64,000 nucleotides of DNA, from contig NW_025765395.1 of assembly GCF_003918875.1 (NCBI RefSeq), positions 62,001-126,000 of the forward strand, read 5' to 3'. The stretch comes from Haliotis rubra (lineage: Eukaryota). Below, in pieces: positions 1-64,000 of this stretch. The notes beneath the pieces are model-generated. The model saw only the letters and a program-made list of their open reading frames with translations. It searched no databases and was not told the DNA's origin. Made by a program: the position numbers and the translations under genes. Positions within the stretch are counted from its first letter, which is position 1; each line of letters starts with the position of its first letter.

Positions 1-1783
1 AACACCTCTCCACCCAACTCCACAACTACGGCTAATTCGTGCGCACACGACGGCAAGTACTACCAGATTGGCGTGCATTTCAACCCAACACCATGCCAGA
101 GCTGTTTCTGTCCAAGTTCCGGTCGAGCTGTCTGCGTATTCGAGAACTGTGCACTTGCTTTGTGTGTCGACGCTGTAAAACAACCAGACCAGTGCTGTTC
201 CACATGTCCAAATGGTTCGTATTAATAATTCAATTTATCATCCAAAACTGTGTTCCACAGAAAATATTGCTTGTGTGAGATCATACCATATCTCCTGGGA
301 GATATTGTTTTGACAGTAGATTTTTAACAATGCCCTGACATTGCTATGACGTCATGAACTTGACGACGTTACAATGCTATGACATCGCTGCACTGCAAGT
401 CTAATGGTAGTACAGTGTTCAAAGATGTACATTTTTCATTGAAAACTAATGAAGAGTGATTTTTGATGATAAATAGAATCTCACCCTCGTATCTACTGAT
501 ATCAATAATATAAACATTCATTAATAAAAGTAAAATTATCCTCGGCAAGCCTCGGATATTTGTATTTTTATCAACTCGTGTTGATATTATTGTTATCAGT
601 GGACACTTGGGTGAATTTTTCTATCTATCAATAATACTAGGATATTATTGTAAACAAACAGCATTATCCCAGCAATTATAGAAGCAACGATGTAAACACA
701 GATGACAGCAGTGATATAAGTAACGATCTATGCAGAAATGTGAGTAACCATTTCAGCAGAGATGTAAGCAATAATATCAACACCGATGTAAACAGAATTG
801 TAAGCGACCATTTGAGCAGAGATATGTATCATCCTATGTAAACATCATGTAAGAACCAATGTAACAATGATATAAACCAAGATGCAATCAGATAAATGTA
901 AGCATGTCCCTCCACATAATGAAACTGACCCCACCAGTAGATTAGTTACCTCCCCTTATAAAAATGAGAAAAAACTGCCTGGTCAGAATGTAGTGGAAAG
1001 GCTCATATGGTTGTAGTGGCCTGTAGTACCTTCCAAAACTCTGTATAAATCAAGTCAACTGGTACACCACTGTCCCCTACCGTTATAATGCCACATAGCA
1101 GTAATTATTTAGCAACGAGCTACACAATCAAGTAAGTATTCAGTATTTCAGGTCATATGACCTATAGTACGGCTGTTTTTATATTTTTGCATTGCAGTGT
1201 CACGTGGAAATATAGATATACATACATTTATTACCGTCTAATTTCAAAACTCATTTTTAGGAACATTGAAAGATATAATACTATATTTATATTGTTCAAT
1301 AGTGTAAGCATGTAAGGTGGATGTTTGCCCATTTATTGAGTGCATCAACTCCTGTAATCGACTCTTGCCCCTCTATATCACGAGTCTTGCTCTTCATGAG
1401 ATGAATCATGCCCCTCCGTGACATTAATCTGGCCCCTCCAGTGGGTGAATCTTTCCTCTCCATCGGTCGTATATATTTTATATTTAGGGACAGGAAATAC
1501 GAATTTACACTGGCGCTAAGAAATATTGGTACAAAAGTTACATCATTCTATTTACCTTCCTTACAATACTGTTCAGTTAAACAGCTGTGTTCAGATGTCA
1601 TTCACGAAGCTGCTTCACGGGCTAACCATGTTTTCTCTGCTAGGCTGGAACTGCAAGTGCGGTGACGTCATCATCAAGATGGGCCACGTGTATCACCCTG
1701 ACAAGGCGACTGTGTGCCAGTGCAACGTCATCCCCTCCGCCTCCGGGAGAATTGACTTAAAGGCAAATTGCACCTCAGTGTAA
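1..1783 (+). CDS. VWC2/Brorin-like secreted Cys-rich protein, copy 1 (5' partial); exons <1..214 and 1644..1783
   Basis: Frame 1 from base 1 reads NTSPPNSTTTANSCAHDGKYYQIGVHFNPTPCQSCFCPSSGRAVCVFENCALALCVDAVKQPDQCCSTCPNG (10-Cys VWC pattern). Donor G|GTTCGT at 214/215; acceptor ttttctctgctag|GC at 1643/1644. Exon 2 reads GWNCKCGDVIIKMGHVYHPDKATVCQCNVIPSASGRIDLKANCTSV*, with AATAAA overlapping the stop. Confidence 0.85.
236..629. mobile_element. Non-autonomous insertion with terminal hairpin in the copy 1 intron
   Basis: Absent from the paralogous intron of copy 2 (13440-13460). Imperfect inverted repeat at 468..629. Confidence 0.5.
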
Positions 1784-1919
1784 ATAAATACACATCTAAA
1801 TACAAAGTTTTCAGCAATGATTGATGAGTTTCAATAGTTAACAGAAGGTCGTCCTCTGGCAATCTGGTAGTTCTGACAGCCGTACGTATACGCTGCTGGC
1901 GCCATTTCTCTCCATATAT

Positions 1920-2072
1920 GGGGGATTGGGTAGCCAAGTGGTTAAAGCGTTTGTTCGTCACGCACATTCTTTGTTCGATTCCCCACATGGGTACAATGCG
2001 TGAAGCCCTTTTATGGCCCGTGATGTTGCTGGAATATAGTTAAAAGCGGCGTAAAACTAAACTCAATCACTC
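1920..2072 (+). mobile_element. tRNA-derived SINE, family A (degenerate)
   Basis: A-box TAGCCAAGTGG, B-box GTTCGATTCCC, and body ending GCTGGAATA...AAAAGCGGCGTAAAAC plus CACT tail, shared with many copies in the window. Confidence 0.75.
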
Positions 2073-2350
2073 TGCAATGCAGGCAAGCTACAAGGTACAT
2101 GCGAGAGGTAACACAATATTTGCGAAGTTCTCCAACAAGGCCAACTCCAGTATTTTTAGAACACGTCCGACAAACTTTTCACCCACATACCCATCACTCA
2201 CTCACTCACTCATTCACTCTAACGCATAAATATACGGACCTTTGGTGGACTACGGATGCAGGGACGCCGAGGGGCACTCGTTAACCGATTAATTACAGTA
2301 ATGATACAAAGCGTGTACCCGAATTATATGTTGGCATGTGACGCAGAAAT

Positions 2351-3096
2351 AGAGATTATTAACCGAGTGTGTTTCCGTATCATTAATATCATATATCAGG
2401 AGTAAATATTAATGACACGGAAACACACGAGGTTAATAATCTCTTTATCATATAATGTCATTCTTAAAATTACTTTAAAAAATAGAAGCAAATCGTACGT
2501 GAATTTATATGAAGAGAATCGAGCATAACTCATGCTTAAAATAAGGTGAGGTCGTTTCTGGCGGCATAAAGTTGTGACTAGTCGCTAAAATCAGTCAAAG
2601 GGTTTCCTTCTGGTAGTGTTTCTCAGTTTTCTGGCAGTGTTTCGGGTAATCACCTCATCAATATCAGTTTCTGATACCTGACAGAACGGATTCGTCGCCA
2701 GTATTGTGATCGATAGATCGAAATCCTTGGTTGGTACCTTTCTTAGACGATTGCCTTTCAGTCGTACCTCACAATCCGTACCTTCAATTTGAACGAAGTA
2801 CTCCGTTTCATGTTTTCCAAAGTCAATTACGGCAGTAACGACTCCAGAACCTCGGTCATCAATTCTCACAGAATCACCAATTTTGAGAATGGGGGCAGCC
2901 ATGTTTGTTTACAAACAATGTAAACTCGCGACGACGTCATAAATGAAATATTAACGTTTTAGGATTCGCATGGCGTGTATGGAGTTTTGTGAAAGTAGTT
3001 CGTGGATTGACCTAATTTGCATAGTTATCAGATTTGCATACCAAGTTTATCAGATTGCTTTATTGCACCGATAACACCCTGCATTAGATGATAAAT
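2351..3096 (-). mobile_element. Insertion with terminal hairpin and truncated ORF (2591..2902), possibly a Crypton-type remnant
   Basis: Absent at the paralogous site near 17160. About 39-bp inverted repeat at 2351..2389 and 2406..2444. The ORF ends FCQVSETDIDEVITRNTARKLRNTT, which resembles the N-terminus of Crypton/DUF3504 proteins (from memory, unverified). Confidence 0.45.
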
Positions 3097-5619
3097 AACA
3101 AATATTAGATTTGGGGCATACAAACGCATGTATGTTTCCCGAATTAATTTTATCTTCATCTTGCAATCAAACATATAAAGCGCACCGCTCCTATGCTTTA
3201 ATCCACACACTATTCTGTGCGTTTATTGGTGACAATCACTGGATTGTCTGGTCCAGACTCGATTTGATTGCAAACAACATCGTACAGCTGTAATACTGGT
3301 GAAACAAATACATGTATATACTCGTGATATAGTCACAACTGTACAATCGACTCTGCTTTTAGCTTCTGGGTGTGGAATGGGTTTTGTCGCTTCTATTTAC
3401 ATATTTCTTCCCAAGAAACAAACAATGATCTGTATTGTTATGAGGCAGTGGTATACGCTGCGTTATACATTGTACTTCAGTAAGGGGCAGTGGTATACGC
3501 TGCGTTATACATTGTACTTCAGTAAGGGGCAGTGGGTGGCTATATGTAGACTTGTCCTCTATCTATACTTGTGCTAAAACCTTATAGGCATCTCCAGTCA
3601 CCCTGAGAGTATTATAGAATGATCTGGTCTGATTCCAAAATCATCTGCCTTAGTGTAGAATGTTCCAGCATTTTGTGCTTGTATCAGAGGCAAGAATCAC
3701 TGATCGGTCTCCGAGTTAGGGAACCCGAATTGGCGTTATACAGTCAACCCTCACCCATCGGTCAAGAATACGATGAGGGGAGACATAACCCTGGCGAAAG
3801 GTATAAACTGACCACAGGGACCTACACCAAACAAGGAATGGATTTGCGCTCTATCTATACTTGTCCTCCCCATCAGGATCTCTTGACCGATGGGGAGTAT
3901 TATAGATGATCTGGAAAAGCCAATTCCAGAATCATCTAATACGGAGACAGATCCGTGATTCTTGCCTCTGATATATGTGTACATAAGGGCTATTGCCCGT
4001 CACCTCACATTAAAGTTACCAGAAGACCAGGAACTGTGAGTGATGATCAAATATCCTGCCTATGCCTATGCTTAAAGGTCGGATTACTGTTACTGAGAGG
4101 TAAATATTACCATCACTGTATTTACTGCTCTAATCACTGATGTTGTGTTATACTGCGACTAAATTTCGTACTGCCACTCAGTTTGGTATTGCCACAGTGA
4201 TACCTTTGGAAACTTAGTCAATTTTAGACTAAATGTTTAATTACATCACATATCTTATTCGTCAAACTTCAAACATGGCTAATACACAACGGACGTGATG
4301 GAAATGCTTATAAAACATTTATTAAACTCAAAAAATACAATTGTATGATTTGTCCTCCACAACAAGCTACGCGTTCGGCTCAAATGAAATTTAGAGATGA
4401 TCAATTCGGTCTGTTCATTTACCACGGTCGATAATCGAAGTGGTGCATGTTTCAATTTGCAGGGTACGGAACCAATAATTATAGTGTAAATTAGATATTG
4501 GAGTAGACCGTTTTATCATTATGCGATATCGCCAAGTGTATAGGCAATGGTGAGTTGTATTTCGACTTGTTGGCTGAAAGTTAAAGAGACGTCAGTAGTA
4601 ATGGTGTTTATCTCTTTGATGAAACCAAGAGTATAGCTGTTACAGATCAGGGTTCCGATCCACAAAGCGTCCGTAACGTTGCGACCTATCGTAACTCTAA
4701 AGTCTACCTTAGGTTTACGAATTTAGTAGCGCTACGAACGATTTGTGGATCTGAATCCAGGAGATCAAGTGTCAGAGAGGAACCGGGAATCGAACGCATT
4801 ACAGCTGATTCCGATAGCTAAACTAGTCCTTGAAACGCTAATCTTACCATTATCACATGGGTATGAAAGCCTCCTCGCTTATCTCCGATAACTCCACGAT
4901 AGCTGTAAGCCTGGGTGTAACAGAAAACAGTATGTCTATACGTGTGGCCAAAACACTTTGGAACAAAGACCGTAGACTAAGTAAGGCACCTGGAACATTT
5001 GAACACCGGGTGTCATCACTAGTTCATTTGCTAGCTTTTGTTAACAATACTTTAACCCATCGTGAAATGTTGCAAAAAAGCAACAACAAAAATGTGGTTC
5101 TGGGACTAAGACGGACTAGCGTCATTAGGCTGAACAATGGACGTCTAGACCGTATCAATGACGATTAATATCTCGGGGACTGATTAAATATTGCCTGCGA
5201 GATAGTATAAAATATTGTGTGTGTCATTAAAGAATATATTTGGCGTACGTTCACAGATTCTAGAGAGTCCCTCAACAACGCATATGTACAATACAAATGT
5301 ATTCAGGTAATCAAAGTTTCCGCACTGGGAGTTTTGTTGCGAAAACGTTTGGTCAGCAGGTCGACGTCCTGCAAGTTTCCACATAATAAACACACACGCA
5401 CACGAGTGCACACACATACATTCACACGTGTACAAGCCGTCAAACAATAGAATCTTATTTATTTCAAAGCAGCATTATTTTCTGAAAAATGAAATTAAAA
5501 TGCATAGGATTGTAATAGAGAATGTTGTTTATTATCAGTGTTTCCAACAATACGTCGTTAGAGCGGGTTTAACTTAAACTTAAACATCAGGTACACTTGA
5601 TGGCCCGACAGTCATTAAG

Positions 5620-6290
5620 GAGAACAGAACTATGTTATATCTACATGGCATCGTTGACAGAACAATGCTATACCGACCATTTATCTTTGACAGAGCAATG
5701 TTATACCTCCAAGATATCTTCGGCAGAACTATACTATCCCTACTACCCACAAGACATTTTGGAAGGGAAAATGCTATACCTACAAGACATATTTGACAGA
5801 ACAATGCTATACCTGCATGGCATCTTTGAGAGAACAATGCTACACCTACAAGGCATCTTTGACAGGACAATGCTATACCTACAAGTCATATTTGACAGAA
5901 CAATGCTATACCTCCATGGCATATTTGACAGAACAATGCTATACCTACAAGACATATTTGACAGAACAATGCTATACCTGCATGGCATCTTTGAGAGAAC
6001 AATGCTATGCCTACAAGGCATCTTTGACAGGACAATGCTATACCTGCATGGCATATTTGACAGAACAATGCTACACCTACATGGCATCTTCGACAGAACA
6101 ATGCTATACCGACCATTCATCTTTGACTGAACAATGCTATACCTACATGGCATCTTTGACAAGACAATACTATAGGTACAAGACATCTTTGACACAACAA
6201 TGCAAAACGCTTCTTTCTGAGGATAATGCTATATCTACAAAGCTTCTTTATCGAAACAATGTTATTTTTACAACACATCTTTGACAGCAA
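5620..6290. repeat. 33-bp minisatellite (TTTGACAGAACAATGCTATACCTACAAGGCATC), about 20 units
   Basis: Tandem units visible directly. They generate spurious 11-aa repeat ORFs in several frames. Confidence 0.95.
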
Positions 6291-7550
6291 GATGTTATGG
6301 CTGAAACGCCAGTGATTGATATAATGAACAACGATCCACGTCGTCGGGGTAGGTGTCATTAATAGTGTAGGTGTCAGACACATTATAAGAAAACATAGTT
6401 AGTTATAGAATAACGACCAAACTATGCAAGATGTGGTGGGGATAGAAAGCAGTTCGTTTTAAGCGTAGTTCGGTATACGCATATCCACTAAGTATACAGT
6501 ATGTGGTAAAGAAGTTCGATGTAAGCGTACACGTTGTAAACATTGTTACAAATTGCACCTCATGAAGCATAACGTTAATACGCTGTAACCAACTGATCAG
6601 ATATTTAAGGTGAGGGCAGTTAACCGCTGATGTGACAAAAAGTTAGTTTAACTGTATTTCCGGTATTTCACGGCTTGTCAGCTAGCTATTCCAGTCTTGC
6701 CTAAAGTGGTGAAGGTCAACGGCATTTACTACTTTAAAATTAAAAAAACACAAACAAGAGTATTGTGTTGATGTATCCATAGCAAATCTGGGATTTCCAA
6801 CAACAACAGACAGATTTTCATCTACAGTCTATTTGATTTTAGTAAACCGATGAATTGCTCACCAACACAAAATCTAATAATTGCATATCGACAAGCGTGT
6901 GTTGTGAAATTTCAATGTCACAAGTGCAACTCGCACACCTGGCTGTTATACCAGCAAGCGGTTCCCCCTTGTGAAAAATAGCGAAAAGTGACAACAAAAT
7001 AATGATCGTTCGTTATACACACTTGTTTATTCGGGTGTCCAAAATTATGAGACAAATCATCAGAGTTGGTCTGTCGATTTCAGGTGACTGGGCAAAATTT
7101 GGTTTTGTTGCAATTATTAGATTTTGTGTTGTGACCAATCCATCGGTCTCAAATGAAATCAAACAGACTGTACTGGGTAACTGTCCTTGGGGTTGCCCGC
7201 TGCGCCCTCTACAGCTGTCCGATACAGAAAGTAGACCAGCAGGAACAAGAGATACAGGCAGTCACGTTAACAAGACATCTGTTTAGGTCACAACGTTTGA
7301 CATTCAACATCATTAGATACAGGTACTCAACGACAAATAAACGGACAGTTCAGTTAGGTTCACGAATTCTTTTCTCCTTTTCCTTTCTGCATTTATTAAA
7401 AATAAATATACTGTATGTTTATTATCCGTTTATTGCTAGCTTAGTTTTTATCAATAAAGTTAACTGCATCACCTGAACAAATCTATAAGTTGTACATTAT
7501 AGGGTCATAAATTACCTAATTCTACCTAATAACTAAATCTAGGCATTATA

Positions 7551-10005
7551 CGAGGGTCGGACAAAGGGTATTCGGCCTAACCTAGCACATGTTGCAAATG
7601 CACTTGTTTTTATGTTTTATTTCTACATATTATGTGTCAACTACCGGCAAATTGTTTTTGCTATGTGCCAGCCTCACGAAACCCATTATGTTTAATTTTA
7701 CATCTTGGTACCCCCTAAAACGCCAAATCAATAAATGAAACACAAACTTCAGGAAACAAAATATCCAAGAAACATTTTGTGTGTTTAAGATAGGTAGAAG
7801 TCCACTAGAATCAAACTTAGACATTTAAGTGCATAAAAAGCAATTTGAAACTACAACCGCTAGTTAATGTGACTCCTCCTTTCATGCTTACTGGAAAAGC
7901 TTGTTTTGGATACACACACTTAAACTCCTTTCAGATAACGTAATCATAAGGACATAACTTATTCTACCATGAATCAAGAAAATACTAGATTCTGATTGGT
8001 TGTTCAGAAAAATCAGACGGCATCAATTGTGGATTGACGCTCATCTGATTGTAAGGCCGCTTCACCGCGCATTGACAAATCTTATTGTGAGAACTACTTC
8101 CGTTTGACCATAATGATGGCAGATCATAACAACAACCCCATGGATTTTGACGCTGACTTTCGAATATTCCACATAGGCAATTGGAAATTTTTGGATTAAA
8201 AATGCGTTTGATTTCATTGCGTTTCACTGCGCACGTATAGAACACTGCCTCACTACTTCAGCTTGACCACCAACATGACTAATATCAACACAACAGACGT
8301 GATGGAAATGCTGATAAAACATTTATTTAAACTCGAAAAATACAATTATATGATCCCCCCCCTTCCCCAACACACACACACAATTATGAGGGAACCTCAC
8401 GATCATATTACCTTCTTTTATAAAAATATTCAAACTCAATTACAATACACAGCCCCAAACATAAACAAAACAATATGTCACATATAAATCAGAAAGCCTT
8501 GTAAAAATACATCCCTATCTATACAAAATATGCAGCAAAACATTAGAAAACACTTACCTACCTGGTAAATGGTATATTTAATTCTGTTTAGAATGGGAAA
8601 TTTGCAAGATAGATCTAACGGTCTGGCGAAACACCACATTTATGCCACTCATAGTCATACTCCATCATATCCCGTTGCATCGTTCACAAAATAATTCTGC
8701 TCTTTGCCAGCTTCCCCGCAAGGTTGTCACTGTTATGTTCATCTACTTTGAAAAACGCTTGGACACAGTCCAGTCCAAAACGATGAAAACAAAGTTCCAA
8801 GGAATCACGAGTTAGTCGCATGTACACTAAGCAGCAACACTGTCACTCTTTTGGGGTGTCGCATGCCGGGGATGAGGCAGTACGTGAAATCATAATCGGC
8901 CGGTCATAAAAATCAACAGTCTTTGATGAGTTACAGGTCGTAGGTTGATCAGGAAAGGATCTATTCTTCGATTCTGCAGGGTTCAGGTTCGACAGTCAGT
9001 CAAGTATTGTCCACTGTCACTTCAAATTTCAACCTTTCGCAAAATGTAAACACTGGCTCGGCCGCCATTTCAAACTATTGCGTAACTGTCTACTTCGAAG
9101 AAAATAAGTAGGTCAGACGATTCCATTATAGTGTGGCCAGGGGGGTACAGTTTCACGGCAAACAAAACAATAGGCTGGTTTTAGTCGTGTGGAGTTGGGA
9201 TGAAAAAAACAACAAGATCTCGGGTATTATATAATTGCATTGAATAAACAGTAGTTTGATTTCTTTGGACAGAATATTGTTATGATGTAATGTTAAAAAA
9301 ATACGAACGGCACCTACCGCTCCCTTCACAGACGAGTTCAATTCGCCTCTCGTCCCATGCCGGATTACGCAGTGTCTTCCGCAGAGCGAGGAAGTTCGAT
9401 TTTAAATGTGTCATGGTAGAATGGAGATAACCCTAGTGTGTTTGAAAATCAGAGACATGCTTTACTGAATTGATGGCGACTAAATATTTCAATTGAAACC
9501 TCACGCTACGCGTTCAATTTGAAATATTTGGTCGCCATCAATTCTAATCTCTTTTCACTTATTCATACATGATGCCAAGGATTCAAACTAAATACCGAAT
9601 GACCACAGAAGTGTCAGCTCTCAATATATTGTAAACAGTGCCAGCTTGTATATCTGGGCACAATGTTTTTGAAGGATTAAAATGGAAGTGTCCTTTAAAA
9701 CAGCCCCCGTCTAAATGCAATTGAAGCAATCCAAATGTTTGACGTTTGAATATGACGGGAAGCCATCCAATACTATACTGAACAGCTTTTGTATATATGA
9801 TGTTACCTGAGGGCATACCATTATCAAAGAGGTACCTGCGTTTTTCTTAGTAATAGTAAAACCCAATGTGTTGTGAGGACTAATATCTCGTTAACCACAT
9901 TACCCATATATGTACAATTTTGGATATGGCTTTGATCATGATTCCTTCAAAATAAAATTGGACATCGAGAACATAGGTAGTCCAACTAGTTATGACCGAC
10001 CCTCG
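7551..10005. mobile_element. Non-autonomous Tc1/mariner-type element, about 2.45 kb, TA target-site duplication
   Basis: Ends are TA|CGAGGGTCGG and CCGACCCTCG|TA. Removing it restores a unit of the flanking 35-bp repeat (aggcattaTAggttcataacctctgaactaaa). No transposase ORF seen. Internal hairpin at 9467..9544. Confidence 0.75.
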
Positions 10006-10007
10006 TA

Positions 10008-10265
10008 GGTTCATAACCTCTGAACTAAACCATGCATTATATGAAAGTAATCCTTGAGCGTTATAGGATCATAACATCTGAATTAAGTCTATGCTTTAAA
10101 GCATCATGATCTCTCAACTAAATCTAGGCATTGTAGCATTATAATCCCTGCGATAAATGTAGGCATTATAGGATCATCACATTTGAACTAAATCTAGGCA
10201 CCATAGAGTCATAACCTCTGCACAAAACCTGGCAATTACAGGAATATAACCTCTGAACAAAATCT
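10008..10265. repeat. About 35-bp degenerate minisatellite (CTAAATCTAGGCATTATAGGATCATAACCTCTGAA)
   Basis: Same unit as 20870..21500 and 7470..7550. Confidence 0.8.
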
Positions 10266-10640
10266 TGGGACGAGTCTTTCTATTTCTGGCCAATAAGACG
10301 TATCAATTTGATGAGTAATATTTGATTGGTCACGTTCATGTGGTTCATTATATCGAAGGATGTAGTGAGACTCAGATTGATGGAGTATGTTGGTGGTCAA
10401 ATGGTTCGCATTTGATGGATGCTGGCTGAGTTAGACTCAGACTTGTGGGTAAAGTATGTATACACGATGTGTCGGTAAGGAGGAAGCCGTGGATGTTGAC
10501 GCCATACCCCCTCTTCATTGATGCTACTGGCGGAGAAAACACAAGAAATAGGACAACAATAAAGATCCCCACGCTTGGAACAATGCGTACCAACCCAGCC
10601 ACTTGCAGGGTCAGTAGGGCAGAGAATGCAAGTTTGGGAG
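10262..10640 (-). pseudogene. GH128 (Asl1-like) glucanase pseudogene fragment
   Basis: Minus strand retains exon-1-like GIFIVVLFLVFSPPVASMKRGYGVNIHG and exon-2-like SHYILRYNEPHERDQSNITHQIDTSYWPEIERL, matching the gene at 21508..24030. Most of the intron and the C-terminal two thirds are missing. Confidence 0.85.
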
Positions 10641-12341
10641 CTTGTATTACCAGACATAAAAACAAGCAAAATATGAGTGAGGGTATTGTGGGTCACATTA
10701 AAGAGCTTCAGAATGCTAATATATTATCCGATATCGTAAATTCATACCTAACCGTGCAACTGCAATTTCAAACAATTTCATTCGTGCAACTGCAATTTCA
10801 AATCTTTCATGAAGATCAAACACATTTAAATGTTAACCTGAGTCCGGACAGAGTGAAATGTGACATCATTTGTAACAATTGTGCTACGGGCTTTTATCAC
10901 CGCAAAGAAAAGGTTAGCTACCATTCTGGGACCATGGGGGCTTACGGTAGCTCTCTTTGCTAATGACTCCCAATCAAGATTTGCACCATCCATTCAGTGA
11001 TGATGATTATTGACAAGAGATTGAAACCAGCGAAGACTATTGGCAGACAACAACTTATTGGCAGACATAAAGATACTCGGAAGGACGTGGGTTTACATGC
11101 TCTCTCATTTCACACTTTGTCAACCCCAACCATATACACAGCTTTTAAAAATCATAAGGAATGTATCAATTCTCCCAAAGCTGCTACAAAGCTGCGAAAT
11201 AGTCAGGAATCTGTGGCACAACACGAACAGAATGTTAATCACTTGTTCTATTTTAATTTTCTAAGACACACCCAGAGAAGTGAGATAGGTTTATCTGATA
11301 AAATGTGAGCATGACCTTCAAAATATACAGGGATACACATCAACACTAGACCATGTTCAGGCCTCATTAAAAAGGTTTTGGTTTTTGATCCGGGCTCTAT
11401 CATATACGTTTGTCTCCTAGGTCGAGATCTTTCCATTTTGTATTCTTTATTTTAGGATTTTCTGGAATAATATAGACAGTGTATGTGAATACATAGAAGC
11501 TCCAAAACCCATCCAATAAGAATAAGAATTACGTGCTGAAGGCGGTCAATAGCAGCATCACTGAGACATGCTTTCATTGTATTCTTCCGGGTTACTGAAG
11601 ATTAATTCTAACCCGGATCTTCACGGGTCGCTGGAGGAATGATTGCTTCGCGACAACTGCTTCGGTCTCTAACAACCTTATTCGTGCACGTTGAGACCGA
11701 CACCACGCATTACTGGAACAACGTCAGCAATCTCTGACCAAACAGGAAAAATAGACGCTACGGCATCTTTAAAAGTTCGAAAAATAGGTTCGAACTTTAA
11801 TTTAATCTATAAACAATGTTCGTCTATAACATGTATAAATATTGAAAAGCTTGCAGATTATTAGACTCATCCTTCGTAATCTGTTCAGACGAAACTATGA
11901 CTTCCTTAACGACTGGCGATAGCCATTAGGTTTTGGGGATTCTTTTACAATCACACTTTACCCCCGATCGAGTTGGCTTCATGCGGATTACATTAAATAG
12001 GGACACACGTGTCACTCAGTACCTCAGATCGCACCTGTCTGGCGAACAAGAGGCGGTTTTGGTGATGCATTGAACACGCACTCATAGAATATCAATACAT
12101 TGGGGAATCAAGGCAAAGTATATGGTCTGTGCCCACATATAAGCGGAGTTGTCATAAAAGACGCACAAATCTGGTCTGGATTCTTTTAACGTTGGATGGA
12201 ATTGGTCTTCAGCAACCCATACTTGTCATAAGATGGGTTGGTCAGGCTAGCTGATCTGGTTGACACACGCCATCGTATCCAAATTGCGTAGATCGGTGCT
12301 CATGCTGTTGATCACTGGATTGTCTGGTCCAGAGTCGATTA

Positions 12342-12850
12342 AACTAATGTCCAAAAGAAACGATACCACGCGTTTGAAAGGACATTAAAAAACGACATCG
12401 AAAAAATAGACTGGTATATTTCATTTGAGAATTTTCTCAATAACAAGTTTACAAAATCTGCTCTCATCGGCAAACATGACCCGTGTCCAGTGTCACCGTT
12501 GCCAACGTCGAAGTCGCCAGGCCCACACCAGTCTGTTGGCTCGCTGTTGAGACTCAATCGCTGTCAAACGTGCCATTTCTTGTGTGTGCTTTTTGTTGCT
12601 GTGATCCCAACGTCTCGAGTCAGCAGTTTTATACAGTTCAGCTGCACATGCATTTCCTGCTACGAGACGTAAAATCATTTGGGCAGAGTGCGCGTATTCT
12701 TCTCAATTGATCAAATGGTCCCGAATTTCTCGATGGAATACTTTTGGGTATGGAACATGGGAAACGCTCAAGTATGTTTTCATACAAAATAAATACTTAA
12801 TTAAAAATGTTTTGAAAAATGTTTGGTATCGTTTCTTTTGGACATAAGTT
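12342..12850. mobile_element. Tc1-like MITE / internal-deletion derivative
   Basis: About 26-bp TIRs ACT(A/T)ATGTCCAAAAGAAACGATACCA at both ends. Confidence 0.7.
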
Positions 12851-13160
12851 GCGTTAAACAACAGGCCAACAAACCAACCAATCTAGTCATGTACCTGTTA
12901 TGTTTTCGGAGAGAAAGTAACACCTGGAACCCCATACTATAAGAAACATCATTTGGTAACTCATATCTTCTTACTTATCTACATACGCGTCACAAACAAT
13001 CTGATGAGAAGAGACACGCCTCACACATCACGTGGTCTTCAAACATGTTTTGCATTCCAGCTCTTGCTACTTATATCTTGACATCCAGCTAACGAACTTC
13101 ACATCGCAACATCGATTCCGACAGTCGCACTCCTTCTTTGCCAGCTGCCCAAACACAAAG

Positions 13161-16100
13161 ATGAATGCTATTCTCCTCCTCTGCCTGGTGAGTTCATGCC
13201 TGGTGACCGTCATCAACACCTCTCCACCCAACTCCACAACTACAGCTAGTGCGTGCGCACACAACGGCAAGTACTACAAGATTGGCGAGCATTTCAACCC
13301 AACACCATGCCAGAGATGTTTCTGTCCAAGTTCCGGTCGAGCTGTCTGTGTGTTCGAGGACTGTGCACTTGCTTTGTGTGTCGACGCTGTAAAACAACCA
13401 GACCAGTGCTGTTCGACTTGTCCAAATGGTTCGTATTAATAATTCAGTATATCAGTGATACTCGCAAATAGGAATGTATTTTGTTTTAAACAAACATACA
13501 AACAAACAAACAACATTATCACAGCAATTATAGACGCAACGATGTAAGCACGGATGTTAGCAATGATTTAAGTAACGATCTATGCGGAAATGTGAGCAAC
13601 TATTTCAACAGAGATGTAAGCAATGCTATGAGTACCGATGTAAGCAGAATTGTGAGCGACCATTTAAGCAGAGATGTACGATTCTGTGTAAAACATCATG
13701 TAAGCACCAATGTAACACGGATATACACATAGATGTAAGCAGATAAATGTAAGCGGGGATGTAAACAGATTAATGTAAGCAGAGATGGGAGTGACAGTGG
13801 AAATTATGTGTGAATCGACGTAAGCAGAGATGTGTTTAGATAAAAGTACAATATAGAACAAACTTTATGGATAACAACTTCATTTTATTCCCAGAAAAAT
13901 TGTTATCCATAAAAAGTTTGTTCTATATTGTACTAGTAACTTCTAAAATGCCACTCAAAGAAGTTAGATAAAAGTAAGCGGAGATGTTAATAGTGGCTCA
14001 GGAACAAGGTAGGCAATCATGTAAGCAGAAATGTAATCAATGGTGTAAGCATGTAACGTAAATCTTGTCCCCCCATATCATGAAACTGACCCCACCAGTA
14101 GATTATTTACCTCCCCTTATACATGAGAAAAAATCATTCTCCAACTCCTTGGGTCTGAATATATACTGAGTCAAAAAGGAAACTTCACATTCTTTCTTCA
14201 GGGTACTATAAAAGAACAAGAGATGGTAAGATGGTTAAATTGTTATTATTTCATTGCTGAGATCTGTGTGATGTACTCGATACACTGACAGTGCCATAAT
14301 CAGTTCCATTAGGCTTCACCGCCGTTCCAAAACATGGGTATATAGAATGTCAAGTCACAAGAATAAAAATGCGAAATTTCTCAGTTCAATATCGTGAATG
14401 GCCGCCCCGCGCATTCACCACTGCCAAACACCGTCTCCTCATCGACTGCCTGATGCTTGTGAACACGTGCTTGGGGATTCTGCGCCATTGCTCTTGCAAG
14501 GCAGCGCCAAGTTCCTGAAAATTCTGAGGTTGGTTCCTAAGACCACGAAGCCTTCTCCCCAGTGCATCCTAAACGTGCTCTATTGGATCAAGGTCAGGGG
14601 ACCTTGATGGCCAGTCCATGACGTTGATTCCAGCGTTTTGAAGGAAATTTCGTGTCAACATCGCGGTATGCGGCCGAGCATTATCATGCTGGAACTGTAG
14701 ACCTGGGCCATGAGCCGCCATGAAAGGAACGAGTTCAGGGGTGAGCACCTGGTCGCGGTAAGCAGCAGCTGTGAGGTTTCCACGGATGACCAGAAGTCGG
14801 GAACGGTTGTTCCCACAGAAAGCACCCCACACCATGCAACTGCCGCCCCCGAATCTGTCGACTTCCTGTACACAACATTGGGCATACTGTTCACGACGTC
14901 GTCTCCAGACTCTTTGCCCGCCGTCCGCGAATCTGAGGGTAAACCTGGATTCATCGCTAAAGACGACTCGATTCCAGTCTCTTTGGGTCCAACGGAGGTG
15001 ACGTTGGGCCCACAGCAGACGATGACGTTGATGAAACGGCGTCAATATTGGCCCACGATATGGACGTCGAGAATGGAGATTGGCTGCCCGCAACCGATTT
15101 CGAATGGTCTGTGAGGACAGTCGACCTCTAAACATCTCAGCCCTGGTTCGTGTAGCCGGCAGAAATCTGTCACGTAGGTGACGTAGGACGATTTGACCGT
15201 CTTCTGCTCGTGACGTCACACGTGAACGACCCGACCTTGGGCGATCAGAAGTGGTGCCAGTTTGTTGTAGACGACCTCGCAAGTCATACACAGTACGACG
15301 GCTGCATCCCATTGCTCTTGCGACGTCAATAACTGATCTTCCCGCTTGCAACATGCCAACGGCACGTTCACGTTGCACATTTGACAATCGTGGCATTTCA
15401 AAGTACCGTTAGAACTGTGGTTTAAAAGTGTTTTTTTCTATTCTTGAGGCCAATGCAAACACGTGCATATGAAGAAAGATAGGGATCCCATTTCGGATAC
15501 ATAGATGTATCATCAGAGAAACATTATTCATTATTTTTCAAATTACATTTTGTGAAGTTTCTTTTTTTTCAGTATATAGTTGAAAAGTTCATTGGGATGA
15601 AGTGCAGTGTAGTACCGTCTAAACTCTGTATAAATCTAGCACAAGTCTAACTATAGTACACCACTGCCCCCTACTCTTAAAATGTTATATACTTGGAACA
15701 TTGTTGCACAAAGAATAAGACTGCCACATAACAGTAATGATTCAGCAACGAGGTACACACTCAAATAAGTTGAGATGTGTTCAACAGTGTCAGCTCGTAA
15801 GGTGAATGTTGCCCATTTATTGATCGCATCAGCTCCTGTAGATGACTCTTGCCCTTCTATATCATGAATCTTGCCCTTTATAAGATTAATCTTGCCCCTC
15901 CGTGACATTTATCTGGCCCCTCCAGTGGGTGAATCTTTCCTCTCCATCGGTCGTATATAGTTAGGGATAGAAATATACGAAGTCACCCTGGCGCTACGGA
16001 ATATTGGTGAAAACATACGCGAGACCAAAACTTTCTATTTATCTTCCTCACAATACTGTTCAGTTAAACAGCTGTGATCAGATGTCGTGTTACTAGCGAG

Positions 16101-16297
16101 GTGGTTCGTTCACGAAGCTGCTTCACGTGCTCACCATGTTTTCTCTGCTAGGCTGGAACTGCAAGTACGGTGACGTCATCATCAAGATGGGCAACGTGTA
16201 TCACCCTGACAAGGCGACTGTGTGCCAGTGCAACGTAAGCCCCTCCGACTTCGGATCCGGAAGAATTGCCTTAGGGGCAAATTGCACCTCAGTGTGA
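13161..16297 (+). CDS. VWC2/Brorin-like secreted protein, copy 2; exons 13161..13428 and 16152..16297
   Basis: Signal peptide MNAILLLCLVSSCLVTVINT, then CAHNGKYYKIGEHFNPTPCQRCFC...CVDAVKQPDQCCSTCPNG. Donor G|GT at 13428/9; acceptor ctag|GC at 16151/2. Exon 2 reads GWNCKYGDVIIKMGNVYHPDKATVCQCNVSPSDFGSGRIALGANCTSV*. Confidence 0.9.
14164..15574 (-). mobile_element. Tc1-family (DD34E) DNA transposon in the copy 2 intron
   Basis: Imperfect about 27-bp TIRs (TACTGA...AAACTTCACA) and TA flanks. The empty site is visible in the copy 1 intron near 990. Confidence 0.92.
14386..15396 (-). pseudogene. Tc1 transposase, 336 codons with one nonsense codon (W to TAG at 14569..14571)
   Basis: Paired-like N-terminus (RPRSGRSR), FSDESRF, QHDNARPH, and SPDLDPIEH with 34 residues between D and E. 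The frame continues after the stop as DALGRRLR...AVVNARGGHSRY*. Confidence 0.92.
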
Positions 16298-16433
16298 ATA
16301 TATACACATTTGAAGAGTTCAATTAAAGTTTTCAGGAATGATTGATGAGTTTCAATATTTAATCAAAGGTCATGCTCTGGTAATCAGATAGTTCTGCCAG
16401 CCATACGCTGCTGGCGCTATTACTCTCCATATA

Positions 16434-16579
16434 GGGGCGGTGGGGTAGCCAAGTGGTTAAAGCGTTGGCTCGTCACGCCGAAGACCCGGGTTCGATTCCC
16501 CACATGGGCACAATGGGTGAAGCCCGCCGTGCTGGAATATTGCTAAAAGCGGTGTAAAACTAAACTCACTCACTCACTC
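16434..16579 (+). mobile_element. tRNA-derived SINE, family A
   Basis: GGGGCGGTGGGGTAGCCAAGTGGTTAAAGCG...GGGTTCGATTCCC...CACT tail. Confidence 0.85.
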
Positions 16580-16802
16580 TTTATATAAGCAAGCAACATA
16601 TACTCTTACAATGTTTCTAAGTGCGGGGTAATACAGTATTTGCATTCGAGTTAACCTCTTCAACAAGGGACACTCCAAAAAATTTAAAACATCGTCCGAC
16701 AAACTTTTTACCCACACACCCACTTACTCACTCACTTACTCATTCACTCCATTGCATAAATATACGGATCTTTGCTTGACTACGGATGCAGGGACGCCCG
16801 GG

Positions 16803-17200
16803 ATATAGTAATTAATGATACAAATTCTATACCCGAATTATATGTTGGCATATGGCGCAGAAATAACAAGTGTTCGACTTTTGTCATACAAACGCATATA
16901 TGATATAGTAATTAATGATACAAAATTTACACCCGAATTATATGTTGGCATATGACGCAGAAATAACAAGTGTTAACCTTTTGTCATACAAACGCATATA
17001 TGATATAGTAATTAATGATACAACATTTACACCCGAATTATATGTTGGCATATGACACAGAAATAACAAGTGTTAGACTTTTGTCATACAAACGCATATA
17101 TGATATAGAAATTAATGATACAAAATTTATACCCGAATTATATGTTGGCATATGACGTAGAAATAACAAGTGTTCGAATTTTGTCATACAAACGCATGTA
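16803..17200. repeat. Four tandem copies of a 100-bp unit
   Basis: Units start at 16803, 16903, 17003 and 17103. The paralogous region at 2295-3140 has a single copy. Confidence 0.95.
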
Positions 17201-17372
17201 TGTTTCCCGAATTAATTATTCACTTTTATCTTACAACTAAACACCGCTCCTGCGCTTTATGCTCCTAATCCACACACTATGTATCCTCTTCCTCCATCAC
17301 ACCGTTTGTCGCTTCTATTTACACATTTCTTCCCAAGTAACATACAGTGGTCTGTATTGTAATGAAGCAGTG

Positions 17373-17732
17373 GACCGCCTCCGTGGTGTAGTGGTTAGAG
17401 CGTCCGCCCGGAGAGCGGAAGATCGCGGGTTCGATCCCCGACCGCGTCATACCAAAAGACGTTAAAATATGGTACTTGTTGGTCCCTGCCTGGCGCTCGG
17501 CATTAATGGGTACAACAAGGACTGGTCGGCTCGGAGTCAGTATACTGTGTCTGAATGGGGTATTCATGCTTCACTGCGGCATGGTATCTCAGTGGGCTAG
17601 CACTAGAAAACCAGCTTCAGTCTGGGCTAGTACAAGCAGCCGCACATATACATACACACGCATGCACACGTCGTCATATGAGCGAAATATTCTCAAGCAC
17701 GACGATAAACCCAATTTCACCTCACCTCACCT
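17373..17732 (+). mobile_element. tRNA-derived SINE, family B (Meta-domain-like core)
   Basis: tRNA head, core CATACCAAAAGACGTTAAAATATGGTAC...CCTGCCTGGCGCTCGGCATTAA, (CACCT)n tail, TSD ATGAAGCAGTG. Confidence 0.85.
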
Positions 17733-20518
17733 ATGAAGCAGTGGTTCACACTGCGTTATACATTGTATTTGTCGATTCAGTCAGGGACAGTGGTGTGTTA
17801 TATTTAGACTTGTATGTTGTATAGTTCAAGGTCCTGATGCACAAAGCGTTCGAAACATTGCGACCGGTTGTAACTCTATACTTTACTATAGGCTTACGAA
17901 TAGCGTTGCTACGGACGCTTTGTGAATCGGGACCCAGGAGACCAAAGGTCATAGAGAAACTGAGATTCGAACGCATTACAGCGGATCCTGATAGCTAAAC
18001 GATACAGAACTAGTCCTTGAAAGAATGATCTTACCGTTATGACATGGTTATGAGAGCATCCATGCTCATCTCCACGATAGCTATAAGTGTGGGTGTAACA
18101 CAAAACTGTATGTCTAAAAGAGTGGCCAAGTCACTTTGAAACAACGACCCTAAACTAAGTATGGTGACAGGAACATCTGAACACCTGGTGTCATTACTAT
18201 TTGATTTGTTAGCTTTAGTTAGCAATATTTTTACACATTATTAAATGTTGCAAAAACGCAACTTAATAAAGTCTTCAACATCACGAAGACTGGTGACGGC
18301 AAACACGACAACGTGTCTGAAACATGCATTTGCTTCAAGATAAAACCACCACAGACAAATCTAACATTATCACTGGACCACAATTGGACGTTCTATGCGT
18401 CACCAAAACGTTATGTTCCGCACATTACCGTATCTGGATATTTTCTACATCACCATCATAGGATGTTCTGTACATCGTCTCAGTGTAGTGTATTCTCTGC
18501 ATCAATATAACCACCACCAAAACAGAAACAGTCTAGCAACAACAAGCTTCCCTTATTGTCTGGCTGAACTGAAACTTATTCACCCAATGCAAGCTGCAAA
18601 CTGCAGCAAAAGAGGTACACAAACAATATTTACATTCACACAACATAAAAGTTATATACAAACGGCATGATAGAAGCAATGTACATCGACCAAGTTACAT
18701 ATTAAATTAAGGTATTGAGGTGATTTCTTAAATAAAGCCATAATCATTTTACAAAAAAACTGAAAGTTTTCTCGAAACGTTTTCTCAGGAAAGTCCCACT
18801 GATGAGACAATTGAACAGCTGATCGACCTACATGCATTGATAAAGCGGTTAACCGCAGAAACAGTCCAGCTGGAGTAAGCTCCCCTTGTTGCCAGTGTAA
18901 ACGCACAGGTTGTGCAATAAAACTGCTGCATTGACAGTCGTGATTGAGCAATCATCACGTGGGTAACTGCTGACGGTGGTGTTCCTCTCAGGTATATAAG
19001 ATGGTAGACATTTCACCATCGTCAGTATTGCTATCCCAAACCGAGAGAGATTGTTGTCAGGGTTCCTCCTGGTAGCCATCTTGTCGGGGTGATACTCAAG
19101 CACCATGTCGCCTACTTCGAAAATGATCAGCTACAGAAAGCAACGCTTACTTCGCCATTAGAATGCTTCCATGCATTCTAACCAGCACCCCGTGACCTCG
19201 TCACAAACCCCGGTCTGAGGCGTGACACTCCCACAGCGACCGCGCAGTCACCCCCGGGTGCTAGGCGGTGGGGGTGGAGCGCCGAGGGCGCCTTCTGTCA
19301 CAGGACTTGTGGGTAGAGTATTACACATTCTCACCCCATACTTGTCACTGACGGGGCCGTGTTTTCAACAAAATGCGGTATTTTCTTACGCGGCACAGCT
19401 GGGAAACATATGTACAAGTAAGTATTTTCATGATAATAACGGTTGTCGTTGTAGTATGTGTATCATATCCATGGTATATCTTATCCATACATTATCATAC
19501 ATATTTCATAATCATGTTCATATTCAAATGTATTTCATATGAATTGAGTATATTTATAGAAATAAGGTAGTTGTCGTCTGTGTGCCGTATTCACCTTAAT
19601 CCATCTTAATATTCATACATATATCATATATATTTCATAACCATAATGAATATCGTGTTTATATTAAAACGTATTTCATATGAAAATTGTTCTTTTTTTC
19701 ACATTCATGCAATATCTATTCCATAGTCACATTAAATTTGAAGTTCCCGTTCTAGTATATTAACTGTGCCATTTGTGGCTTCCTGTGGATACTACACTAC
19801 CGGGCAAAAGAAAGTGCACACCATGTTTGAGTGAATGAGTGAGTGAGTTAATATATAGCGTCACATCGACAATTTTTCAGCCATATCGTGACGATCATTG
19901 TTGATGGCGGCTAGAAATGATATAGGTATCATATTGGTATCATTGCTGTTTTGTTCTTGATGTATTGGATCATTTTCAGCGTTCCAGTGAATGAAACGTT
20001 ATATTTTCGAAAAAATGTCTAAAATGTGTACTATATTTTGCACAGCAGTGAATATTCATAATCATGGACATGGCTCAGTTTCATTCATTCACACGAAACC
20101 GGTTAAATGTCACTCAGTCACTCAGAAAAATAAAATGGCCTATGCGTCATCGTGATTGGCTAATTAACGCCTACATGTGTAGATGATTTATATGGAGAAG
20201 CATGTACAATGTGAATGAACCCCTAACATTTATGTACAAAATACGGGACCCCCTGCATGTCATGTACAAAATCAATTCACACCACCCCACCCCTCCCTTC
20301 CTATAATTTCTAAGCATAATTTTAAACACAAAATGGGTGAACACCGCCCCCACCGTCAGACCCGCTGACTTGCTGGACACATGTCATCGTATCCCAATTG
20401 CGTGGATCGATGCTGATGCCGTTCATCACTGGAGTTTCTGATCCGGACTCGATTATGTACAGACCGCCGCCATATAGCAGCGTCGTGCGGCGTTAAACAA
20501 CAACTTAACCAAGCAATC

Positions 20519-20687
20519 NNNNNNNNNNNNNNNNNNNNNNNNNNNNNNNNNNNNNNNNNNNNNNNNNNNNNNNNNNNNNNNNNNNNNNNNNNNNNNNNNN
20601 NNNNNNNNNNNNNNNNNNNNNNNNNNNNNNNNNNNNNNNNNNNNNNNNNNNNNNNNNNNNNNNNNNNNNNNNNNNNNNNNNNNNNNN
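20519..20687. other. Assembly gap (N run)
   Basis: Run of n. Confidence 1.
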
Positions 20688-20869
20688 GGAAATGAAAATG
20701 AAGACATCATTCCACCAGACCACCAGGAACTATATGACACATCAAGGGATGGCTTATTAAGGTTCACGGAAAGTTTTAATTTTCTACATCTATTAGAAAT
20801 AGATATATTGTATGTTTTATTATCCGTTTATTGCCAGCCATATTTAACCAATAACGTTAAATGCATCAC

Positions 20870-21500
20870 CTGAACAAATCTATATGTTGTAGATTATAGG
20901 GCCATAAATTCTCTAGATACCAAATGTAGGCATTATAGGGTAATTACCTCCGAACTAAACCTAGGCATTATAGGCTCTTAAACTCTGCACTAAATCAAGC
21001 CATGATAGGGTCATAATCTCTTAACAAAATCAAGGCATGTTCAGATCATAACATGTGAACTAAATCAAGGCATTATAAGACAAAGGCTAAATCAAGGCAT
21101 TATAAGATCATAACATCTGAACTAAATCAAGGCATTATAAGATCATTAAAACTGAACTAAATCAAGGCATTATAAGATCATAACATCTGAACTAAATCTA
21201 GGCATTATAAGATCATAACATCTGAACTAAACCAAGGCATATGCATTATAAGATCAAAGCATCTGAACTAAATCAAGGCATTATAAGATCAAAGCATCTG
21301 AACTAAATCAAGGCATTATAAGATTATAACCCTTGAGCTAAATCTAGGCATTTTAGGATCATAACCTCAGAACTAAATCTAGGCATTATAATATCATAAC
21401 CTCTGAACTAATTCTAGGCATTATAGGGTCATAACTCCTGGACTAAATCTAGGAATTACAGGAATTTAATCTCCGTATCAAATCAAGGCATTAACGGGAT
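20870..21500. repeat. About 35-bp minisatellite directly downstream of the GH128 stop codon
   Basis: Tandem CTAAATCAAGGCATTATAAGATCATAACATCTGAA units. Confidence 0.9.
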
Positions 21501-21507
21501 ATCATCT

Positions 21508-24030
21508 CTATACAGCAGGCAGAGAGTTGTACACATGTCCAAGATACGTCAGCTCGGATACGTTTGGTTTAAGCAGGTTGACTGCAGATGTGAGATAGTC
21601 AGTGTCCGGCTGCCGTGTGATGTACCACGCATACCGGTATATAAAGGGTGCCGCTTCGAGTCGAGGTACGATCTGTTTCATATAGTCCAGTTCTTTTTGT
21701 ACAGACATTGTCTTGGGACATGAGAATTCCGTCAGCCATATTTGTTTACCGTACCGGTTGTACAGAGACTCCAGATAGCGCATGTCATTATCCGGGTCAC
21801 AGTTGTATGTGTGCGCAGCCAAGAAGTCAACCCGGCAGCCACTGCAAGCCTGGAAAAACTCGTCCAGCCAATCAGTGGGCTCCTTGAAGCAGAGATGCCA
21901 GCCATTACAACGAGCAGGGGCGGGGCTTACGAGCAGCTTGCCTTGTGCGAGTCTTTCGATTTCTGGCCAATGAGAAGCAGCAGTTTGAGGAGTAATATTT
22001 GATTGGTCGCGTTCATTTGGTTCGTTATAACCAAGGATGTAGTGAGACGATTGGGAAACATGCTGTGTGTAGTTTATCTGGAAACTCCAAACCATAGGAA
22101 CAAACTCTCCCCTCGGGCTGCAGCCGTCGTGGATGAAGTCGATGTAGTTTGTCCGCCAGTTGTACCTGAAATACAACGGAATGAAGTAAATGTGAAGCGT
22201 ACTGACAATATATAAGCTCCCCAAGGAGTTGAGATTGACAATGCGATGTGCCGTTGAGATTGACATCCAGTGAACGAGGGAAAAACAAAGCGCCTTTGAG
22301 CAGCTGAGCTGAGCTGGATATCGGNNNNNNNNNNNNNNNNNNNNNNNNNNNNNNNNNNNNNNNNNNNNNNNNNNNNNNNNNNNNNNNNNNNNNNNNNNNN
22401 NNNNNNNNNNNNNNNNNNNNNNNNNNNNNNNNNNNNNNNNNNNNNNNNNNNNNNNNNNNNNNNNNNNNNNNNNNNNNNNNNNNNNAAGCGTAGTAGAGGT
22501 ACAGCTCGTTCAGCTTGACCTGAGCTACTCTACATATGCATGTCCCGGGATGCACAAACGGCAGGTCGAGTTAACTTTATTAAATAGGGGAGCAACGAAT
22601 GTTATTAATGTTGCGTTCGTGCAAAACATGCATACATAGATTCGTAACAGAACCTGTCCCGGAAAACAACACTTCTGAAAAACAAACAATCATTTCATGT
22701 TTTAATTGAGTTGTTTATACAGTCATATGCTATCTAGTTTGGTTTACTAACTTTACAACGTACAGACGTCAGTTACTTTCACAATCCGATTCACTCTCGC
22801 TGTCACTCTCTACACCCAGTTCAGTTATCACTTTTTCTATTTCATGTTCAACTGCAATATGTTTGTAGCTTCATTTTTAAAGAAAGTTAGGATATTGCTG
22901 ACGATTCTCGACACTGAGATGTGAAACGGCGACCTTGTCTCGGCTGTTCGGACATGTTGACAATCAACTGACAAATGTGCACCCTTCACAATAATAGACC
23001 CAACCAACTGTGACACGGTCATGCAATTCATTAGTATTAACTTCATCAGGTCAAGCTGAACAAGCTTGTAAGAGAATGAGTGAAATTTTAACTTGCACAA
23101 ACGGAATTCGCACTGGTGGAGTAGTTTAGTGGTCAATCCGTTCGCTTTTAACGAATATGAGCTGCGTAGAACTCCCTAAGTGCACGGCCAGAAGCCTATA
23201 AATGATGTCACCACCAACACTTCATGGATATTTGGAATAATGCATGGTTTTATTATATAACGTCAACGAAAGGGAAAAACTCGGAATATCCGCCAAAGAG
23301 TTTCCATTGAGCCCAAAAAGAAAATTAGCGGTATTAGTAATAAAGCAATCTTAGAGATATGACAATTGTAACTCCCATTCTTTATCACAGACTTCCGAAT
23401 AACCGCGAAGTGTTTGTAAAAGGAGCCCTAGAACTCAGTGACTCAGAAATAATCACGCCAAAGTGGTGACTAGACCATCTCATGAGTAGAAACTCCCAGT
23501 CAGTCGAATATTACGTGGTAGGAAAACTTAAACGGAATCAATTATTAAACCACAGAAATATGGATGTGCATTTTCGTCGACGGATTCAACATTTGATGAT
23601 TATTGACTATAAGTATGATGATTATAATTGTTTGACTTGTCCTCGGTGCTATTGCCGCTGCGTTGCGCGGAGCAACACCTATAAGAGAATCGGAAATTAT
23701 AAGTTGTACATAAAAACATATATTTTTGTTCTGGATGAATGAATTATCAAGGTATTTATCAGACGATATAACGTCAAACTGAAAAAATTGAATGTGTGTA
23801 AATTCCTGCGTACAACGCCACAAGGCTTAAGCCTTTCAACAAATTAGGATCATGATTGCGGATCTACATAAAACGCTGTTATCTTACCACCATGATGACT
23901 CTGTTAATGTGTATGAGTCGTTACAGAGGAGGACGTGGTTGTTGACGCCGTATCCTCTCTTCGTTGATGCTGCTGACGGAGAAAACAGAAGGAATAACAC
24001 AACAATAAAGATCTCCATGCTCAGACTCAT
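21508..24030 (-). CDS. Secreted glycoside hydrolase family 128 (Glyco_hydro_cc / Asl1-like) putative beta-1,3-glucanase, 266 aa; exons 24030..23888 and 22165..21508
   Basis: Exon 1 reads MSLSMEIFIVVLFLLFSPSAASTKRGYGVNNHVLLCNDSYTLTESSW with donor TG|GTAAGA. The acceptor tttcag|G restores WWYNW. Motifs EFVPMVW, ILGYNEP (acid/base Glu), VDFLAAHTY, IWLTEF (nucleophile Glu) and YRYAW are typical of GH128. The start could be the second ATG at 24018. Confidence 0.9.
22325..22485. other. Assembly gap (N run) inside the GH128 intron
   Basis: Run of n. Confidence 1.
22500..23070. mobile_element. MITE-like element; second copy at 39858..40374
   Basis: TIR-like ends ACAGCTCGTTCAGCTTGACCTGA and TCAGGTCAAGCTGAACAAGCT. 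A similar copy lies 17 kb away. Confidence 0.7.
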
Positions 24031-26785
24031 GCCAAACAACCCGGCCACCAGCAGGGTCAGCAGGTCAGATAAGGCAAGTGTGGGGAGCTGATTTGCTCAC
24101 CACAAGGTCAAACCCAGGAACGCGAGTACACTGGCAGATTAAAGTGTTCTTTGGGAAACGAAAGGTCGGCACCAAAGCACCATCAAAATATTATGACCAT
24201 GGAGGGACCCAAATCCTCAAGCAAATTGTGGCGCTTTAAATATCTTTCCTCCAGTGTGACAACTGTACAGGGATGTGTTATACTATGTTGTACGCTTTGA
24301 GTTACATGAAAATCTCAGATGAGTCTCCTCACCAAACTGAAAAGCACATGAATGTGATACCCTTAGGTCAGTTTGAGGTTTACAAATTCAACATATCGAG
24401 CCTCCAGTGTGACAACAGTACCCGTGATATTTATACAAAATTACTAAAACGGCGTACAACCATACCTCTCACTCACTTTGGATATCTTGGGGCACCTGGA
24501 AAATGTCACATTAAAGAACTTTGGAAAACCGAAATATTCCACGAAACCTATCAAATCTAAATTTACAGCTAACTGTTTTTCATTCGTACAATTGCATCTT
24601 TATATATCTCTGATATATGTTATATTCTCCATTTTCTGTTTTTGCTAGATTTGTATAGATCGTGTATACGAATAAATAGATGTACCCAACACCTTTCAAT
24701 AAAGATTAAAAAATATGTGCTAAAAACAATCAATATCAATATCACTGAGACATTGTTTGAGTATCTACCTATGGTAATATGTTGTTACTAGAAACTATTA
24801 CAAGAGGATTGATCCAATGCTTATTTTGAGAGGCGATTAAAGGTATCGGGTGGTACATATTAATGTTAAATTTAATAAATATTGTAAAACGTGACTCTCC
24901 AATCACATTGTCATTAATGTTACTTGGAAGTCCTGATATGACTATTCAACAAAATGAATACGTTTTCAAGTGTGTGCAAATTTTTATTCATCAATCAAAA
25001 CGTTTTGAGTGATCACATAAGTCGTGTCCCTTCCTCTCTTCTCCCTTTAACTTTCTTATCCCTTCTCTCTATTCTCTCCTAAGATGTATATAATTGAAAT
25101 TGTATGTATGTAAATATTAGGGAGCGGGTCCCTTTCACATTTGTGAATAAAATAATTAAATCAATCGATCGGGTGGTCAGGCCCACTGATATGGTTGACA
25201 TGTGTCATTATATTCCAATCGTCAAATTCTACCACATATTCAGATCATGAAAAAGAGGTTGTTCTGTATCTGAATAAGCTCATGAACTTCACTGCCTTGT
25301 GCTATGTATACGCTTACTCTTAGACAAACATCTTAATATGGGTGGGTGCAAAATTGAATATACACAGGCGTGGAAACGGGGCCACTGGCCTTTAGATACC
25401 CGATGCAGAGTGATATGGAAACATCTGTAAGGCCATAATGATTTTATGTTTCTCATCTCCAACCTAAGCATGAGAATCAGTTCGCGGAATATAATGAAAA
25501 ACAAAATGAAGATTTAAAGAACAGTTTTTCACTAATTGTGACACTTTATACACGTGACAGATCTTTAAATGCACTAACGACGTAAATCGAGTCTCTACTG
25601 CACGGTTTCATAAAATACACCAGTCTACAATATGTGTGCGATACGAATAATTCTTCCTGAAATCGAAAAACAAGTCGGTTGACCGGTTGACAGCAAATCC
25701 CTGTGTGATGTTTATCATGAACACAATTGGTCGCTAGTTTCGTGTTTTTCACATTGTCACACATCTCTTGGTTGTAGGCACTGCTTCTTTCTGTTTAGTA
25801 GAGTGAGAATAGTTAAGAATGTATATCCACAGATGAACAAGATGCACGCCTGCTGAAAATGAACATCTACTACTGCTTCCAGAATAGATTTCTTTTGAAT
25901 ATGGAAAGGGCTATGTTGCTTTTCTTCAAGCTGTGTGCAGAAACTGTTTCAATTTTGAACAATGGTTCCTGTTTGCATGTATTCAAGTTGGCATTCTGAC
26001 CCGATTCCTGTAGTAGTCACTTTGGTACGTTAGTTGTCCAATCAGTATACTTTAGTTACTCGTTCCCTGCTTGCTTCAAAGGATCACCACAGTGTATATC
26101 CCTGATTACATTCCTTCTTTCCACGATAATGTAAACTTGACGTGACATTTCGATATCTAGCAACATCTTTCACGAGCTTGTTGTTTCTGTGTCACTTGCC
26201 AACACATGATTCGGGTGCAAGTTTTGTAATGTTAATTTGATTGGTGCGTTAAAAACGAGTGTGCCTCTTTGTCCAAGCATCCAAAGTGAGTGACCGAGTG
26301 ATGGGTGTAACTACGAAAGAGGTTTGACGAACGTGTTCTAAAAACAGAAACCTTGCATCCTTTTCTTGAGTATGGACATGGAGAGTAATGCAGAAGTGTA
26401 TGCCTACCAGGCCTTCACTTTTGAGAGATCACCACGGTTTGGCATGCCAAAGCTCTACCTTTGGCCTGACAGATCCCCACTGTAAGGCATACCAGAACAT
26501 GTGTATGGTCTCCTAGTGGTTCGCTCGTCACGCCAATCACTTGATATAAATTTTATTTTTTTAAACGCAGCACTCAGCGATATTCCAGTTATACATGACG
26601 GGTGTCATAACAAACTGGATCCAACCTGATATTATTGACAGCAGGAGCAACAAGTCATAAAACAGCGAAGTCAGCCACCCGACCACAAGATCACTCATGG
26701 TCGGTTACATAAATAGTGACTCAAAATAAATAACTCATCAATAACTCATACACACCTTAAAAGATCGCTACGAATGTATTTTTAT

Positions 26786-28673
26786 TCACACTGATGTACA
26801 ATTTGCCTTTAATTCGAGGATGCCGAAGCCCATGATATAGTGATGTAATTAACCGTGTGCTTTGTTGCACCACATCTATCCCCCAAAATATTCCTTAGCG
26901 ATAACCCATTGGTTATGGGGCAAGGGAGACTAGGTATGTTGATTCACTTAATTATACAAGACCAGTGGAGGTGACACTTCACCTGCCTGAAGGGCCAGAC
27001 TGTAGAGGGGGGGTAACATTCATCTCACGAAGGGCCAGATTCATTTAATGTAAGGATAATACCCACCTTACATTCTTACACTATTGAACTGTTACACATC
27101 TCACATTACAACTCAAGCTACAAGAAGACCAGCAACTGTGTGGAGATAATTTTTTCTCTGGATGCTCAGCCTAGTCTAGACTAACAACTAGTCTCTGAAA
27201 TGAACATGATTTACGGATAAAACAGTTCATAATAAAAAAAATAAGAAGTAATGAAAAGGAGCCCTGAGACATTCTTAATTTTCAGAAACTGAAGAAATCT
27301 AGACTTGCCACATATTCTAGACTTGCATGGACTTTCTTGGATATATTTGTTTCAGGGTCTGTATGACAGACAAGGCTTAGACCTGTTTCTTATAAAAATA
27401 CTGGACCATTGTTGCAGTGAGGTGAGTGTTATCATCTCTGTCGCTGCTGCTATAATCGCTGCTTTCGACATTACACTGCCTCTGTTTTGTACTACCACTA
27501 TGAAACCTTTGTAGTGATCTGTGAGGTGAGGTGAAATTTGGTTTTACGTCGTGCTTGAGAATATTTCGCTCATACGTGTCGTGACGTGCATGCATGTGTA
27601 TGTGTATGTGCGGCTGCTTGTACTAGCCCAAACTGAAGCTGGTTGTATAGTGCTAGCGCACTGAGATACCATGCCGCAGTGAAGCATGAATACCCCACTC
27701 TGACACATTATACTAACTCCGAGCCGACCAGTCCTTGTTGTACCCATTAATATCGAGCGCCAGGCAGGGACCAACAAGTACCATATTTTAACGTCTTTTT
27801 GGTATGACGCGGTCGGGGATCGAACCCGCGACCTTCCGCTCTCCAGGCGGACGCTCTAACCACTACACCACGGAGGCGGTCCTTGTAGTGATCTGTATTA
27901 ATATGTTAACCTAGTTAACCTTTCAATACAATTGTACATCATATCTCGTTGTTGTACGTTGGTTTCACATAGGTTTCACATTTTTTTACAGACTTCTTGG
28001 TTAACGTTTGGTTTTGAAGTCACCTTGGGATTCAACATTGTAACATTTACTGACATCTCTGCTAACATGGCTGACACATGATAGTTTAGATCTTGGTTTT
28101 CATCTCTGCTTACATTTATCGTTCTACATCTTTACTAATATCACCGCTTACATGGGTGCTTATATGAACGTTTACATGGCTGCTGACATCTCCGCTCAAA
28201 TGGTTGCTTACATCATTGCTTATAACTTTGCCTATATCATTGCTTACATCTTGCCATTTGAAGTTGGACAGCACTACTTATATCATTGCTTAACTCTCAG
28301 TTTGTATGCTTTTTTAAATTATGCTTCTACCATTACTCATTTTGCTGCTTACGTCATTGGTAAACACTCCTGTATGCGAAAGTTATTGATATGGTGAAGT
28401 TATCGAACCATTTGGACAGGCTGGGCAGCACTGGTCTGGTTGTTTCACGGCATCAACACACATAGCAACTGCGCAGTCAATGACAAAGCAGGCAGCTGGA
28501 CCGAGAGTTCCGCAGAAACACTTCTCACATGGTGTTGGACTGAAGTGCTCGCCGACCAAGTAGAATTTGCCACGATGTACGCATCCGCCGGGCATGGTTG
28601 TGTGGATGTATGGAGGATTGGTGTTGATGACGGCCACCAGGCAACTCAGCAGGAAGAGCAGGATACTGGTCAT
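26786..28673 (-). pseudogene. VWC2-like copy 3: intact exon 1 (28673..28409); exon 2 mostly deleted (remnant 26833..26786)
   Basis: Exon 1 reads MTSILLFLLSCLVAVINT...CVHRGKFYLVGEHFSPTPCEKCFC...DQCCPACPNG followed by GT. Only MGFGILELKANCTSV*+AATAAA of exon 2 remains. The acceptor and three Cys are lost in an approximately 200-bp deletion relative to copy 4. Confidence 0.8.
27523..27882 (-). mobile_element. SINE family B in the copy 3 intron
   Basis: Near-identical to 17373..17732. TSD TTGTAGTGATCTGT. Confidence 0.85.
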
Positions 28674-28854
28674 CGTTTTGTTTGGGCAGGAGACAGGTAA
28701 ATATGGTCGACTGTCGGAATGGCAGTTTTGGTGTGACATTCAATGTCTGGATTTCGATATATAACCAACGTCACGCGTAGGATGTGCTTCTTTTCTTATC
28801 AGATTGATAGTGGCACTTGTGTAGGTAGAAGAAAAGTGTTGCTGAATGATATGT

Positions 28855-28893
<39 letters not shown>

Positions 28894-30049
28894 CATACAT
28901 ATAGATATATATAGATATAGTGATCCTGTGATAAATACAATAATTTTTTGTCACTTCGAAAATGAACTCATTCTAGTTCGTTAATAACGAAGTTTCCGAC
29001 TTTTAAAACATGCTGTATATGTTCATTACCGAAATTTAAGCAGTTAATATTAAATGTGTGCGTTATTTGCAATCGACTAAAATGTGGCAGCATGTGGCCT
29101 GGACCCGAAAACGGGCTGCAAAAACTGAATCAATCAGAATTTGTCAAACCAGTGATTGATATAATAAACACTGATTCCACGGCGTCGGGGTAGGTGCCGT
29201 CAACGTTGTATGTGGCAGAAACGTTATAAGAATACATAGCTCGTTATAGAATATGGACTTACTATACAGTATATGGCCAGGGTGCTGTTGTACAAAGCGA
29301 TCTTAGCGCTAAGGTGACCGTATTTCCCATACCTCAACATAGATTTAAGGTAGTCTTAGCGCTAAGGTTGTTTAGTACATCACCCAGGACAGAAAGTAAT
29401 TCGTTATAACCGTAGTTCGGTATAGGCTTATCCACGTAGTATACAGTATGTGGTCGGGACCCTAAAGCAGTTCTTTATGTTAAGCGTATGCAATAGGTTC
29501 AAATTGGAGTTTTATCCCTTTACGTTTTCGAACCAAAACATTTCGCTCAGTTTCTAGCAATTTGAATGGTGTGTTTGTTTCTAAGGTCTTGGGTGCCATT
29601 CTCCAAAGCCTTTGCAGTCAGCCAGAAGTCTTTGATAAAGTTACAATTGTCTTATCGCTGAGGTTGTTATGTGGAACAGTGCGCTTGGCCTAACTACCGC
29701 CCAATGGAAACTGTTTGGCGGATAATCCAAGTTATTCTCTGTCGTTGTCGTTTGATAATAAAATCATGCATTATTCCAAATACCCATGAACGATGACATG
29801 ATTTATAGGCTTCACGCCTTGCGCCATTGGAAGTTGAAATATCCGTAAAAATCGAATGGGATATGAAGCTGTGAAATACCAGAAATACAGTTCAACTCAC
29901 TTTTTGTCACATCAGCGGTTACTTGAAATGAAACATCCTGCCCATTCCGAACGATCTGGGCATCGGTACTTAAACCGTATGTACGTTACGTTTCATGGGG
30001 ATACAATTTGTAACTATGTCTAAAACGCTCATGCTTATAACGAACTACT

Positions 30050-30860
30050 TTTGTCCCGACCACATACTGTATACTTGGTAGATTAGCGTATATCGAACTA
30101 CGCTTATAGCCGACTGCTATGGGGGCCCGACCACATACTGTATACTTGGTCGATATGCGTATACCAAACTACGCTTATAGCCGACTGCTATGGGGGCCCG
30201 ACCACATACTGTATACTTGGTCGATATGCGTATACCAAACTACGCTTATAGCCGACTGCTGTGGGGGCCCGACCACATACTGTATACTTGGTCGATATGC
30301 GTATTCCAAACTACGCTTATAACCGACTGCCAATGGGGGCCCGACCACATACTATATACTTGGTCGATATGCGTATACCAAACTACGCTTATAGCCGACT
30401 GCCAATGGGGGCCCGACCACATACTGTATACTTGGTCGATATGCGTATACCAAACTACGCTTATAGCCGACTTCCAATGGGGGCCCGACCACATACTGTA
30501 TACTTGGTCGATATGCGTATACCAAACTACGCTTATAGCCGACTGCTATGGGGTCCGACCACATACTGTATACTTGGTCGATATGCGTATACCAAACTAC
30601 GCTTATAGCCGACTGCTATGGGGTCCGACCACATACTGTATACTTGGTCGATATGCGTATACCAAACTACGCTTATAGCCGACTGCTATGGGGTCCGACC
30701 ACATACTGTATATTTGGTCGATATGCGTATACCAAACTACGTTTATAGCCGACTTCCAATGGGGGCCCGACCACATACTGTATACTTGGTCGATATGCGT
30801 ATACCAAACTACGCTTATAGCCGACTGCCAATGGGGGCCCGACCACATGCTGTATATTTT
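30050..30860. repeat. 70-72-bp tandem repeat, about 11 copies
   Basis: Unit CCGACCACATACTGTATACTTGGTCGATATGCGTATACCAAACTACGCTTATAGCCGACTGCTATGGGGG; period 71 bp (30119, 30190, 30261). Confidence 0.95.
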
Positions 30861-31157
30861 AGTCGATTCGCATGTGCGCACACACTTAATACTAACTACT
30901 TTAATTTCGGTAATGAAGACATTAAATAGTCGAAATTGGTATAACAAACTGCGGTAATAACGAACTAGAATTAGTTTACTTTGGAAGAGGCAAAATTGTA
31001 TTGTCCTTTTCACAGGATCACTGCAATCAGGGATACTCTACAACAGTCTCCCTGCTGCAATACAGGGTTCATAAGAAATCATCTACCTGCTCTACTGAAG
31101 GTGACCCACATATCACTTTTTCTTATGACAAAGGTGAATCGTTAGAACCACCCACGT

Positions 31158-31216
31158 CCACCTACACCTACACCTACACCTACACCTACACCTACACCTA
31201 CACCTACACCTACACC
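31158..31216. repeat. (ACACCT)n microsatellite
   Basis: Visible directly. Confidence 0.95.
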
Positions 31217-32366
31217 AACAGATGTGTAGCATTATTGAGGATGGCGTGACATATTCTATTAGTCCTGCTAGTAGTAAATACAAATAGGACAATATATATA
31301 GTTTGATAGTAAGTTTCGGGTCATTAGGGTAAACCTGAGCTCGGATTTGTTTGCTCTTGTAACGCACTTTTGGTGACACTGAAAACAAACAAATCCTAAG
31401 GTAGCTTCATTTTCTATTTCTTCTTTGAAGAAGAAAAACATTCTGTAAATGTTTGAAGGCTTGTAAACGTATGAATGCATGTGTGTGTGTTTCCATTTCA
31501 TTTATTTGAAAGTTCATTCTGCAAACGTTTGACGGCTTGTGTACGGATGAATACATGTCTCTCTGTTTGTATTATGTAGGATGTCGACCTTTCCAGTTGA
31601 AGTTGAGCTGTTTGCTTCTTTCAAAATTGAATATTTTTAGAGACTACGTAACATGCTACAATAAAGCATTACTTGTAATAGTCATGGGCATGTGAATACT
31701 GCTACCAATATGCTAACAATTACACATGATATTATATTATCATGAACATGAAATACTAAACATCATGAATTACATATTATGGAGCAACAATGTTGTACAT
31801 TTGATATAAGTTTGATATAAAGAAAGAGCTTTCATGAGACGTAAATATGAGTCACATTGTCAATATTTTAACGTAAAGGTTAGAGAGTTTGTATTCAAAG
31901 TAGAGGAATTTATATGTATATTTCACAACCTTAAACGTGGCATCGTTAACATATAAACTTCAACTTATACGCTTGAAATTTGAAATGCTGAAACAATCGA
32001 CAACACAGAAGCATTCTAATGGCGAAGCAAACTTTGGTATCTGTATCTGATCATCTTCGAAGTAGGCAACAGGGAGCTCGGGTATCACCCCGACAAGATG
32101 GCTACCAGGAGGAACCCTGGCAACAACCTCCTCAGATTTGGGAGACACCTGTCATAAAACACCATCGTCAGCAACGCTTATCATACTTATCTTCCACCTA
32201 CACAACTGCCACTATCAATCTGATAAGGAAAGAAGCCGCACACTTTACACGTCACGTGGTCATCAAACTATTGGTTATATATCGAAATCCAGACATTGAA
32301 TGTCACACCAAAACTGTCATTCCGACAGTCGACCATATTTACCTGTCTCCTGCCCAAAACAAAACG

Positions 32367-33812
32367 ATGACCAGTATCCTGCTCTTCCTGCTGAGTTGCC
32401 TGGTGGCCGTCATCAACACCATTCCTCCATACATCCACACAACCATGCCCGGCGGATGCGTACATCGTGGCAAATTCTACTTGGTCGGCGAGGACTTCAG
32501 TCCAACACCATGTGAGAAGTGTTTCTGCGGAACTCTCGGTCAAGCTGCCTGCTTGGTCATTGACTGCGCAGTTGCTATGTGTGTTGATGCCGTGAAACAA
32601 CCAGACTAGTGCTGCCCAGCCTGTCCAAATGGTTCGATAACTTTACCATATCAATAACTTTCGCATACAGGAGTGTTTACCAATGACGTAAGCAGCAATA
32701 TGAGTAATGATAGAAGCAATGATTTAAACCATCATGTAACGTCTGAGTTAAGCAATGATATAAGCAATGATATAAGCAATGATATAAGCACTTATATAAG
32801 CAACCATTTAAACGGAGATGTCAGCAGCCATGTAAACGACCATGTAAACTCCCATGTAAGTAGTGATATAAGCAAGGATGTAGAAATATAAACGAAGCAG
32901 AGATGGAAGCCAAGATGTCACCAATTCATGTGTCAGCCATGTTAGCAGACATGTCATACATGTCACGTGGTGATCTGGAACCAAACGTTAAACAAGAAGG
33001 TTGTAAACAAAAAACAACGAGATGTAATGTACAATTGTGTTCTAAGATTAACTAAGTTAAATCAATTAAATCAATACAGATCACTACAAGGTTCCCGAGT
33101 GGTGGTACAAAATAGAGAGGCAGTATAATGTCGATTATAGCAGTAACGACAGAGAGATGATGATACTCGCCTCATTGCAACAGTGGTCCAGTTTTGAGTA
33201 AAATAGGCCGAGGCTGAGAGTATCCAGCTTAATAATGATCTCCATCCAGTTGCCGCTCTACATGAAACTTGAGATGTGATGTGAGATAAGAGGAAAGCCT
33301 AAGCACGTTAAAAATATTCCAGACGATTCTCTAACTCCCTGGAGTAGTACACCACTGCCCCCCATTGTTATAACGTTATACATTTGGAACATTGTTACAC
33401 AAAGCATGACACTGCATGCATGATTCATCAATTAGGTAAACATTCAAGTAGGTAAAAATGTGTTCAATACTGTAAGCATGTGAAGTGGTTCTTGTCCTTC
33501 CATTAAATGAGGGATAGATTTGGTGCAACAAAGGACATGGTAAATCTCATCATTGTATCTACCGTTATTACAATACTGTTTAGTAAAGCAACTGTACAAA
33601 TGTCGTGCTACTGGCGTAATCGGTCATTCATGAATTTGCTTCCCACGTTCGCCATATTTTGTCTTCCAGGCATGAACTGCAAACACGGTGACGTCATCAT
33701 CAAGATTGGCGAGGTGTATCAACCTGACAAGGCGACTTCGTGTCAGTGCAACTTCAATATCCCCATGGACCATGGCTTACTTGAATTAAAGCCAAATTGC
33801 ACCTCAGTTTGA
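32367..33812 (+). pseudogene. VWC2-like copy 4 with premature stop (CAG to TAG at 32607..32609); exons 32367..32631 and 33670..33812
   Basis: Exon 1 is 98% identical to copy 3 but has DAVKQPD* before the CC motif. Exon 2 reads GMNCKHGDVIIKIGEVYQPDKATSCQCNFNIPMDHGLLELKPNCTSV* and is intact, with an acceptor and AATAAA. Confidence 0.85.
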
Positions 33813-34684
33813 ATAAATATACATTCGTAGCGATCTGTTAACGTGTGTATGAATTATTAATGAGTTATTCATTTTGAGTCACTATTTATTTAACCGACCA
33901 TGACTGATCAGGTGTAGGGTGGCTGACTACTCTGCTTTATGACTGTCATGTTGTCAATAAGGTCAGGTTGGATCCAGTTTGTTAACAGACACCTGTCATA
34001 TAACTGGAATATTGCTGAATGCTGCGTTAAAGAACAGCAAATATATATCAAGTGATTGCCGTGACGAGGGAACCACTAGGCGACCATACACATGTTGTGG
34101 TATGCCTTGCAGTGGGGCACTGCTCTGCCAAAGGTAGGCCTCTGGCATGCCAAACCGTGGTGATCTGTCAAAAGTGAAGCTCTGACTAGCAGACGCTGCT
34201 GTATTACTCTCCATGTCCATACTCAAGAAAAAGATACCAGGTTTTTAACTGCCAAAACAATATTGGCATTCGATCCGAATCTCACCAAAGAGGGAAACTC
34301 GTGTATTTTTAGAACACGTTCGACAAGCTGGTTTTTACTCACCTAGAATAAACATATGGATATTTGGTGGAGTGCGGATGCTTAGACAAGGAGGCGCTCT
34401 TGTTTTTAACGCACCAATCAAAGTAACATTATAAACCGTGCAGCCGAATCATGTGTTGGCATGTGACACAGAAAGAAACAAGCTTGAGAAAGATGTTGCT
34501 TGATGTCAAAATGTCACGTCGAGTTTACATCATCGAGAAAAGAAGGACTGTTATCAGGGATAAACACTATACCGTTTAGTATACATCGTTTAGTCTTTAT
34601 TCTATAACGAACTATGCATATAACGTGTCTGACACCTTCAGCGTTGATGGCAACGTGGATTGTTGTTCATTATATCAACCACTG

Positions 34685-34936
34685 ACCCGTGAAGGTCCGG
34701 GTTAGAATGAACCTGCAGTAACCCATGCTTGTCGTAAGAGGCGACTAACGGGATCGGGTGGTCAGGCTCGCTTGCTTGGTTGACACATGTCATCGGTTCC
34801 CAGTTCCGCAGATGGATGCTCATGCTGTTGATCACTTGATTGTCTTGTCCAGACTCGATTATTAACAGACCGTCGCCATATAGCTGAAATATTGCTTAGG
34901 GCGGTGTAAAACTAAACTCACTCAATCAATCAATCA
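34685..34936 (+). mobile_element. SINE family C (V-domain-like core CCCATGCTTGTCGTAAGAGGCGACTAA)
   Basis: Related copies or fragments near 12200, 20360, 40860(-), 45280, 47590(-), 50737 and 58590(-). Confidence 0.75.
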
Positions 34937-35112
34937 ATGGTTTGACAAATTCTAACTGATTCAGTTTTTTTCACCCCGCCATTTTATAGCTGGTATATAT
35001 ACAATATTCGTATGAAATTATCTACCTAAAACCAACATTAATGCCAAGATGACAAGGGACAAAGGCGTTGTAAATAAAGCATTGTTCTGATAAAAAAACA
35101 ACTTAGGTAGGT

Positions 35113-35476
35113 GAGGTGAGGTGAGGTGAGGTGAAATTGGGTTTAACGTCGTGCTTGAGAATACTTCGCTCATATGACGACGTGCATGTGTGTGTATGTG
35201 TATGTGCGGCTGCTTGTACTAGCGCAGACTGAAGCTGGTTTTATAGTGCCAGCCCACTGAGATAGCATGCCGCAGTGAAGCAGGAATACCTCACTCAGAC
35301 ACATTATACTGACTCCGAGCCGACCAGTCCTTGTTGTACACATTAATGCCGAGCGCCAGGCAGGGACCAACAAGTGCCATATTTTAACGTCGTTTGGTAT
35401 GACGCGGTTGGAGATCGAACACGCGACCTTCCGCTCTCCAGGCGGACGCTCTAACCACTACACCACGGAGGCGGTC
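35113..35476 (-). mobile_element. SINE family B
   Basis: Matches the 17373 copy. TSD TTAGGTAGGT. Confidence 0.85.
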
Positions 35477-35479
35477 TTA

Positions 35480-35830
35480 GGTAGGTATGGTATTGTTGTG
35501 TCAAAGATGACTTGTAGGTATAGCATTGTTCTGTCAACAATGACTTGTAGGTATAGCATTGTTCTGTCAAAGATGACTTGTAGGTATAGCATTGTTCTGT
35601 CAAAGATGCCTTGTAGGTATGGCATTATTCTGTCAAAGATGCCTTGTAGGTATAGCATTGTTCTGTCAACAATGACTTGTAGGTATAGCATTGTTCTGTC
35701 AATGATGACTTGTAGTCATAGCATTGTTCTGTCAACGATGCCTTGTAGGTATAGCATTGTTCTGTCAAGGATGCCTTGTATGCATAACATTGTTCTGTCA
35801 AAGTAGCCTTGTAGGTATGGCATTGTTAAA
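35480..35830. repeat. 33-bp minisatellite, inverted relative to 5620..6290
   Basis: Reverse complement of the same unit, about 10 copies. Confidence 0.9.
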
Positions 35831-36234
35831 GGTATTCTCTAAGGGCTGATAGTATGAAATTACAGCCTGGGCAGTCTATGTATTGTGTTAGTGACTTCCG
35901 GGTCATCAAGCTTTTAAGTTTACCCGAGTTTAAATTTGTTTGCTCTAATGACGTATTATTGGTAACATTGATAACAAAACACATTCTTTATTAAATCCTA
36001 GCCATCTTCATTATCTTTTCAGAAAATAATGCTTCTTTCAAATAAAAGTCGTAGTTATATTCTGTTATATATAGTTTAAACGCTTGTGTACGTATGATTG
36101 TGTGTGTGTGTGTGTGTGTGTTTTATCATTTCATGAATATGCTTTCATTATACAATGTACTAACAATTACATATCATACGCATGTATAATATATTAACTT
36201 AAACATGAAATAACTATAACCATGAACTATACAT

Positions 36235-36693
36235 ATACAAAGTCATCCACAAATATATGACACAACGCTAATTCCCCTCCTACACGTTTCAACTTTATGA
36301 GCCACATATTTGATTTTGTTTGTTGTCAATAGCCACACTCAGTAATATTCCCGCTATATGGCGGTGGTCTTTAAATAATCGAGTCGGAACCAGACAATCC
36401 AGTGATCAACACATGAGCATCTATCTAACCGTGTGTCAAAGTCAGCACGTCTGACCAATAGTTGATAAAAATCATGAGTAAATGTAGCATGGGTATAAAT
36501 GCAGTTCTTAGTCCGAATATGAACAAATATATACACCCACAAAATAATGTTTCAACACGAATTTCTCTCCTTCATAGTTCAACTATATTTCCAGGGAGTG
36601 AAGATAAAAGTATAGTCATCTACACTGCCTGAAAATTGAAACGTGTTGGAGGGACATTTTGCTGTGTCATTATTTAGTGGATTTCATGATATA
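36235..36693. mobile_element. MITE-like element with about 50-bp imperfect TIRs
   Basis: TCCACAAATATATGACAC...CCCTCCTACACGTTTCAA matches the reverse complement of about 36633..36681. Confidence 0.6.
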
Positions 36694-37410
36694 TGTACAC
36701 GTGTGCACTTCTGAACTTCACAATCATTTTCCTCTGAGTGAGCTTTGCGAATTGGTCGCTTCACGTCACCCTTTACATTGGTGTAACTCAGGCTTGAGTT
36801 TTGTGCTGCTGGGTTGTTGATTTTTTTTGTCAAAATAGGGCGGGAATTGTTGTTTCTTTTTCCTTTATATAAATCCTTTTTGCAGCAACACTCAGCATAG
36901 GAGTGGAAAAGCCTAGTGGTTAAAGCGTTTGCTCGTCAGAACGAAGGCCCGGATTCGACTCCCCACATGGGTATAATGCGTAAAGCCCATTCCTGAATTG
37001 TCCCCGCCGTTATATTGCTGGAATATTGCTAAAAGCTGCGTACAACCATACTCACGCACTCACTCACTCACTTACTTACTCACCCACAAGGTCTGTAAAT
37101 GCATATGAGCTAAGTTACCATGAAGGGTTACGCATAACTTGTGTTTCTTTTAACTCTGTGGCGTCTAATTTCTGGTGTTTTCTGAGTTACGCATTCGGAT
37201 AATATAACATCTGCAATCCTAATCTTTGTGACATATCTTTCAGTAACATGTATCCTTTACCTACACAAGTGCCACTTACAATCTGAGTGGGAGCAACACA
37301 CCTTACACGTCACGTGGTCATCAAACTACATTATCTTGAAATTCTGATAACGAATTTCAGACGAAAACTAACAGTCACCATTTGCACCAAGCTGCAGCAC
37401 AAAGGAAACG

Positions 37411-39261
37411 ATGATCGGTATCCTCCTCTGCCTGCTGAGTTTATGCCTGGTGGCCGTCATCAACACCTCCCCAGTCATCCTTACAACTACGCCCAACGCA
37501 TGCCTAAACAACGGCAAATACTACATGGTTGGCGAGTCTTTCAGACCAACGCCCTGCGAGCAGTGCTTCTGTGCAGCTGCCGGTCGACCTGCCTGCATAT
37601 CCATTGACTGCGCAGTTGCTATGTGTGTTGATGCTGTGAAATCACCAAACCAGTGTTGTTCAACATGTCCAAATGGTGAGATGTAAACAATGATATATAA
37701 GCAGTGATGTAACCAACCGTTTAAGTGGAGATGTCAGTAGCCATGTAAACGATCATGTAAGCACCAATGTAAGCGGTGTCATAAGCAAAGATGTAGAATG
37801 GCAAATGTAAGCAGAGATGGAAGCCATCTTCCATCAATTATGTGTCAGCCATGTTAGCAGAGACGTCAGTAATGTTACGTTAGCCGAGAAATCTGTAAAA
37901 GAACGCGATGTGACACCAACATACAACAGACAGATGTGATGTACAATTGTATTCTAAAATAAACTAAGTTTAAACTTCGGTACAGATCACAACAAAATTT
38001 CAGAGTGGTAGTACAAAACAGAGAGGAAGTATAATGTCGAAAGCAGCGATTATAGCAGCAACGACAGAGATGATACTCGCCTCACGGCAACAATGGTCCA
38101 GTTTTGTGTAAAATAGGCCAAGGCTGAGTATCCAGGGTACGAATGATCTCAATTGTTGTACAAAGAATACGACTGACACATAGCAGTAATGGTACTGGCT
38201 GCCGAACAGTTATCGCAATATTTTAGCGGTATTTACAAAATTACTGCGCCGTTCGTTACATTAATGAAATGCAATTAATAATGATAGTACTTAATTAGCT
38301 ATTCACCGATGTGTCTAGCCCGTTTACTGCCGCCGATCATGTTTTTATAATATATAACGCGGCGGAAGGGAATCATGGCAGTACAAATAGGAGTTTTATC
38401 ACAACTATCTGTAACAGTTATCGCCATTTCAGAATTTTTCAGGTCATTCGAGAAATAATATATATTTATATTATAAAGTAAAATCGAATAATTGACTGTG
38501 TGACTAGTTGAGTGTGTGTTTACAGTACATTGATAGGGAATGAAACAGTTAACGACTTTTGTGAACTTAAACTTGCTACTATATAGATCCTGTGACTAAG
38601 TTCAAAATTTGTTGTAGGGCTCATAACCTTATCTTCAATTTTGCTCTTTTCTGTTACTGACCGCGAAGAATTATCTTTTGCTGTCCTTTATTGTTGTCAA
38701 ATACCGTGGTATTTAATACCGGAATTGGAATTGACCGGAAGTGCGCACGTGTGATACTGATGTATTGGCGATAACGGTTATGCAGCGATACCTGTTCGGG
38801 AGCCAGTACGGGAAAGAGGTAACCCTCAACTAAGTTGAGATGTAATCAATTGTGTAAGCATGTGAAGTGGAATATCCTTGTAATGAATCTGTCCCTTTGT
38901 GAGATGAATGGTAACCCTATTTACATGAATCTTGTATAAATAAGTGCAAGCAATATACGACGTACCCCTTGCTCCATAAAGTGTTACAAAAGCACATCAC
39001 TATATCTTCCAAACTTACAATACGGTTAGTTAAGCAAATGTACAAATGTCGTATTACTGGCGTAATCAATCTTTAATGAATCTGCTTCACACGTTCGCCA
39101 TGTTTTGTCTTCCAGGCTTGAACTGCAAACACGGTGACGTCATCATCAAGATGGGCGAGGTGTATCACCCAGACAAAGCGACTGCGTGTCAGTGTAACTT
39201 CGGTAACCCCTACCTCGGCTTCGGCAGCCTTGAATTAAAGGCAAATTGCACCTCAATCTGA
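37411..39261 (+). CDS. VWC2/Brorin-like secreted protein, copy 5; exons 37411..37675 and 39116..39261
   Basis: Exon 1 reads MIGILLCLLSLCLVAVINT...CLNNGKYYMVGESFRPTPCEQCFC...NQCCSTCPNG with donor GTGAGA. Acceptor ttccag|GC. Exon 2 reads GLNCKHGDVIIKMGEVYHPDKATACQCNFGNPYLGFGSLELKANCTSI*, followed by AATAAA. Confidence 0.92.
38192..38809. mobile_element. Non-autonomous DNA transposon in the copy 5 intron
   Basis: 25-bp TIRs GTACTGGCT(G/C)CCGAACAG(T/G)TATCGC with 23/25 matching. Absent from paralogous introns. Confidence 0.8.
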
Positions 39262-42200
39262 ATAAATATGTGTTTGTAGCAATTGGTTATGGTTTGTAGG
39301 AATGACTGATGAATTTCAATACTTATTCAACCATCCATTACAGATTGGATGGCCTGGTGTCTGACTTTGAAAATTGATGTCTCGTTGTTCCTGGTGTTGC
39401 GCAAGGAATTGTAGTGTCCTTAGCAACGATAACGATCTACAGCAAAATCTTTTTCGAAATTTGCGAAACTAACATATTTCCGTGAAAGATTCTTGTGTTT
39501 ATGGCTGTCAAGTATGGGTTTTTAAACAATTTGGAACTATAGAAAAATACAAATAACTGCATGCAAAATTTCTACAGTAATAGTAACTGAATGTTTAATC
39601 TGCAACATTTTAAGTTGTCATTTCGGCCCCGTGAGACCCGGTGTTTGTATTGTATATCTGGACTAAATGTTTTATACCATGTAACACATGACACTGTAAT
39701 AAATTAATAAACTAACAGAAATAGTCCGCTTATATGGCACTCATACCCAGGCACATTGTCTGGTCAAGGCGCTACGTACATTACTATCCCCGGTCATAGG
39801 ACACTATGATACTGTTTCAACTCCCTGGCCCATGCTGCCTGTTAGGAGCAATGAACTACAACTTGTTCAGATTGACCTGAGCTACTCTACATATGCATGA
39901 CCCGGGAGGTCAAATGGCACAAACGGCAGATCGGGTTATCTTCATTAAATAGGGGTGCAGAGAATGTTATTAATGTTGCATGCATACATAGATTTGTTAC
40001 AGAACTTGTCCCGGAAAACAACACTTCAGAAAAAACACCCAATCATGTCATTTTAATTGAATTGTTTATACAGTCATATGAGTTAGTTTGGTTTGATAAC
40101 TTTAAAACTTACGGACTTCAGTTACTTTCACAATCCGATTCACTCTCGCTATCACTCTACACCCAGTTCAGTTACCATTTTTTCTATTTCATGCTCAACT
40201 GCAATATTTCTGTCCCAATTTACAGCATGGGCACAGCAATCAGTCCACTCGATCGTTTACACCAATCATCTGATAAAAGGTGCACCCCTTCACGATAATA
40301 GGCCCAACCAGTTGTGACACGGTCACGCATATCATTAATATTCACTTGATCAGGTCAAAGCTGAACAAGCTGTAAACACTCACATTGCCAGCACATCGAA
40401 CGGGTGAACTGGAGACAATGTGGCTCTAAGTATCTTGTCCAAGCATACTACGCAAACCTAGGTGCCTCCATCGGGGATCGAACCTTCGGCGTGATAGGTA
40501 GACGCCTTACCACCTTATTAGGCTCTACACCTGGCTATAAAGACACCTACATATGCTGTGTTAGGTCAGTGCGGCCTATACCCTGTACTCGTACACAAAA
40601 ATCAAATGGTAATAGGTCAGAGATTTTAAGGATGTTAGGAAGACTTATAATATGGTTTTACTGTATGATAGTGACGGTAGTTCGAACTGGGTTTCAAAAG
40701 TTAGGAATGTTTTATGTACACAAAGATTTTGCTTGGGTGGTGAAACAAAGCAGTAGTAGATTCAGCTATTTCTGGCACAGTTGGCAGTCTAAGTAAACTT
40801 AGGCTCAGCATTATTCGTTACACTGCTATACTGAGTCTAACAATCCCTAGTAGAAGGAGCATCGATCTACGCCATTGGGATACGATGACGTGGGTCAACC
40901 AAGTCAGCGAGTCTGACCACCCGCTCCCGTTAGTCTTCTCTTACGACAAGCGGGTTGCTGAAGACCAATTATAACCCGGATCTTAGGCAAGGCTACGAAA
41001 CGGAATGCCAGTGTATAATCAAACCAAATGGACGCAACCCCAATGCCCATTACAATTAGGAGATAAACATCATGTGTTGGCGAATTTCCGGGTGTTATTG
41101 AGTATTTGAAGCACGGGAATTCATTTGGAACCGACGGCGTGAGCCGGAGGTTTCAAATGAAATATTTCCGTGCTTCAAATGTCAATTTCACCAACTATGA
41201 TGTTTATCGACTGTCATCTAAAAGTAAACCGAAAGGTCCACACACGTGTTTTGTGTCTGCTCTCATTGACATCGAGTACGGGTACAGCAGTGAAATGTCA
41301 TCAGCCGGCCGTGTCCCATGGTAGCATCTGGAAATGCTCATTTGTGACGTCATTCGGACTTTACGTCACAATATGATCTAAATGACGTCATCACAGCTGA
41401 CGACGTAACAATACAATGGTGTGAGCGATGTTTGTATGTATTAATACGCAGAGAATTTCCGGGAATCAAATACCATTTGATCACGTTTTTCAACCAATCA
41501 GATTAAAGAACACAGTGACTTTTGGTTTACAATATACATTCAACGCCGTTAGTAAGATGAATCGCTGCATTGTCACTGGTCATTTCTTTTACTCACACAT
41601 ATGCCAACGTTTCCCCACGTTTCCTACTGCACAAAACGTTGCATGCTTAAACAAAATGATTTCTATTTTCAGTTTGTTTGTTTGTTTGTTTGTTTGTTTG
41701 TTTGTTGAGCGTCACACTGAGCACTATTGTCTCTGTGATGAGTCTTCATTCGTTAATCATATCGAATCCCTTAGTGGGATATACATGTTCGAACATAGAA
41801 TAACATTTTCGAAAATATCTTATTTTTATACAAAGAAAGATCTCCTTTAAAAATGACAAGACTTTCTTTGGTTCAAAGCATTACATGAGTTTTGGGAGGA
41901 AGAAAAAGTTTCCGGGATCTGTGAGACTGTAGGAGTCGCCATTACAATAATGATTCTTGGGATTTGGATTGTCATTACAATCACAATATGTCATGGGTCC
42001 TACTGTAAGTCCAAACGTTGAACCTGCGGAACACAACATTTTCAATATTGGTGATGCATTTTTCGTGACAGTCTAAGTGGACCATTAAGCATCAACTGGA
42101 ATACACTGGTTCTTTGTTAAAGCCATGTACCTCCATTAGTCTAGCGAGGCGCTACTTCCGGTACTAAGCTTGTACCCTGCCCCCTTTGCGCGCCCCAACT

Positions 42201-42846
42201 TGCGATGTGCGAGACGGAGCCCAGCTTACCTCCAATACCAGATTTCCGGGGACAAGCGTATATTCAAGAACCAGTTATGGTTTCAAATTGCGCGACCGCC
42301 AAATATAACTTTATTAGACCGGACCAAGTGTACAACGATGCCTGGCTGTCACAGCTGTTGATAGTCGTAATAGTTGGCTAATTTGGGATGGTTAGATCGG
42401 AAATGTGTTATTCCAGCAAGTATTATCGGTTCCTTACTGTCAACTGACAACCACGAGACCATTCGAAAGGTATGAAACGTTGTTTGTCACCGTAAGTACT
42501 AAGGTCTCGCGAAGGTCTCGCTATTTAAGCGAGTTCATGTGAGTGGTGACATCAAAATTATAAAGCGTCTAGATCGAGTTATATACTTGTTATATATTCG
42601 GATAGTATATAGTTTGGGATTTTAATCGCAAACACATATCAATCAGTTACACTTATCTGTAACTTCAATAGGTGCCACTGGAAATCTGATTGGAAGTGAC
42701 CAGCCTTAAATGTCACGTGTTCATCAAACATACTTTACATGCCAAATCAGGTGACCTATACCTTGAAATACAGATAACGATTTTCACAACGAAACTACCA
42801 TTCCAACAGTTGATCGACCTTTCTAGCCTGCTGTCCCAAGACAAAG

Positions 42847-45703
42847 ATGATAGGTATCCTCCTCCTCTGCTTGGTGAGTTCAGCCCTGGCAGCTGTCATC
42901 AACACCACTCCAGTCACCCTCACAACGACGCCTAACACATGCGAACGCCATGGCAAATACTACAAGATTGGCGAGCATTTCAAACCAACTCCATGCGAGA
43001 GGTGTTTCTGTGGAGCTTCCGGTCGAGCTGCCTGTGTATACGTGGACTGCGTACTTGCTTTGTGTGTAGACGCTGTCAAACAACCAGACCAGTGCTGTTC
43101 AACCTGTCCAAATGGTTCGTTAATCTCATCATACCAATGGTTCGTTAATCTCAACATACCAATAGCCTTCGCAAATAGGATTGCATAAGCAAATATGTAG
43201 GCAGCGGTATGATTAATGGTATAAGCATGATATGTAAGAGTGAGTGAGTTAGAATCACATATTTCAGACATCCGTGACTAACACAAGCCATACGTGGATA
43301 ATAGATATTGTTTGATTGTAAAATCGGTCAAGAAATGACAGTAAAACAATTAGAATATCACAGATATACATTTAAAAGTAGCATGTAAGTTATACAGGTA
43401 AGGTAATACAGTATAAAACGGGCTATAGATCGCCAACAACTGAAAGTAGATCACCATACTATGCACCATGGGGACTTACAGTACTGTCCATGGACCCTAG
43501 CTGGATGTACATCATTCCTTTAGTTGTTGGCAATTATTCAGAAAATTAGCCAAACATTAAAAGCACATAATTTTTTATATTCTACGATTAAAACCACGAA
43601 GGATGAAAAATGCTTTGAATGAAATGGGACATACGTATCTTCTCTGGGGAAATAGTTTCCTTTATTTCAACACCATTTGAAGGTGTGGCTATTATCAAAT
43701 TCAGCTATTTATTCATCCTACCAGGGGCGGTGGGGTAGCCTATTGGTTAACACGTTCGTTCGTCACGCTGAAAATCCGGGTTTGATTCCCCAAAATCCGG
43801 GTTCGATTCCCGGGTACAAAGTGTGAACCCCATTTCTGGTGTCTCCCGTCGTGATATTGCTGGAATATTGCTAGAAGCGGCGTAAAACAAAAATCACTCA
43901 CTCAATCACAAACTCATTCAACCAAATTAACATTCACAAACTAACTGCAATACGTATTATCCAAATTTATCAATTAGAACGATTTCTTTTAAGAAACTAA
44001 GATTTAAATGATAACATACCTTAAAAGATCCTTTGAAAGTTGAAACTGTGAAATTGTAATCCCTTGTGATGGAAAATCTAGGACAAGCACGACATGACCG
44101 TGACTCTTTCATCACAAGGGACACAAAACTTTCGATGAATGCTTCATCTATCTATTTATATTTGCTGTGGCCAGCATGGGCGGTGGGGTAGCTGTGTGGC
44201 TAGAGCGTTCGCTCGTCACACTGAAGACCCGGGTTCGATTCCCCACATGTGTACAAAGTGTGCAGCCCATTTCTGGTGTCTCCCGCCGTGATATTGCTGG
44301 AATATTGCTAAAAGCGGCGTAAAACCATACTCACTACTGCGATCAACACGACATCGTCACAGGATGACCCCTGCAAATGTGACAACTCAAACAGGTGTTA
44401 ACGATAGTTTGCATAAATTTACGTAACTTATTGATACCTGCTTGGGTGTCACCCTTATTTTGCATTAGTTCTCTGATAACATTTATCATCTTATAATCGG
44501 TGTACGGCATCAAAAGTGGTGTCACAGCACACTGCCTCAGCAGCAGAATCAGATATTGTGTAACCAACATGTTCCAACATGGCCAGGTAACCAACAGAGG
44601 ATGATGTCGTATTGGCCAGTAGCAGAGATCATTATAATTCCATTATTTCGAATTAAAATGGATGTTAACATGACATATTACAAAGAGCCTGAAGACAAGA
44701 ACGTGAGTGTGAAAATATTAGGTGCTGCTTTATGTACATTATTTATATATTCAAGAGGAGTTGTTATAATGGCGTTTGCTCAGGCTGGGAAAAGTTTTTA
44801 TCTAGTACTCTGGAAGATACCATTAGCACCCATGTAAGCAATTATACAAGTAAAGGTTCACAAAAAATAAACGCAAGCAGAGATGGAAGACACATTGTAA
44901 CAATAACAGGCCAAATGCGAAAAAATAGCTAGCGCCTAATAATATCGCTGGATATATATGGTGCAACAAAGGCACATGGTAGTAGAAACAACAAAACCCG
45001 TTCCCCATCCATAAGAAGTCTCTCCTAAAATCAGAGTCGACTGTGCAATTTTTGTGACTGTATTATGGGTATATATATTGTTTCAAAAGTGTTACAGCTG
45101 TTGTCATTATGATTATTATTAGTCTTCCGTCCACATAATACTTGGGACCAGTGAAGTCCATGCTTGTCCATGCTTGTCCATGTTTGTCCATGCTTGTCCA
45201 TGCTTTCTCCATGCTTTCTCCATTCTTGTCCATGCTTCTCCATGCTTGTCCATGCTTGCCCATGCTTGTCCGTGCTTCTCGTTAAAGGCGACTAACGGCA
45301 TCGGGTGATCAGGCTCGCTGACCTGGTTCACGCAGGGCATCGTATCTCAATTGCGTAGATGGATGATCATGGTGTTGATCACTGGATTGTCTGGTCCAGA
45401 CTCGGTTATTTACAGACCGCAGCCATATAGCTGGAATATTGCTGAGTGCGGCGTTAAAAACAATCAATCATCATGGCAGTTCGAATGTTGAGTAAACAAT
45501 TGTGTAACACTGGGACATTCAAGAAGATGCTTCACTTGTTGATATTTTGACTTCCAGGCTGGAACTGCAAGCACGGTGACGTCATCATCAAGATGGGCGA
45601 GGTGTATAACCCTGACCCGACGACCTCGTGTCGATGCAACAACAGTCCTTTCAGCCTGGGAATCGGGATCCATGGCTTGAATGCAGAATGCACTGCCATG
45701 TGA
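42847..45703 (+). CDS. VWC2/Brorin-like secreted protein, copy 6; exons 42847..43114 and 45558..45703
   Basis: Exon 1 reads MIGILLLCLVSSALAAVINT...CERHGKYYKIGEHFKPTPCERCFC...DQCCSTCPNG followed by GT. Acceptor ttccag|GC. Exon 2 reads GWNCKHGDVIIKMGEVYNPDPTTSCRCNNSPFSLGIGIHGLNAECTAM*, followed by AATAAA. Confidence 0.92.
43724..44335 (+). mobile_element. Two SINE family A copies (43724..43910 and 44178..44335) in the copy 6 intron
   Basis: tRNA A/B boxes and the family body. Confidence 0.8.
45158..45275. repeat. 10-bp tandem repeat (TCCATGCTTG)n at the 5' part of a family C SINE
   Basis: Visible directly. The unit equals part of the SINE core CCCATGCTTGTC. Confidence 0.9.
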
Positions 45704-45834
45704 ATAAAAATACATTTGCATCGCTCTGTTAAAGTATTTTGGAATGAATGATGAGTTTCAATAATCATTCAGCTACCCATGACTGATCAGTTGGGCGTTC
45801 GTGCCTACGAATCTCTTTTGCGTGGATCGTTGCG

Positions 45835-45945
45835 GAGGTGAGGTCAGGTCAGGGCAGGTCAGGTCAGGTCAGGTCAGGGGAGGTCAGGTCGGGCTGATCT
45901 GGTCTGGTCTGGTCTGGTCTGGTCTGGTCTGGTCTGGTCTGGTAA
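45835..45945. repeat. (GGTCA)n/(GGTCT)n microsatellite
   Basis: Visible directly. Confidence 0.9.
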
Positions 45946-46232
45946 TAATGATAATAATAGTTCCATATGTATAGCGCTTTTTTACACATCTAAGCACGCT
46001 CAAAGCGCTTTCTGGTCTGGTCTCGTCTGGCCTCGTCTTGGCTCGTCTCGTCCAGAGTCGACTGGTCACAGACCTCCGCCATTGAACAAGAATAATGATG
46101 AGAGAGAACAAACAATATAGCAGTACGCAGCGAATTATTAAGAATAGAATAGCAAGTAGTTAGTTGATGAAACAGACACTTTGTATTTAATCATCGATAT
46201 GGTTCGGTTCTAAGACAGTGTGACGAACGTTA

Positions 46233-47291
46233 CTACATGGAGCCAGTGACGCCAGTTGCCTTATGCACACACAATGCTTCGTGTCCATGTGGGCCGAACA
46301 GATACGAGAAGTCGGTAGAACAGCTGCACACGGTGTTGGTGTCAGGATGGTACGTATCCCCCGACTTGATGACCACGTCCTTATATTTACAGTTGTTTCC
46401 TGAATTAAAATATATGAAGAAATGAATAAATAAAGCCAGTAGCACAAAACAGAGACACTGAACGTTCTACTGTGACGTTTTTCTTCTTTGACGCTGTGCA
46501 TCGATGCTGTAAACCACTAGCATGCTAGGAGAAAGCTGGAATACCGATAGCGGCATCAAACAAAATTCACTAGTTCACGTGCAGTCAAAGTGCAAATTAA
46601 ATACGTGTGTCTCGATATGAAAATGGAATTTTAGCAGTTCGTGTTTCATTGAATAGTGAATACTGCTAGCAATAGGGGGATATCCAGTCTTGCGTCACAC
46701 ATACTAAACATAACATTTCACATGTATCAAACACACTTACTGGACACCGGCACGTAAATTGTACTGAACGATGGCACGTGACACGTGCTGAACGATTGCA
46801 CGTCACACGTATTGAACAATGACTTGTCGCACATATTGAACAACAGCACGTCACACGTACTGAACAATGAGTCGTCACATGTACTGTACAATAACACGTC
46901 ACACATACTGAACAATGACACAGTACACGTACTGTATAATAACAGGTCACACGTACTGAGCAATGACACATCACACGTACTACTGAACAATGACACGTCA
47001 CACATACCGAACAATGCCACATCACTCACCATCTGGACAAGTCCCACAGCAATGGTTTGGTTTCTGTACAGGGTTGACGCACATCGGAGGAGCACAGTCA
47101 ATCGCCATGCACATCATCCTGCCTTGACTACACGTGCAGGGGGAACATGGGTTCTTATTTACGCGTTCCCCTTCCTTGTAGGTGACCCCGTTGACTACAC
47201 ATCCATTCTCATGGCTGATCACTGCACCCTCTATTATAAGGGAGAAAAGCCCCAAAAGAAGGGTACAGGCAGCTAACCTAATTGCCATCAT
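46233..47291 (-). CDS. VWC2/Brorin-like secreted protein, copy 7 (divergent subfamily); exons 47291..47030 and 46399..46233
   Basis: Exon 1 reads MMAIRLAACTLLLGLFSLIIEGA...CVVNGVTYKEGERVNKNPCSPCTCSQGRMMCMAIDCAPPMCVNPVQKPNHCCGTCPDG with donor GTGAGT. Acceptor ttcag|GA. Exon 2 reads GNNCKYKDVVIKSGDTYHPDTNTVCSCSTDFSYLFGPHGHEALCVHKATGVTGSM*. Confidence 0.92.
46740..47020. repeat. About 24-bp minisatellite (CACGTCACACGTACTGAACAATGA) in the copy 7 intron
   Basis: Visible directly. Confidence 0.85.
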
Positions 47292-47796
47292 AGAGTCAGT
47301 CAACAGCAAATGTGTCTTCTTCTACTCGGACTGATAGCCTATATAGGAAGGAATCTCAAATCTCTTATCAGGAATTGATCAGGTGACTGTGTGACACAAG
47401 TAATGGGCTTCACACACTGTACCGATGTAGGGAATCGAACCTGGGTTTTCGGCGTGACGAGCGCACGCTTTAACCACTAGGCGTCTCCACCGCCCGCATG
47501 ATTTCGAGGGCAGAACCCATTTCTGATGTATCCACTGACAACAGAGTAAGTGTTCGGACAGATTAGTTTGTTTGTTTGTTTGTTTGTTGTTTAACGCCGC
47601 CTCAGCAACATCACACTATATGGAGTCTGTAAATATTCGAGCGTGGACCAAACAATCCAGTGATGACATCATGAGCATCTATTTACGCAATAGGGATACG
47701 ATGGTATACATCAACCTTTGGAGTGCGCCTGGCTACCCGATCCTGTTAATCGTTTTTTACGACAAGCATAAGTATGTGTTAATAAGATTTGGAAGG

Positions 47797-48354
47797 AGTG
47801 AGTGAGTGAGTGAGTGAGTTTGATTTACGCTGCTTTTAGCAATATTCCAGCAATATCACGGCGGGGGACACCAGAAATGGGCTTCACACATTGTACCCAT
47901 GTGGGGAATCGAACCCGGGTCTTCGGCGTGACGAGCGAACGCTTTAACCACTAGGCTACCCAACCGCCCCCTGGAAGTAGTGACATTAATACCGTGAAGA
48001 ATCTTGCAACATCAAGGAGAAGTCGTATGCTCGATGCCGTAGTAGTCTTCTCCACAAACGTGCATGTAATGCAAATATCTCAATGCATTTTACACATTTA
48101 AAGCGAAAACAATATTCTACGATAGTACTTTTCGTACAGATGGAAAACAACATTATCTGGAGATCAAGCAGATAATAACCTTTCATCAGCATTAGAGTGA
48201 ATTTAGTTTTACGCCGCTTGTAGCAATATTCCAGCAATATCACGGCTGAGGACACCAGATATGGGCTTCACATATTGTAGCCATGTGGGGAATCGAACCC
48301 GGGTCTTTGGCGTGACGAGCGAACGCTTGAAACACTAGGCTTCCCCGCCGCCCC
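47797..48354 (-). mobile_element. Two SINE family A copies (47797..47971 and 48195..48354)
   Basis: Reverse complement of the family A consensus with (CACT)n tail. Confidence 0.85.
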
Positions 48355-48676
48355 ATCAGCATCAGTATGGAAAGGGGTTCGAGGGAATATTATTAGATGA
48401 CCACATGGTATTGAGGTCGATATTGTCTCTCGTCTAACAGCTCAGATCTGGAAAAATAGTTTTCAAAGGATAAAAAAGCCCATAACAATCTTAAATTCAG
48501 GCCTAGAGCTGAAGCAATCTAGACTTGCTAAATCATTCTAGACTTAAATAAGACTCCAATTAAATATGTTTTCAAGGGTGGAGACACAGGCTAAGGTTTC
48601 ACCTGATTCATTTTATCTGATCTTCTAAAGGTCGCCAAGCTAATCATCAGATAGGTCTATAGATAAGAAACACTAC

Positions 48677-48682
48677 TATAAA
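48677..48682 (+). promoter_or_regulatory. TATA box of copy 8, preceded by AGATAAG (GATA site)
   Basis: The same AGATAAG...CTACTATAAA arrangement lies 42-44 bp upstream of the ATG in copies 8, 9 (53751) and 11 (62231). Confidence 0.6.
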
Positions 48683-48718
48683 GTTAACGTCTCAATATTC
48701 CGGGTCACTTCTGCCGCA

Positions 48719-48989
48719 ATGATCGGAACACTCGTGTCATCTGCCATATTCCTGGCGCTCGTCGTTTGCTCCGAGTCTGCATCACTTCCGGTGCTTACAG
48801 CTGCAGCTGACGAATGCGTGTATCAAAATAAGACTTACCAGATTGGTGTAAGAACCGGGAGCGCGTGCATGCCCTGCACGTGCATGCAGGGTGGTCGGAT
48901 GTCTTGTCTGGCTATCGACTGCTTCTTCCCTTCACTCTGCGTCGACCCTGTTCGGAAACCGGGACAGTGCTGTCAGACTTGTCCAAACG
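48719..48989 (+). CDS. VWC2-like first exon, copy 8 (no private exon 2 found)
   Basis: MIGTLVSSAIFLALVVCSESA...CVYQNKTYQIGVRTGSACMPCTCMQGGRMSCLAIDCFFPSLCVDPVRKPGQCCQTCPNG with donor GTATTT. The unspliced frame stops at 49051. Confidence 0.85.
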
Positions 48990-49863
48990 GTATTTATTCA
49001 CATATATTTACCTATTACATGTTCTATTTCATTTTCTATCATACTCTATAGATTTAAATGTGAGGTGTAAAGCTGTGATGATTATAATGACCGATGATTA
49101 ACTAAGTTACATTACTGTCTGTTTTGAGCGGGCATGGAGAGATACCAAGACACAATAGTGGGCATCCCTCGATTGTATTTTCACTTTGGCGGCAGAACCA
49201 CATGCCGACATGTACACACAGTGCGCATGCGTTGTTCCGAAAACATGTACAGGTTCAATCTTACGAAGTGTTTTATTTAATTATGTGTTGAAAAATGTTA
49301 ATGTCTTGTTGGACACTGTTTCTACATACTTTCTAGGAACATGACTTTGATGTGTCAAAGCAGTGCAACATATTGTCGTACTTAGGGTTGGTTCTCACAT
49401 GCAATATGAAGCAACGACTTGGAACATGCCATAGGTCCTGTGTAAGTCTTGCGAGGCGCTACTTCCGGCACTAAACTGGTACCCGGCTCCCTTTGTGCGC
49501 ACCAATTTGCGATATGCGAGGCGGGGCCCAGTTTACTTCCGGTACCAGATTTCCGGGGACAGGCGTATATTCAAGAACCAGTTCTGGTTCCAAATTGCGC
49601 AAACGCCAAATATGACTTTACTAGACTGGACCAAGTGTACAACCATGCTTGGCCGTCACAGTTGTTGACAGTCGTAATAGTTGGCTGATGTGGGAATGGT
49701 TAGATCAGAAATGTGTTATTCCTGCATGGATTATCGGGTTTTTACTGTCACCTGACAACCAGGAGACCATTCGAAAAGGTATGAAACGTTGTTTGTCACC
49801 GGAAGTACGACGTGCCGTAACTCGCTTATATCTCTCTATTGGGTGATTTGTACTCCAGTACCA

Positions 49864-50394
49864 CAGTCTAAGTAAACTTAGGCTCAGTATTATTCGTTAC
49901 ACTGCTATACTGAGTCTAACAAACCCTAGTAGAAGGTCGCGTCAGCTTACCTTTTGGACTGACCAATCAGAACACAGCTTACCAAATCGCGAACGTTAAC
50001 ATTCGCACATACCGTTTGAACCTTTACTTCCAAAACTAGACCGATTCCGAATGTTATTTTCCACACGATCGCTTCCGAGTGATACACATGGAGGACGCAA
50101 TGAGTAAACAGTCACTGATCATAGCGTTTTTGTCAGTATTCAAGGATGTCATCTTGCGGAAATATAAGCTAATAGTAACCATGTTATTAGAAACCCCTAA
50201 GAGTATATATATATATATATACTGCAGGTCAAATATCTGTGTTTTATGCGGATTTTCGTTTGTTGATAGATCAGTGTCAGCGACCAGGGAAGAGAAAATC
50301 AAAAAAACCGTTCTGTAGGTCCCGCCGAACTCTAATAAGTAGTCATTGTCTGATTGGTTAAAGAATAATACTGAGCCTAAGTTTACTTAGACTG
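49864..50394. mobile_element. MITE with 32-bp perfect TIRs and a 10-bp target-site duplication
   Basis: TIR CAGTCTAAGTAAACTTAGGCTCAGTATTATTC. TCCAGTACCA at 49854..49863 and 50395..50404. A fragment also lies near 40786. Confidence 0.9.
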
Positions 50395-50981
50395 TCCAGT
50401 ACCACCAAGTCGAACTGCTAGATGCAACTCAATAGAAGACGACAAGACTGTAATTTTGATCAGAATAGTTACTCCTCAGGATTTGTTTCTGATGTTGGGA
50501 TTACAGGACTCTCTTCGCTTTGAATAGTTAATGTCAGATAAGATCATCAATTATCTGAAAAGTTAAGTTATTTGTCAGCTCCTTGTGCCAAGAAAGTATT
50601 GGGTCAGTATTGTTTATTGCCATGTATTATACTTGATGCTAGTTCTGATCTCATACCAGTAAACTAGAATCAACACATTGTATCTTTTAAAACTCATGAA
50701 ACAAATGATACTGGCGACACATATCCTCCATAAATAGACCCGTGAAATTCCTGGTTAGAATTGGTCATCAGTAACCCATGCTTGTCATAATAGGCGACTA
50801 ATGGAATCGGGTGGTCAGGCCCGCTGACTTGGTTGACACATGTCATCGTATCCCAGGTGCGTAGATCGATGCTCATGATGTTGATCTCTGGATTGTCTGG
50901 TTCAGCCTCGTTTATTTAAATCCCACCGTCATATAGCTTGAATATTGCTGAGTGCGGTGTTGAACAACCAAATCTCCATAA

Positions 50982-52058
50982 GGGGTTATAGCTGGAACGG
51001 CCCCACGTCGAAACGGCCCCAAATGTTTTGGCTGAAATGGCCTCATGACTAAACGGCCCCATGTTTGCCAAAATGGCCCCAAAATAATCCGTTTTATTTC
51101 AATGTGTGTCCTTAGTCATAAATGATAGATCAAAACGCATATTTTTCAATTACTTATTACATTAATTAGCTTTGACATTTTCATCATGATTTTATTCTGT
51201 TTAAATGGCCATGAGGCCAATAATACATGTAGAAGATATGAATCAAACGAACTGAATAATGTACAGAACGTCTAACAATATTCACTAGAATTTAAGTTTG
51301 ACAAATAAAACATAAGGTTTCAGAATCAGAATTCAAATTGTTAAAAATACATCCATACCATAAAGTCACACATACAGTCATTAAAACAACATTGAAGTAG
51401 CAGCTGTTCTGTCGTGTGAATCCTGACAGAGCTGAATGTTTTGACAAACATTAGCAATAGTACATAAATGAATATGATAAAATATAGTCTATGAACTCAA
51501 GACTATGGCATAGTGTTCTCTGTGTCAATGATATACAGTATTTATTGATGGGGATAGATGGTTACTGTACATTCACAATGACACAACGCTGTGCGGTTTG
51601 CAATAAGACTGTCCGGAAAAAAACCAGCACGCCATTAGCTGTGATGGTTGTCAAACCTGGACACACCGTCTTTGCGGCACAGGGATTTCAGCACTCAGAT
51701 ACAAGGAAATATGCAGAAGCAAAGAAGATATTCCCTTCACATGTGAACCATGTTCCCATTATGTAACTTCAGATTACACTAAAATTTAAAACAAATACAT
51801 TGTCAAGCACGTTAATGGTACTGCTGTGTGTGCCGCAAGGAGTGTATTGTTTGGACTTTGTTCTGTTTTCAATATATGTTACATGTCAATATAAATGCTC
51901 AAATATATTTCACGTCGTTTTTGCAATTGTACGGGGTCATTTCAAGCAATCTCTGGCTTTTTTGCACTTAGCAACATCGGGGCCGTTTTGCACTGGGGCC
52001 GTTTTAGCCGAGCAAAATTGGGGCCGTTTTGCCATGGGGCCGTTTTAACCTGATCCCC
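50982..52058. mobile_element. Non-autonomous DNA element with AAACGGCCCC subterminal repeats, carrying a frameshifted PHD finger (51578..51789)
   Basis: Arrays of AAA(C/T)GGCCCC on the left and GGGGCCGTTT on the right. Internal CAVC..CDGC..H..C..CEPC (C4HC3) pattern with a 1-bp shift in an A7 run. Confidence 0.7.
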
Positions 52059-53794
52059 CATGAATGAAGTTGACTTGTAGATATTCGGAATCCAAGTATT
52101 TCACTATTGGTACAGTAATCACGTCTACTCTGGCTATTATACATGGATTGAAGCCACAGACAGCAAGCGCCGATGTGAACAGCTTATCCGAAACAATGTT
52201 ACAGAAAGAGTTAGATTTGACGGTGGTTGTGGTGGGGTCATGGTGTGACATTATTCTTCGTCCTCGATCCAAATTAATCCTTTGTTCCAATATCATACAA
52301 TTCTTATTCCACTACTCTAGTGAAATGGTCACTACGAGTTCATACTTGTTCCAACATATCCGTTTCCACACTGTCAGGTCACAAGTTGACCTTTCTCATC
52401 AACATCACAATCTAAAACGATATATATAGGTGAAAGAGTGGCCACGCACAGAGTGGGTTTACTGCCATTTCTATTTATATAGACATGGAAAAGTTATGTT
52501 TGGCCAACATAGTCTATATCACGGACGGTCTTATCATTAACATCTGGACCATGGTACCAAGCATACAGTGGTTTACCAGGGATTGGCAAAGAACGATCAC
52601 TTTTATCAGACATTCCTCTCGTGAGATTTTTGACATAACGTATTTTCACCACCTTCCTGTTTCATGGAATTATTTCAAATACCGCTAAAAACTTCACAAG
52701 CTCAAGAAAGCCCAGCCAGAAATTCAGAAACATAGTTAAACAAACACATTTGACACCTTTCATTAGGCCAATGTTTTATAGGTCCACGAACAATATTGCC
52801 CAAAACAAAGTAAAAAGGTTAAGAGCTTAGGACTCCTGAACTGACACCATGACAACAAACAAGGTAATGTTAATGTCATCATCCCAGTGCTCCTCAATTT
52901 CAAAACAATAAGTCCTCATCATATGCTTATAAGGGACCGTTCATAATATATGTACATGCTTCGCTATGTAAATCATCATCACCCTACCTAGCCATAAATT
53001 ATGGACGGTCCTTAAGTGTGATGGTATATCTCTGAAGCTCCATGAGATTCAGGATGATATGCATAAGAGTTACCTGATTTAACCGATGAATCGCCTGTTT
53101 GACTTCAAACTGGAGACATGATCTGACTGAATAGTCCTAGACAAACCAAACAAATGAAGACGTTCACCAAAACCTTGATAATTTTCCGGTAAGGAGTAGC
53201 CTCAGGGAGCCTTGTGGCAGCACACATGATAGTAAGCATGTACAGATTAGCTGACCATCAATGATGATCCTACTGTAGAGTTCTACAAAGCTGGAACGGT
53301 TTTCAAAGTAGCGAATGTTTTATTGGGTTTACATGTCAGGTTTTGCAACAATTAGCTAAATCATGTCGCATGTAAGGCCAACAGAAAGGCCACACAATCT
53401 TGTCAGAAGTGACACAAATCAAAGGTGCCAAACTCAAACATGTTTTCAAATCAGTTTCGAAATACAATCCGATGAAAAGCTCTCCATCAATTATAAGCAT
53501 GTAGATCTGGCGGATTTATGTTGTTCACCTCTTTCCTTTAATATATTTCTAAGAACCCGTCAGTGACCATATATACCTCAGTGCTATTTAATTAGCGTCA
53601 CAAGCCCCTGTGTGTGGGATTCTCTGCAGGTAGGTGTTACTCAAGCGTAGGCGACGTGGTCGTTCTTTCAGTACTATGGTGGTTTCACCAAATTCAGATT
53701 ATCTGACCTAAAACTATGAACACGAAATTCCTATAGATAAGACGACCTACTATAAATGTAACGTCCTAACATTATTGCTCACATCTCGTTCAGA

Positions 53795-54065
53795 ATGATC
53801 GGAACAGTCGTGTCGTCTGCCATATTCCTGGCTCTTGTTGTTCACTCCGAGTCTGCATCACTTCCGGTGGTTGCAGCTGCAGTTGACAAATGCGAGTATC
53901 AAAACAAGACTTACATGGTTGGTGAAAAGACAGACAGTGCGTGCATGCCCTGTGAGTGCACCCAAAGTGGCCGTATGGCTTGTATGGTGATTGACTGCTT
54001 CTTCCCGTCTTTCTGTGTCGACCCTGTTCGGAAACCGGGACAGTGCTGTTCATCTTGTCCAAACG
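53795..54065 (+). CDS. VWC2-like first exon, copy 9 (no private exon 2 found)
   Basis: MIGTVVSSAIFLALVVHSESA...CEYQNKTYMVGEKTDSACMPCECTQSGRMACMVIDCFFPSFCVDPVRKPGQCCSSCPNG with donor GTATTT. TATA box at 53751. Confidence 0.87.
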
Positions 54066-54307
54066 GTATTTAGGCAGATATTTTTGTTCAATTGACATGT
54101 CAGACTTTGACGTGTAAAACTGTGACAAAAATTACCGATATTATGATTTGATATAGCAGGGATAATTTGTATACCCTTAAAAATAATGTCCCTGACGTAA
54201 CCATTTCAAATCATTCCATACAATTCCACAAAGACATTCAACCCAAACCATCGTTATCCTTATCTGAAATTGTATCTTAATATAATAACAAGCTCTTAGT
54301 AAGAAGA

Positions 54308-54480
54308 GGGGCGGTGGGGTAGTCTAGTGGTTAAAGCGTTGGCTCGTCACGCCGAAGACCCGGGTTCGAATCCCCACATGAGTGCAATTTGTGAAGCCCA
54401 TTTCTGGTGTCCCCCCCGCCGTGATGTTGCTGGAATACTGCTAAAAGCGGTGTAAACGAAATTCAGTCAGTCAGTCAGTC
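54308..54480 (+). mobile_element. SINE family A
   Basis: Full head, body and tail. Confidence 0.85.
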
Positions 54481-55575
54481 TTAGTTAGAAGAACCATATA
54501 AGCACGTGTTACTGGTAGTGGGGAGTTATTTTAAAACACCTGGTTCAGAAGCCAAACATTAAAAGCGTTAACTGCTGTGCTTTAATTGTTGTTACGAAAT
54601 GTAGTAGTTCGGCTTTGGGGTTGCTGTTTCCATAAACTGCCACCTTTCTCACGAAAGATTGTATATTGATTTTCAAGAACAAGACTTAGTTGAGTCCCAG
54701 CATGATGCACTTTTGTTTTCTTTCTTTTTTTTATTTGCATGATACACTTTGCTCTAACGACTTGCAGCATGTAAGAACCAGAGTCACGTGAAAGATCTTG
54801 CAACGGACTTCCCCCTCCAACCGATTGATTTTGCAACAAACGTCAGTTTCAGGACCACCATCTTGTAGCTTTATTGCCTTTGTACAATAGATGTTTAATG
54901 CAGTAGGGTCTAAGTGTGTTAAATCAAATGCTTATCCGAGAGTTTTAGTTTAACTGCTTATCAGAGTGTGTATGTTTAAAGGTAAAATCTGAGCTATCGT
55001 ATGTATATTTATTTAAAGAAATACTTCATAACTCTGGCTAGTCATTTGGGTTGGAAGACTTCCCAAGAGGAGGTTGCCTATTTAGATGTCAATATATAAA
55101 CTTAATATTCCTTTTACTCTCTGGGACAAAGCATGAACTTGACTTCGTAAAGATGCGTTGGTGCCCTGACAGAAGTTCAATGAACGTCGATTCTCTCTAT
55201 CTGTCCACAAGCTGGTTATGTAACAGGCGCTTTCACGTCGTGACATCGTATACCAGATTTCATACCCTCAGTGTATTTAGAACTGACCAGCTTTCTTGTG
55301 TTGCAATTTGTGTATATTCGCCTGTTGTAATACTGCTGGAGTTCAACGTACCAGTGCTTACCTAAAAGTGTCAACGATTTAGCTTGAAGTTCATATTGTT
55401 ACGTTCACATGTGCATACTCATACGCAGTAAAAAGTTCCTTTGTTCAATTACAAGATTCTTTAAAGGTTAGGCGACGCAATCGTTTGTTAAGTACCATAA
55501 TGGTTTCACCGAATTCAGATTATCTGACCACAATATGGGAACAAGAAATTCCTATAGATAAGACGACCTATTATA

Positions 55576-56929
55576 TACTAAGCAGCAAAAGAAACGTCAG
55601 TTTGGAGTTTTCCTTCGCAGAAACGGATAACTGTAAACTTGCAAACTCATTTAATATTTTGATTGTATATTTTTTGACAACATCTCCAACTTTACCTGAG
55701 CAAAGACATTCCTTCCCAAACTCAGAATGGAACCCAGGAAATGGTCTCAAAAACGCAACCTGATCTCGGAGATGGTACGGTGTTCTCCATGTTTTCCCTG
55801 CAACTCATGCTGCATGTGCTGTTCACAAGTACCAGCCCTATAAAATGCACCCCCAAACCTGGTTGAAACATTCACATTACAACGTCAGCAGGATGCTCCT
55901 TCTCATGGCAGCTCAGAGGAACCAGGCGCAAGGAAGACTTGAAACTGGCCACACAGCACAAAAGCCGTTGCCAGTCACTTCCAGGTCAACGTTCGTACCA
56001 TCTACGGGCTGCAGTAACGTTTCCGGACCACCAACACCACAAATGATCGCCCCCGTACTGGCAGACCAAGGGTCACCACAAGACGTTAAGACAGCCCTGT
56101 TGTGCGACAGCATGTACAGAATCCCTTCATGCAGGCATCCGAAACAGCACGCCAGACAGTGGGAACACACGGAAGACCAATCAGTACTGATACAGTACGC
56201 CGACGTCTTAACAGCGGGAACCTCCATTGCCGTAGACCTTACTGTGGACCTATCCTCACCACTCGTCATCGGCGTGAACGTCTACAGTTTGCCCTACAAC
56301 ACCAAAACTGGCGATACAGGCAATGGAGAACTGTTTTTGTTCACAGATGAGAGTCGGTACTGCGTATCAACTGCACATGGCAGAACACGAACATGGCGAC
56401 GACGTGGCCAGCGTTACTCAGACCAATGTGGTATGGAAAGAGACTCATGGAGAGGTGCAAGCATCATGGTATTGGGTGGAATAGGCCTGAACCAGAGAGT
56501 GGGTCCTGTGGTGTTCCAGAACCTTGGTCCAGGGAGAGGAGGCAACATCACAGCGGTCCGCTACATCGACCAAGCCCTAATACCCAACGTCATACCACAT
56601 TTCGCACGTCACCGGAACAACATTTTCCAGCATGATAACGCCCGGACCCATACTACCAGAGCTACACGGGACTTCCTACAGCAGAACGGTGTCAACATTA
56701 TGCAGTGGCCAGCCCTTAGTCCTGATTTAAACCCAGTTGACCATCTTTGGGATGAAATTCAGGGGAGACTGAATAATGTCATATCAAGGCCGATTTATTG
56801 CGCCAGGCCTTTCTCAGGATTGGTTCCAGGTGCCAATGGCCTTCACCAATCGGTCAATTGGTGCACTCCATGCATAGACGCCTATCTAATTTTGAATTCG
56901 TACTGACGTTTGTGTTTTGCTGCTGAGTA
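55576..56929 (+). mobile_element. Decayed Tc1-family transposon (frameshifted transposase)
   Basis: TIRs TACT(A/C)AGCAGCAAAA..AAACGTCAGT with TA duplication. Motifs FTDESRY, QHDNARTH and WPALSPDLNPVDHLWD. The N-terminal part lies in another frame (ORF 56102..56350). Confidence 0.9.
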
Positions 56930-56962
56930 TAGATGTAACGTCTCGCTCACTTCTCCCTCACA

Positions 56963-57045
56963 ATGGTCGGCACATTCGTATTCCTAGCTCTACACCGAAT
57001 CTGCATCACTTCCCGTTATTGCAGCTGCAGCTGCAGTTGCCACAC
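56963..57045 (+). pseudogene. Decayed VWC2-like first exon (copy-9 type), truncated
   Basis: ATGGTCGGCACATTCGT...CCGAATCTGCATCACTTCCCGTTATTGCAGCTGCAGCTG matches the 5' end of copies 8, 9 and 11 with deletions. Its promoter (55460..55575) matches 53645..53755. Confidence 0.75.
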
Positions 57046-57755
57046 ACATGCAAGGAAAAGCCACTTGCTTGATATCGGGGTTGCAATAAAGAAGTTGACT
57101 ATCCCAAGAACTTTTCCTTCATCTTTACAACTTCTAAAATGCCTCTCAAAGAAAGGAAAAGCCAATTGTCAACCTGCGAAAACACTCGAACATTAAGCAC
57201 ATGTGTATTACATCGGTCATCAATACTTGTCATTGATACATTATATACGGAAATGACCTTCAATTATTGAAACTTTTTAAGACTATGCTTGGGCTTTGAA
57301 TGTTGTAATCTTGATTCAGCAACTTCTGAACTGGCGTTGTAGCGTGGTAGCGTGTTCTGTCTAAATGGTTGTACCCATCACAAACCGATGTACCCATCAC
57401 AAACCGACGCAAAGGCTCTTCAATACTGTAACTGTCATCCACTGAAAATATAGAATATGTATTCTGGCTGTTTAATCCTTCATACATATGGTATGGAAAG
57501 TTAAAAGGAAAACTGCAAAGAGATGAGATGAGATCCAATGATCGCTTGATATATTTTCAAATATAAAATTATCATTTAATAAAAGTTGATATGATGTAAT
57601 GTTGAGCACGGTGCACATAAAACGACAGCAGTGAATGGTGAACACCTTCAAGCCACATGTCACTTCAGACCGTTTCTTTATCTTATCTGCGTTAATTTAG
57701 GCTACGTCGCCAATCCTTTTCTCCCTGGCTGTTAGTCAGGCAACAGATTTCAGCC

Positions 57756-58008
57756 ATGTTGTTTTTTCTATCCATCTGCTTCCTTCCACTGTTGACCAGT
57801 GAAGCTGCTTCCATTGCAACCAATAACGATCTTTGCGTCATTGGTAACAAAACGTATCATGCGGGCGAGACCATTAGCAATAACCCCTGCCGGCCGTGCA
57901 GGTGTGGAGGGGGAAATGCCATCTCTTGTATGATAGTAGACTGTGCCATGGTCATGTGTGTGGATCCCACCAGGAAGGATGGCCAGTGTTGCCAGTATTG
58001 TCCTAATG
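57756..58008 (+). CDS. VWC2-like first coding exon, copy 10 (divergent subfamily)
   Basis: MLFFLSICFLPLLTSEA...CVIGNKTYHAGETISNNPCRPCRCGGGNAISCMIVDCAMVMCVDPTRKDGQCCQYCPNG with donor GTAAGA. Confidence 0.9.
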
Positions 58009-59027
58009 GTAAGAAATATAGAGTGTGTTCGTCAAGGACCTGTTTTCCATCATGTGTTCTTTGTGACATTACCAAAGAACATGATTGATTGCCATACTCC
58101 TGTCCGTGGGTTAAATCGAAGTGACAATCTCTAGATCCTGCTTGACTTCATCAATGAGCTGTGATGCAAGAGTGTATTACAAATAGTGTTGAATACTGAA
58201 TCCTGATTATACTGTATGTGGCCTCAAATGACACAAAAACATTGGTATCAAGATTATTTCGGTGATTATTTGAACTTCTCACACATGGGGCATAATTCAG
58301 ATGCACCTCAACCACATAGAATTGTACTAACAAACCCTCAACAAAACCTTTTATCAGTTTTGTAAATCTGATTTTTAAACAACCACAATGTTTATTAAAT
58401 AACCCTTCACCAATGAAAGCTTTAAACATATTTTTGGAGTTTAGAAGTTTATACTTTTTATTCGCATAATTTTATAATTACATAAAACACCTTCACCTGA
58501 TAACAATAAAATCTGATATGTCTCAATTGACATCATTTCCTGCTACACTTTTAAAGATGTTTAAAAAACGTTGAATTCAAAATTACCCAACATGGCGGCG
58601 ATCTGTAAACAATCGAATCTGGACTATACGATACAGTGATCGATAGCATGAACACAAATCTATGTAACAGGGATATGCTGACATGTGCCAACGAAGTCAG
58701 TGAGCCTGACCACCCGAACCCTTTTACGGAAAAGCATCGGTTGCTGAAGGTTGTAGTTCGTTATAACAGTAGCTCCATATATAATAGTTACAGCAAGTGA
58801 CCTTGTCCACAAGATAGTTTGCTATATCCGTCAATTTACAGTTCACAGTTTATATAACAGTTACGCGACGCCATTTGAGACATCAGTGCCCAAACAGGGT
58901 TTTGTCATTCTCAACACAAAAGTAAACCTCGTCAACCTATCCTACCCCAAAACGGTAGGGCCTATTCCATGGTCTTGACCATGCATGTAGAGTCCAGAAA
59001 ACCAATAATTATATGTCTGTGTTGCAG

Positions 59028-59164
59028 GAAGGAACTGCAAGTACAACGATCACGTCATCAAAGAGGGAGAGGTCTACAAACCCGACGCCAACACCGAGTG
59101 TAAATGCAACACGCAACTATTCGGTCCCGACGCCCTGAAGGCACTGTGTGTCAAGTCGGCCTAG
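59028..59164 (+). CDS. VWC2-like terminal exon for copy 10, possibly shared with copies 8 and 9
   Basis: Acceptor gttgcag|GA. Reads GRNCKYNDHVIKEGEVYKPDANTECKCNTQLFGPDALKALCVKSA*. Missed by the ORF track. Confidence 0.9.
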
Positions 59165-59934
59165 TCTGTCTCAAATACCTCAGAAATGAATCTTCTAAAC
59201 TATAAGCGAGTTGTCATTTCACATAATCAGTCATAATAATGTGTCTTCAGTATAGCAGTATTCCAGCTATATGACGGCTGGCTGAATATAAAAGAGGGTG
59301 GACCAGTCAATCCTGGGATATACACTTATGGGGTACCCTAGTGACTAAAGCCGATTACCCGAGTTTGATTCCCCACATGGGTACAATGTGCGAGGTCCAT
59401 TCCAGGTGTCCCCTACAGTGATGTTGCTAGAATACTTCTATAAGAGGTGTAACGCCTGCTTCACTCACTCCTTTATGTTATTAAAACGTTCATTCATGGG
59501 AGCAGTATATGATATGAAAATACCAAACACAAAGCGACAAAAATATCGGGAACCGAGGGAGTATTCTGGCTATAAGACGGAGTTAGTGAGTGAGTTTGAC
59601 GCCGCCTTGAACAGTATTCCAGTGACATCCCAGCGAGGTGAGATGAGGCAGGCCTCAGACGTTTATCACCTGGTGAACTACACTCTTGGAAAGATTTAGT
59701 CAAGTATATCACAAGGGGACTCTAATAATTGAATGGACGACTCTTATATCACGTACAATGATACATAATGTCCTATAGGTATATACTGCCCTGTTGCTTG
59801 AACTGAAATTCTTGCGATCCTGAAACTGTCGGTAAGGTTACTTGGCATAATTAGCAGCCACCTTTCCCGACTCTTCGTCCAACTGAAATGGTTAGATATA
59901 CTTCACACTAGATACTTACAATATTATGGTGAGA

Positions 59935-60255
59935 TAAAGTGAGGTGAAATTGGGTTTAACGTCACGCTGGAGAATATTTCGCTCATATGACGACGTGCAT
60001 GCATGTGTATGTGTACGTGTGGCTGCTTGTACTAGCCCAGACTGAAGCTGGTTTTGTAGTGCTAGCCCACTGAGATACCATGCCGCAGTGAAGCATGAAT
60101 ACCCCACTCAGACACATTATACTGACTCCCAGCCGACCAGTCCTTGTTGTACCCATTAATGCCGAGCGCCAGGCAGGGACCAACACGTACTATATTTTAA
60201 CGTCTTTTGGTATGACGCGGTCGGGGATCGAACCCGCGACCTTCCGCTCTCCGGA
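59935..60255 (-). mobile_element. SINE family B, 5' truncated
   Basis: Matches the 17373 copy. Confidence 0.8.
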
Positions 60256-60361
60256 CAATATCATGGAAATATCTAGGAAGAATGCAAATCATGTGTGCAT
60301 TCAAAACGGATCACACTCAACAACACCTGCTTAGCTTGGTTCGTTATTTGTTAGAATCGTT

Positions 60362-60899
60362 AATATAGGATATTTCTATAGCGCACATATCCAAGCAACT
60401 AGTGCTTGCTCAAGGCGCTGGTATTTTTTCCGTCGCTCACTGAATCTCAATCTCAACGGCACATAATATTATCAATCTCAACGGCACATAATATTATCAA
60501 TCTCAACTCCCTTGGGAGTATACAACTCTTGCAGCCACTAGGCGCACCGAGTTATTGTGGCTTTCCCATCCTAACGAGGTACCCATTCACAGCTGGGTGG
60601 ACTGGGACACATAGTCACAGTACTTTGTCCAAGTTCACTGCAGGTTGCTGTACCCGCAACTAGGTGTTTGCACGTATTCATGTGGCCACCATCTGGTCAT
60701 CTACCAACGGATTCGTGGGTTCTTTTAAGTGCACAGGGTTGTGTACTGCACACTAGGGGTTGTGACAACACTGAAAGAGTCTGCACACAAAGTTGACCTT
60801 CAGGTTTTTACACCCGGTCACAGGTGGGCTCGATCCCGACACGTCAACCTCTCTGGATCACTAGCCTGGCGCCTTAGACAGCTCGCCCACCGCGCCCCC
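60362..60899 (-). mobile_element. SINE family D (tRNA head, Nin/Deu-like core, LINE-like tail)
   Basis: Minus strand has head GGGGGCGCGGTGGGCGAGCTGTCTAAGGCGC and TGCACTTAAAAGAACCCAC plus CAGTCCACCCAGCTGTGAATGGGTACC. A related fragment lies near 22200..22320. Confidence 0.6.
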
Positions 60900-62274
60900 T
60901 GTTACATAGCTAGCAAATTCGTAGCAATGCTTCAAAAGTCACATTTCCCATCAGCAACACATTCTAATACGACGAGTAAAAGCAAAACAGTTGCAATACA
61001 CAGTGGGGAAGCTGTCATTTATTTCACGACACTTTCTAATGTACATATTAACATTGTGTTTCTCCAACATAGTCTGTATCACCGACGTTCTTATCAATAA
61101 CTTGTGGACCATGGTACCTAGGATACAGTGGCTGACCATGGATTGGCACTAACACTTTTTCACCAGGACAAACATTTCTCTCTTGAGACTCTCTTGTGAT
61201 AATGTATTTTCATCACCATCCCTTTTCCTGGGACACTTTCAACTACGCCTAATAGACTTTACAACCTTCAGGAAGCCAGCCCAAAATGGTTAAACATTGT
61301 AAATAAAACCATGAAGCCAATGTTTTAAGGTACACGAAAAAGCTAAGTTATAAGAATTATAAGCATTCCTGGACTGACTCCTTGAAAGCTGACTCCCTCA
61401 AGGGAATGCCTTCATCCCAGTCCTTCTCAGATTGAAAAGCTATGTCTTATCATATTCGTAGACGTGTTGAGCTCCCTCAGATTCAGGATGATATGCAGTA
61501 GACTTAACCTAAGTTATGGCTTACTGATGCATATCCTGCTGTAATACATCTGACAAGAAATTGGAGTCTTGATCTGAACGACTAGTCCAAGGCAAACCAA
61601 ACAAAGTGAAGAACTTCACCAAAGCCTTGATAATGACCTAACCTGTAATTTTGGATAAAAGGGTAGTCTCTGAGAACCTTAGGATAGGAAGCATGTACTG
61701 ATTACCTGACCACCATTGATGTCCCTGCTGAAGGGTTCGGCAAAAGCTGGAACTGTTTTCAAAGTAGCGGCTGTTTTATTGGGTTTACCAACCATCTGAC
61801 ATACATGTCGGGTTTTGCACAAAATAGCTAAATAATGTCGCAGATTAGGCCAACAGAAATGTAGCAAAATTTGTCAGAAGTGACAATAATGAAAGGTGAC
61901 TCAGATGAAAAAATCGTAAAACATGATTTGAAATCAGTTTTGAAATGCAATCTGATGAAAAGCTCTCATGCATTATCAGCAGGTAGATCTGGCGGATTTA
62001 TGCTGTTGGTTGCCTTTATTATCTCTCTAAGAACCCGCCAGTGACCATATATACCTCAGTGCAAGTTTATTAGCGTTACATGCCCCTGCGTGTGGGATTC
62101 TCGTGAGGTGAGGTGTAACTCCAGCAAAGGCGACGTGATCGTTCTTTCAGTACCATTGTGGTTTCACCGAATTCAGATTATCTGACCAAACAAATTGAAA
62201 CAAAAAAGTCTTGCAGATAAGCCAACCTACTATAAATGTAGCGTCTCAACATTATCGCTCACATCTCGTTCAGA

Positions 62275-63590
62275 ATGATCGGAACAGTCGTGTCGTCTGC
62301 CATATTCCTGGCTCTTGTTGTCTACTCCGAGTCTGCATCACTTCCGGTGGTTGCAGCTGCAGCTGGCCAATGCGTGTATCAAAACAAGACTTACATGGTT
62401 GGTGAAAAGACAGACAGTGCGTGCATGCCCTGTGAGTGCACCCAAAGTGGCCGTATGGCTTGCCTGGTGATTGACTGTTTCTTCCCTTTTCCTTGTGTCG
62501 ACGCCGTTCAGAAACCGGGGCAGTGCTGTTTGTCTTGTCCAAACGGTATTTATGCATATATTTCTGTTCAAGTATCATGTTTAAGTTTACAGACTTGAAG
62601 GTGATGTGTAAAAACCTGTATTATTATTAAAGCTAGTGCTGATAAATATTTGATAATCTTAAAATTAGTTTGGCTCTCATTTGAGTCACCTCATGGTTCT
62701 TCAATCACATACCCGGACCTAACGTATTGACACCCAAGTTGTTCATATTCTGACCATGTACTTCTTCGCATACGCCTTTAATCTGGAGTTATCTCCCCTC
62801 CGATAACTTGAAATGAAAAACAATATGTGTTTTAGTCACTTACTGGAACATGACACGCGTAAACCTTACCACAAGTCATTCCACACAATTTTTAAAAAGA
62901 CACTCCAGACAATCAATCGCTATCTGTGTGTTGTCAGCTGAAAATATGTCTTCCAATATTCGACAGCTGTTAAGTTGAAATATCATACACATGTATATGT
63001 TTTGATGTGTTCCTTTTACTGAGGATTTATTTTAAAGTGACTGGTCCATGAGTCCACCTTCCAAACAATTAACTGCTGTTATGTACTTCAATGTTATTGA
63101 GAAATAGAAAATAACATTTTTGGTCACTGTAGCCCTACAGTTTGAGATAAATGATTACTCTGACATAAAAAGTGTGATGTGTGTGAGTGGTATTTGCGTC
63201 ATCCACAACTCAAATTGTGGTAACACCAGATGAACACGGATTGGAGAGTGTATTCTGCCTGGTGTACGGAACTTTGCCCACAATGAACTTGGAACAATTA
63301 CGTGAAATAACAGGGTTATTTTTCATTCTCAACCTTAAACCTCGTCAACCCATTCTACCTCAAAACGGTATGGTCTTGCGATTATTCCATGGACATGGCC
63401 ATGGCCATGCATGTAGAGTCCAGAAAACCAATCTGTCTGTGTTGATGTTGCAGGAAGGAACTGCAAGTACGGCGATCACATCATCAAGGAGGGAGAGGTG
63501 TACAAACCTGACGCAAACACCGAGTGTAAATGCAACAAGCAACTATTCGGTCCCGACGCCCTGAAGGCTGTGTGTACCAAGTCGGCCTAG
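62275..63590 (+). CDS. VWC2/Brorin-like secreted protein, copy 11; exons 62275..62545 and 63454..63590
   Basis: Exon 1 reads MIGTVVSSAIFLALVVYSESA...CVYQNKTYMVGEKTDSACMPCEC...GQCCLSCPNG with donor GTATTT. Acceptor gttgcag|GA. Exon 2 reads GRNCKYGDHIIKEGEVYKPDANTECKCNKQLFGPDALKAVCTKSA*. TATA at 62231, AATAAA at 63611. Confidence 0.92.
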
Positions 63591-64000
63591 TCTGTCTCTA
63601 ATACCAAAGGAATAAATCTTCTAACCTATAAGCGAGTTGTCATCTCGGATAATCAGTCATAACAATGTGCCTCCAGTATAGCAGTATCCCAGCTATATGG
63701 CGGCGATCTGTAAATGAAAAAGAGGCTGGACCAGACAATCCTGTGATATACATTTGGTATGTACCAGAGTGATTAAAGCGTTCGTTCGTCGAACGCCGAA
63801 TACCCGAGTTCGACTGCCCACATGTGTGTCCCCTGCTGTAATATTGCTCGAATGTTGCACAAAGCGACATACAATCTGCTTCACTCACCCCTTTATATTA
63901 CTAAACATTCATTCACACCCGACAATGTGGCATCAGTATGATACGACAATACCAAACACAAAGCGCAATGGATATTTTGTCCAAACAAGGAATATCGGGA

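What the first reader, a model, noticed from the sequence alone, without database searches (positions are those of the whole stretch)
1..63590. Expanded, diversifying cluster of minimal secreted Brorin/VWC2-like proteins (about 12 copies in 64 kb)
Seen: 11 recognisable first exons plus one decayed copy, all with a 10-Cys VWC domain (signal peptide wherever the 5' end is in the window) ending CP(N/D)G at the same phase-1 donor. There are 8 complete second exons and one remnant, each complete one with a 4-Cys half-domain. Four subfamilies (copies 1-6; 7; 8/9/11; 10) occur in both orientations, with pseudogenes among them. Established: the pattern C.Y.GK.Y..GE.F.P.PC..C.C...CV.P...P.QCC..C.NG.NC.....I..G matches the C-terminal region of vertebrate VWC2/VWC2L, which are low-copy BMP antagonists. 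The Lymnaea opsonin granularin is a small VWC-related protein. Inference: a roughly 130-140 aa stand-alone version has undergone birth-and-death expansion typical of immune-recognition, mucus, shell-matrix or secreted effector families rather than of a developmental regulator.
Basis: partly seen in the sequence, partly recalled or inferred. Interest (0 to 1): 0.85.

Follow-up and report, generated by a model that had tools for sequence, protein, structure and literature searches.

The report
Abalone cluster of short Brorin-like genes
This 64-kb stretch of the blacklip abalone genome carries a tandem cluster of small secreted proteins built from one and a half von Willebrand C domains; the cluster is real and at least partly expressed, but it belongs to a family found across molluscs and already machine-annotated, and its function is untested.

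Summary
The window is Haliotis rubra contig C505:62001-126000. It holds 11 first exons (signal peptide plus 10-Cys VWC, Pfam VWC2L_2nd/VWC) and one decayed remnant. All 11 end at the same phase-1 G|GT donor. There are 8 complete second exons and one remnant.

Exon 2 encodes a 4-Cys copy of the N-terminal VWC subdomain. It matches Pfam VWC2L_C below threshold. A confident AlphaFold model repeats the strand pattern of the first subdomain.

The two N gaps lie between copies and touch no VWC exon or intron.

RNA-like contigs from two runs of one study join c10 exon 1 to its exon 2 at the predicted intron. NCBI already models c5, c6, c7, c9, c10 and c11 as "VWC2-like".

- The ~130-150 aa form occurs across molluscs and is not special to abalone.
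- Pairwise dN/dS within subfamilies is about 0.3-0.75, so positive selection is not shown.
- c8 and c9 have no exon 2 of their own. NCBI isoforms splice c9 to downstream exon 2s, and H. rufescens isoforms share one exon 2, so part of the cluster looks like an alternative-first-exon locus.

Function (BMP-type ligand trap, opsonin or other) remains inferred.

The parts
1..214 (+). c1 exon 1 (VWC domain). The ATG and the signal-peptide start lie 57 nt upstream of the window.
   Evidence: donor G|GTTCGT
1644..1783 (+). c1 exon 2 (half-domain; carries an extra fifth Cys)
13161..13428 (+). c2 exon 1 (signal peptide plus 10-Cys VWC). It is intact, but no NCBI protein was returned for it.
16152..16297 (+). 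c2 exon 2. The 2723-nt intron holds a Tc1/mariner-like ORF.
28409..28673 (-). c3 exon 1. The ORF is intact, but this is the truncated copy of an inverted pair with c4.
26786..26830 (-). c3 exon 2 remnant (last ~15 codons only)
32367..32631 (+). c4 exon 1, with an in-frame TAG at 32607-32609 (pseudogene)
33670..33812 (+). c4 exon 2 (complete)
37411..37675 (+). c5 exon 1 (NCBI XP_046560511, 136 aa)
39116..39261 (+). c5 exon 2
42847..43114 (+). c6 exon 1 (NCBI XP_046560513, 137 aa)
45558..45703 (+). c6 exon 2
47030..47291 (-). c7 exon 1 (NCBI XP_046560512, 142 aa)
46233..46399 (-). c7 exon 2
48719..48989 (+). c8: an A-type first exon with no exon 2 of its own. The ORF and the GTATTT donor are intact.
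53795..54065 (+). c9: an A-type first exon with no exon 2 of its own. NCBI isoforms X1 and X3 splice it to the exon 2s at 59028 and 63454.
   Evidence: no RNA contig coverage
56943..57033 (+). Decayed A-type first-exon remnant, just downstream of a DDE transposase ORF
57756..58008 (+). c10: B-type first exon (NCBI isoform X4, 129 aa)
59028..59164 (+). Exon 2 used by c10 and, per NCBI X1, by c9. RNA-like contigs join it to 58008.
   Evidence: X1 record 6, X3 record 11
62275..62545 (+). c11: A-type first exon (NCBI isoform X2, 135 aa)
63454..63590 (+). c11 exon 2 (also used by c9 in NCBI isoform X3)

Best explanation
Shown: this is a tandem multigene locus of Haliotis rubra in which copies have been gained and lost over time. 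It encodes secreted proteins of 129-142 aa. Each protein has a signal peptide, one complete 10-Cys VWC domain (Pfam VWC2L_2nd type, exon 1) and a 4-Cys copy of the N-terminal VWC subdomain alone (VWC2L_C-like, exon 2). A conserved phase-1 intron after CP(N/D)G separates the two parts. The proteins belong to a family of 'short Brorin-like' proteins found across molluscs.

Shown for the DNA layout, and supported only by gene models for the splicing: on the + strand from 48.7 to 63.6 kb the locus is not a row of independent genes. Alternative first exons (A-type c8, c9, c11; B-type c10), each with its own ATG and signal peptide, are followed by only two exon 2s.

Inferred: the proteins act as soluble extracellular binding modules. 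The only characterised homologues (Brorin/VWC2, VWC2L, chordin-type CR domains, CV-2 VWC1) bind BMP-class cystine-knot ligands, and in the one solved complex (CV-2 VWC1 with BMP-2) the contact runs through the N-terminal subdomain. The most likely activity is therefore trapping or presenting BMP/TGF-beta-type ligands. Two such subdomain surfaces would be available per molecule. Paralogues and alternative first exons would vary the exposed loops while the Cys scaffold and the CPNGxNC junction stay fixed.
For: - Gene structures, donors and acceptors.
- Domains: PF23334 at 27-61 bits and PF00093 on exon 1. Exon 2 matches PF23331 VWC2L_C at 19-21 bits over profile positions 1-40 of 42, and also the first half of PF00093.
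- Internal repeat: residues 34-58 align to 94-119 at 38% identity, E 3e-5. The second Cys of the VWC pattern is replaced in exon 2.
- Structure: AlphaFold with a 44-sequence alignment gives pLDDT 86. Strands 92-116 and 131-136 repeat the pattern of 31-65. The best solved match is the collagen IIA VWC domain 5nir (Z 5.9, rmsd 2.4 over 65 of 66 residues, model residues 28-93). CCN3 and CV-2 VWC1 (the latter solved in complex with BMP-2), NEL/NELL2 and FnI modules also match.
- Expression and splicing: contigs of runs X1 and X3 join 58007/8 to 59027/8 and skip the 1019-nt GT..AG intron, while a DNA-like run keeps the intron.
- Alternative first exons: NCBI isoforms X1-X4 combine c9, c10 and c11 first exons with the two exon 2s. 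H. rufescens X1 (A-type) and X2 (B-type) share an identical exon 2. The order A, B, exon 2 recurs at C505:132-134.4 kb and on C1549.
- Constraint: 14 Cys and the P-x-G-x-N-C junction are invariant or nearly so in 44 mollusc sequences. dN/dS is below 1.
- Distribution.
Against: - No binding data exist for any mollusc member.
- The VWC2L_1st domain is absent, and exon 2 is below the Pfam cut-off for VWC2L_C.
- Tandem expansion, pseudogenes, structural differences between C505 and C1549/C1833 and dN/dS of 0.3-0.75 are more typical of genes facing the environment or pathogens than of developmental BMP regulators.
- Expression evidence from reads covers c10 only. c9 exon 1 had no coverage in the runs laid, so the c9-to-exon-2 splices rest on NCBI models that I could not inspect.
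- The tissue of expression is unknown.
Confidence: 0.5

Rival explanations
1. Humoral immune or recognition proteins. Like the Lymnaea opsonin granularin and the arthropod single-VWC (SVWC/Vago) proteins, these small secreted VWC proteins would bind microbes or act as cytokine-like signals. Tandem duplication and alternative first exons would then supply recognition diversity.
For: - The cluster shows gain and loss of copies, with pseudogenes and haplotype-level structural differences.
- dN/dS is moderately high.
- Musca domestica has 35 SVWC genes, mostly in clusters, and MdSVWC1 binds bacteria as a pattern-recognition receptor (PMC11515477).
- Granularin is cited there as a mollusc single-VWC opsonin.
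- A 'VWC2' gene appears in a table of differentially expressed genes shared by snail lines of the same phenotype in a Biomphalaria/Schistosoma study (PMC13619432).
- A GH128 beta-1,3-glucanase-like ORF sits inside the cluster.
Against: - The proteins are not SVWC-type. They have 10 Cys, not 8, and gave no Pfam SVWC hit at E<=1.
- The best matches are the Brorin-type families.
- One subfamily is at least 90% identical across four Haliotis species, which is conservative for a recognition protein.
- No dN/dS above 1 was seen, except in one 44-codon pair.
- No infection-response data exist for these genes.
Confidence: 0.27
2. Secreted structural or luminal proteins with no signalling role, for example components of mucus, shell or egg matrix, or digestive-gland secretion. 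High dosage rather than diversity would then drive the copy number.
For: - A VWC-domain protein is among proteins changing in abundance in the octopus skin-mucus proteome (PMC11431876).
- The VWC domain is strongly over-represented among digestive-gland-specific transcripts of a mussel, alongside glycosyl hydrolases (PMC5549309).
- Copies c1-c6 carry a Thr/Pro-rich linker with N-x-S/T sites between the signal peptide and the domain.
- A GH128 ORF lies inside the cluster.
Against: - These literature hits concern the VWC domain in general and were not shown to be this family.
- The paralogues are highly diverged (under 40% identity between subfamilies), which does not fit a simple dosage model.
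- No abalone shell or mucus proteome hit was found.
Confidence: 0.15
3. Largely an assembly or annotation illusion. The copy number would be inflated by uncollapsed haplotypes, and most copies would be dead.
For: - C1549 (40.5 kb) is collinear with window 37.6-60.3 kb at 92-98% identity and is probably the other haplotype. C1833 repeats one of its junctions.
- c3, c4 and the remnant are broken.
- c2 and c8 have no NCBI protein.
- The haplotig c10 has a one-base homopolymer frameshift.
Against: - The 11 first exons lie on one contig. The closest pairs within the window still differ: c1/c2 have dS 0.11 and 79% identical flanks, and c3/c4 are inverted with 85-92% identical flanks. They are therefore paralogues, not haplotypes.
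- Seven copies are intact two-exon genes.
- Orthologues exist in three other Haliotis genomes.
Confidence: 0.05

Closest known systems
Vertebrate Brorin (VWC2) and Brorin-like (VWC2L), secreted BMP antagonists
   Same: Both are secreted. The exon-1 domain is best matched by Pfam VWC2L_2nd. The exon-2 tail aligns over the whole VWC2L_C profile, and the CP(N/K)GxNC junction between the two is shared with unnamed database proteins that carry strong VWC2L_2nd and VWC2L_C matches (P0116, P0156).
   Different: - The VWC2L_1st domain is absent.
- The tail has 4 Cys and scores below the Pfam cut-off.
- The family is multi-copy, tandem and partly pseudogenised, whereas the vertebrate genes are low-copy (from established knowledge, not tested here).
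- BMP binding is untested.
Mollusc 'VWC2-like / brorin-like' predicted proteins, such as Magallana gigas K1QVQ6 'Brorin' (132 aa), Lottia V4B4P0, Mytilus VDI82151-53 and Gigantopelta XP_041367618
   Same: They share the same architecture of one and a half domains and about 130-150 aa, the same invariant Cys and the same junction. Many read-through gene models break off at CPNG, which implies the same intron position. Mytilus also has adjacent copies.
   Different: These are machine annotations with no published function. The abalone locus adds at least five diverged subfamilies in one place and the alternative-first-exon layout. Pecten and the chiton Liolophura have two-unit (230-239 aa) forms.
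Arthropod single-VWC proteins (SVWC / Vago) and Lymnaea granularin
   Same: They are small secreted proteins with a single VWC. SVWC genes form tandem expansions (35 genes in Musca, PMC11515477). This is the functional analogy behind the immune reading.
   Different: SVWC domains have 8 Cys and their own Pfam family, which was not hit. They have no half-domain tail.
Variable-first-exon loci (clustered protocadherins, UGT1A)
   Same: Several first exons, each with its own start codon and signal peptide, lie upstream of fewer shared downstream exons. Isoform models join distant first exons to them.
   Different: The scale is tiny (3-4 first exons, two 'constant' exons). The constant exon encodes a 45-aa extracellular half-domain. 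RNA read evidence here covers only the proximal c10 splice.

Membership tests
VWC domain (PF00093, chordin-like CR repeat) | 10-Cys pattern C..CxxCxC..C..C..C..CCxxC and a Pfam score over the cut-off | tested here: met
   All 11 first exons show the 10 Cys. PF00093 scored 29-39 bits (cut-off 27.6) for 6 of the 9 translations tested. c8 scored 22 bits, and c9 and c11 gave no PF00093 hit, but all nine pass the related PF23334.
VWC domain (PF00093, chordin-like CR repeat) | Two-subdomain VWC fold | tested here: met
   Model pLDDT is 86. Collagen IIA VWC 5nir aligns with Z 5.9 and rmsd 2.4 over 65 of 66 residues. CCN3 and CV-2 VWC1 also match. The Z values are middling, as expected for a 60-residue domain.
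VWC2/VWC2L (Brorin family) | VWC2L_2nd domain (PF23334) | tested here: met
   Scores of 27.4-60.6 bits against a cut-off of 27 in all nine exon-1 translations tested. The full protein P0001 scores 65 bits.
VWC2/VWC2L (Brorin family) | VWC2L C-terminal domain (PF23331) | tested here: inconclusive
   19.0 and 21.1 bits (cut-off 27), E 1.4e-3 and 2.9e-4, covering profile positions 1-40 of 42.
VWC2/VWC2L (Brorin family) | N-terminal VWC2L_1st domain (PF23333) before the second VWC | tested here: not met
   Only about 30 residues (signal peptide plus a short linker) precede the single VWC. There was no PF23333 hit.
VWC2/VWC2L (Brorin family) | Binds and antagonises BMPs | not testable with these tools
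   A co-fold with the H. rubra BMP2/4 mature domain gave no verdict. This needs binding assays.
Arthropod SVWC / Vago | 8-Cys single VWC and the Pfam SVWC family | tested here: not met
   The domain has 10 Cys, and no SVWC family appeared among Pfam hits at E<=1. The consensus pattern is given in PMC11515477.
Variable-first-exon locus | Two or more first exons, each with its own ATG, spliced to the same downstream exon in transcripts | tested here: inconclusive
   The DNA layout and NCBI isoforms X1-X4 in H. rubra and X1/X2 in H. rufescens fit. RNA-like contigs show only c10 to exon 2. c9 exon 1 had no coverage.
Gene family with gain and loss of copies (birth-and-death) | Tandem paralogues of several ages, with pseudogenes and lineage-specific copies | tested here: met
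   dS runs from 0 (c3/c4) through 0.11 (c1/c2), 0.14 (c9/c11) and 0.39 (c5/c6) to saturated between subfamilies. c3, c4, the remnant and the B-type exon at L002:7689-7928 are broken.

The most novel reading that the evidence does not exclude
Part of the cluster (c8, c9, c10, c11 and the two exon 2s, 48.7-63.6 kb) would be a small variable-first-exon system conserved across Haliotis. In it, whole alternative VWC domains, each with its own promoter and signal peptide, are combined with a shared half-domain exon. Together with copy-number differences between haplotypes, this would give a repertoire of secreted binding proteins used for recognition (immune or ligand-selective) rather than for a single developmental BMP-antagonist role.
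Probability: 0.25. Interest if true: 0.65.

Novelty: new variant of a known kind. Interest (0 to 1): 0.4.

Why it matters
VWC/CR domains are the binding modules of chordin-class BMP regulators. A family across molluscs that reduces Brorin to one and a half domains, and that abalone has multiplied and partly rewired into alternative-first-exon units, gives a compact natural series for asking what sets VWC ligand specificity. It may also help ask whether the invertebrate 'single-VWC' immune proteins and the BMP antagonists share a mechanism.

For abalone biology and aquaculture the locus is a candidate secreted-factor cluster that differs in structure between haplotypes.

It is not a surprise of kind. 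Lineage-specific tandem expansions of small Cys-rich secreted proteins are common in molluscs, and NCBI already annotates these genes.

Tried and rejected
- The look-up of encoding contigs for P0001 returned nothing on record.
- The third word-indexed homologue search, with a 13-sequence profile, returned only 8 proteins, so it could not be used to count copies per species.
- The first AlphaFold run, with 9 close sequences, was poor (pLDDT 60). It was replaced by the 44-sequence run.
- Foldseek against the PDB gave no hit at E<=1e-3. The VIA second look gave Z<=5.9.
- Complex prediction of two copies of the H. rubra BMP2/4 mature domain with residues 28-137 of P0001 gave no verdict (score 0.02, controls not run). 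This is neither for nor against binding.
- In read laying, the many 'joints' from 54336-54367 to 59363-59370 are copies of a repeat present at both places, not splicing. No contig covered c9 exon 1, so the c9 splices were neither confirmed nor refuted.
- Literature searches found no paper on this family in abalone or other molluscs.
- Weak tblastn hits at 19127-19017 and 32083-32142 (E 0.03-1.7) resemble each other, not the family, and were dropped.
- Trees of the 62-aa and 48-aa exon products are mostly unresolved between subfamilies, so no donor or order of duplication is claimed.
- Joined (spliced) models of c1, c2 and c4 were not built or searched. Exons were handled separately, by reference. 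Full-length searches used only database proteins by id.
- The N gaps were not filled.

Full report
**Source and the gaps**

The window is Haliotis rubra contig C505:62001-126000. The exon-1 protein of copy c6 is 100% identical to NCBI XP_046560513.

The window has 41% G+C and two N runs, at 20519-20687 and 22325-22485. These gaps lie between c2 (ends 16297) and the c3 remnant (26786). No VWC exon or intron crosses or abuts them. They leave only the spacing, and any hidden copy, unknown. I did not fill them.

**Observation**

A six-frame scan for Cys-rich open frames found 11 first exons. tblastn with database proteins and blastn with the window's own exons added 8 complete second exons, one exon-2 remnant (26830-26786, minus strand) and one decayed first-exon remnant at about 56943-57033.

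- Every first exon ends ...CP(N/D) plus one G, followed by GT. This is a phase-1 donor.
- Every complete second exon follows a polypyrimidine tract and AG, and supplies the last two bases of the Gly codon.
- Introns are 630-2723 nt.
- Predicted products are 129-142 aa and equal the NCBI proteins where these exist (c5, c6, c7, c10, c11).
- c1's ATG and signal peptide lie just upstream of the window.
- c3 and c7 are on the minus strand.

The clustering is far from chance. A Pfam PF23334 scan of the 1.38-Gb genome listed 19 hits: 9 in this window, 4 further along C505, 6 on the similar small contigs C1549 and C1833, and only one elsewhere.

**What the protein is**

Exon 1:
- All nine exon-1 translations tested pass PF23334 (VWC2L_2nd, 27-61 bits), and six also pass PF00093.

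Exon 2:
- It matches PF23331 (VWC2L_C) over nearly the whole profile, but at 19-21 bits, below the cut-off of 27. It also matches the first half of PF00093.
- Within P0001, residues 34-58 align to residues 94-119 at 38% identity (E 3e-5). The second Cys of the CxxCxC motif is replaced in the tail.
- From established VWC structures, that Cys bridges to the C-terminal subdomain. The 4-Cys tail is therefore best read as an N-terminal VWC subdomain standing alone. That last step is an inference.

Structure:
- An AlphaFold model built on 44 mollusc sequences is confident (pLDDT 86, about 95 over residues 31-120). Strands 92-116 and 131-136 repeat the pattern of strands 31-65.
- The best solved match is the collagen IIA VWC domain (5nir: Z 5.9, rmsd 2.4, 65 of 66 residues, model residues 28-93).
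- CCN3 VWC, CV-2 VWC1 (solved in complex with BMP-2), NEL/NELL2 and fibronectin type I modules follow.

The N-terminal 15-20 residues are hydrophobic and helical in the model, as expected for a signal peptide. No dedicated signal-peptide predictor was available.

**Distribution**

An exhaustive profile search found 587 representatives at E<=1e-3 and 155 at E<=1e-10. Name look-ups on 20 of them gave the following:

- Single-unit proteins of 128-168 aa occur in Haliotis (rubra, rufescens, cracherodii, asinina), Gigantopelta, Lottia, Patella, Mytilus (three consecutive accessions on one contig), Pinctada, Crassostrea and Magallana (one named 'Brorin'), Mya, Mactra and Potamilus.
- Two-unit forms of 230-239 aa occur in Pecten and the chiton Liolophura.
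- Many database models stop making sense right after CPNG, which is what an unrecognised intron at the same position would give.

In 44 sequences the invariant or nearly invariant features are 14 Cys and the P-x-G-x-N-C junction. So the 'minimal Brorin' is a family found across molluscs and already machine-annotated. I found no paper that studies it.

**State and age of the copies**

- Intact two-exon genes: c1, c2, c5, c6, c7, c10 and c11. c1's exon 2 carries an extra Cys.
- Broken copies: c4 (TAG at 32607-32609), c3 (exon 2 reduced to its last ~15 codons) and the remnant at 56.9 kb, which sits just after a Tc1/mariner-like DDE ORF.
- c3 and c4 form an inverted pair. Their flanks are 85-92% identical, but exon 1 has dS 0 and dN 0.02.
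- Within subfamilies dS is 0.11-0.5. Between subfamilies it is saturated.
- Pairwise dN/dS is 0.28-0.75 in exon 1 and 0.33-0.69 in exon 2. One pair of 44 codons gave 2.8, which is too small a sample to weigh.

This is relaxed purifying selection. It is not demonstrated diversifying selection.

Subfamilies have orthologues in other abalone species. P0003 is a c6-like protein in H. cracherodii, and P0006 and P0161 are the A-type and B-type proteins in H. rufescens. A fifth subfamily, outside the window, is at least 90% identical in four species.

**Beyond the window and haplotypes**

C505 carries further copies at about 128-135 kb and 141-156 kb. C1549 is collinear with window 37.6-60.3 kb at 92-98% identity. 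It then returns to c5-exon-2-like, c6-upstream-like and c9-like sequence, and C1833 repeats that junction. This is most simply another haplotype with a different block structure. The haploid copy number should be taken from one contig only.

**Alternative first exons**

c8 and c9 have intact ATGs, signal peptides, VWC domains and donors, and dN/dS of about 0.3-0.4 against c11. Neither has an exon 2 of its own.

- c10's exon 1 is only about 35% identical to c11's, while their exon 2s are about 89% identical.
- NCBI models one gene with four isoforms: X1 is c9 exon 1 plus the exon 2 at 59028. X2 is c11 exon 1 plus the exon 2 at 63454. X3 is c9 exon 1 plus the exon 2 at 63454. X4 is c10 exon 1 plus the exon 2 at 59028.
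- In H. rufescens, isoforms X1 (A-type) and X2 (B-type) share an identical exon 2.
- The order A-type exon, B-type exon, exon 2 recurs at C505:132.1-134.4 kb. There the B-type exon is decayed by a frameshift, a CC-to-CR change and loss of the donor. The same order also recurs on C1549.

The DNA layout is shown. The distal splices rest on gene models that I could not inspect.

I reached the first two independently before seeing those notes.

**Expression**

Only one reads call was allowed, so I laid 53700-59600.

- Contigs of runs X1 and X3 (one study, organism coded) cover c10 exon 1 and continue directly into exon 2, skipping 58009-59027. The one-base ambiguity in the joint is the shared G.
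- These runs have no depth on unique intergenic DNA.
- The DNA-like run X6 keeps the intron, and lacks a 260-nt insertion that C1549 also lacks.

So c10 is transcribed and spliced as predicted. c9 exon 1 had no coverage in these runs.

**Function**

Nothing here tests function directly. The homology argument points to extracellular binding, with BMP-class ligands as the only characterised partners of the closest families. The locus dynamics and the arthropod SVWC and granularin precedents (PMC11515477) point to immunity. General VWC enrichment in a mussel digestive gland (PMC5549309) and the presence of a VWC-domain protein in octopus mucus (PMC11431876) are leads only.

I give the ligand-trap reading the largest share, but well under certainty.

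**Verdict**

This is a real, correctly described and partly expressed tandem family. It is a new variant of a known kind: Brorin-type VWC proteins cut down to one and a half domains. It is of moderate interest, mainly for the alternative-first-exon layout and as material for studying VWC specificity.

Noticed in passing
window 21508-22266 (-), between the N gaps at 20519-20687 and 22325-22485: A 252-aa ORF matches Pfam Glyco_hydro_cc (GH128-type glucanase core) at 163 bits. It is boxed in by the two assembly gaps, so its placement inside the VWC cluster depends on the scaffolding.
   Followed up: partly
window 14569-15396 (-) and 55845-56906 (+): Two Tc1/mariner-like transposase ORFs (HTH_Tnp_Tc3_2 plus DDE_3, and DDE_3 alone). 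The first lies inside c2's 2.7-kb intron. The second ends 37 nt before the decayed A-type first-exon remnant and may have disrupted it.
   Followed up: partly
G000:C1009:76675-93763 (L012-L016): Five TGF_beta-family mature-domain exons (114-117 bits) lie in tandem at a regular spacing of about 4.2 kb. They look activin-like by eye. This may be an expanded ligand array in the same genome that has the expanded VWC cluster.
   Followed up: no
window 58288-58547 (c10 intron): A 260-nt insertion is present in C505 but absent from C1549 and from DNA-like contigs of run X6, so it is a polymorphic insertion.
   Followed up: partly
window 54307-54456 and 59357-59413; also 17372-17730, 27521-27881, 35119-35476, 59939-60254: Short interspersed repeats show very high depth in all runs. 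They produce false 'joints' of about 5 kb between 54.3 and 59.3 kb in the read layout.
   Followed up: partly
L007:1604-1620 (C1549:21604-21620) versus window 57756-57775: The haplotig copy of c10 has T5 instead of T6 just after the ATG, which shifts the frame. This is either a homopolymer assembly error or a null allele. The RNA-like contig of run X1 also shows an 11-base gap upstream, in 57721-57761.
   Followed up: no
window 5624-6281, 35279-35827, 30055-30867, 46669-47113: Tandem repeat arrays give long Cys-rich open frames in several frames. They are unrelated to the VWC family and could mislead a Cys-density scan.
   Followed up: no

What the first reader, a model, noticed from the sequence alone, without database searches (positions are those of the whole stretch)
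48660..59164. Possible variable-first-exon / shared-constant-exon architecture (protocadherin/UGT1-like)
Seen: between 48.7 and 59.2 kb there are three intact first exons (48719, 53795, 57756) and one decayed one (56963), but I find only one exon 2 (59028..59164). Copies 8 and 9 each have their own GATA+TATA promoter and an intact phase-1 donor (G|GTATTT, identical to the donor of copy 11). I saw no AATAAA within about 250 bp after their read-through stops. The 59028 exon is nearly identical to the 63454 exon, which partners a copy-9-type first exon (62275), so these exon types are compatible. Inference: alternative promoters drive different VWC domains that splice to one common C-terminal exon, producing a family of secreted isoforms from one locus.
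Basis: partly seen in the sequence, partly recalled or inferred. Interest (0 to 1): 0.85.

Follow-up and report, generated by a model that had tools for sequence, protein, structure and literature searches.

The report
Abalone VWC gene: several first exons, one tail
In the blacklip abalone, three intact first exons, each with its own promoter, signal peptide and VWC domain, lie upstream of a single last exon; this layout is the same in two other abalone species and partly written into RefSeq isoforms, so it is a small mollusc example of the known "variable first exon, shared constant exon" design.

Summary
The window is Haliotis rubra contig QXJH01001452.1. Between 48.7 and 59.2 kb there are three intact first exons (48719, 53795, 57756), one dead one (56963) and one exon 2 (59028-59164). 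A profile scan finds no hidden exon 2.

- **Ancestral gene:** flanking homology shows that the 53795 exon and the 59028 exon are the two halves of a gene paralogous to the compact 62275/63454 gene. The 57756 exon sits inside its enlarged intron.
- **RefSeq models:** 53795 is joined to 59028 (isoform X1) and 57756 to 59028 (isoform X4), both in one gene. H. rufescens has the equivalent X1 and X2.
- **Conservation:** the order of three first-exon types followed by one exon 2 is kept in H. rufescens and H. cracherodii. Only these four modules are conserved there.
- **Selection:** all three first-exon types are under purifying selection (omega 0.22, 0.17, 0.04).
- **The 48719 exon:** no gene model in any of the three species includes it. 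Its splicing to 59028 is inferred only.

I could reach no transcript data. I found no paper on this locus. Earlier notes of this scan report the same layout at carboxylesterase and GPCR loci of this genome. This is a new member of a known kind, of moderate interest.

The parts
48594..48718 (+). Promoter and 5' UTR of the first variable exon. It has TTATCTGATC at 48613-48622, AGATAAG at 48661-48667 and TATAAAG at 48677-48683.
   Evidence: The conserved block with H. cracherodii starts at 48594. The motif alignment is and the sequence.
48719..48989 (+). Variable first exon, c8 type. It encodes a signal peptide and a 10-Cys VWC domain and has a phase-1 donor G|GTATTT. It is intact but in no gene model.
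   Evidence: The H. cracherodii orthologue L004:5468-5743 is intact, with omega 0.22 and p = 4e-6. It is in no protein or called gene.
53724..53794 (+). Promoter and 5' UTR of the second variable exon. It has AGATAAG at 53735-53741 and TATAAAT at 53751-53757.
53795..54065 (+). Variable first exon, c9 type. It is the first exon of RefSeq isoforms X1 and X3.
   Evidence: Its flanks are homologous to the 62275 gene. Omega is 0.15-0.17.
55469..55575 (+). Promoter remnant of the dead first-exon copy, with AGATAAG at 55555-55561.
   Evidence: It is 83% identical to 53648-53754.
55576..56919 (+). Tc1/mariner transposon inserted at the TATA box of the dead copy. It has terminal inverted repeats and a 353-aa DDE_3 ORF at 55845-56906.
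   Evidence: Sequence, ORF, Pfam DDE_3 at E = 9e-13.
56928..57033 (+). Decayed and truncated first-exon remnant, with ATG at 56963.
   Evidence: It is 67-70% identical to the 5' part of the 53795 and 62275 exons, and homology ends at 57033.
57611..57755 (+). Promoter and 5' UTR of the third variable exon. It carries inverted GATA motifs and a TATA-like box and is conserved across species.
   Evidence: The conserved block 57611-58019 matches L004:11454-11863 at 84%.
57756..58008 (+). Variable first exon, c11 type, which is divergent (about 45% protein identity to the other two). Its donor is G|GTAAGA. It is the first exon of RefSeq isoform X4.
   Evidence: Omega is 0.04-0.06.
59028..59164 (+). 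Shared terminal exon. It encodes a 44-aa 4-Cys module followed by the stop codon and has a phase-1 acceptor.
   Evidence: It is used by X1 and X4. It gives a weak Pfam VWC2L_C match.
59185..59190 (+). AATGAA at the position where the 63454 copy and both Californian species have AATAAA. This is probably a weakened poly(A) signal.
   Evidence: Alignment.
62275..63590 (+). Compact paralogue specific to the H. rubra lineage (exon 1 at 62275-62545, exon 2 at 63454-63590). It is RefSeq isoform X2, and its exon 2 is also the acceptor in X3.
   Evidence: dS to the 53795 exon is 0.14.

Best explanation
This is one transcription unit with several alternative first exons and one shared last exon.

- Each first-exon module carries its own GATA-plus-TATA promoter, a very short 5' UTR, a signal peptide and a complete 10-cysteine VWC domain. 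Each ends in a phase-1 5' splice site.
- None of these modules has a last exon of its own.
- Transcription from any of the promoters runs through the downstream first exons. These begin at transcription starts and so offer no acceptor. The cap-proximal donor is then spliced to the single acceptor at 59027/59028.
- The last exon adds a common 44-residue, 4-cysteine C-terminal module, the stop codon and the 3' end.
- The products are small secreted proteins that differ in their VWC domain and share the tail.

What is shown:
- the anatomy;
- the absence of any other exon 2;
- conservation of the layout, and purifying selection on all three exon types, in three abalone species;
- RefSeq models for the 53795>59028 and 57756>59028 joins.

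What is inferred:
- use of the 48719 exon;
- the promoter activity;
- the cap-proximal rule;
- the protein function, possibly binding of BMP-type ligands as in other VWC proteins.

Origin: the 53795 exon and the 59028 exon are the two halves of an ordinary two-exon family member. Its intron now holds the 57756 exon and a dead exon copy. First exons are gained by local duplication and lost through transposon insertions.
For: - Homology: 61558-62580 (upstream region, exon 1 and 36 nt of intron of the 62275 gene) matches 53107-54100 at 81%. 63309-63965 (intron end, exon 2 and 3' flank) matches 58893-59536 at 75-82%.
- No exon 2 in between.
- RefSeq: X1 is 53795+59028 and X4 is 57756+59028, both under one gene name. 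In H. rufescens, X1 and X2 have two starts (L003:10001 and 11059) and one end (13754).
- Same order of exon types in H. cracherodii: L004:5468, 10001 and 11606, with exon 2 at 12764. In H. rufescens: L003:1-107 (cut by the locus end), 10001 and 11062, with exon 2 at 13611.
- The only non-repeat blocks conserved between H. rubra and the Californian species are the three promoter-plus-exon-1 modules and exon 2. Each block ends 11-23 nt after the donor.
- Selection, H. rubra against H. cracherodii: c8 type dN/dS 0.22 (Fisher p = 4e-6), c9 type 0.17, c11 type 0.04, exon 2 0.20.
- The tree places the three exon types before the species split.
- The promoter motifs are invariant across copies and species.
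- All donors and the acceptor are phase 1.
Against: - I could examine no transcript. The RefSeq proteins are predicted models, and I could not see their supporting evidence.
- The exact-product look-ups returned only the NCBI genome records, or nothing.
- The 48719-type exon is in no gene model in any of the three annotated species.
- An exon-1-only product would still be a complete signal peptide plus VWC domain. Read-through of the 53795 exon stops after only two more codons, and the same is true of its orthologues in both Californian species.
- The GTATTT donors are far from the consensus.
- RefSeq X3 skips the 59028 exon. Paralogues about 88% identical could also produce spurious junctions in short-read mapping.
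Confidence: 0.7

Rival explanations
1. Only the 53795 and 57756 exons share exon 2. On this view the 48719 exon is outside the unit. It would be either an unspliced single-exon gene making a stand-alone secreted VWC protein, or a copy that has recently fallen silent.
For: - It is not in any predicted protein or called gene in H. rubra, H. cracherodii or H. rufescens.
- It would need an intron of about 10 kb spanning two other promoters.
- Exon 1 alone encodes a complete VWC domain with an even number of cysteines.
Against: - The read-through tail is not conserved: 20 residues in H. rubra against 29 in H. cracherodii.
- Conservation stops 20 nt after the donor, as at the two exons that are spliced.
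- The GT donor is kept in all three species, and is GTATGT in the Californian ones.
- There is no AATAAA or ATTAAA within 1 kb downstream in H. rubra.
- An omega of 0.22 with type-specific residues shared between species argues against a dead copy.
Confidence: 0.25
2. There is no sharing at all. The RefSeq isoforms would be modelling or mapping artefacts among near-identical paralogues. Only 57756>59028 would be real, and the 48719 and 53795 exons would be partial duplicates without function.
For: - The models are predictions.
- X3 (53795>63454) looks like a cross-paralogue join.
- The family is highly repetitive locally.
Against: - Flanking non-coding homology shows that the 53795 exon and the 59028 exon descend from the two halves of one gene.
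- The same pairing is modelled independently in H. rufescens and H. cracherodii.
- Both exon types are intact and under purifying selection over dS of about 0.4-0.6.
Confidence: 0.04
3. A private exon 2 exists but was missed, or was lost through assembly collapse.
For: None was found.
Against: - The HMM scan gave at most 7.5 bits in 48990-57755, and the same result in the orthologous intervals of two other species.
- There is no conserved non-repeat block between the first-exon modules.
- There are no N runs in the region.
- The layout is the same in two independent chromosome-level assemblies.
Confidence: 0.01

Closest known systems
Multiple-variable-first-exon clusters of vertebrates (UGT1A, clustered protocadherins alpha and gamma, GCNT2), as summarised in PMC1885805
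   Same: - A tandem array of paralogous first exons in one orientation.
- Each first exon has its own promoter with a shared motif, encodes the signal peptide and the variable domain, and ends in a 5' splice site of common phase.
- There is one downstream constant part with no private copies.
- Variable exons are gained by duplication and lost by decay.
   Different: - There are only three live variable exons and a single 137-nt constant exon.
- The products are small secreted proteins, not enzymes or membrane receptors.
- In H. rubra a duplicated second constant exon (63454) may also serve as acceptor.
- Transcript-level proof and any rule for promoter choice are missing.
Vertebrate VWC2 and VWC2L (Brorin and Brorin-like) and other VWC proteins such as Crossveinless-2 and chordin-like
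   Same: - Exon 1 matches Pfam VWC2L_2nd and VWC above the cut-off.
- Exon 2 weakly resembles the VWC2L C-terminal domain.
- The nearest solved sequences are Crossveinless-2 VWC1, at E of about 0.5-0.8.
- The NCBI names are "VWC2-like" and "chordin-like 1".
   Different: - There is a single VWC domain plus a short tail (129-138 aa), not a multi-VWC protein.
- The VWC2L_C match is below the cut-off (15.7-17.9 bits against 27).
- Ligand binding has not been tested.
Arthropod single-VWC proteins (SVWC, Vago), PMC11515477 and PMC4602278
   Same: They are small secreted proteins built around one VWC domain, in families expanded as tandem arrays.
   Different: - From my own knowledge, not tested here: the arthropod proteins have an 8-cysteine domain and no extra 4-Cys tail.
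- I did no sequence comparison and know of no shared-exon architecture for them.

Membership tests
Multiple-variable-first-exon / shared-constant-exon locus (UGT1A/PCDH type) | Tandem, same-strand array of paralogous first exons upstream of the constant exon | tested here: met
   Exons at 48719, 53795, 56963 (dead) and 57756, all on the + strand upstream of 59028.
Multiple-variable-first-exon / shared-constant-exon locus (UGT1A/PCDH type) | Each variable exon has its own promoter with a conserved element | tested here: inconclusive
   AGATAAG and TATAAA are invariant across copies and species, and the promoter blocks are conserved. Promoter activity itself cannot be tested here.
Multiple-variable-first-exon / shared-constant-exon locus (UGT1A/PCDH type) | Each variable exon ends in a 5' splice site of the same phase as the constant-exon acceptor | tested here: met
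   All donors are phase 1 (G|GT) and the acceptor is cag|GA, also phase 1. The donors are conserved in three species.
Multiple-variable-first-exon / shared-constant-exon locus (UGT1A/PCDH type) | Variable exons have no private downstream exons | tested here: met
   The exon-2 HMM scored at most 7.5 bits between the first exons in three species. No conserved non-repeat blocks lie between the modules.
Multiple-variable-first-exon / shared-constant-exon locus (UGT1A/PCDH type) | Transcripts join each variable exon, one at a time, to the constant exon | tested here: inconclusive
   RefSeq predicted isoforms X1 and X4 (H. rubra) and X1 and X2 (H. rufescens) do so for two exon types. There is no model for the 48719 type, and no reads or cDNAs were accessible.
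VWC domain proteins (Pfam PF00093 / PF23334 VWC2L_2nd) | A match above the curated cut-off, with 10 cysteines in the VWC spacing | tested here: met
   P0008: VWC 38.0 bits (cut-off 27.6) and VWC2L_2nd 35.3 bits. P0006: VWC2L_2nd 33.7 bits (cut-off 27). The 48719 exon alone: VWC2L_2nd 27.5 bits.
VWC2L C-terminal domain (PF23331) | A match above the curated cut-off in the exon-2-encoded tail | tested here: not met
   15.7 and 17.9 bits against a cut-off of 27. This is resemblance only.

The most novel reading that the evidence does not exclude
The locus is an old, selectively maintained miniature variable/constant system, and one instance of a habit of the abalone genome. The three-first-exon layout predates the split of Australian and Californian abalones (dS about 0.4-0.7). 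The proposed route is that tandem arrays of small two-exon genes repeatedly lose terminal exons, and the orphaned first exons are captured by a neighbour's last exon.

Two observations fit this. First, H. rufescens has a second case nearby: its RefSeq model joins the first exon at L003:23214(-) to the exon 2 at 18549, across that exon's own decayed exon 2. Second, earlier scan notes report the same design at carboxylesterase and GPCR loci of this genome. If the habit is real, promoter choice would be a general way for abalones to diversify secreted and receptor proteins.
Probability: 0.3. Interest if true: 0.55.

Novelty: new member of a known kind. Interest (0 to 1): 0.4.

Why it matters
If transcripts confirm it, this locus shows domain swapping by promoter choice in a mollusc secreted-protein family. 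One gene would make VWC proteins that are only about 45% identical in the ligand-facing domain but share a tail. The layout has been kept over a deep split within Haliotis.

The locus also shows the birth and death of variable exons in detail:
- a recent compact duplicate (62275/63454);
- a copy killed by a Tc1 insertion in its TATA box;
- a copy in H. rufescens split by a retroposon insertion.

In practice, gene counts and expression estimates for this family will be wrong if each first exon is treated as a separate gene or ignored. The 48719-type exon is currently ignored in all three annotations.

Tried and rejected
- **Hidden exon 2:** tblastn and a family HMM on six-frame translations of the window and of both orthologous loci found nothing.
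- **Hidden non-homologous private exon:** blastn footprinting of H. rubra against H. cracherodii and H. rufescens found only repeats between the modules. An exon shorter than about 50 nt could still escape this.
- **Assembly artefact:** rejected, because there are no Ns and two other assemblies show the same layout.
- **Transcript evidence by exact-product look-up:** X1 is not on record. X2, X3 and X4 occur only on the NCBI genome record. The 110-aa read-through ORF of the 48719 exon is not on record.
- **Protein searches with each first exon:** they returned only RefSeq models of Haliotis, and none contains the 48719 type.
- **Literature:** there were no papers for the accessions, for abalone with the protein name, or for abalone with "VWC domain" that concern this locus.
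- **Structure prediction of isoform X1:** done from a 9-sequence alignment, it gave mean pLDDT 59. Only the first VWC subdomain and the exon-2 module were moderately confident beta structures. That is too weak for a fold search, so I ran none.
- **NCBIfam:** no match.
Full report
**Source and family.** The window is Haliotis rubra assembly GCA_003918875.1, contig QXJH01001452.1. Locus L002 position 10001 corresponds to window 53795, and L001 position 10001 to window 62275.

The window holds a tandem family of small two-exon genes.
- Exon 1 encodes a signal peptide and a 10-cysteine VWC domain. It matches Pfam VWC and VWC2L_2nd above the cut-off.
- Exon 2 encodes a module of about 44 residues with 4 cysteines, then the stop codon. 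It gives a weak VWC2L_C match below the cut-off.

tblastn finds exon-1 copies at 1-213, 13209, 28676(-), 32364, 37456, 42940, 47288(-), 48719, 53795, 56963 (remnant), 57756 and 62275. It finds exon-2 copies at 1649, 16157, 33675, 39121, 45563, 46394(-), 59030 and 63456. Normal pairs have introns of 0.6-2.7 kb.

**Observation.**
- The exons at 48719-48989, 53795-54065 and 57756-58008 are intact open reading frames ending ...CPN|G, with phase-1 donors.
- The donors at 48989 and 54065 read G|GTATTT, as at 62545. The donor at 58008 reads G|GTAAGA.
- The 56963 copy is dead. Its promoter remnant (55469-55575) is cut off from its truncated exon remnant (56928-57033) by a Tc1/mariner element. That element carries a 353-aa DDE_3 transposase ORF and is inserted at the TATA box.
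- Exon 2 at 59028-59164 is the only one in the interval. A profile HMM built from all eight exon-2 peptides scores 85-96 bits on the true copies and at most 7.5 bits anywhere in 48990-57755.
- There are no assembly gaps here.
- No AATAAA or ATTAAA occurs within 1 kb after the 48989 donor. The first one after 54065 is 490 nt away.

**Which first exon owns exon 2.** Nucleotide homology answers this. The compact gene at 62275/63454 matches the region in two pieces.
- Its upstream 700 bp, exon 1 and first 36 nt of intron (61558-62580) match 53107-54100 at 81%.
- The last 145 nt of its intron, exon 2 and about 370 nt of 3' flank (63309-63965) match 58893-59536 at 75-82%.

So the 53795 exon and the 59028 exon are the two halves of an ordinary family member whose intron has grown to 5 kb. 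That intron now contains a SINE, the dead 56963 copy with its transposon, and the divergent 57756 exon. The 48719 module matches the 53795 module only over about 355 bp: 60 nt upstream, the exon, and 20 nt of intron. It is therefore a duplicate of the first-exon module alone.

**Public gene models.** RefSeq treats the locus as one gene with four isoforms.
- X1 (XP_046560517) is exactly the 53795 exon plus the 59028 exon.
- X4 (XP_046560520) is exactly the 57756 exon plus the 59028 exon.
- X2 is 62275 plus 63454.
- X3 is 53795 plus 63454.

In H. rufescens the orthologous gene has X1 (c9-type exon) and X2 (c11-type exon). The two starts are at L003:10001 and 11059, with one common end at 13754. 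H. cracherodii has one model, with the c9-type exon.

The 48719-type exon is absent from every predicted protein found. No called gene overlaps it in H. rubra or H. cracherodii, and none overlaps the partial copy in the H. rufescens locus.

These are predicted models and I could not see their supporting evidence. Exact-product look-ups returned only the genome records, so I examined no transcript.

**Comparative evidence.** The order of exon types is the same in two independently assembled species.
- H. cracherodii: c8 type at L004:5468-5743 (intact, 10 cysteines, GT donor), c9 type at 10001, c11 type at about 11600, and exon 2 at 12764.
- H. rufescens: c8 type at L003:1-107 (cut by the locus end; 91% protein identity over the last 34 residues; donor GTATGT). 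An extra c9-like exon at 3756 is split by an insertion of about 470 bp with a target-site duplication. Then come c9 type at 10001, c11 type at 11062, and exon 2 at 13611.
- No exon 2 lies between the first exons in either species.

Between H. rubra and the Californian species, the only conserved non-repeat blocks are the three promoter-plus-exon-1 modules and exon 2 with 16 nt of its acceptor region (48594-49009, 53724-54087, 57611-58019, 59012-59161). Each first-exon block stops 11-23 nt after the donor.

The promoter alignment shows an invariant AGATAAG, a TATAAA about 10 nt downstream and an upstream TTATCTGA, in all c8- and c9-type copies of all species.

Nei-Gojobori estimates, H. rubra against H. 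cracherodii:

| Exon | dS | dN | dN/dS | Fisher p |
|---|---|---|---|---|
| c8 type | 0.44 | 0.096 | 0.22 | 4e-6 |
| c9 type | not stated | not stated | 0.17 | 5e-7 |
| c11 type | not stated | not stated | 0.04 | 2e-13 |
| exon 2 | not stated | not stated | 0.20 | not stated |

A maximum-likelihood tree of the VWC parts recovers a c11-type clade (support 98/92) and a c9-type clade (98/99). The c9-type clade includes the H. rubra-specific 62275 copy. Both c8-type sequences fall outside the c9 clade. The three exon types therefore predate the species split. The 62275/63454 gene is a recent H. rubra-lineage duplicate, with dS of 0.14 to the 53795 exon.

**Interpretation.** The best reading is a multiple-first-exon gene. 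Each module supplies a promoter, a signal peptide and a whole VWC domain. The single terminal exon supplies a common C-terminal module and the 3' end.

For the 53795 and 57756 exons this is backed by gene models in two species and by the homology argument above.

For the 48719 exon the case is indirect. The exon, its promoter and its donor have been kept under purifying selection in three species. It has no private exon 2 and no conserved read-through tail: 20 residues in H. rubra against 29 in H. cracherodii. No nearby poly(A) hexamer occurs in H. rubra. This is hard to explain unless the exon is spliced to the shared exon. A stand-alone unspliced product or very restricted expression cannot be excluded, and three annotations failed to pick it up.

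My probabilities are as follows.

| Reading | Probability |
|---|---|
| Sharing of exon 2 by at least the 53795 and 57756 exons | about 0.9 |
| Participation of the 48719 exon | about 0.55 |
| Full three-exon model | 0.7 (compromise figure) |

**An added wrinkle.** At about 23 nt after the stop codon, the 59028 exon has AATGAA. The 63454 copy and both Californian orthologues have AATAAA at the same position. A weakened poly(A) signal would fit RefSeq X3, in which the 53795 exon is joined to the 63454 exon. X3 could also be a cross-paralogue mapping artefact.

**Structure.** An AlphaFold model of X1 from a shallow alignment was poor overall (mean pLDDT 59). It gave moderately confident beta hairpins for the first VWC subdomain and, separately, for the exon-2 module. 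That is compatible with two independent cysteine-knit modules but proves little.

**Comparison with known systems.** The design matches the vertebrate multiple-variable-first-exon clusters UGT1A, PCDH and GCNT2 (PMC1885805) in every structural feature I could test. It differs in scale (three live variable exons, one 137-nt constant exon) and in product type. The transcript-level criterion is only partly met.

By Pfam the proteins are VWC-domain proteins, and NCBI names them VWC2-like or chordin-like. The nearest solved sequences are Crossveinless-2 VWC1 at insignificant E-values. Function is unknown, and BMP-type ligand binding is a guess from the domain family.

I found no paper on this locus. 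Earlier notes of this scan report the same architecture at carboxylesterase and GPCR loci of this genome. I treated those as leads only and did not test them.

**Verdict.** This is a new member of a known kind, already implicit in RefSeq, and of moderate interest.

Noticed in passing
window 32364-32630 and 26789-26836(-): The exon-1 copy at 32364 has an in-frame stop (QPD*CC). The inverted copy at 28676(-) has no exon 2 apart from a 16-codon remnant at 26789-26836(-), which scores 20 bits on the HMM. This fits another first-stage note about an inverted duplication with complementary lesions.
   Followed up: partly
window 59185-59190 against 63611-63616: The poly(A) hexamer after the shared exon 2 reads AATGAA. 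The 63454 copy and both Californian species have AATAAA at the same position. This may cause read-through and could explain RefSeq isoform X3.
   Followed up: partly
window 55576-56919: A Tc1/mariner element with terminal inverted repeats and an uninterrupted 353-aa DDE_3 transposase ORF (55845-56906). It looks like a young insertion.
   Followed up: partly
window 49863-50395 and 50991-52050: Two elements in the interval between the 48719 and 53795 exons are bounded by inverted repeats. One has 37-nt arms 459 nt apart. The other has arms made of repeated GGGGCCGTTT-like units about 0.95 kb apart. They are probably non-autonomous DNA transposons.
   Followed up: no
window 54308-54400, 47878-47970, 48262-48354, 16433-16525 and others: A tRNA-like SINE of about 90-170 nt occurs many times in the window and in the H. 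rufescens and H. cracherodii loci.
   Followed up: no
L003:18415-23256 (- strand), H. rufescens: This is a second case of exon-2 sharing. RefSeq joins the first exon at 23214 to the exon 2 at 18549, across that exon's own interrupted exon 2 (21306-21190) and another first exon at 20338 that uses the same exon 2. It suggests how such layouts arise.
   Followed up: partly
L004:11599-11612, H. cracherodii: The c11-type first exon has one extra T in the poly-T run just after the ATG, which puts the start codon out of frame. This is either a real frameshift or a homopolymer error. No c11-type isoform is annotated in this species.
   Followed up: no
window 53990-54064 against 48914-48988: The 3' third of the 53795 exon (FFPS.CVDPVRKPGQCC) resembles the 48719 type. 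It does not resemble the c9 type of the other species or the 62275 copy. This suggests a gene-conversion tract between neighbouring first exons.
   Followed up: no
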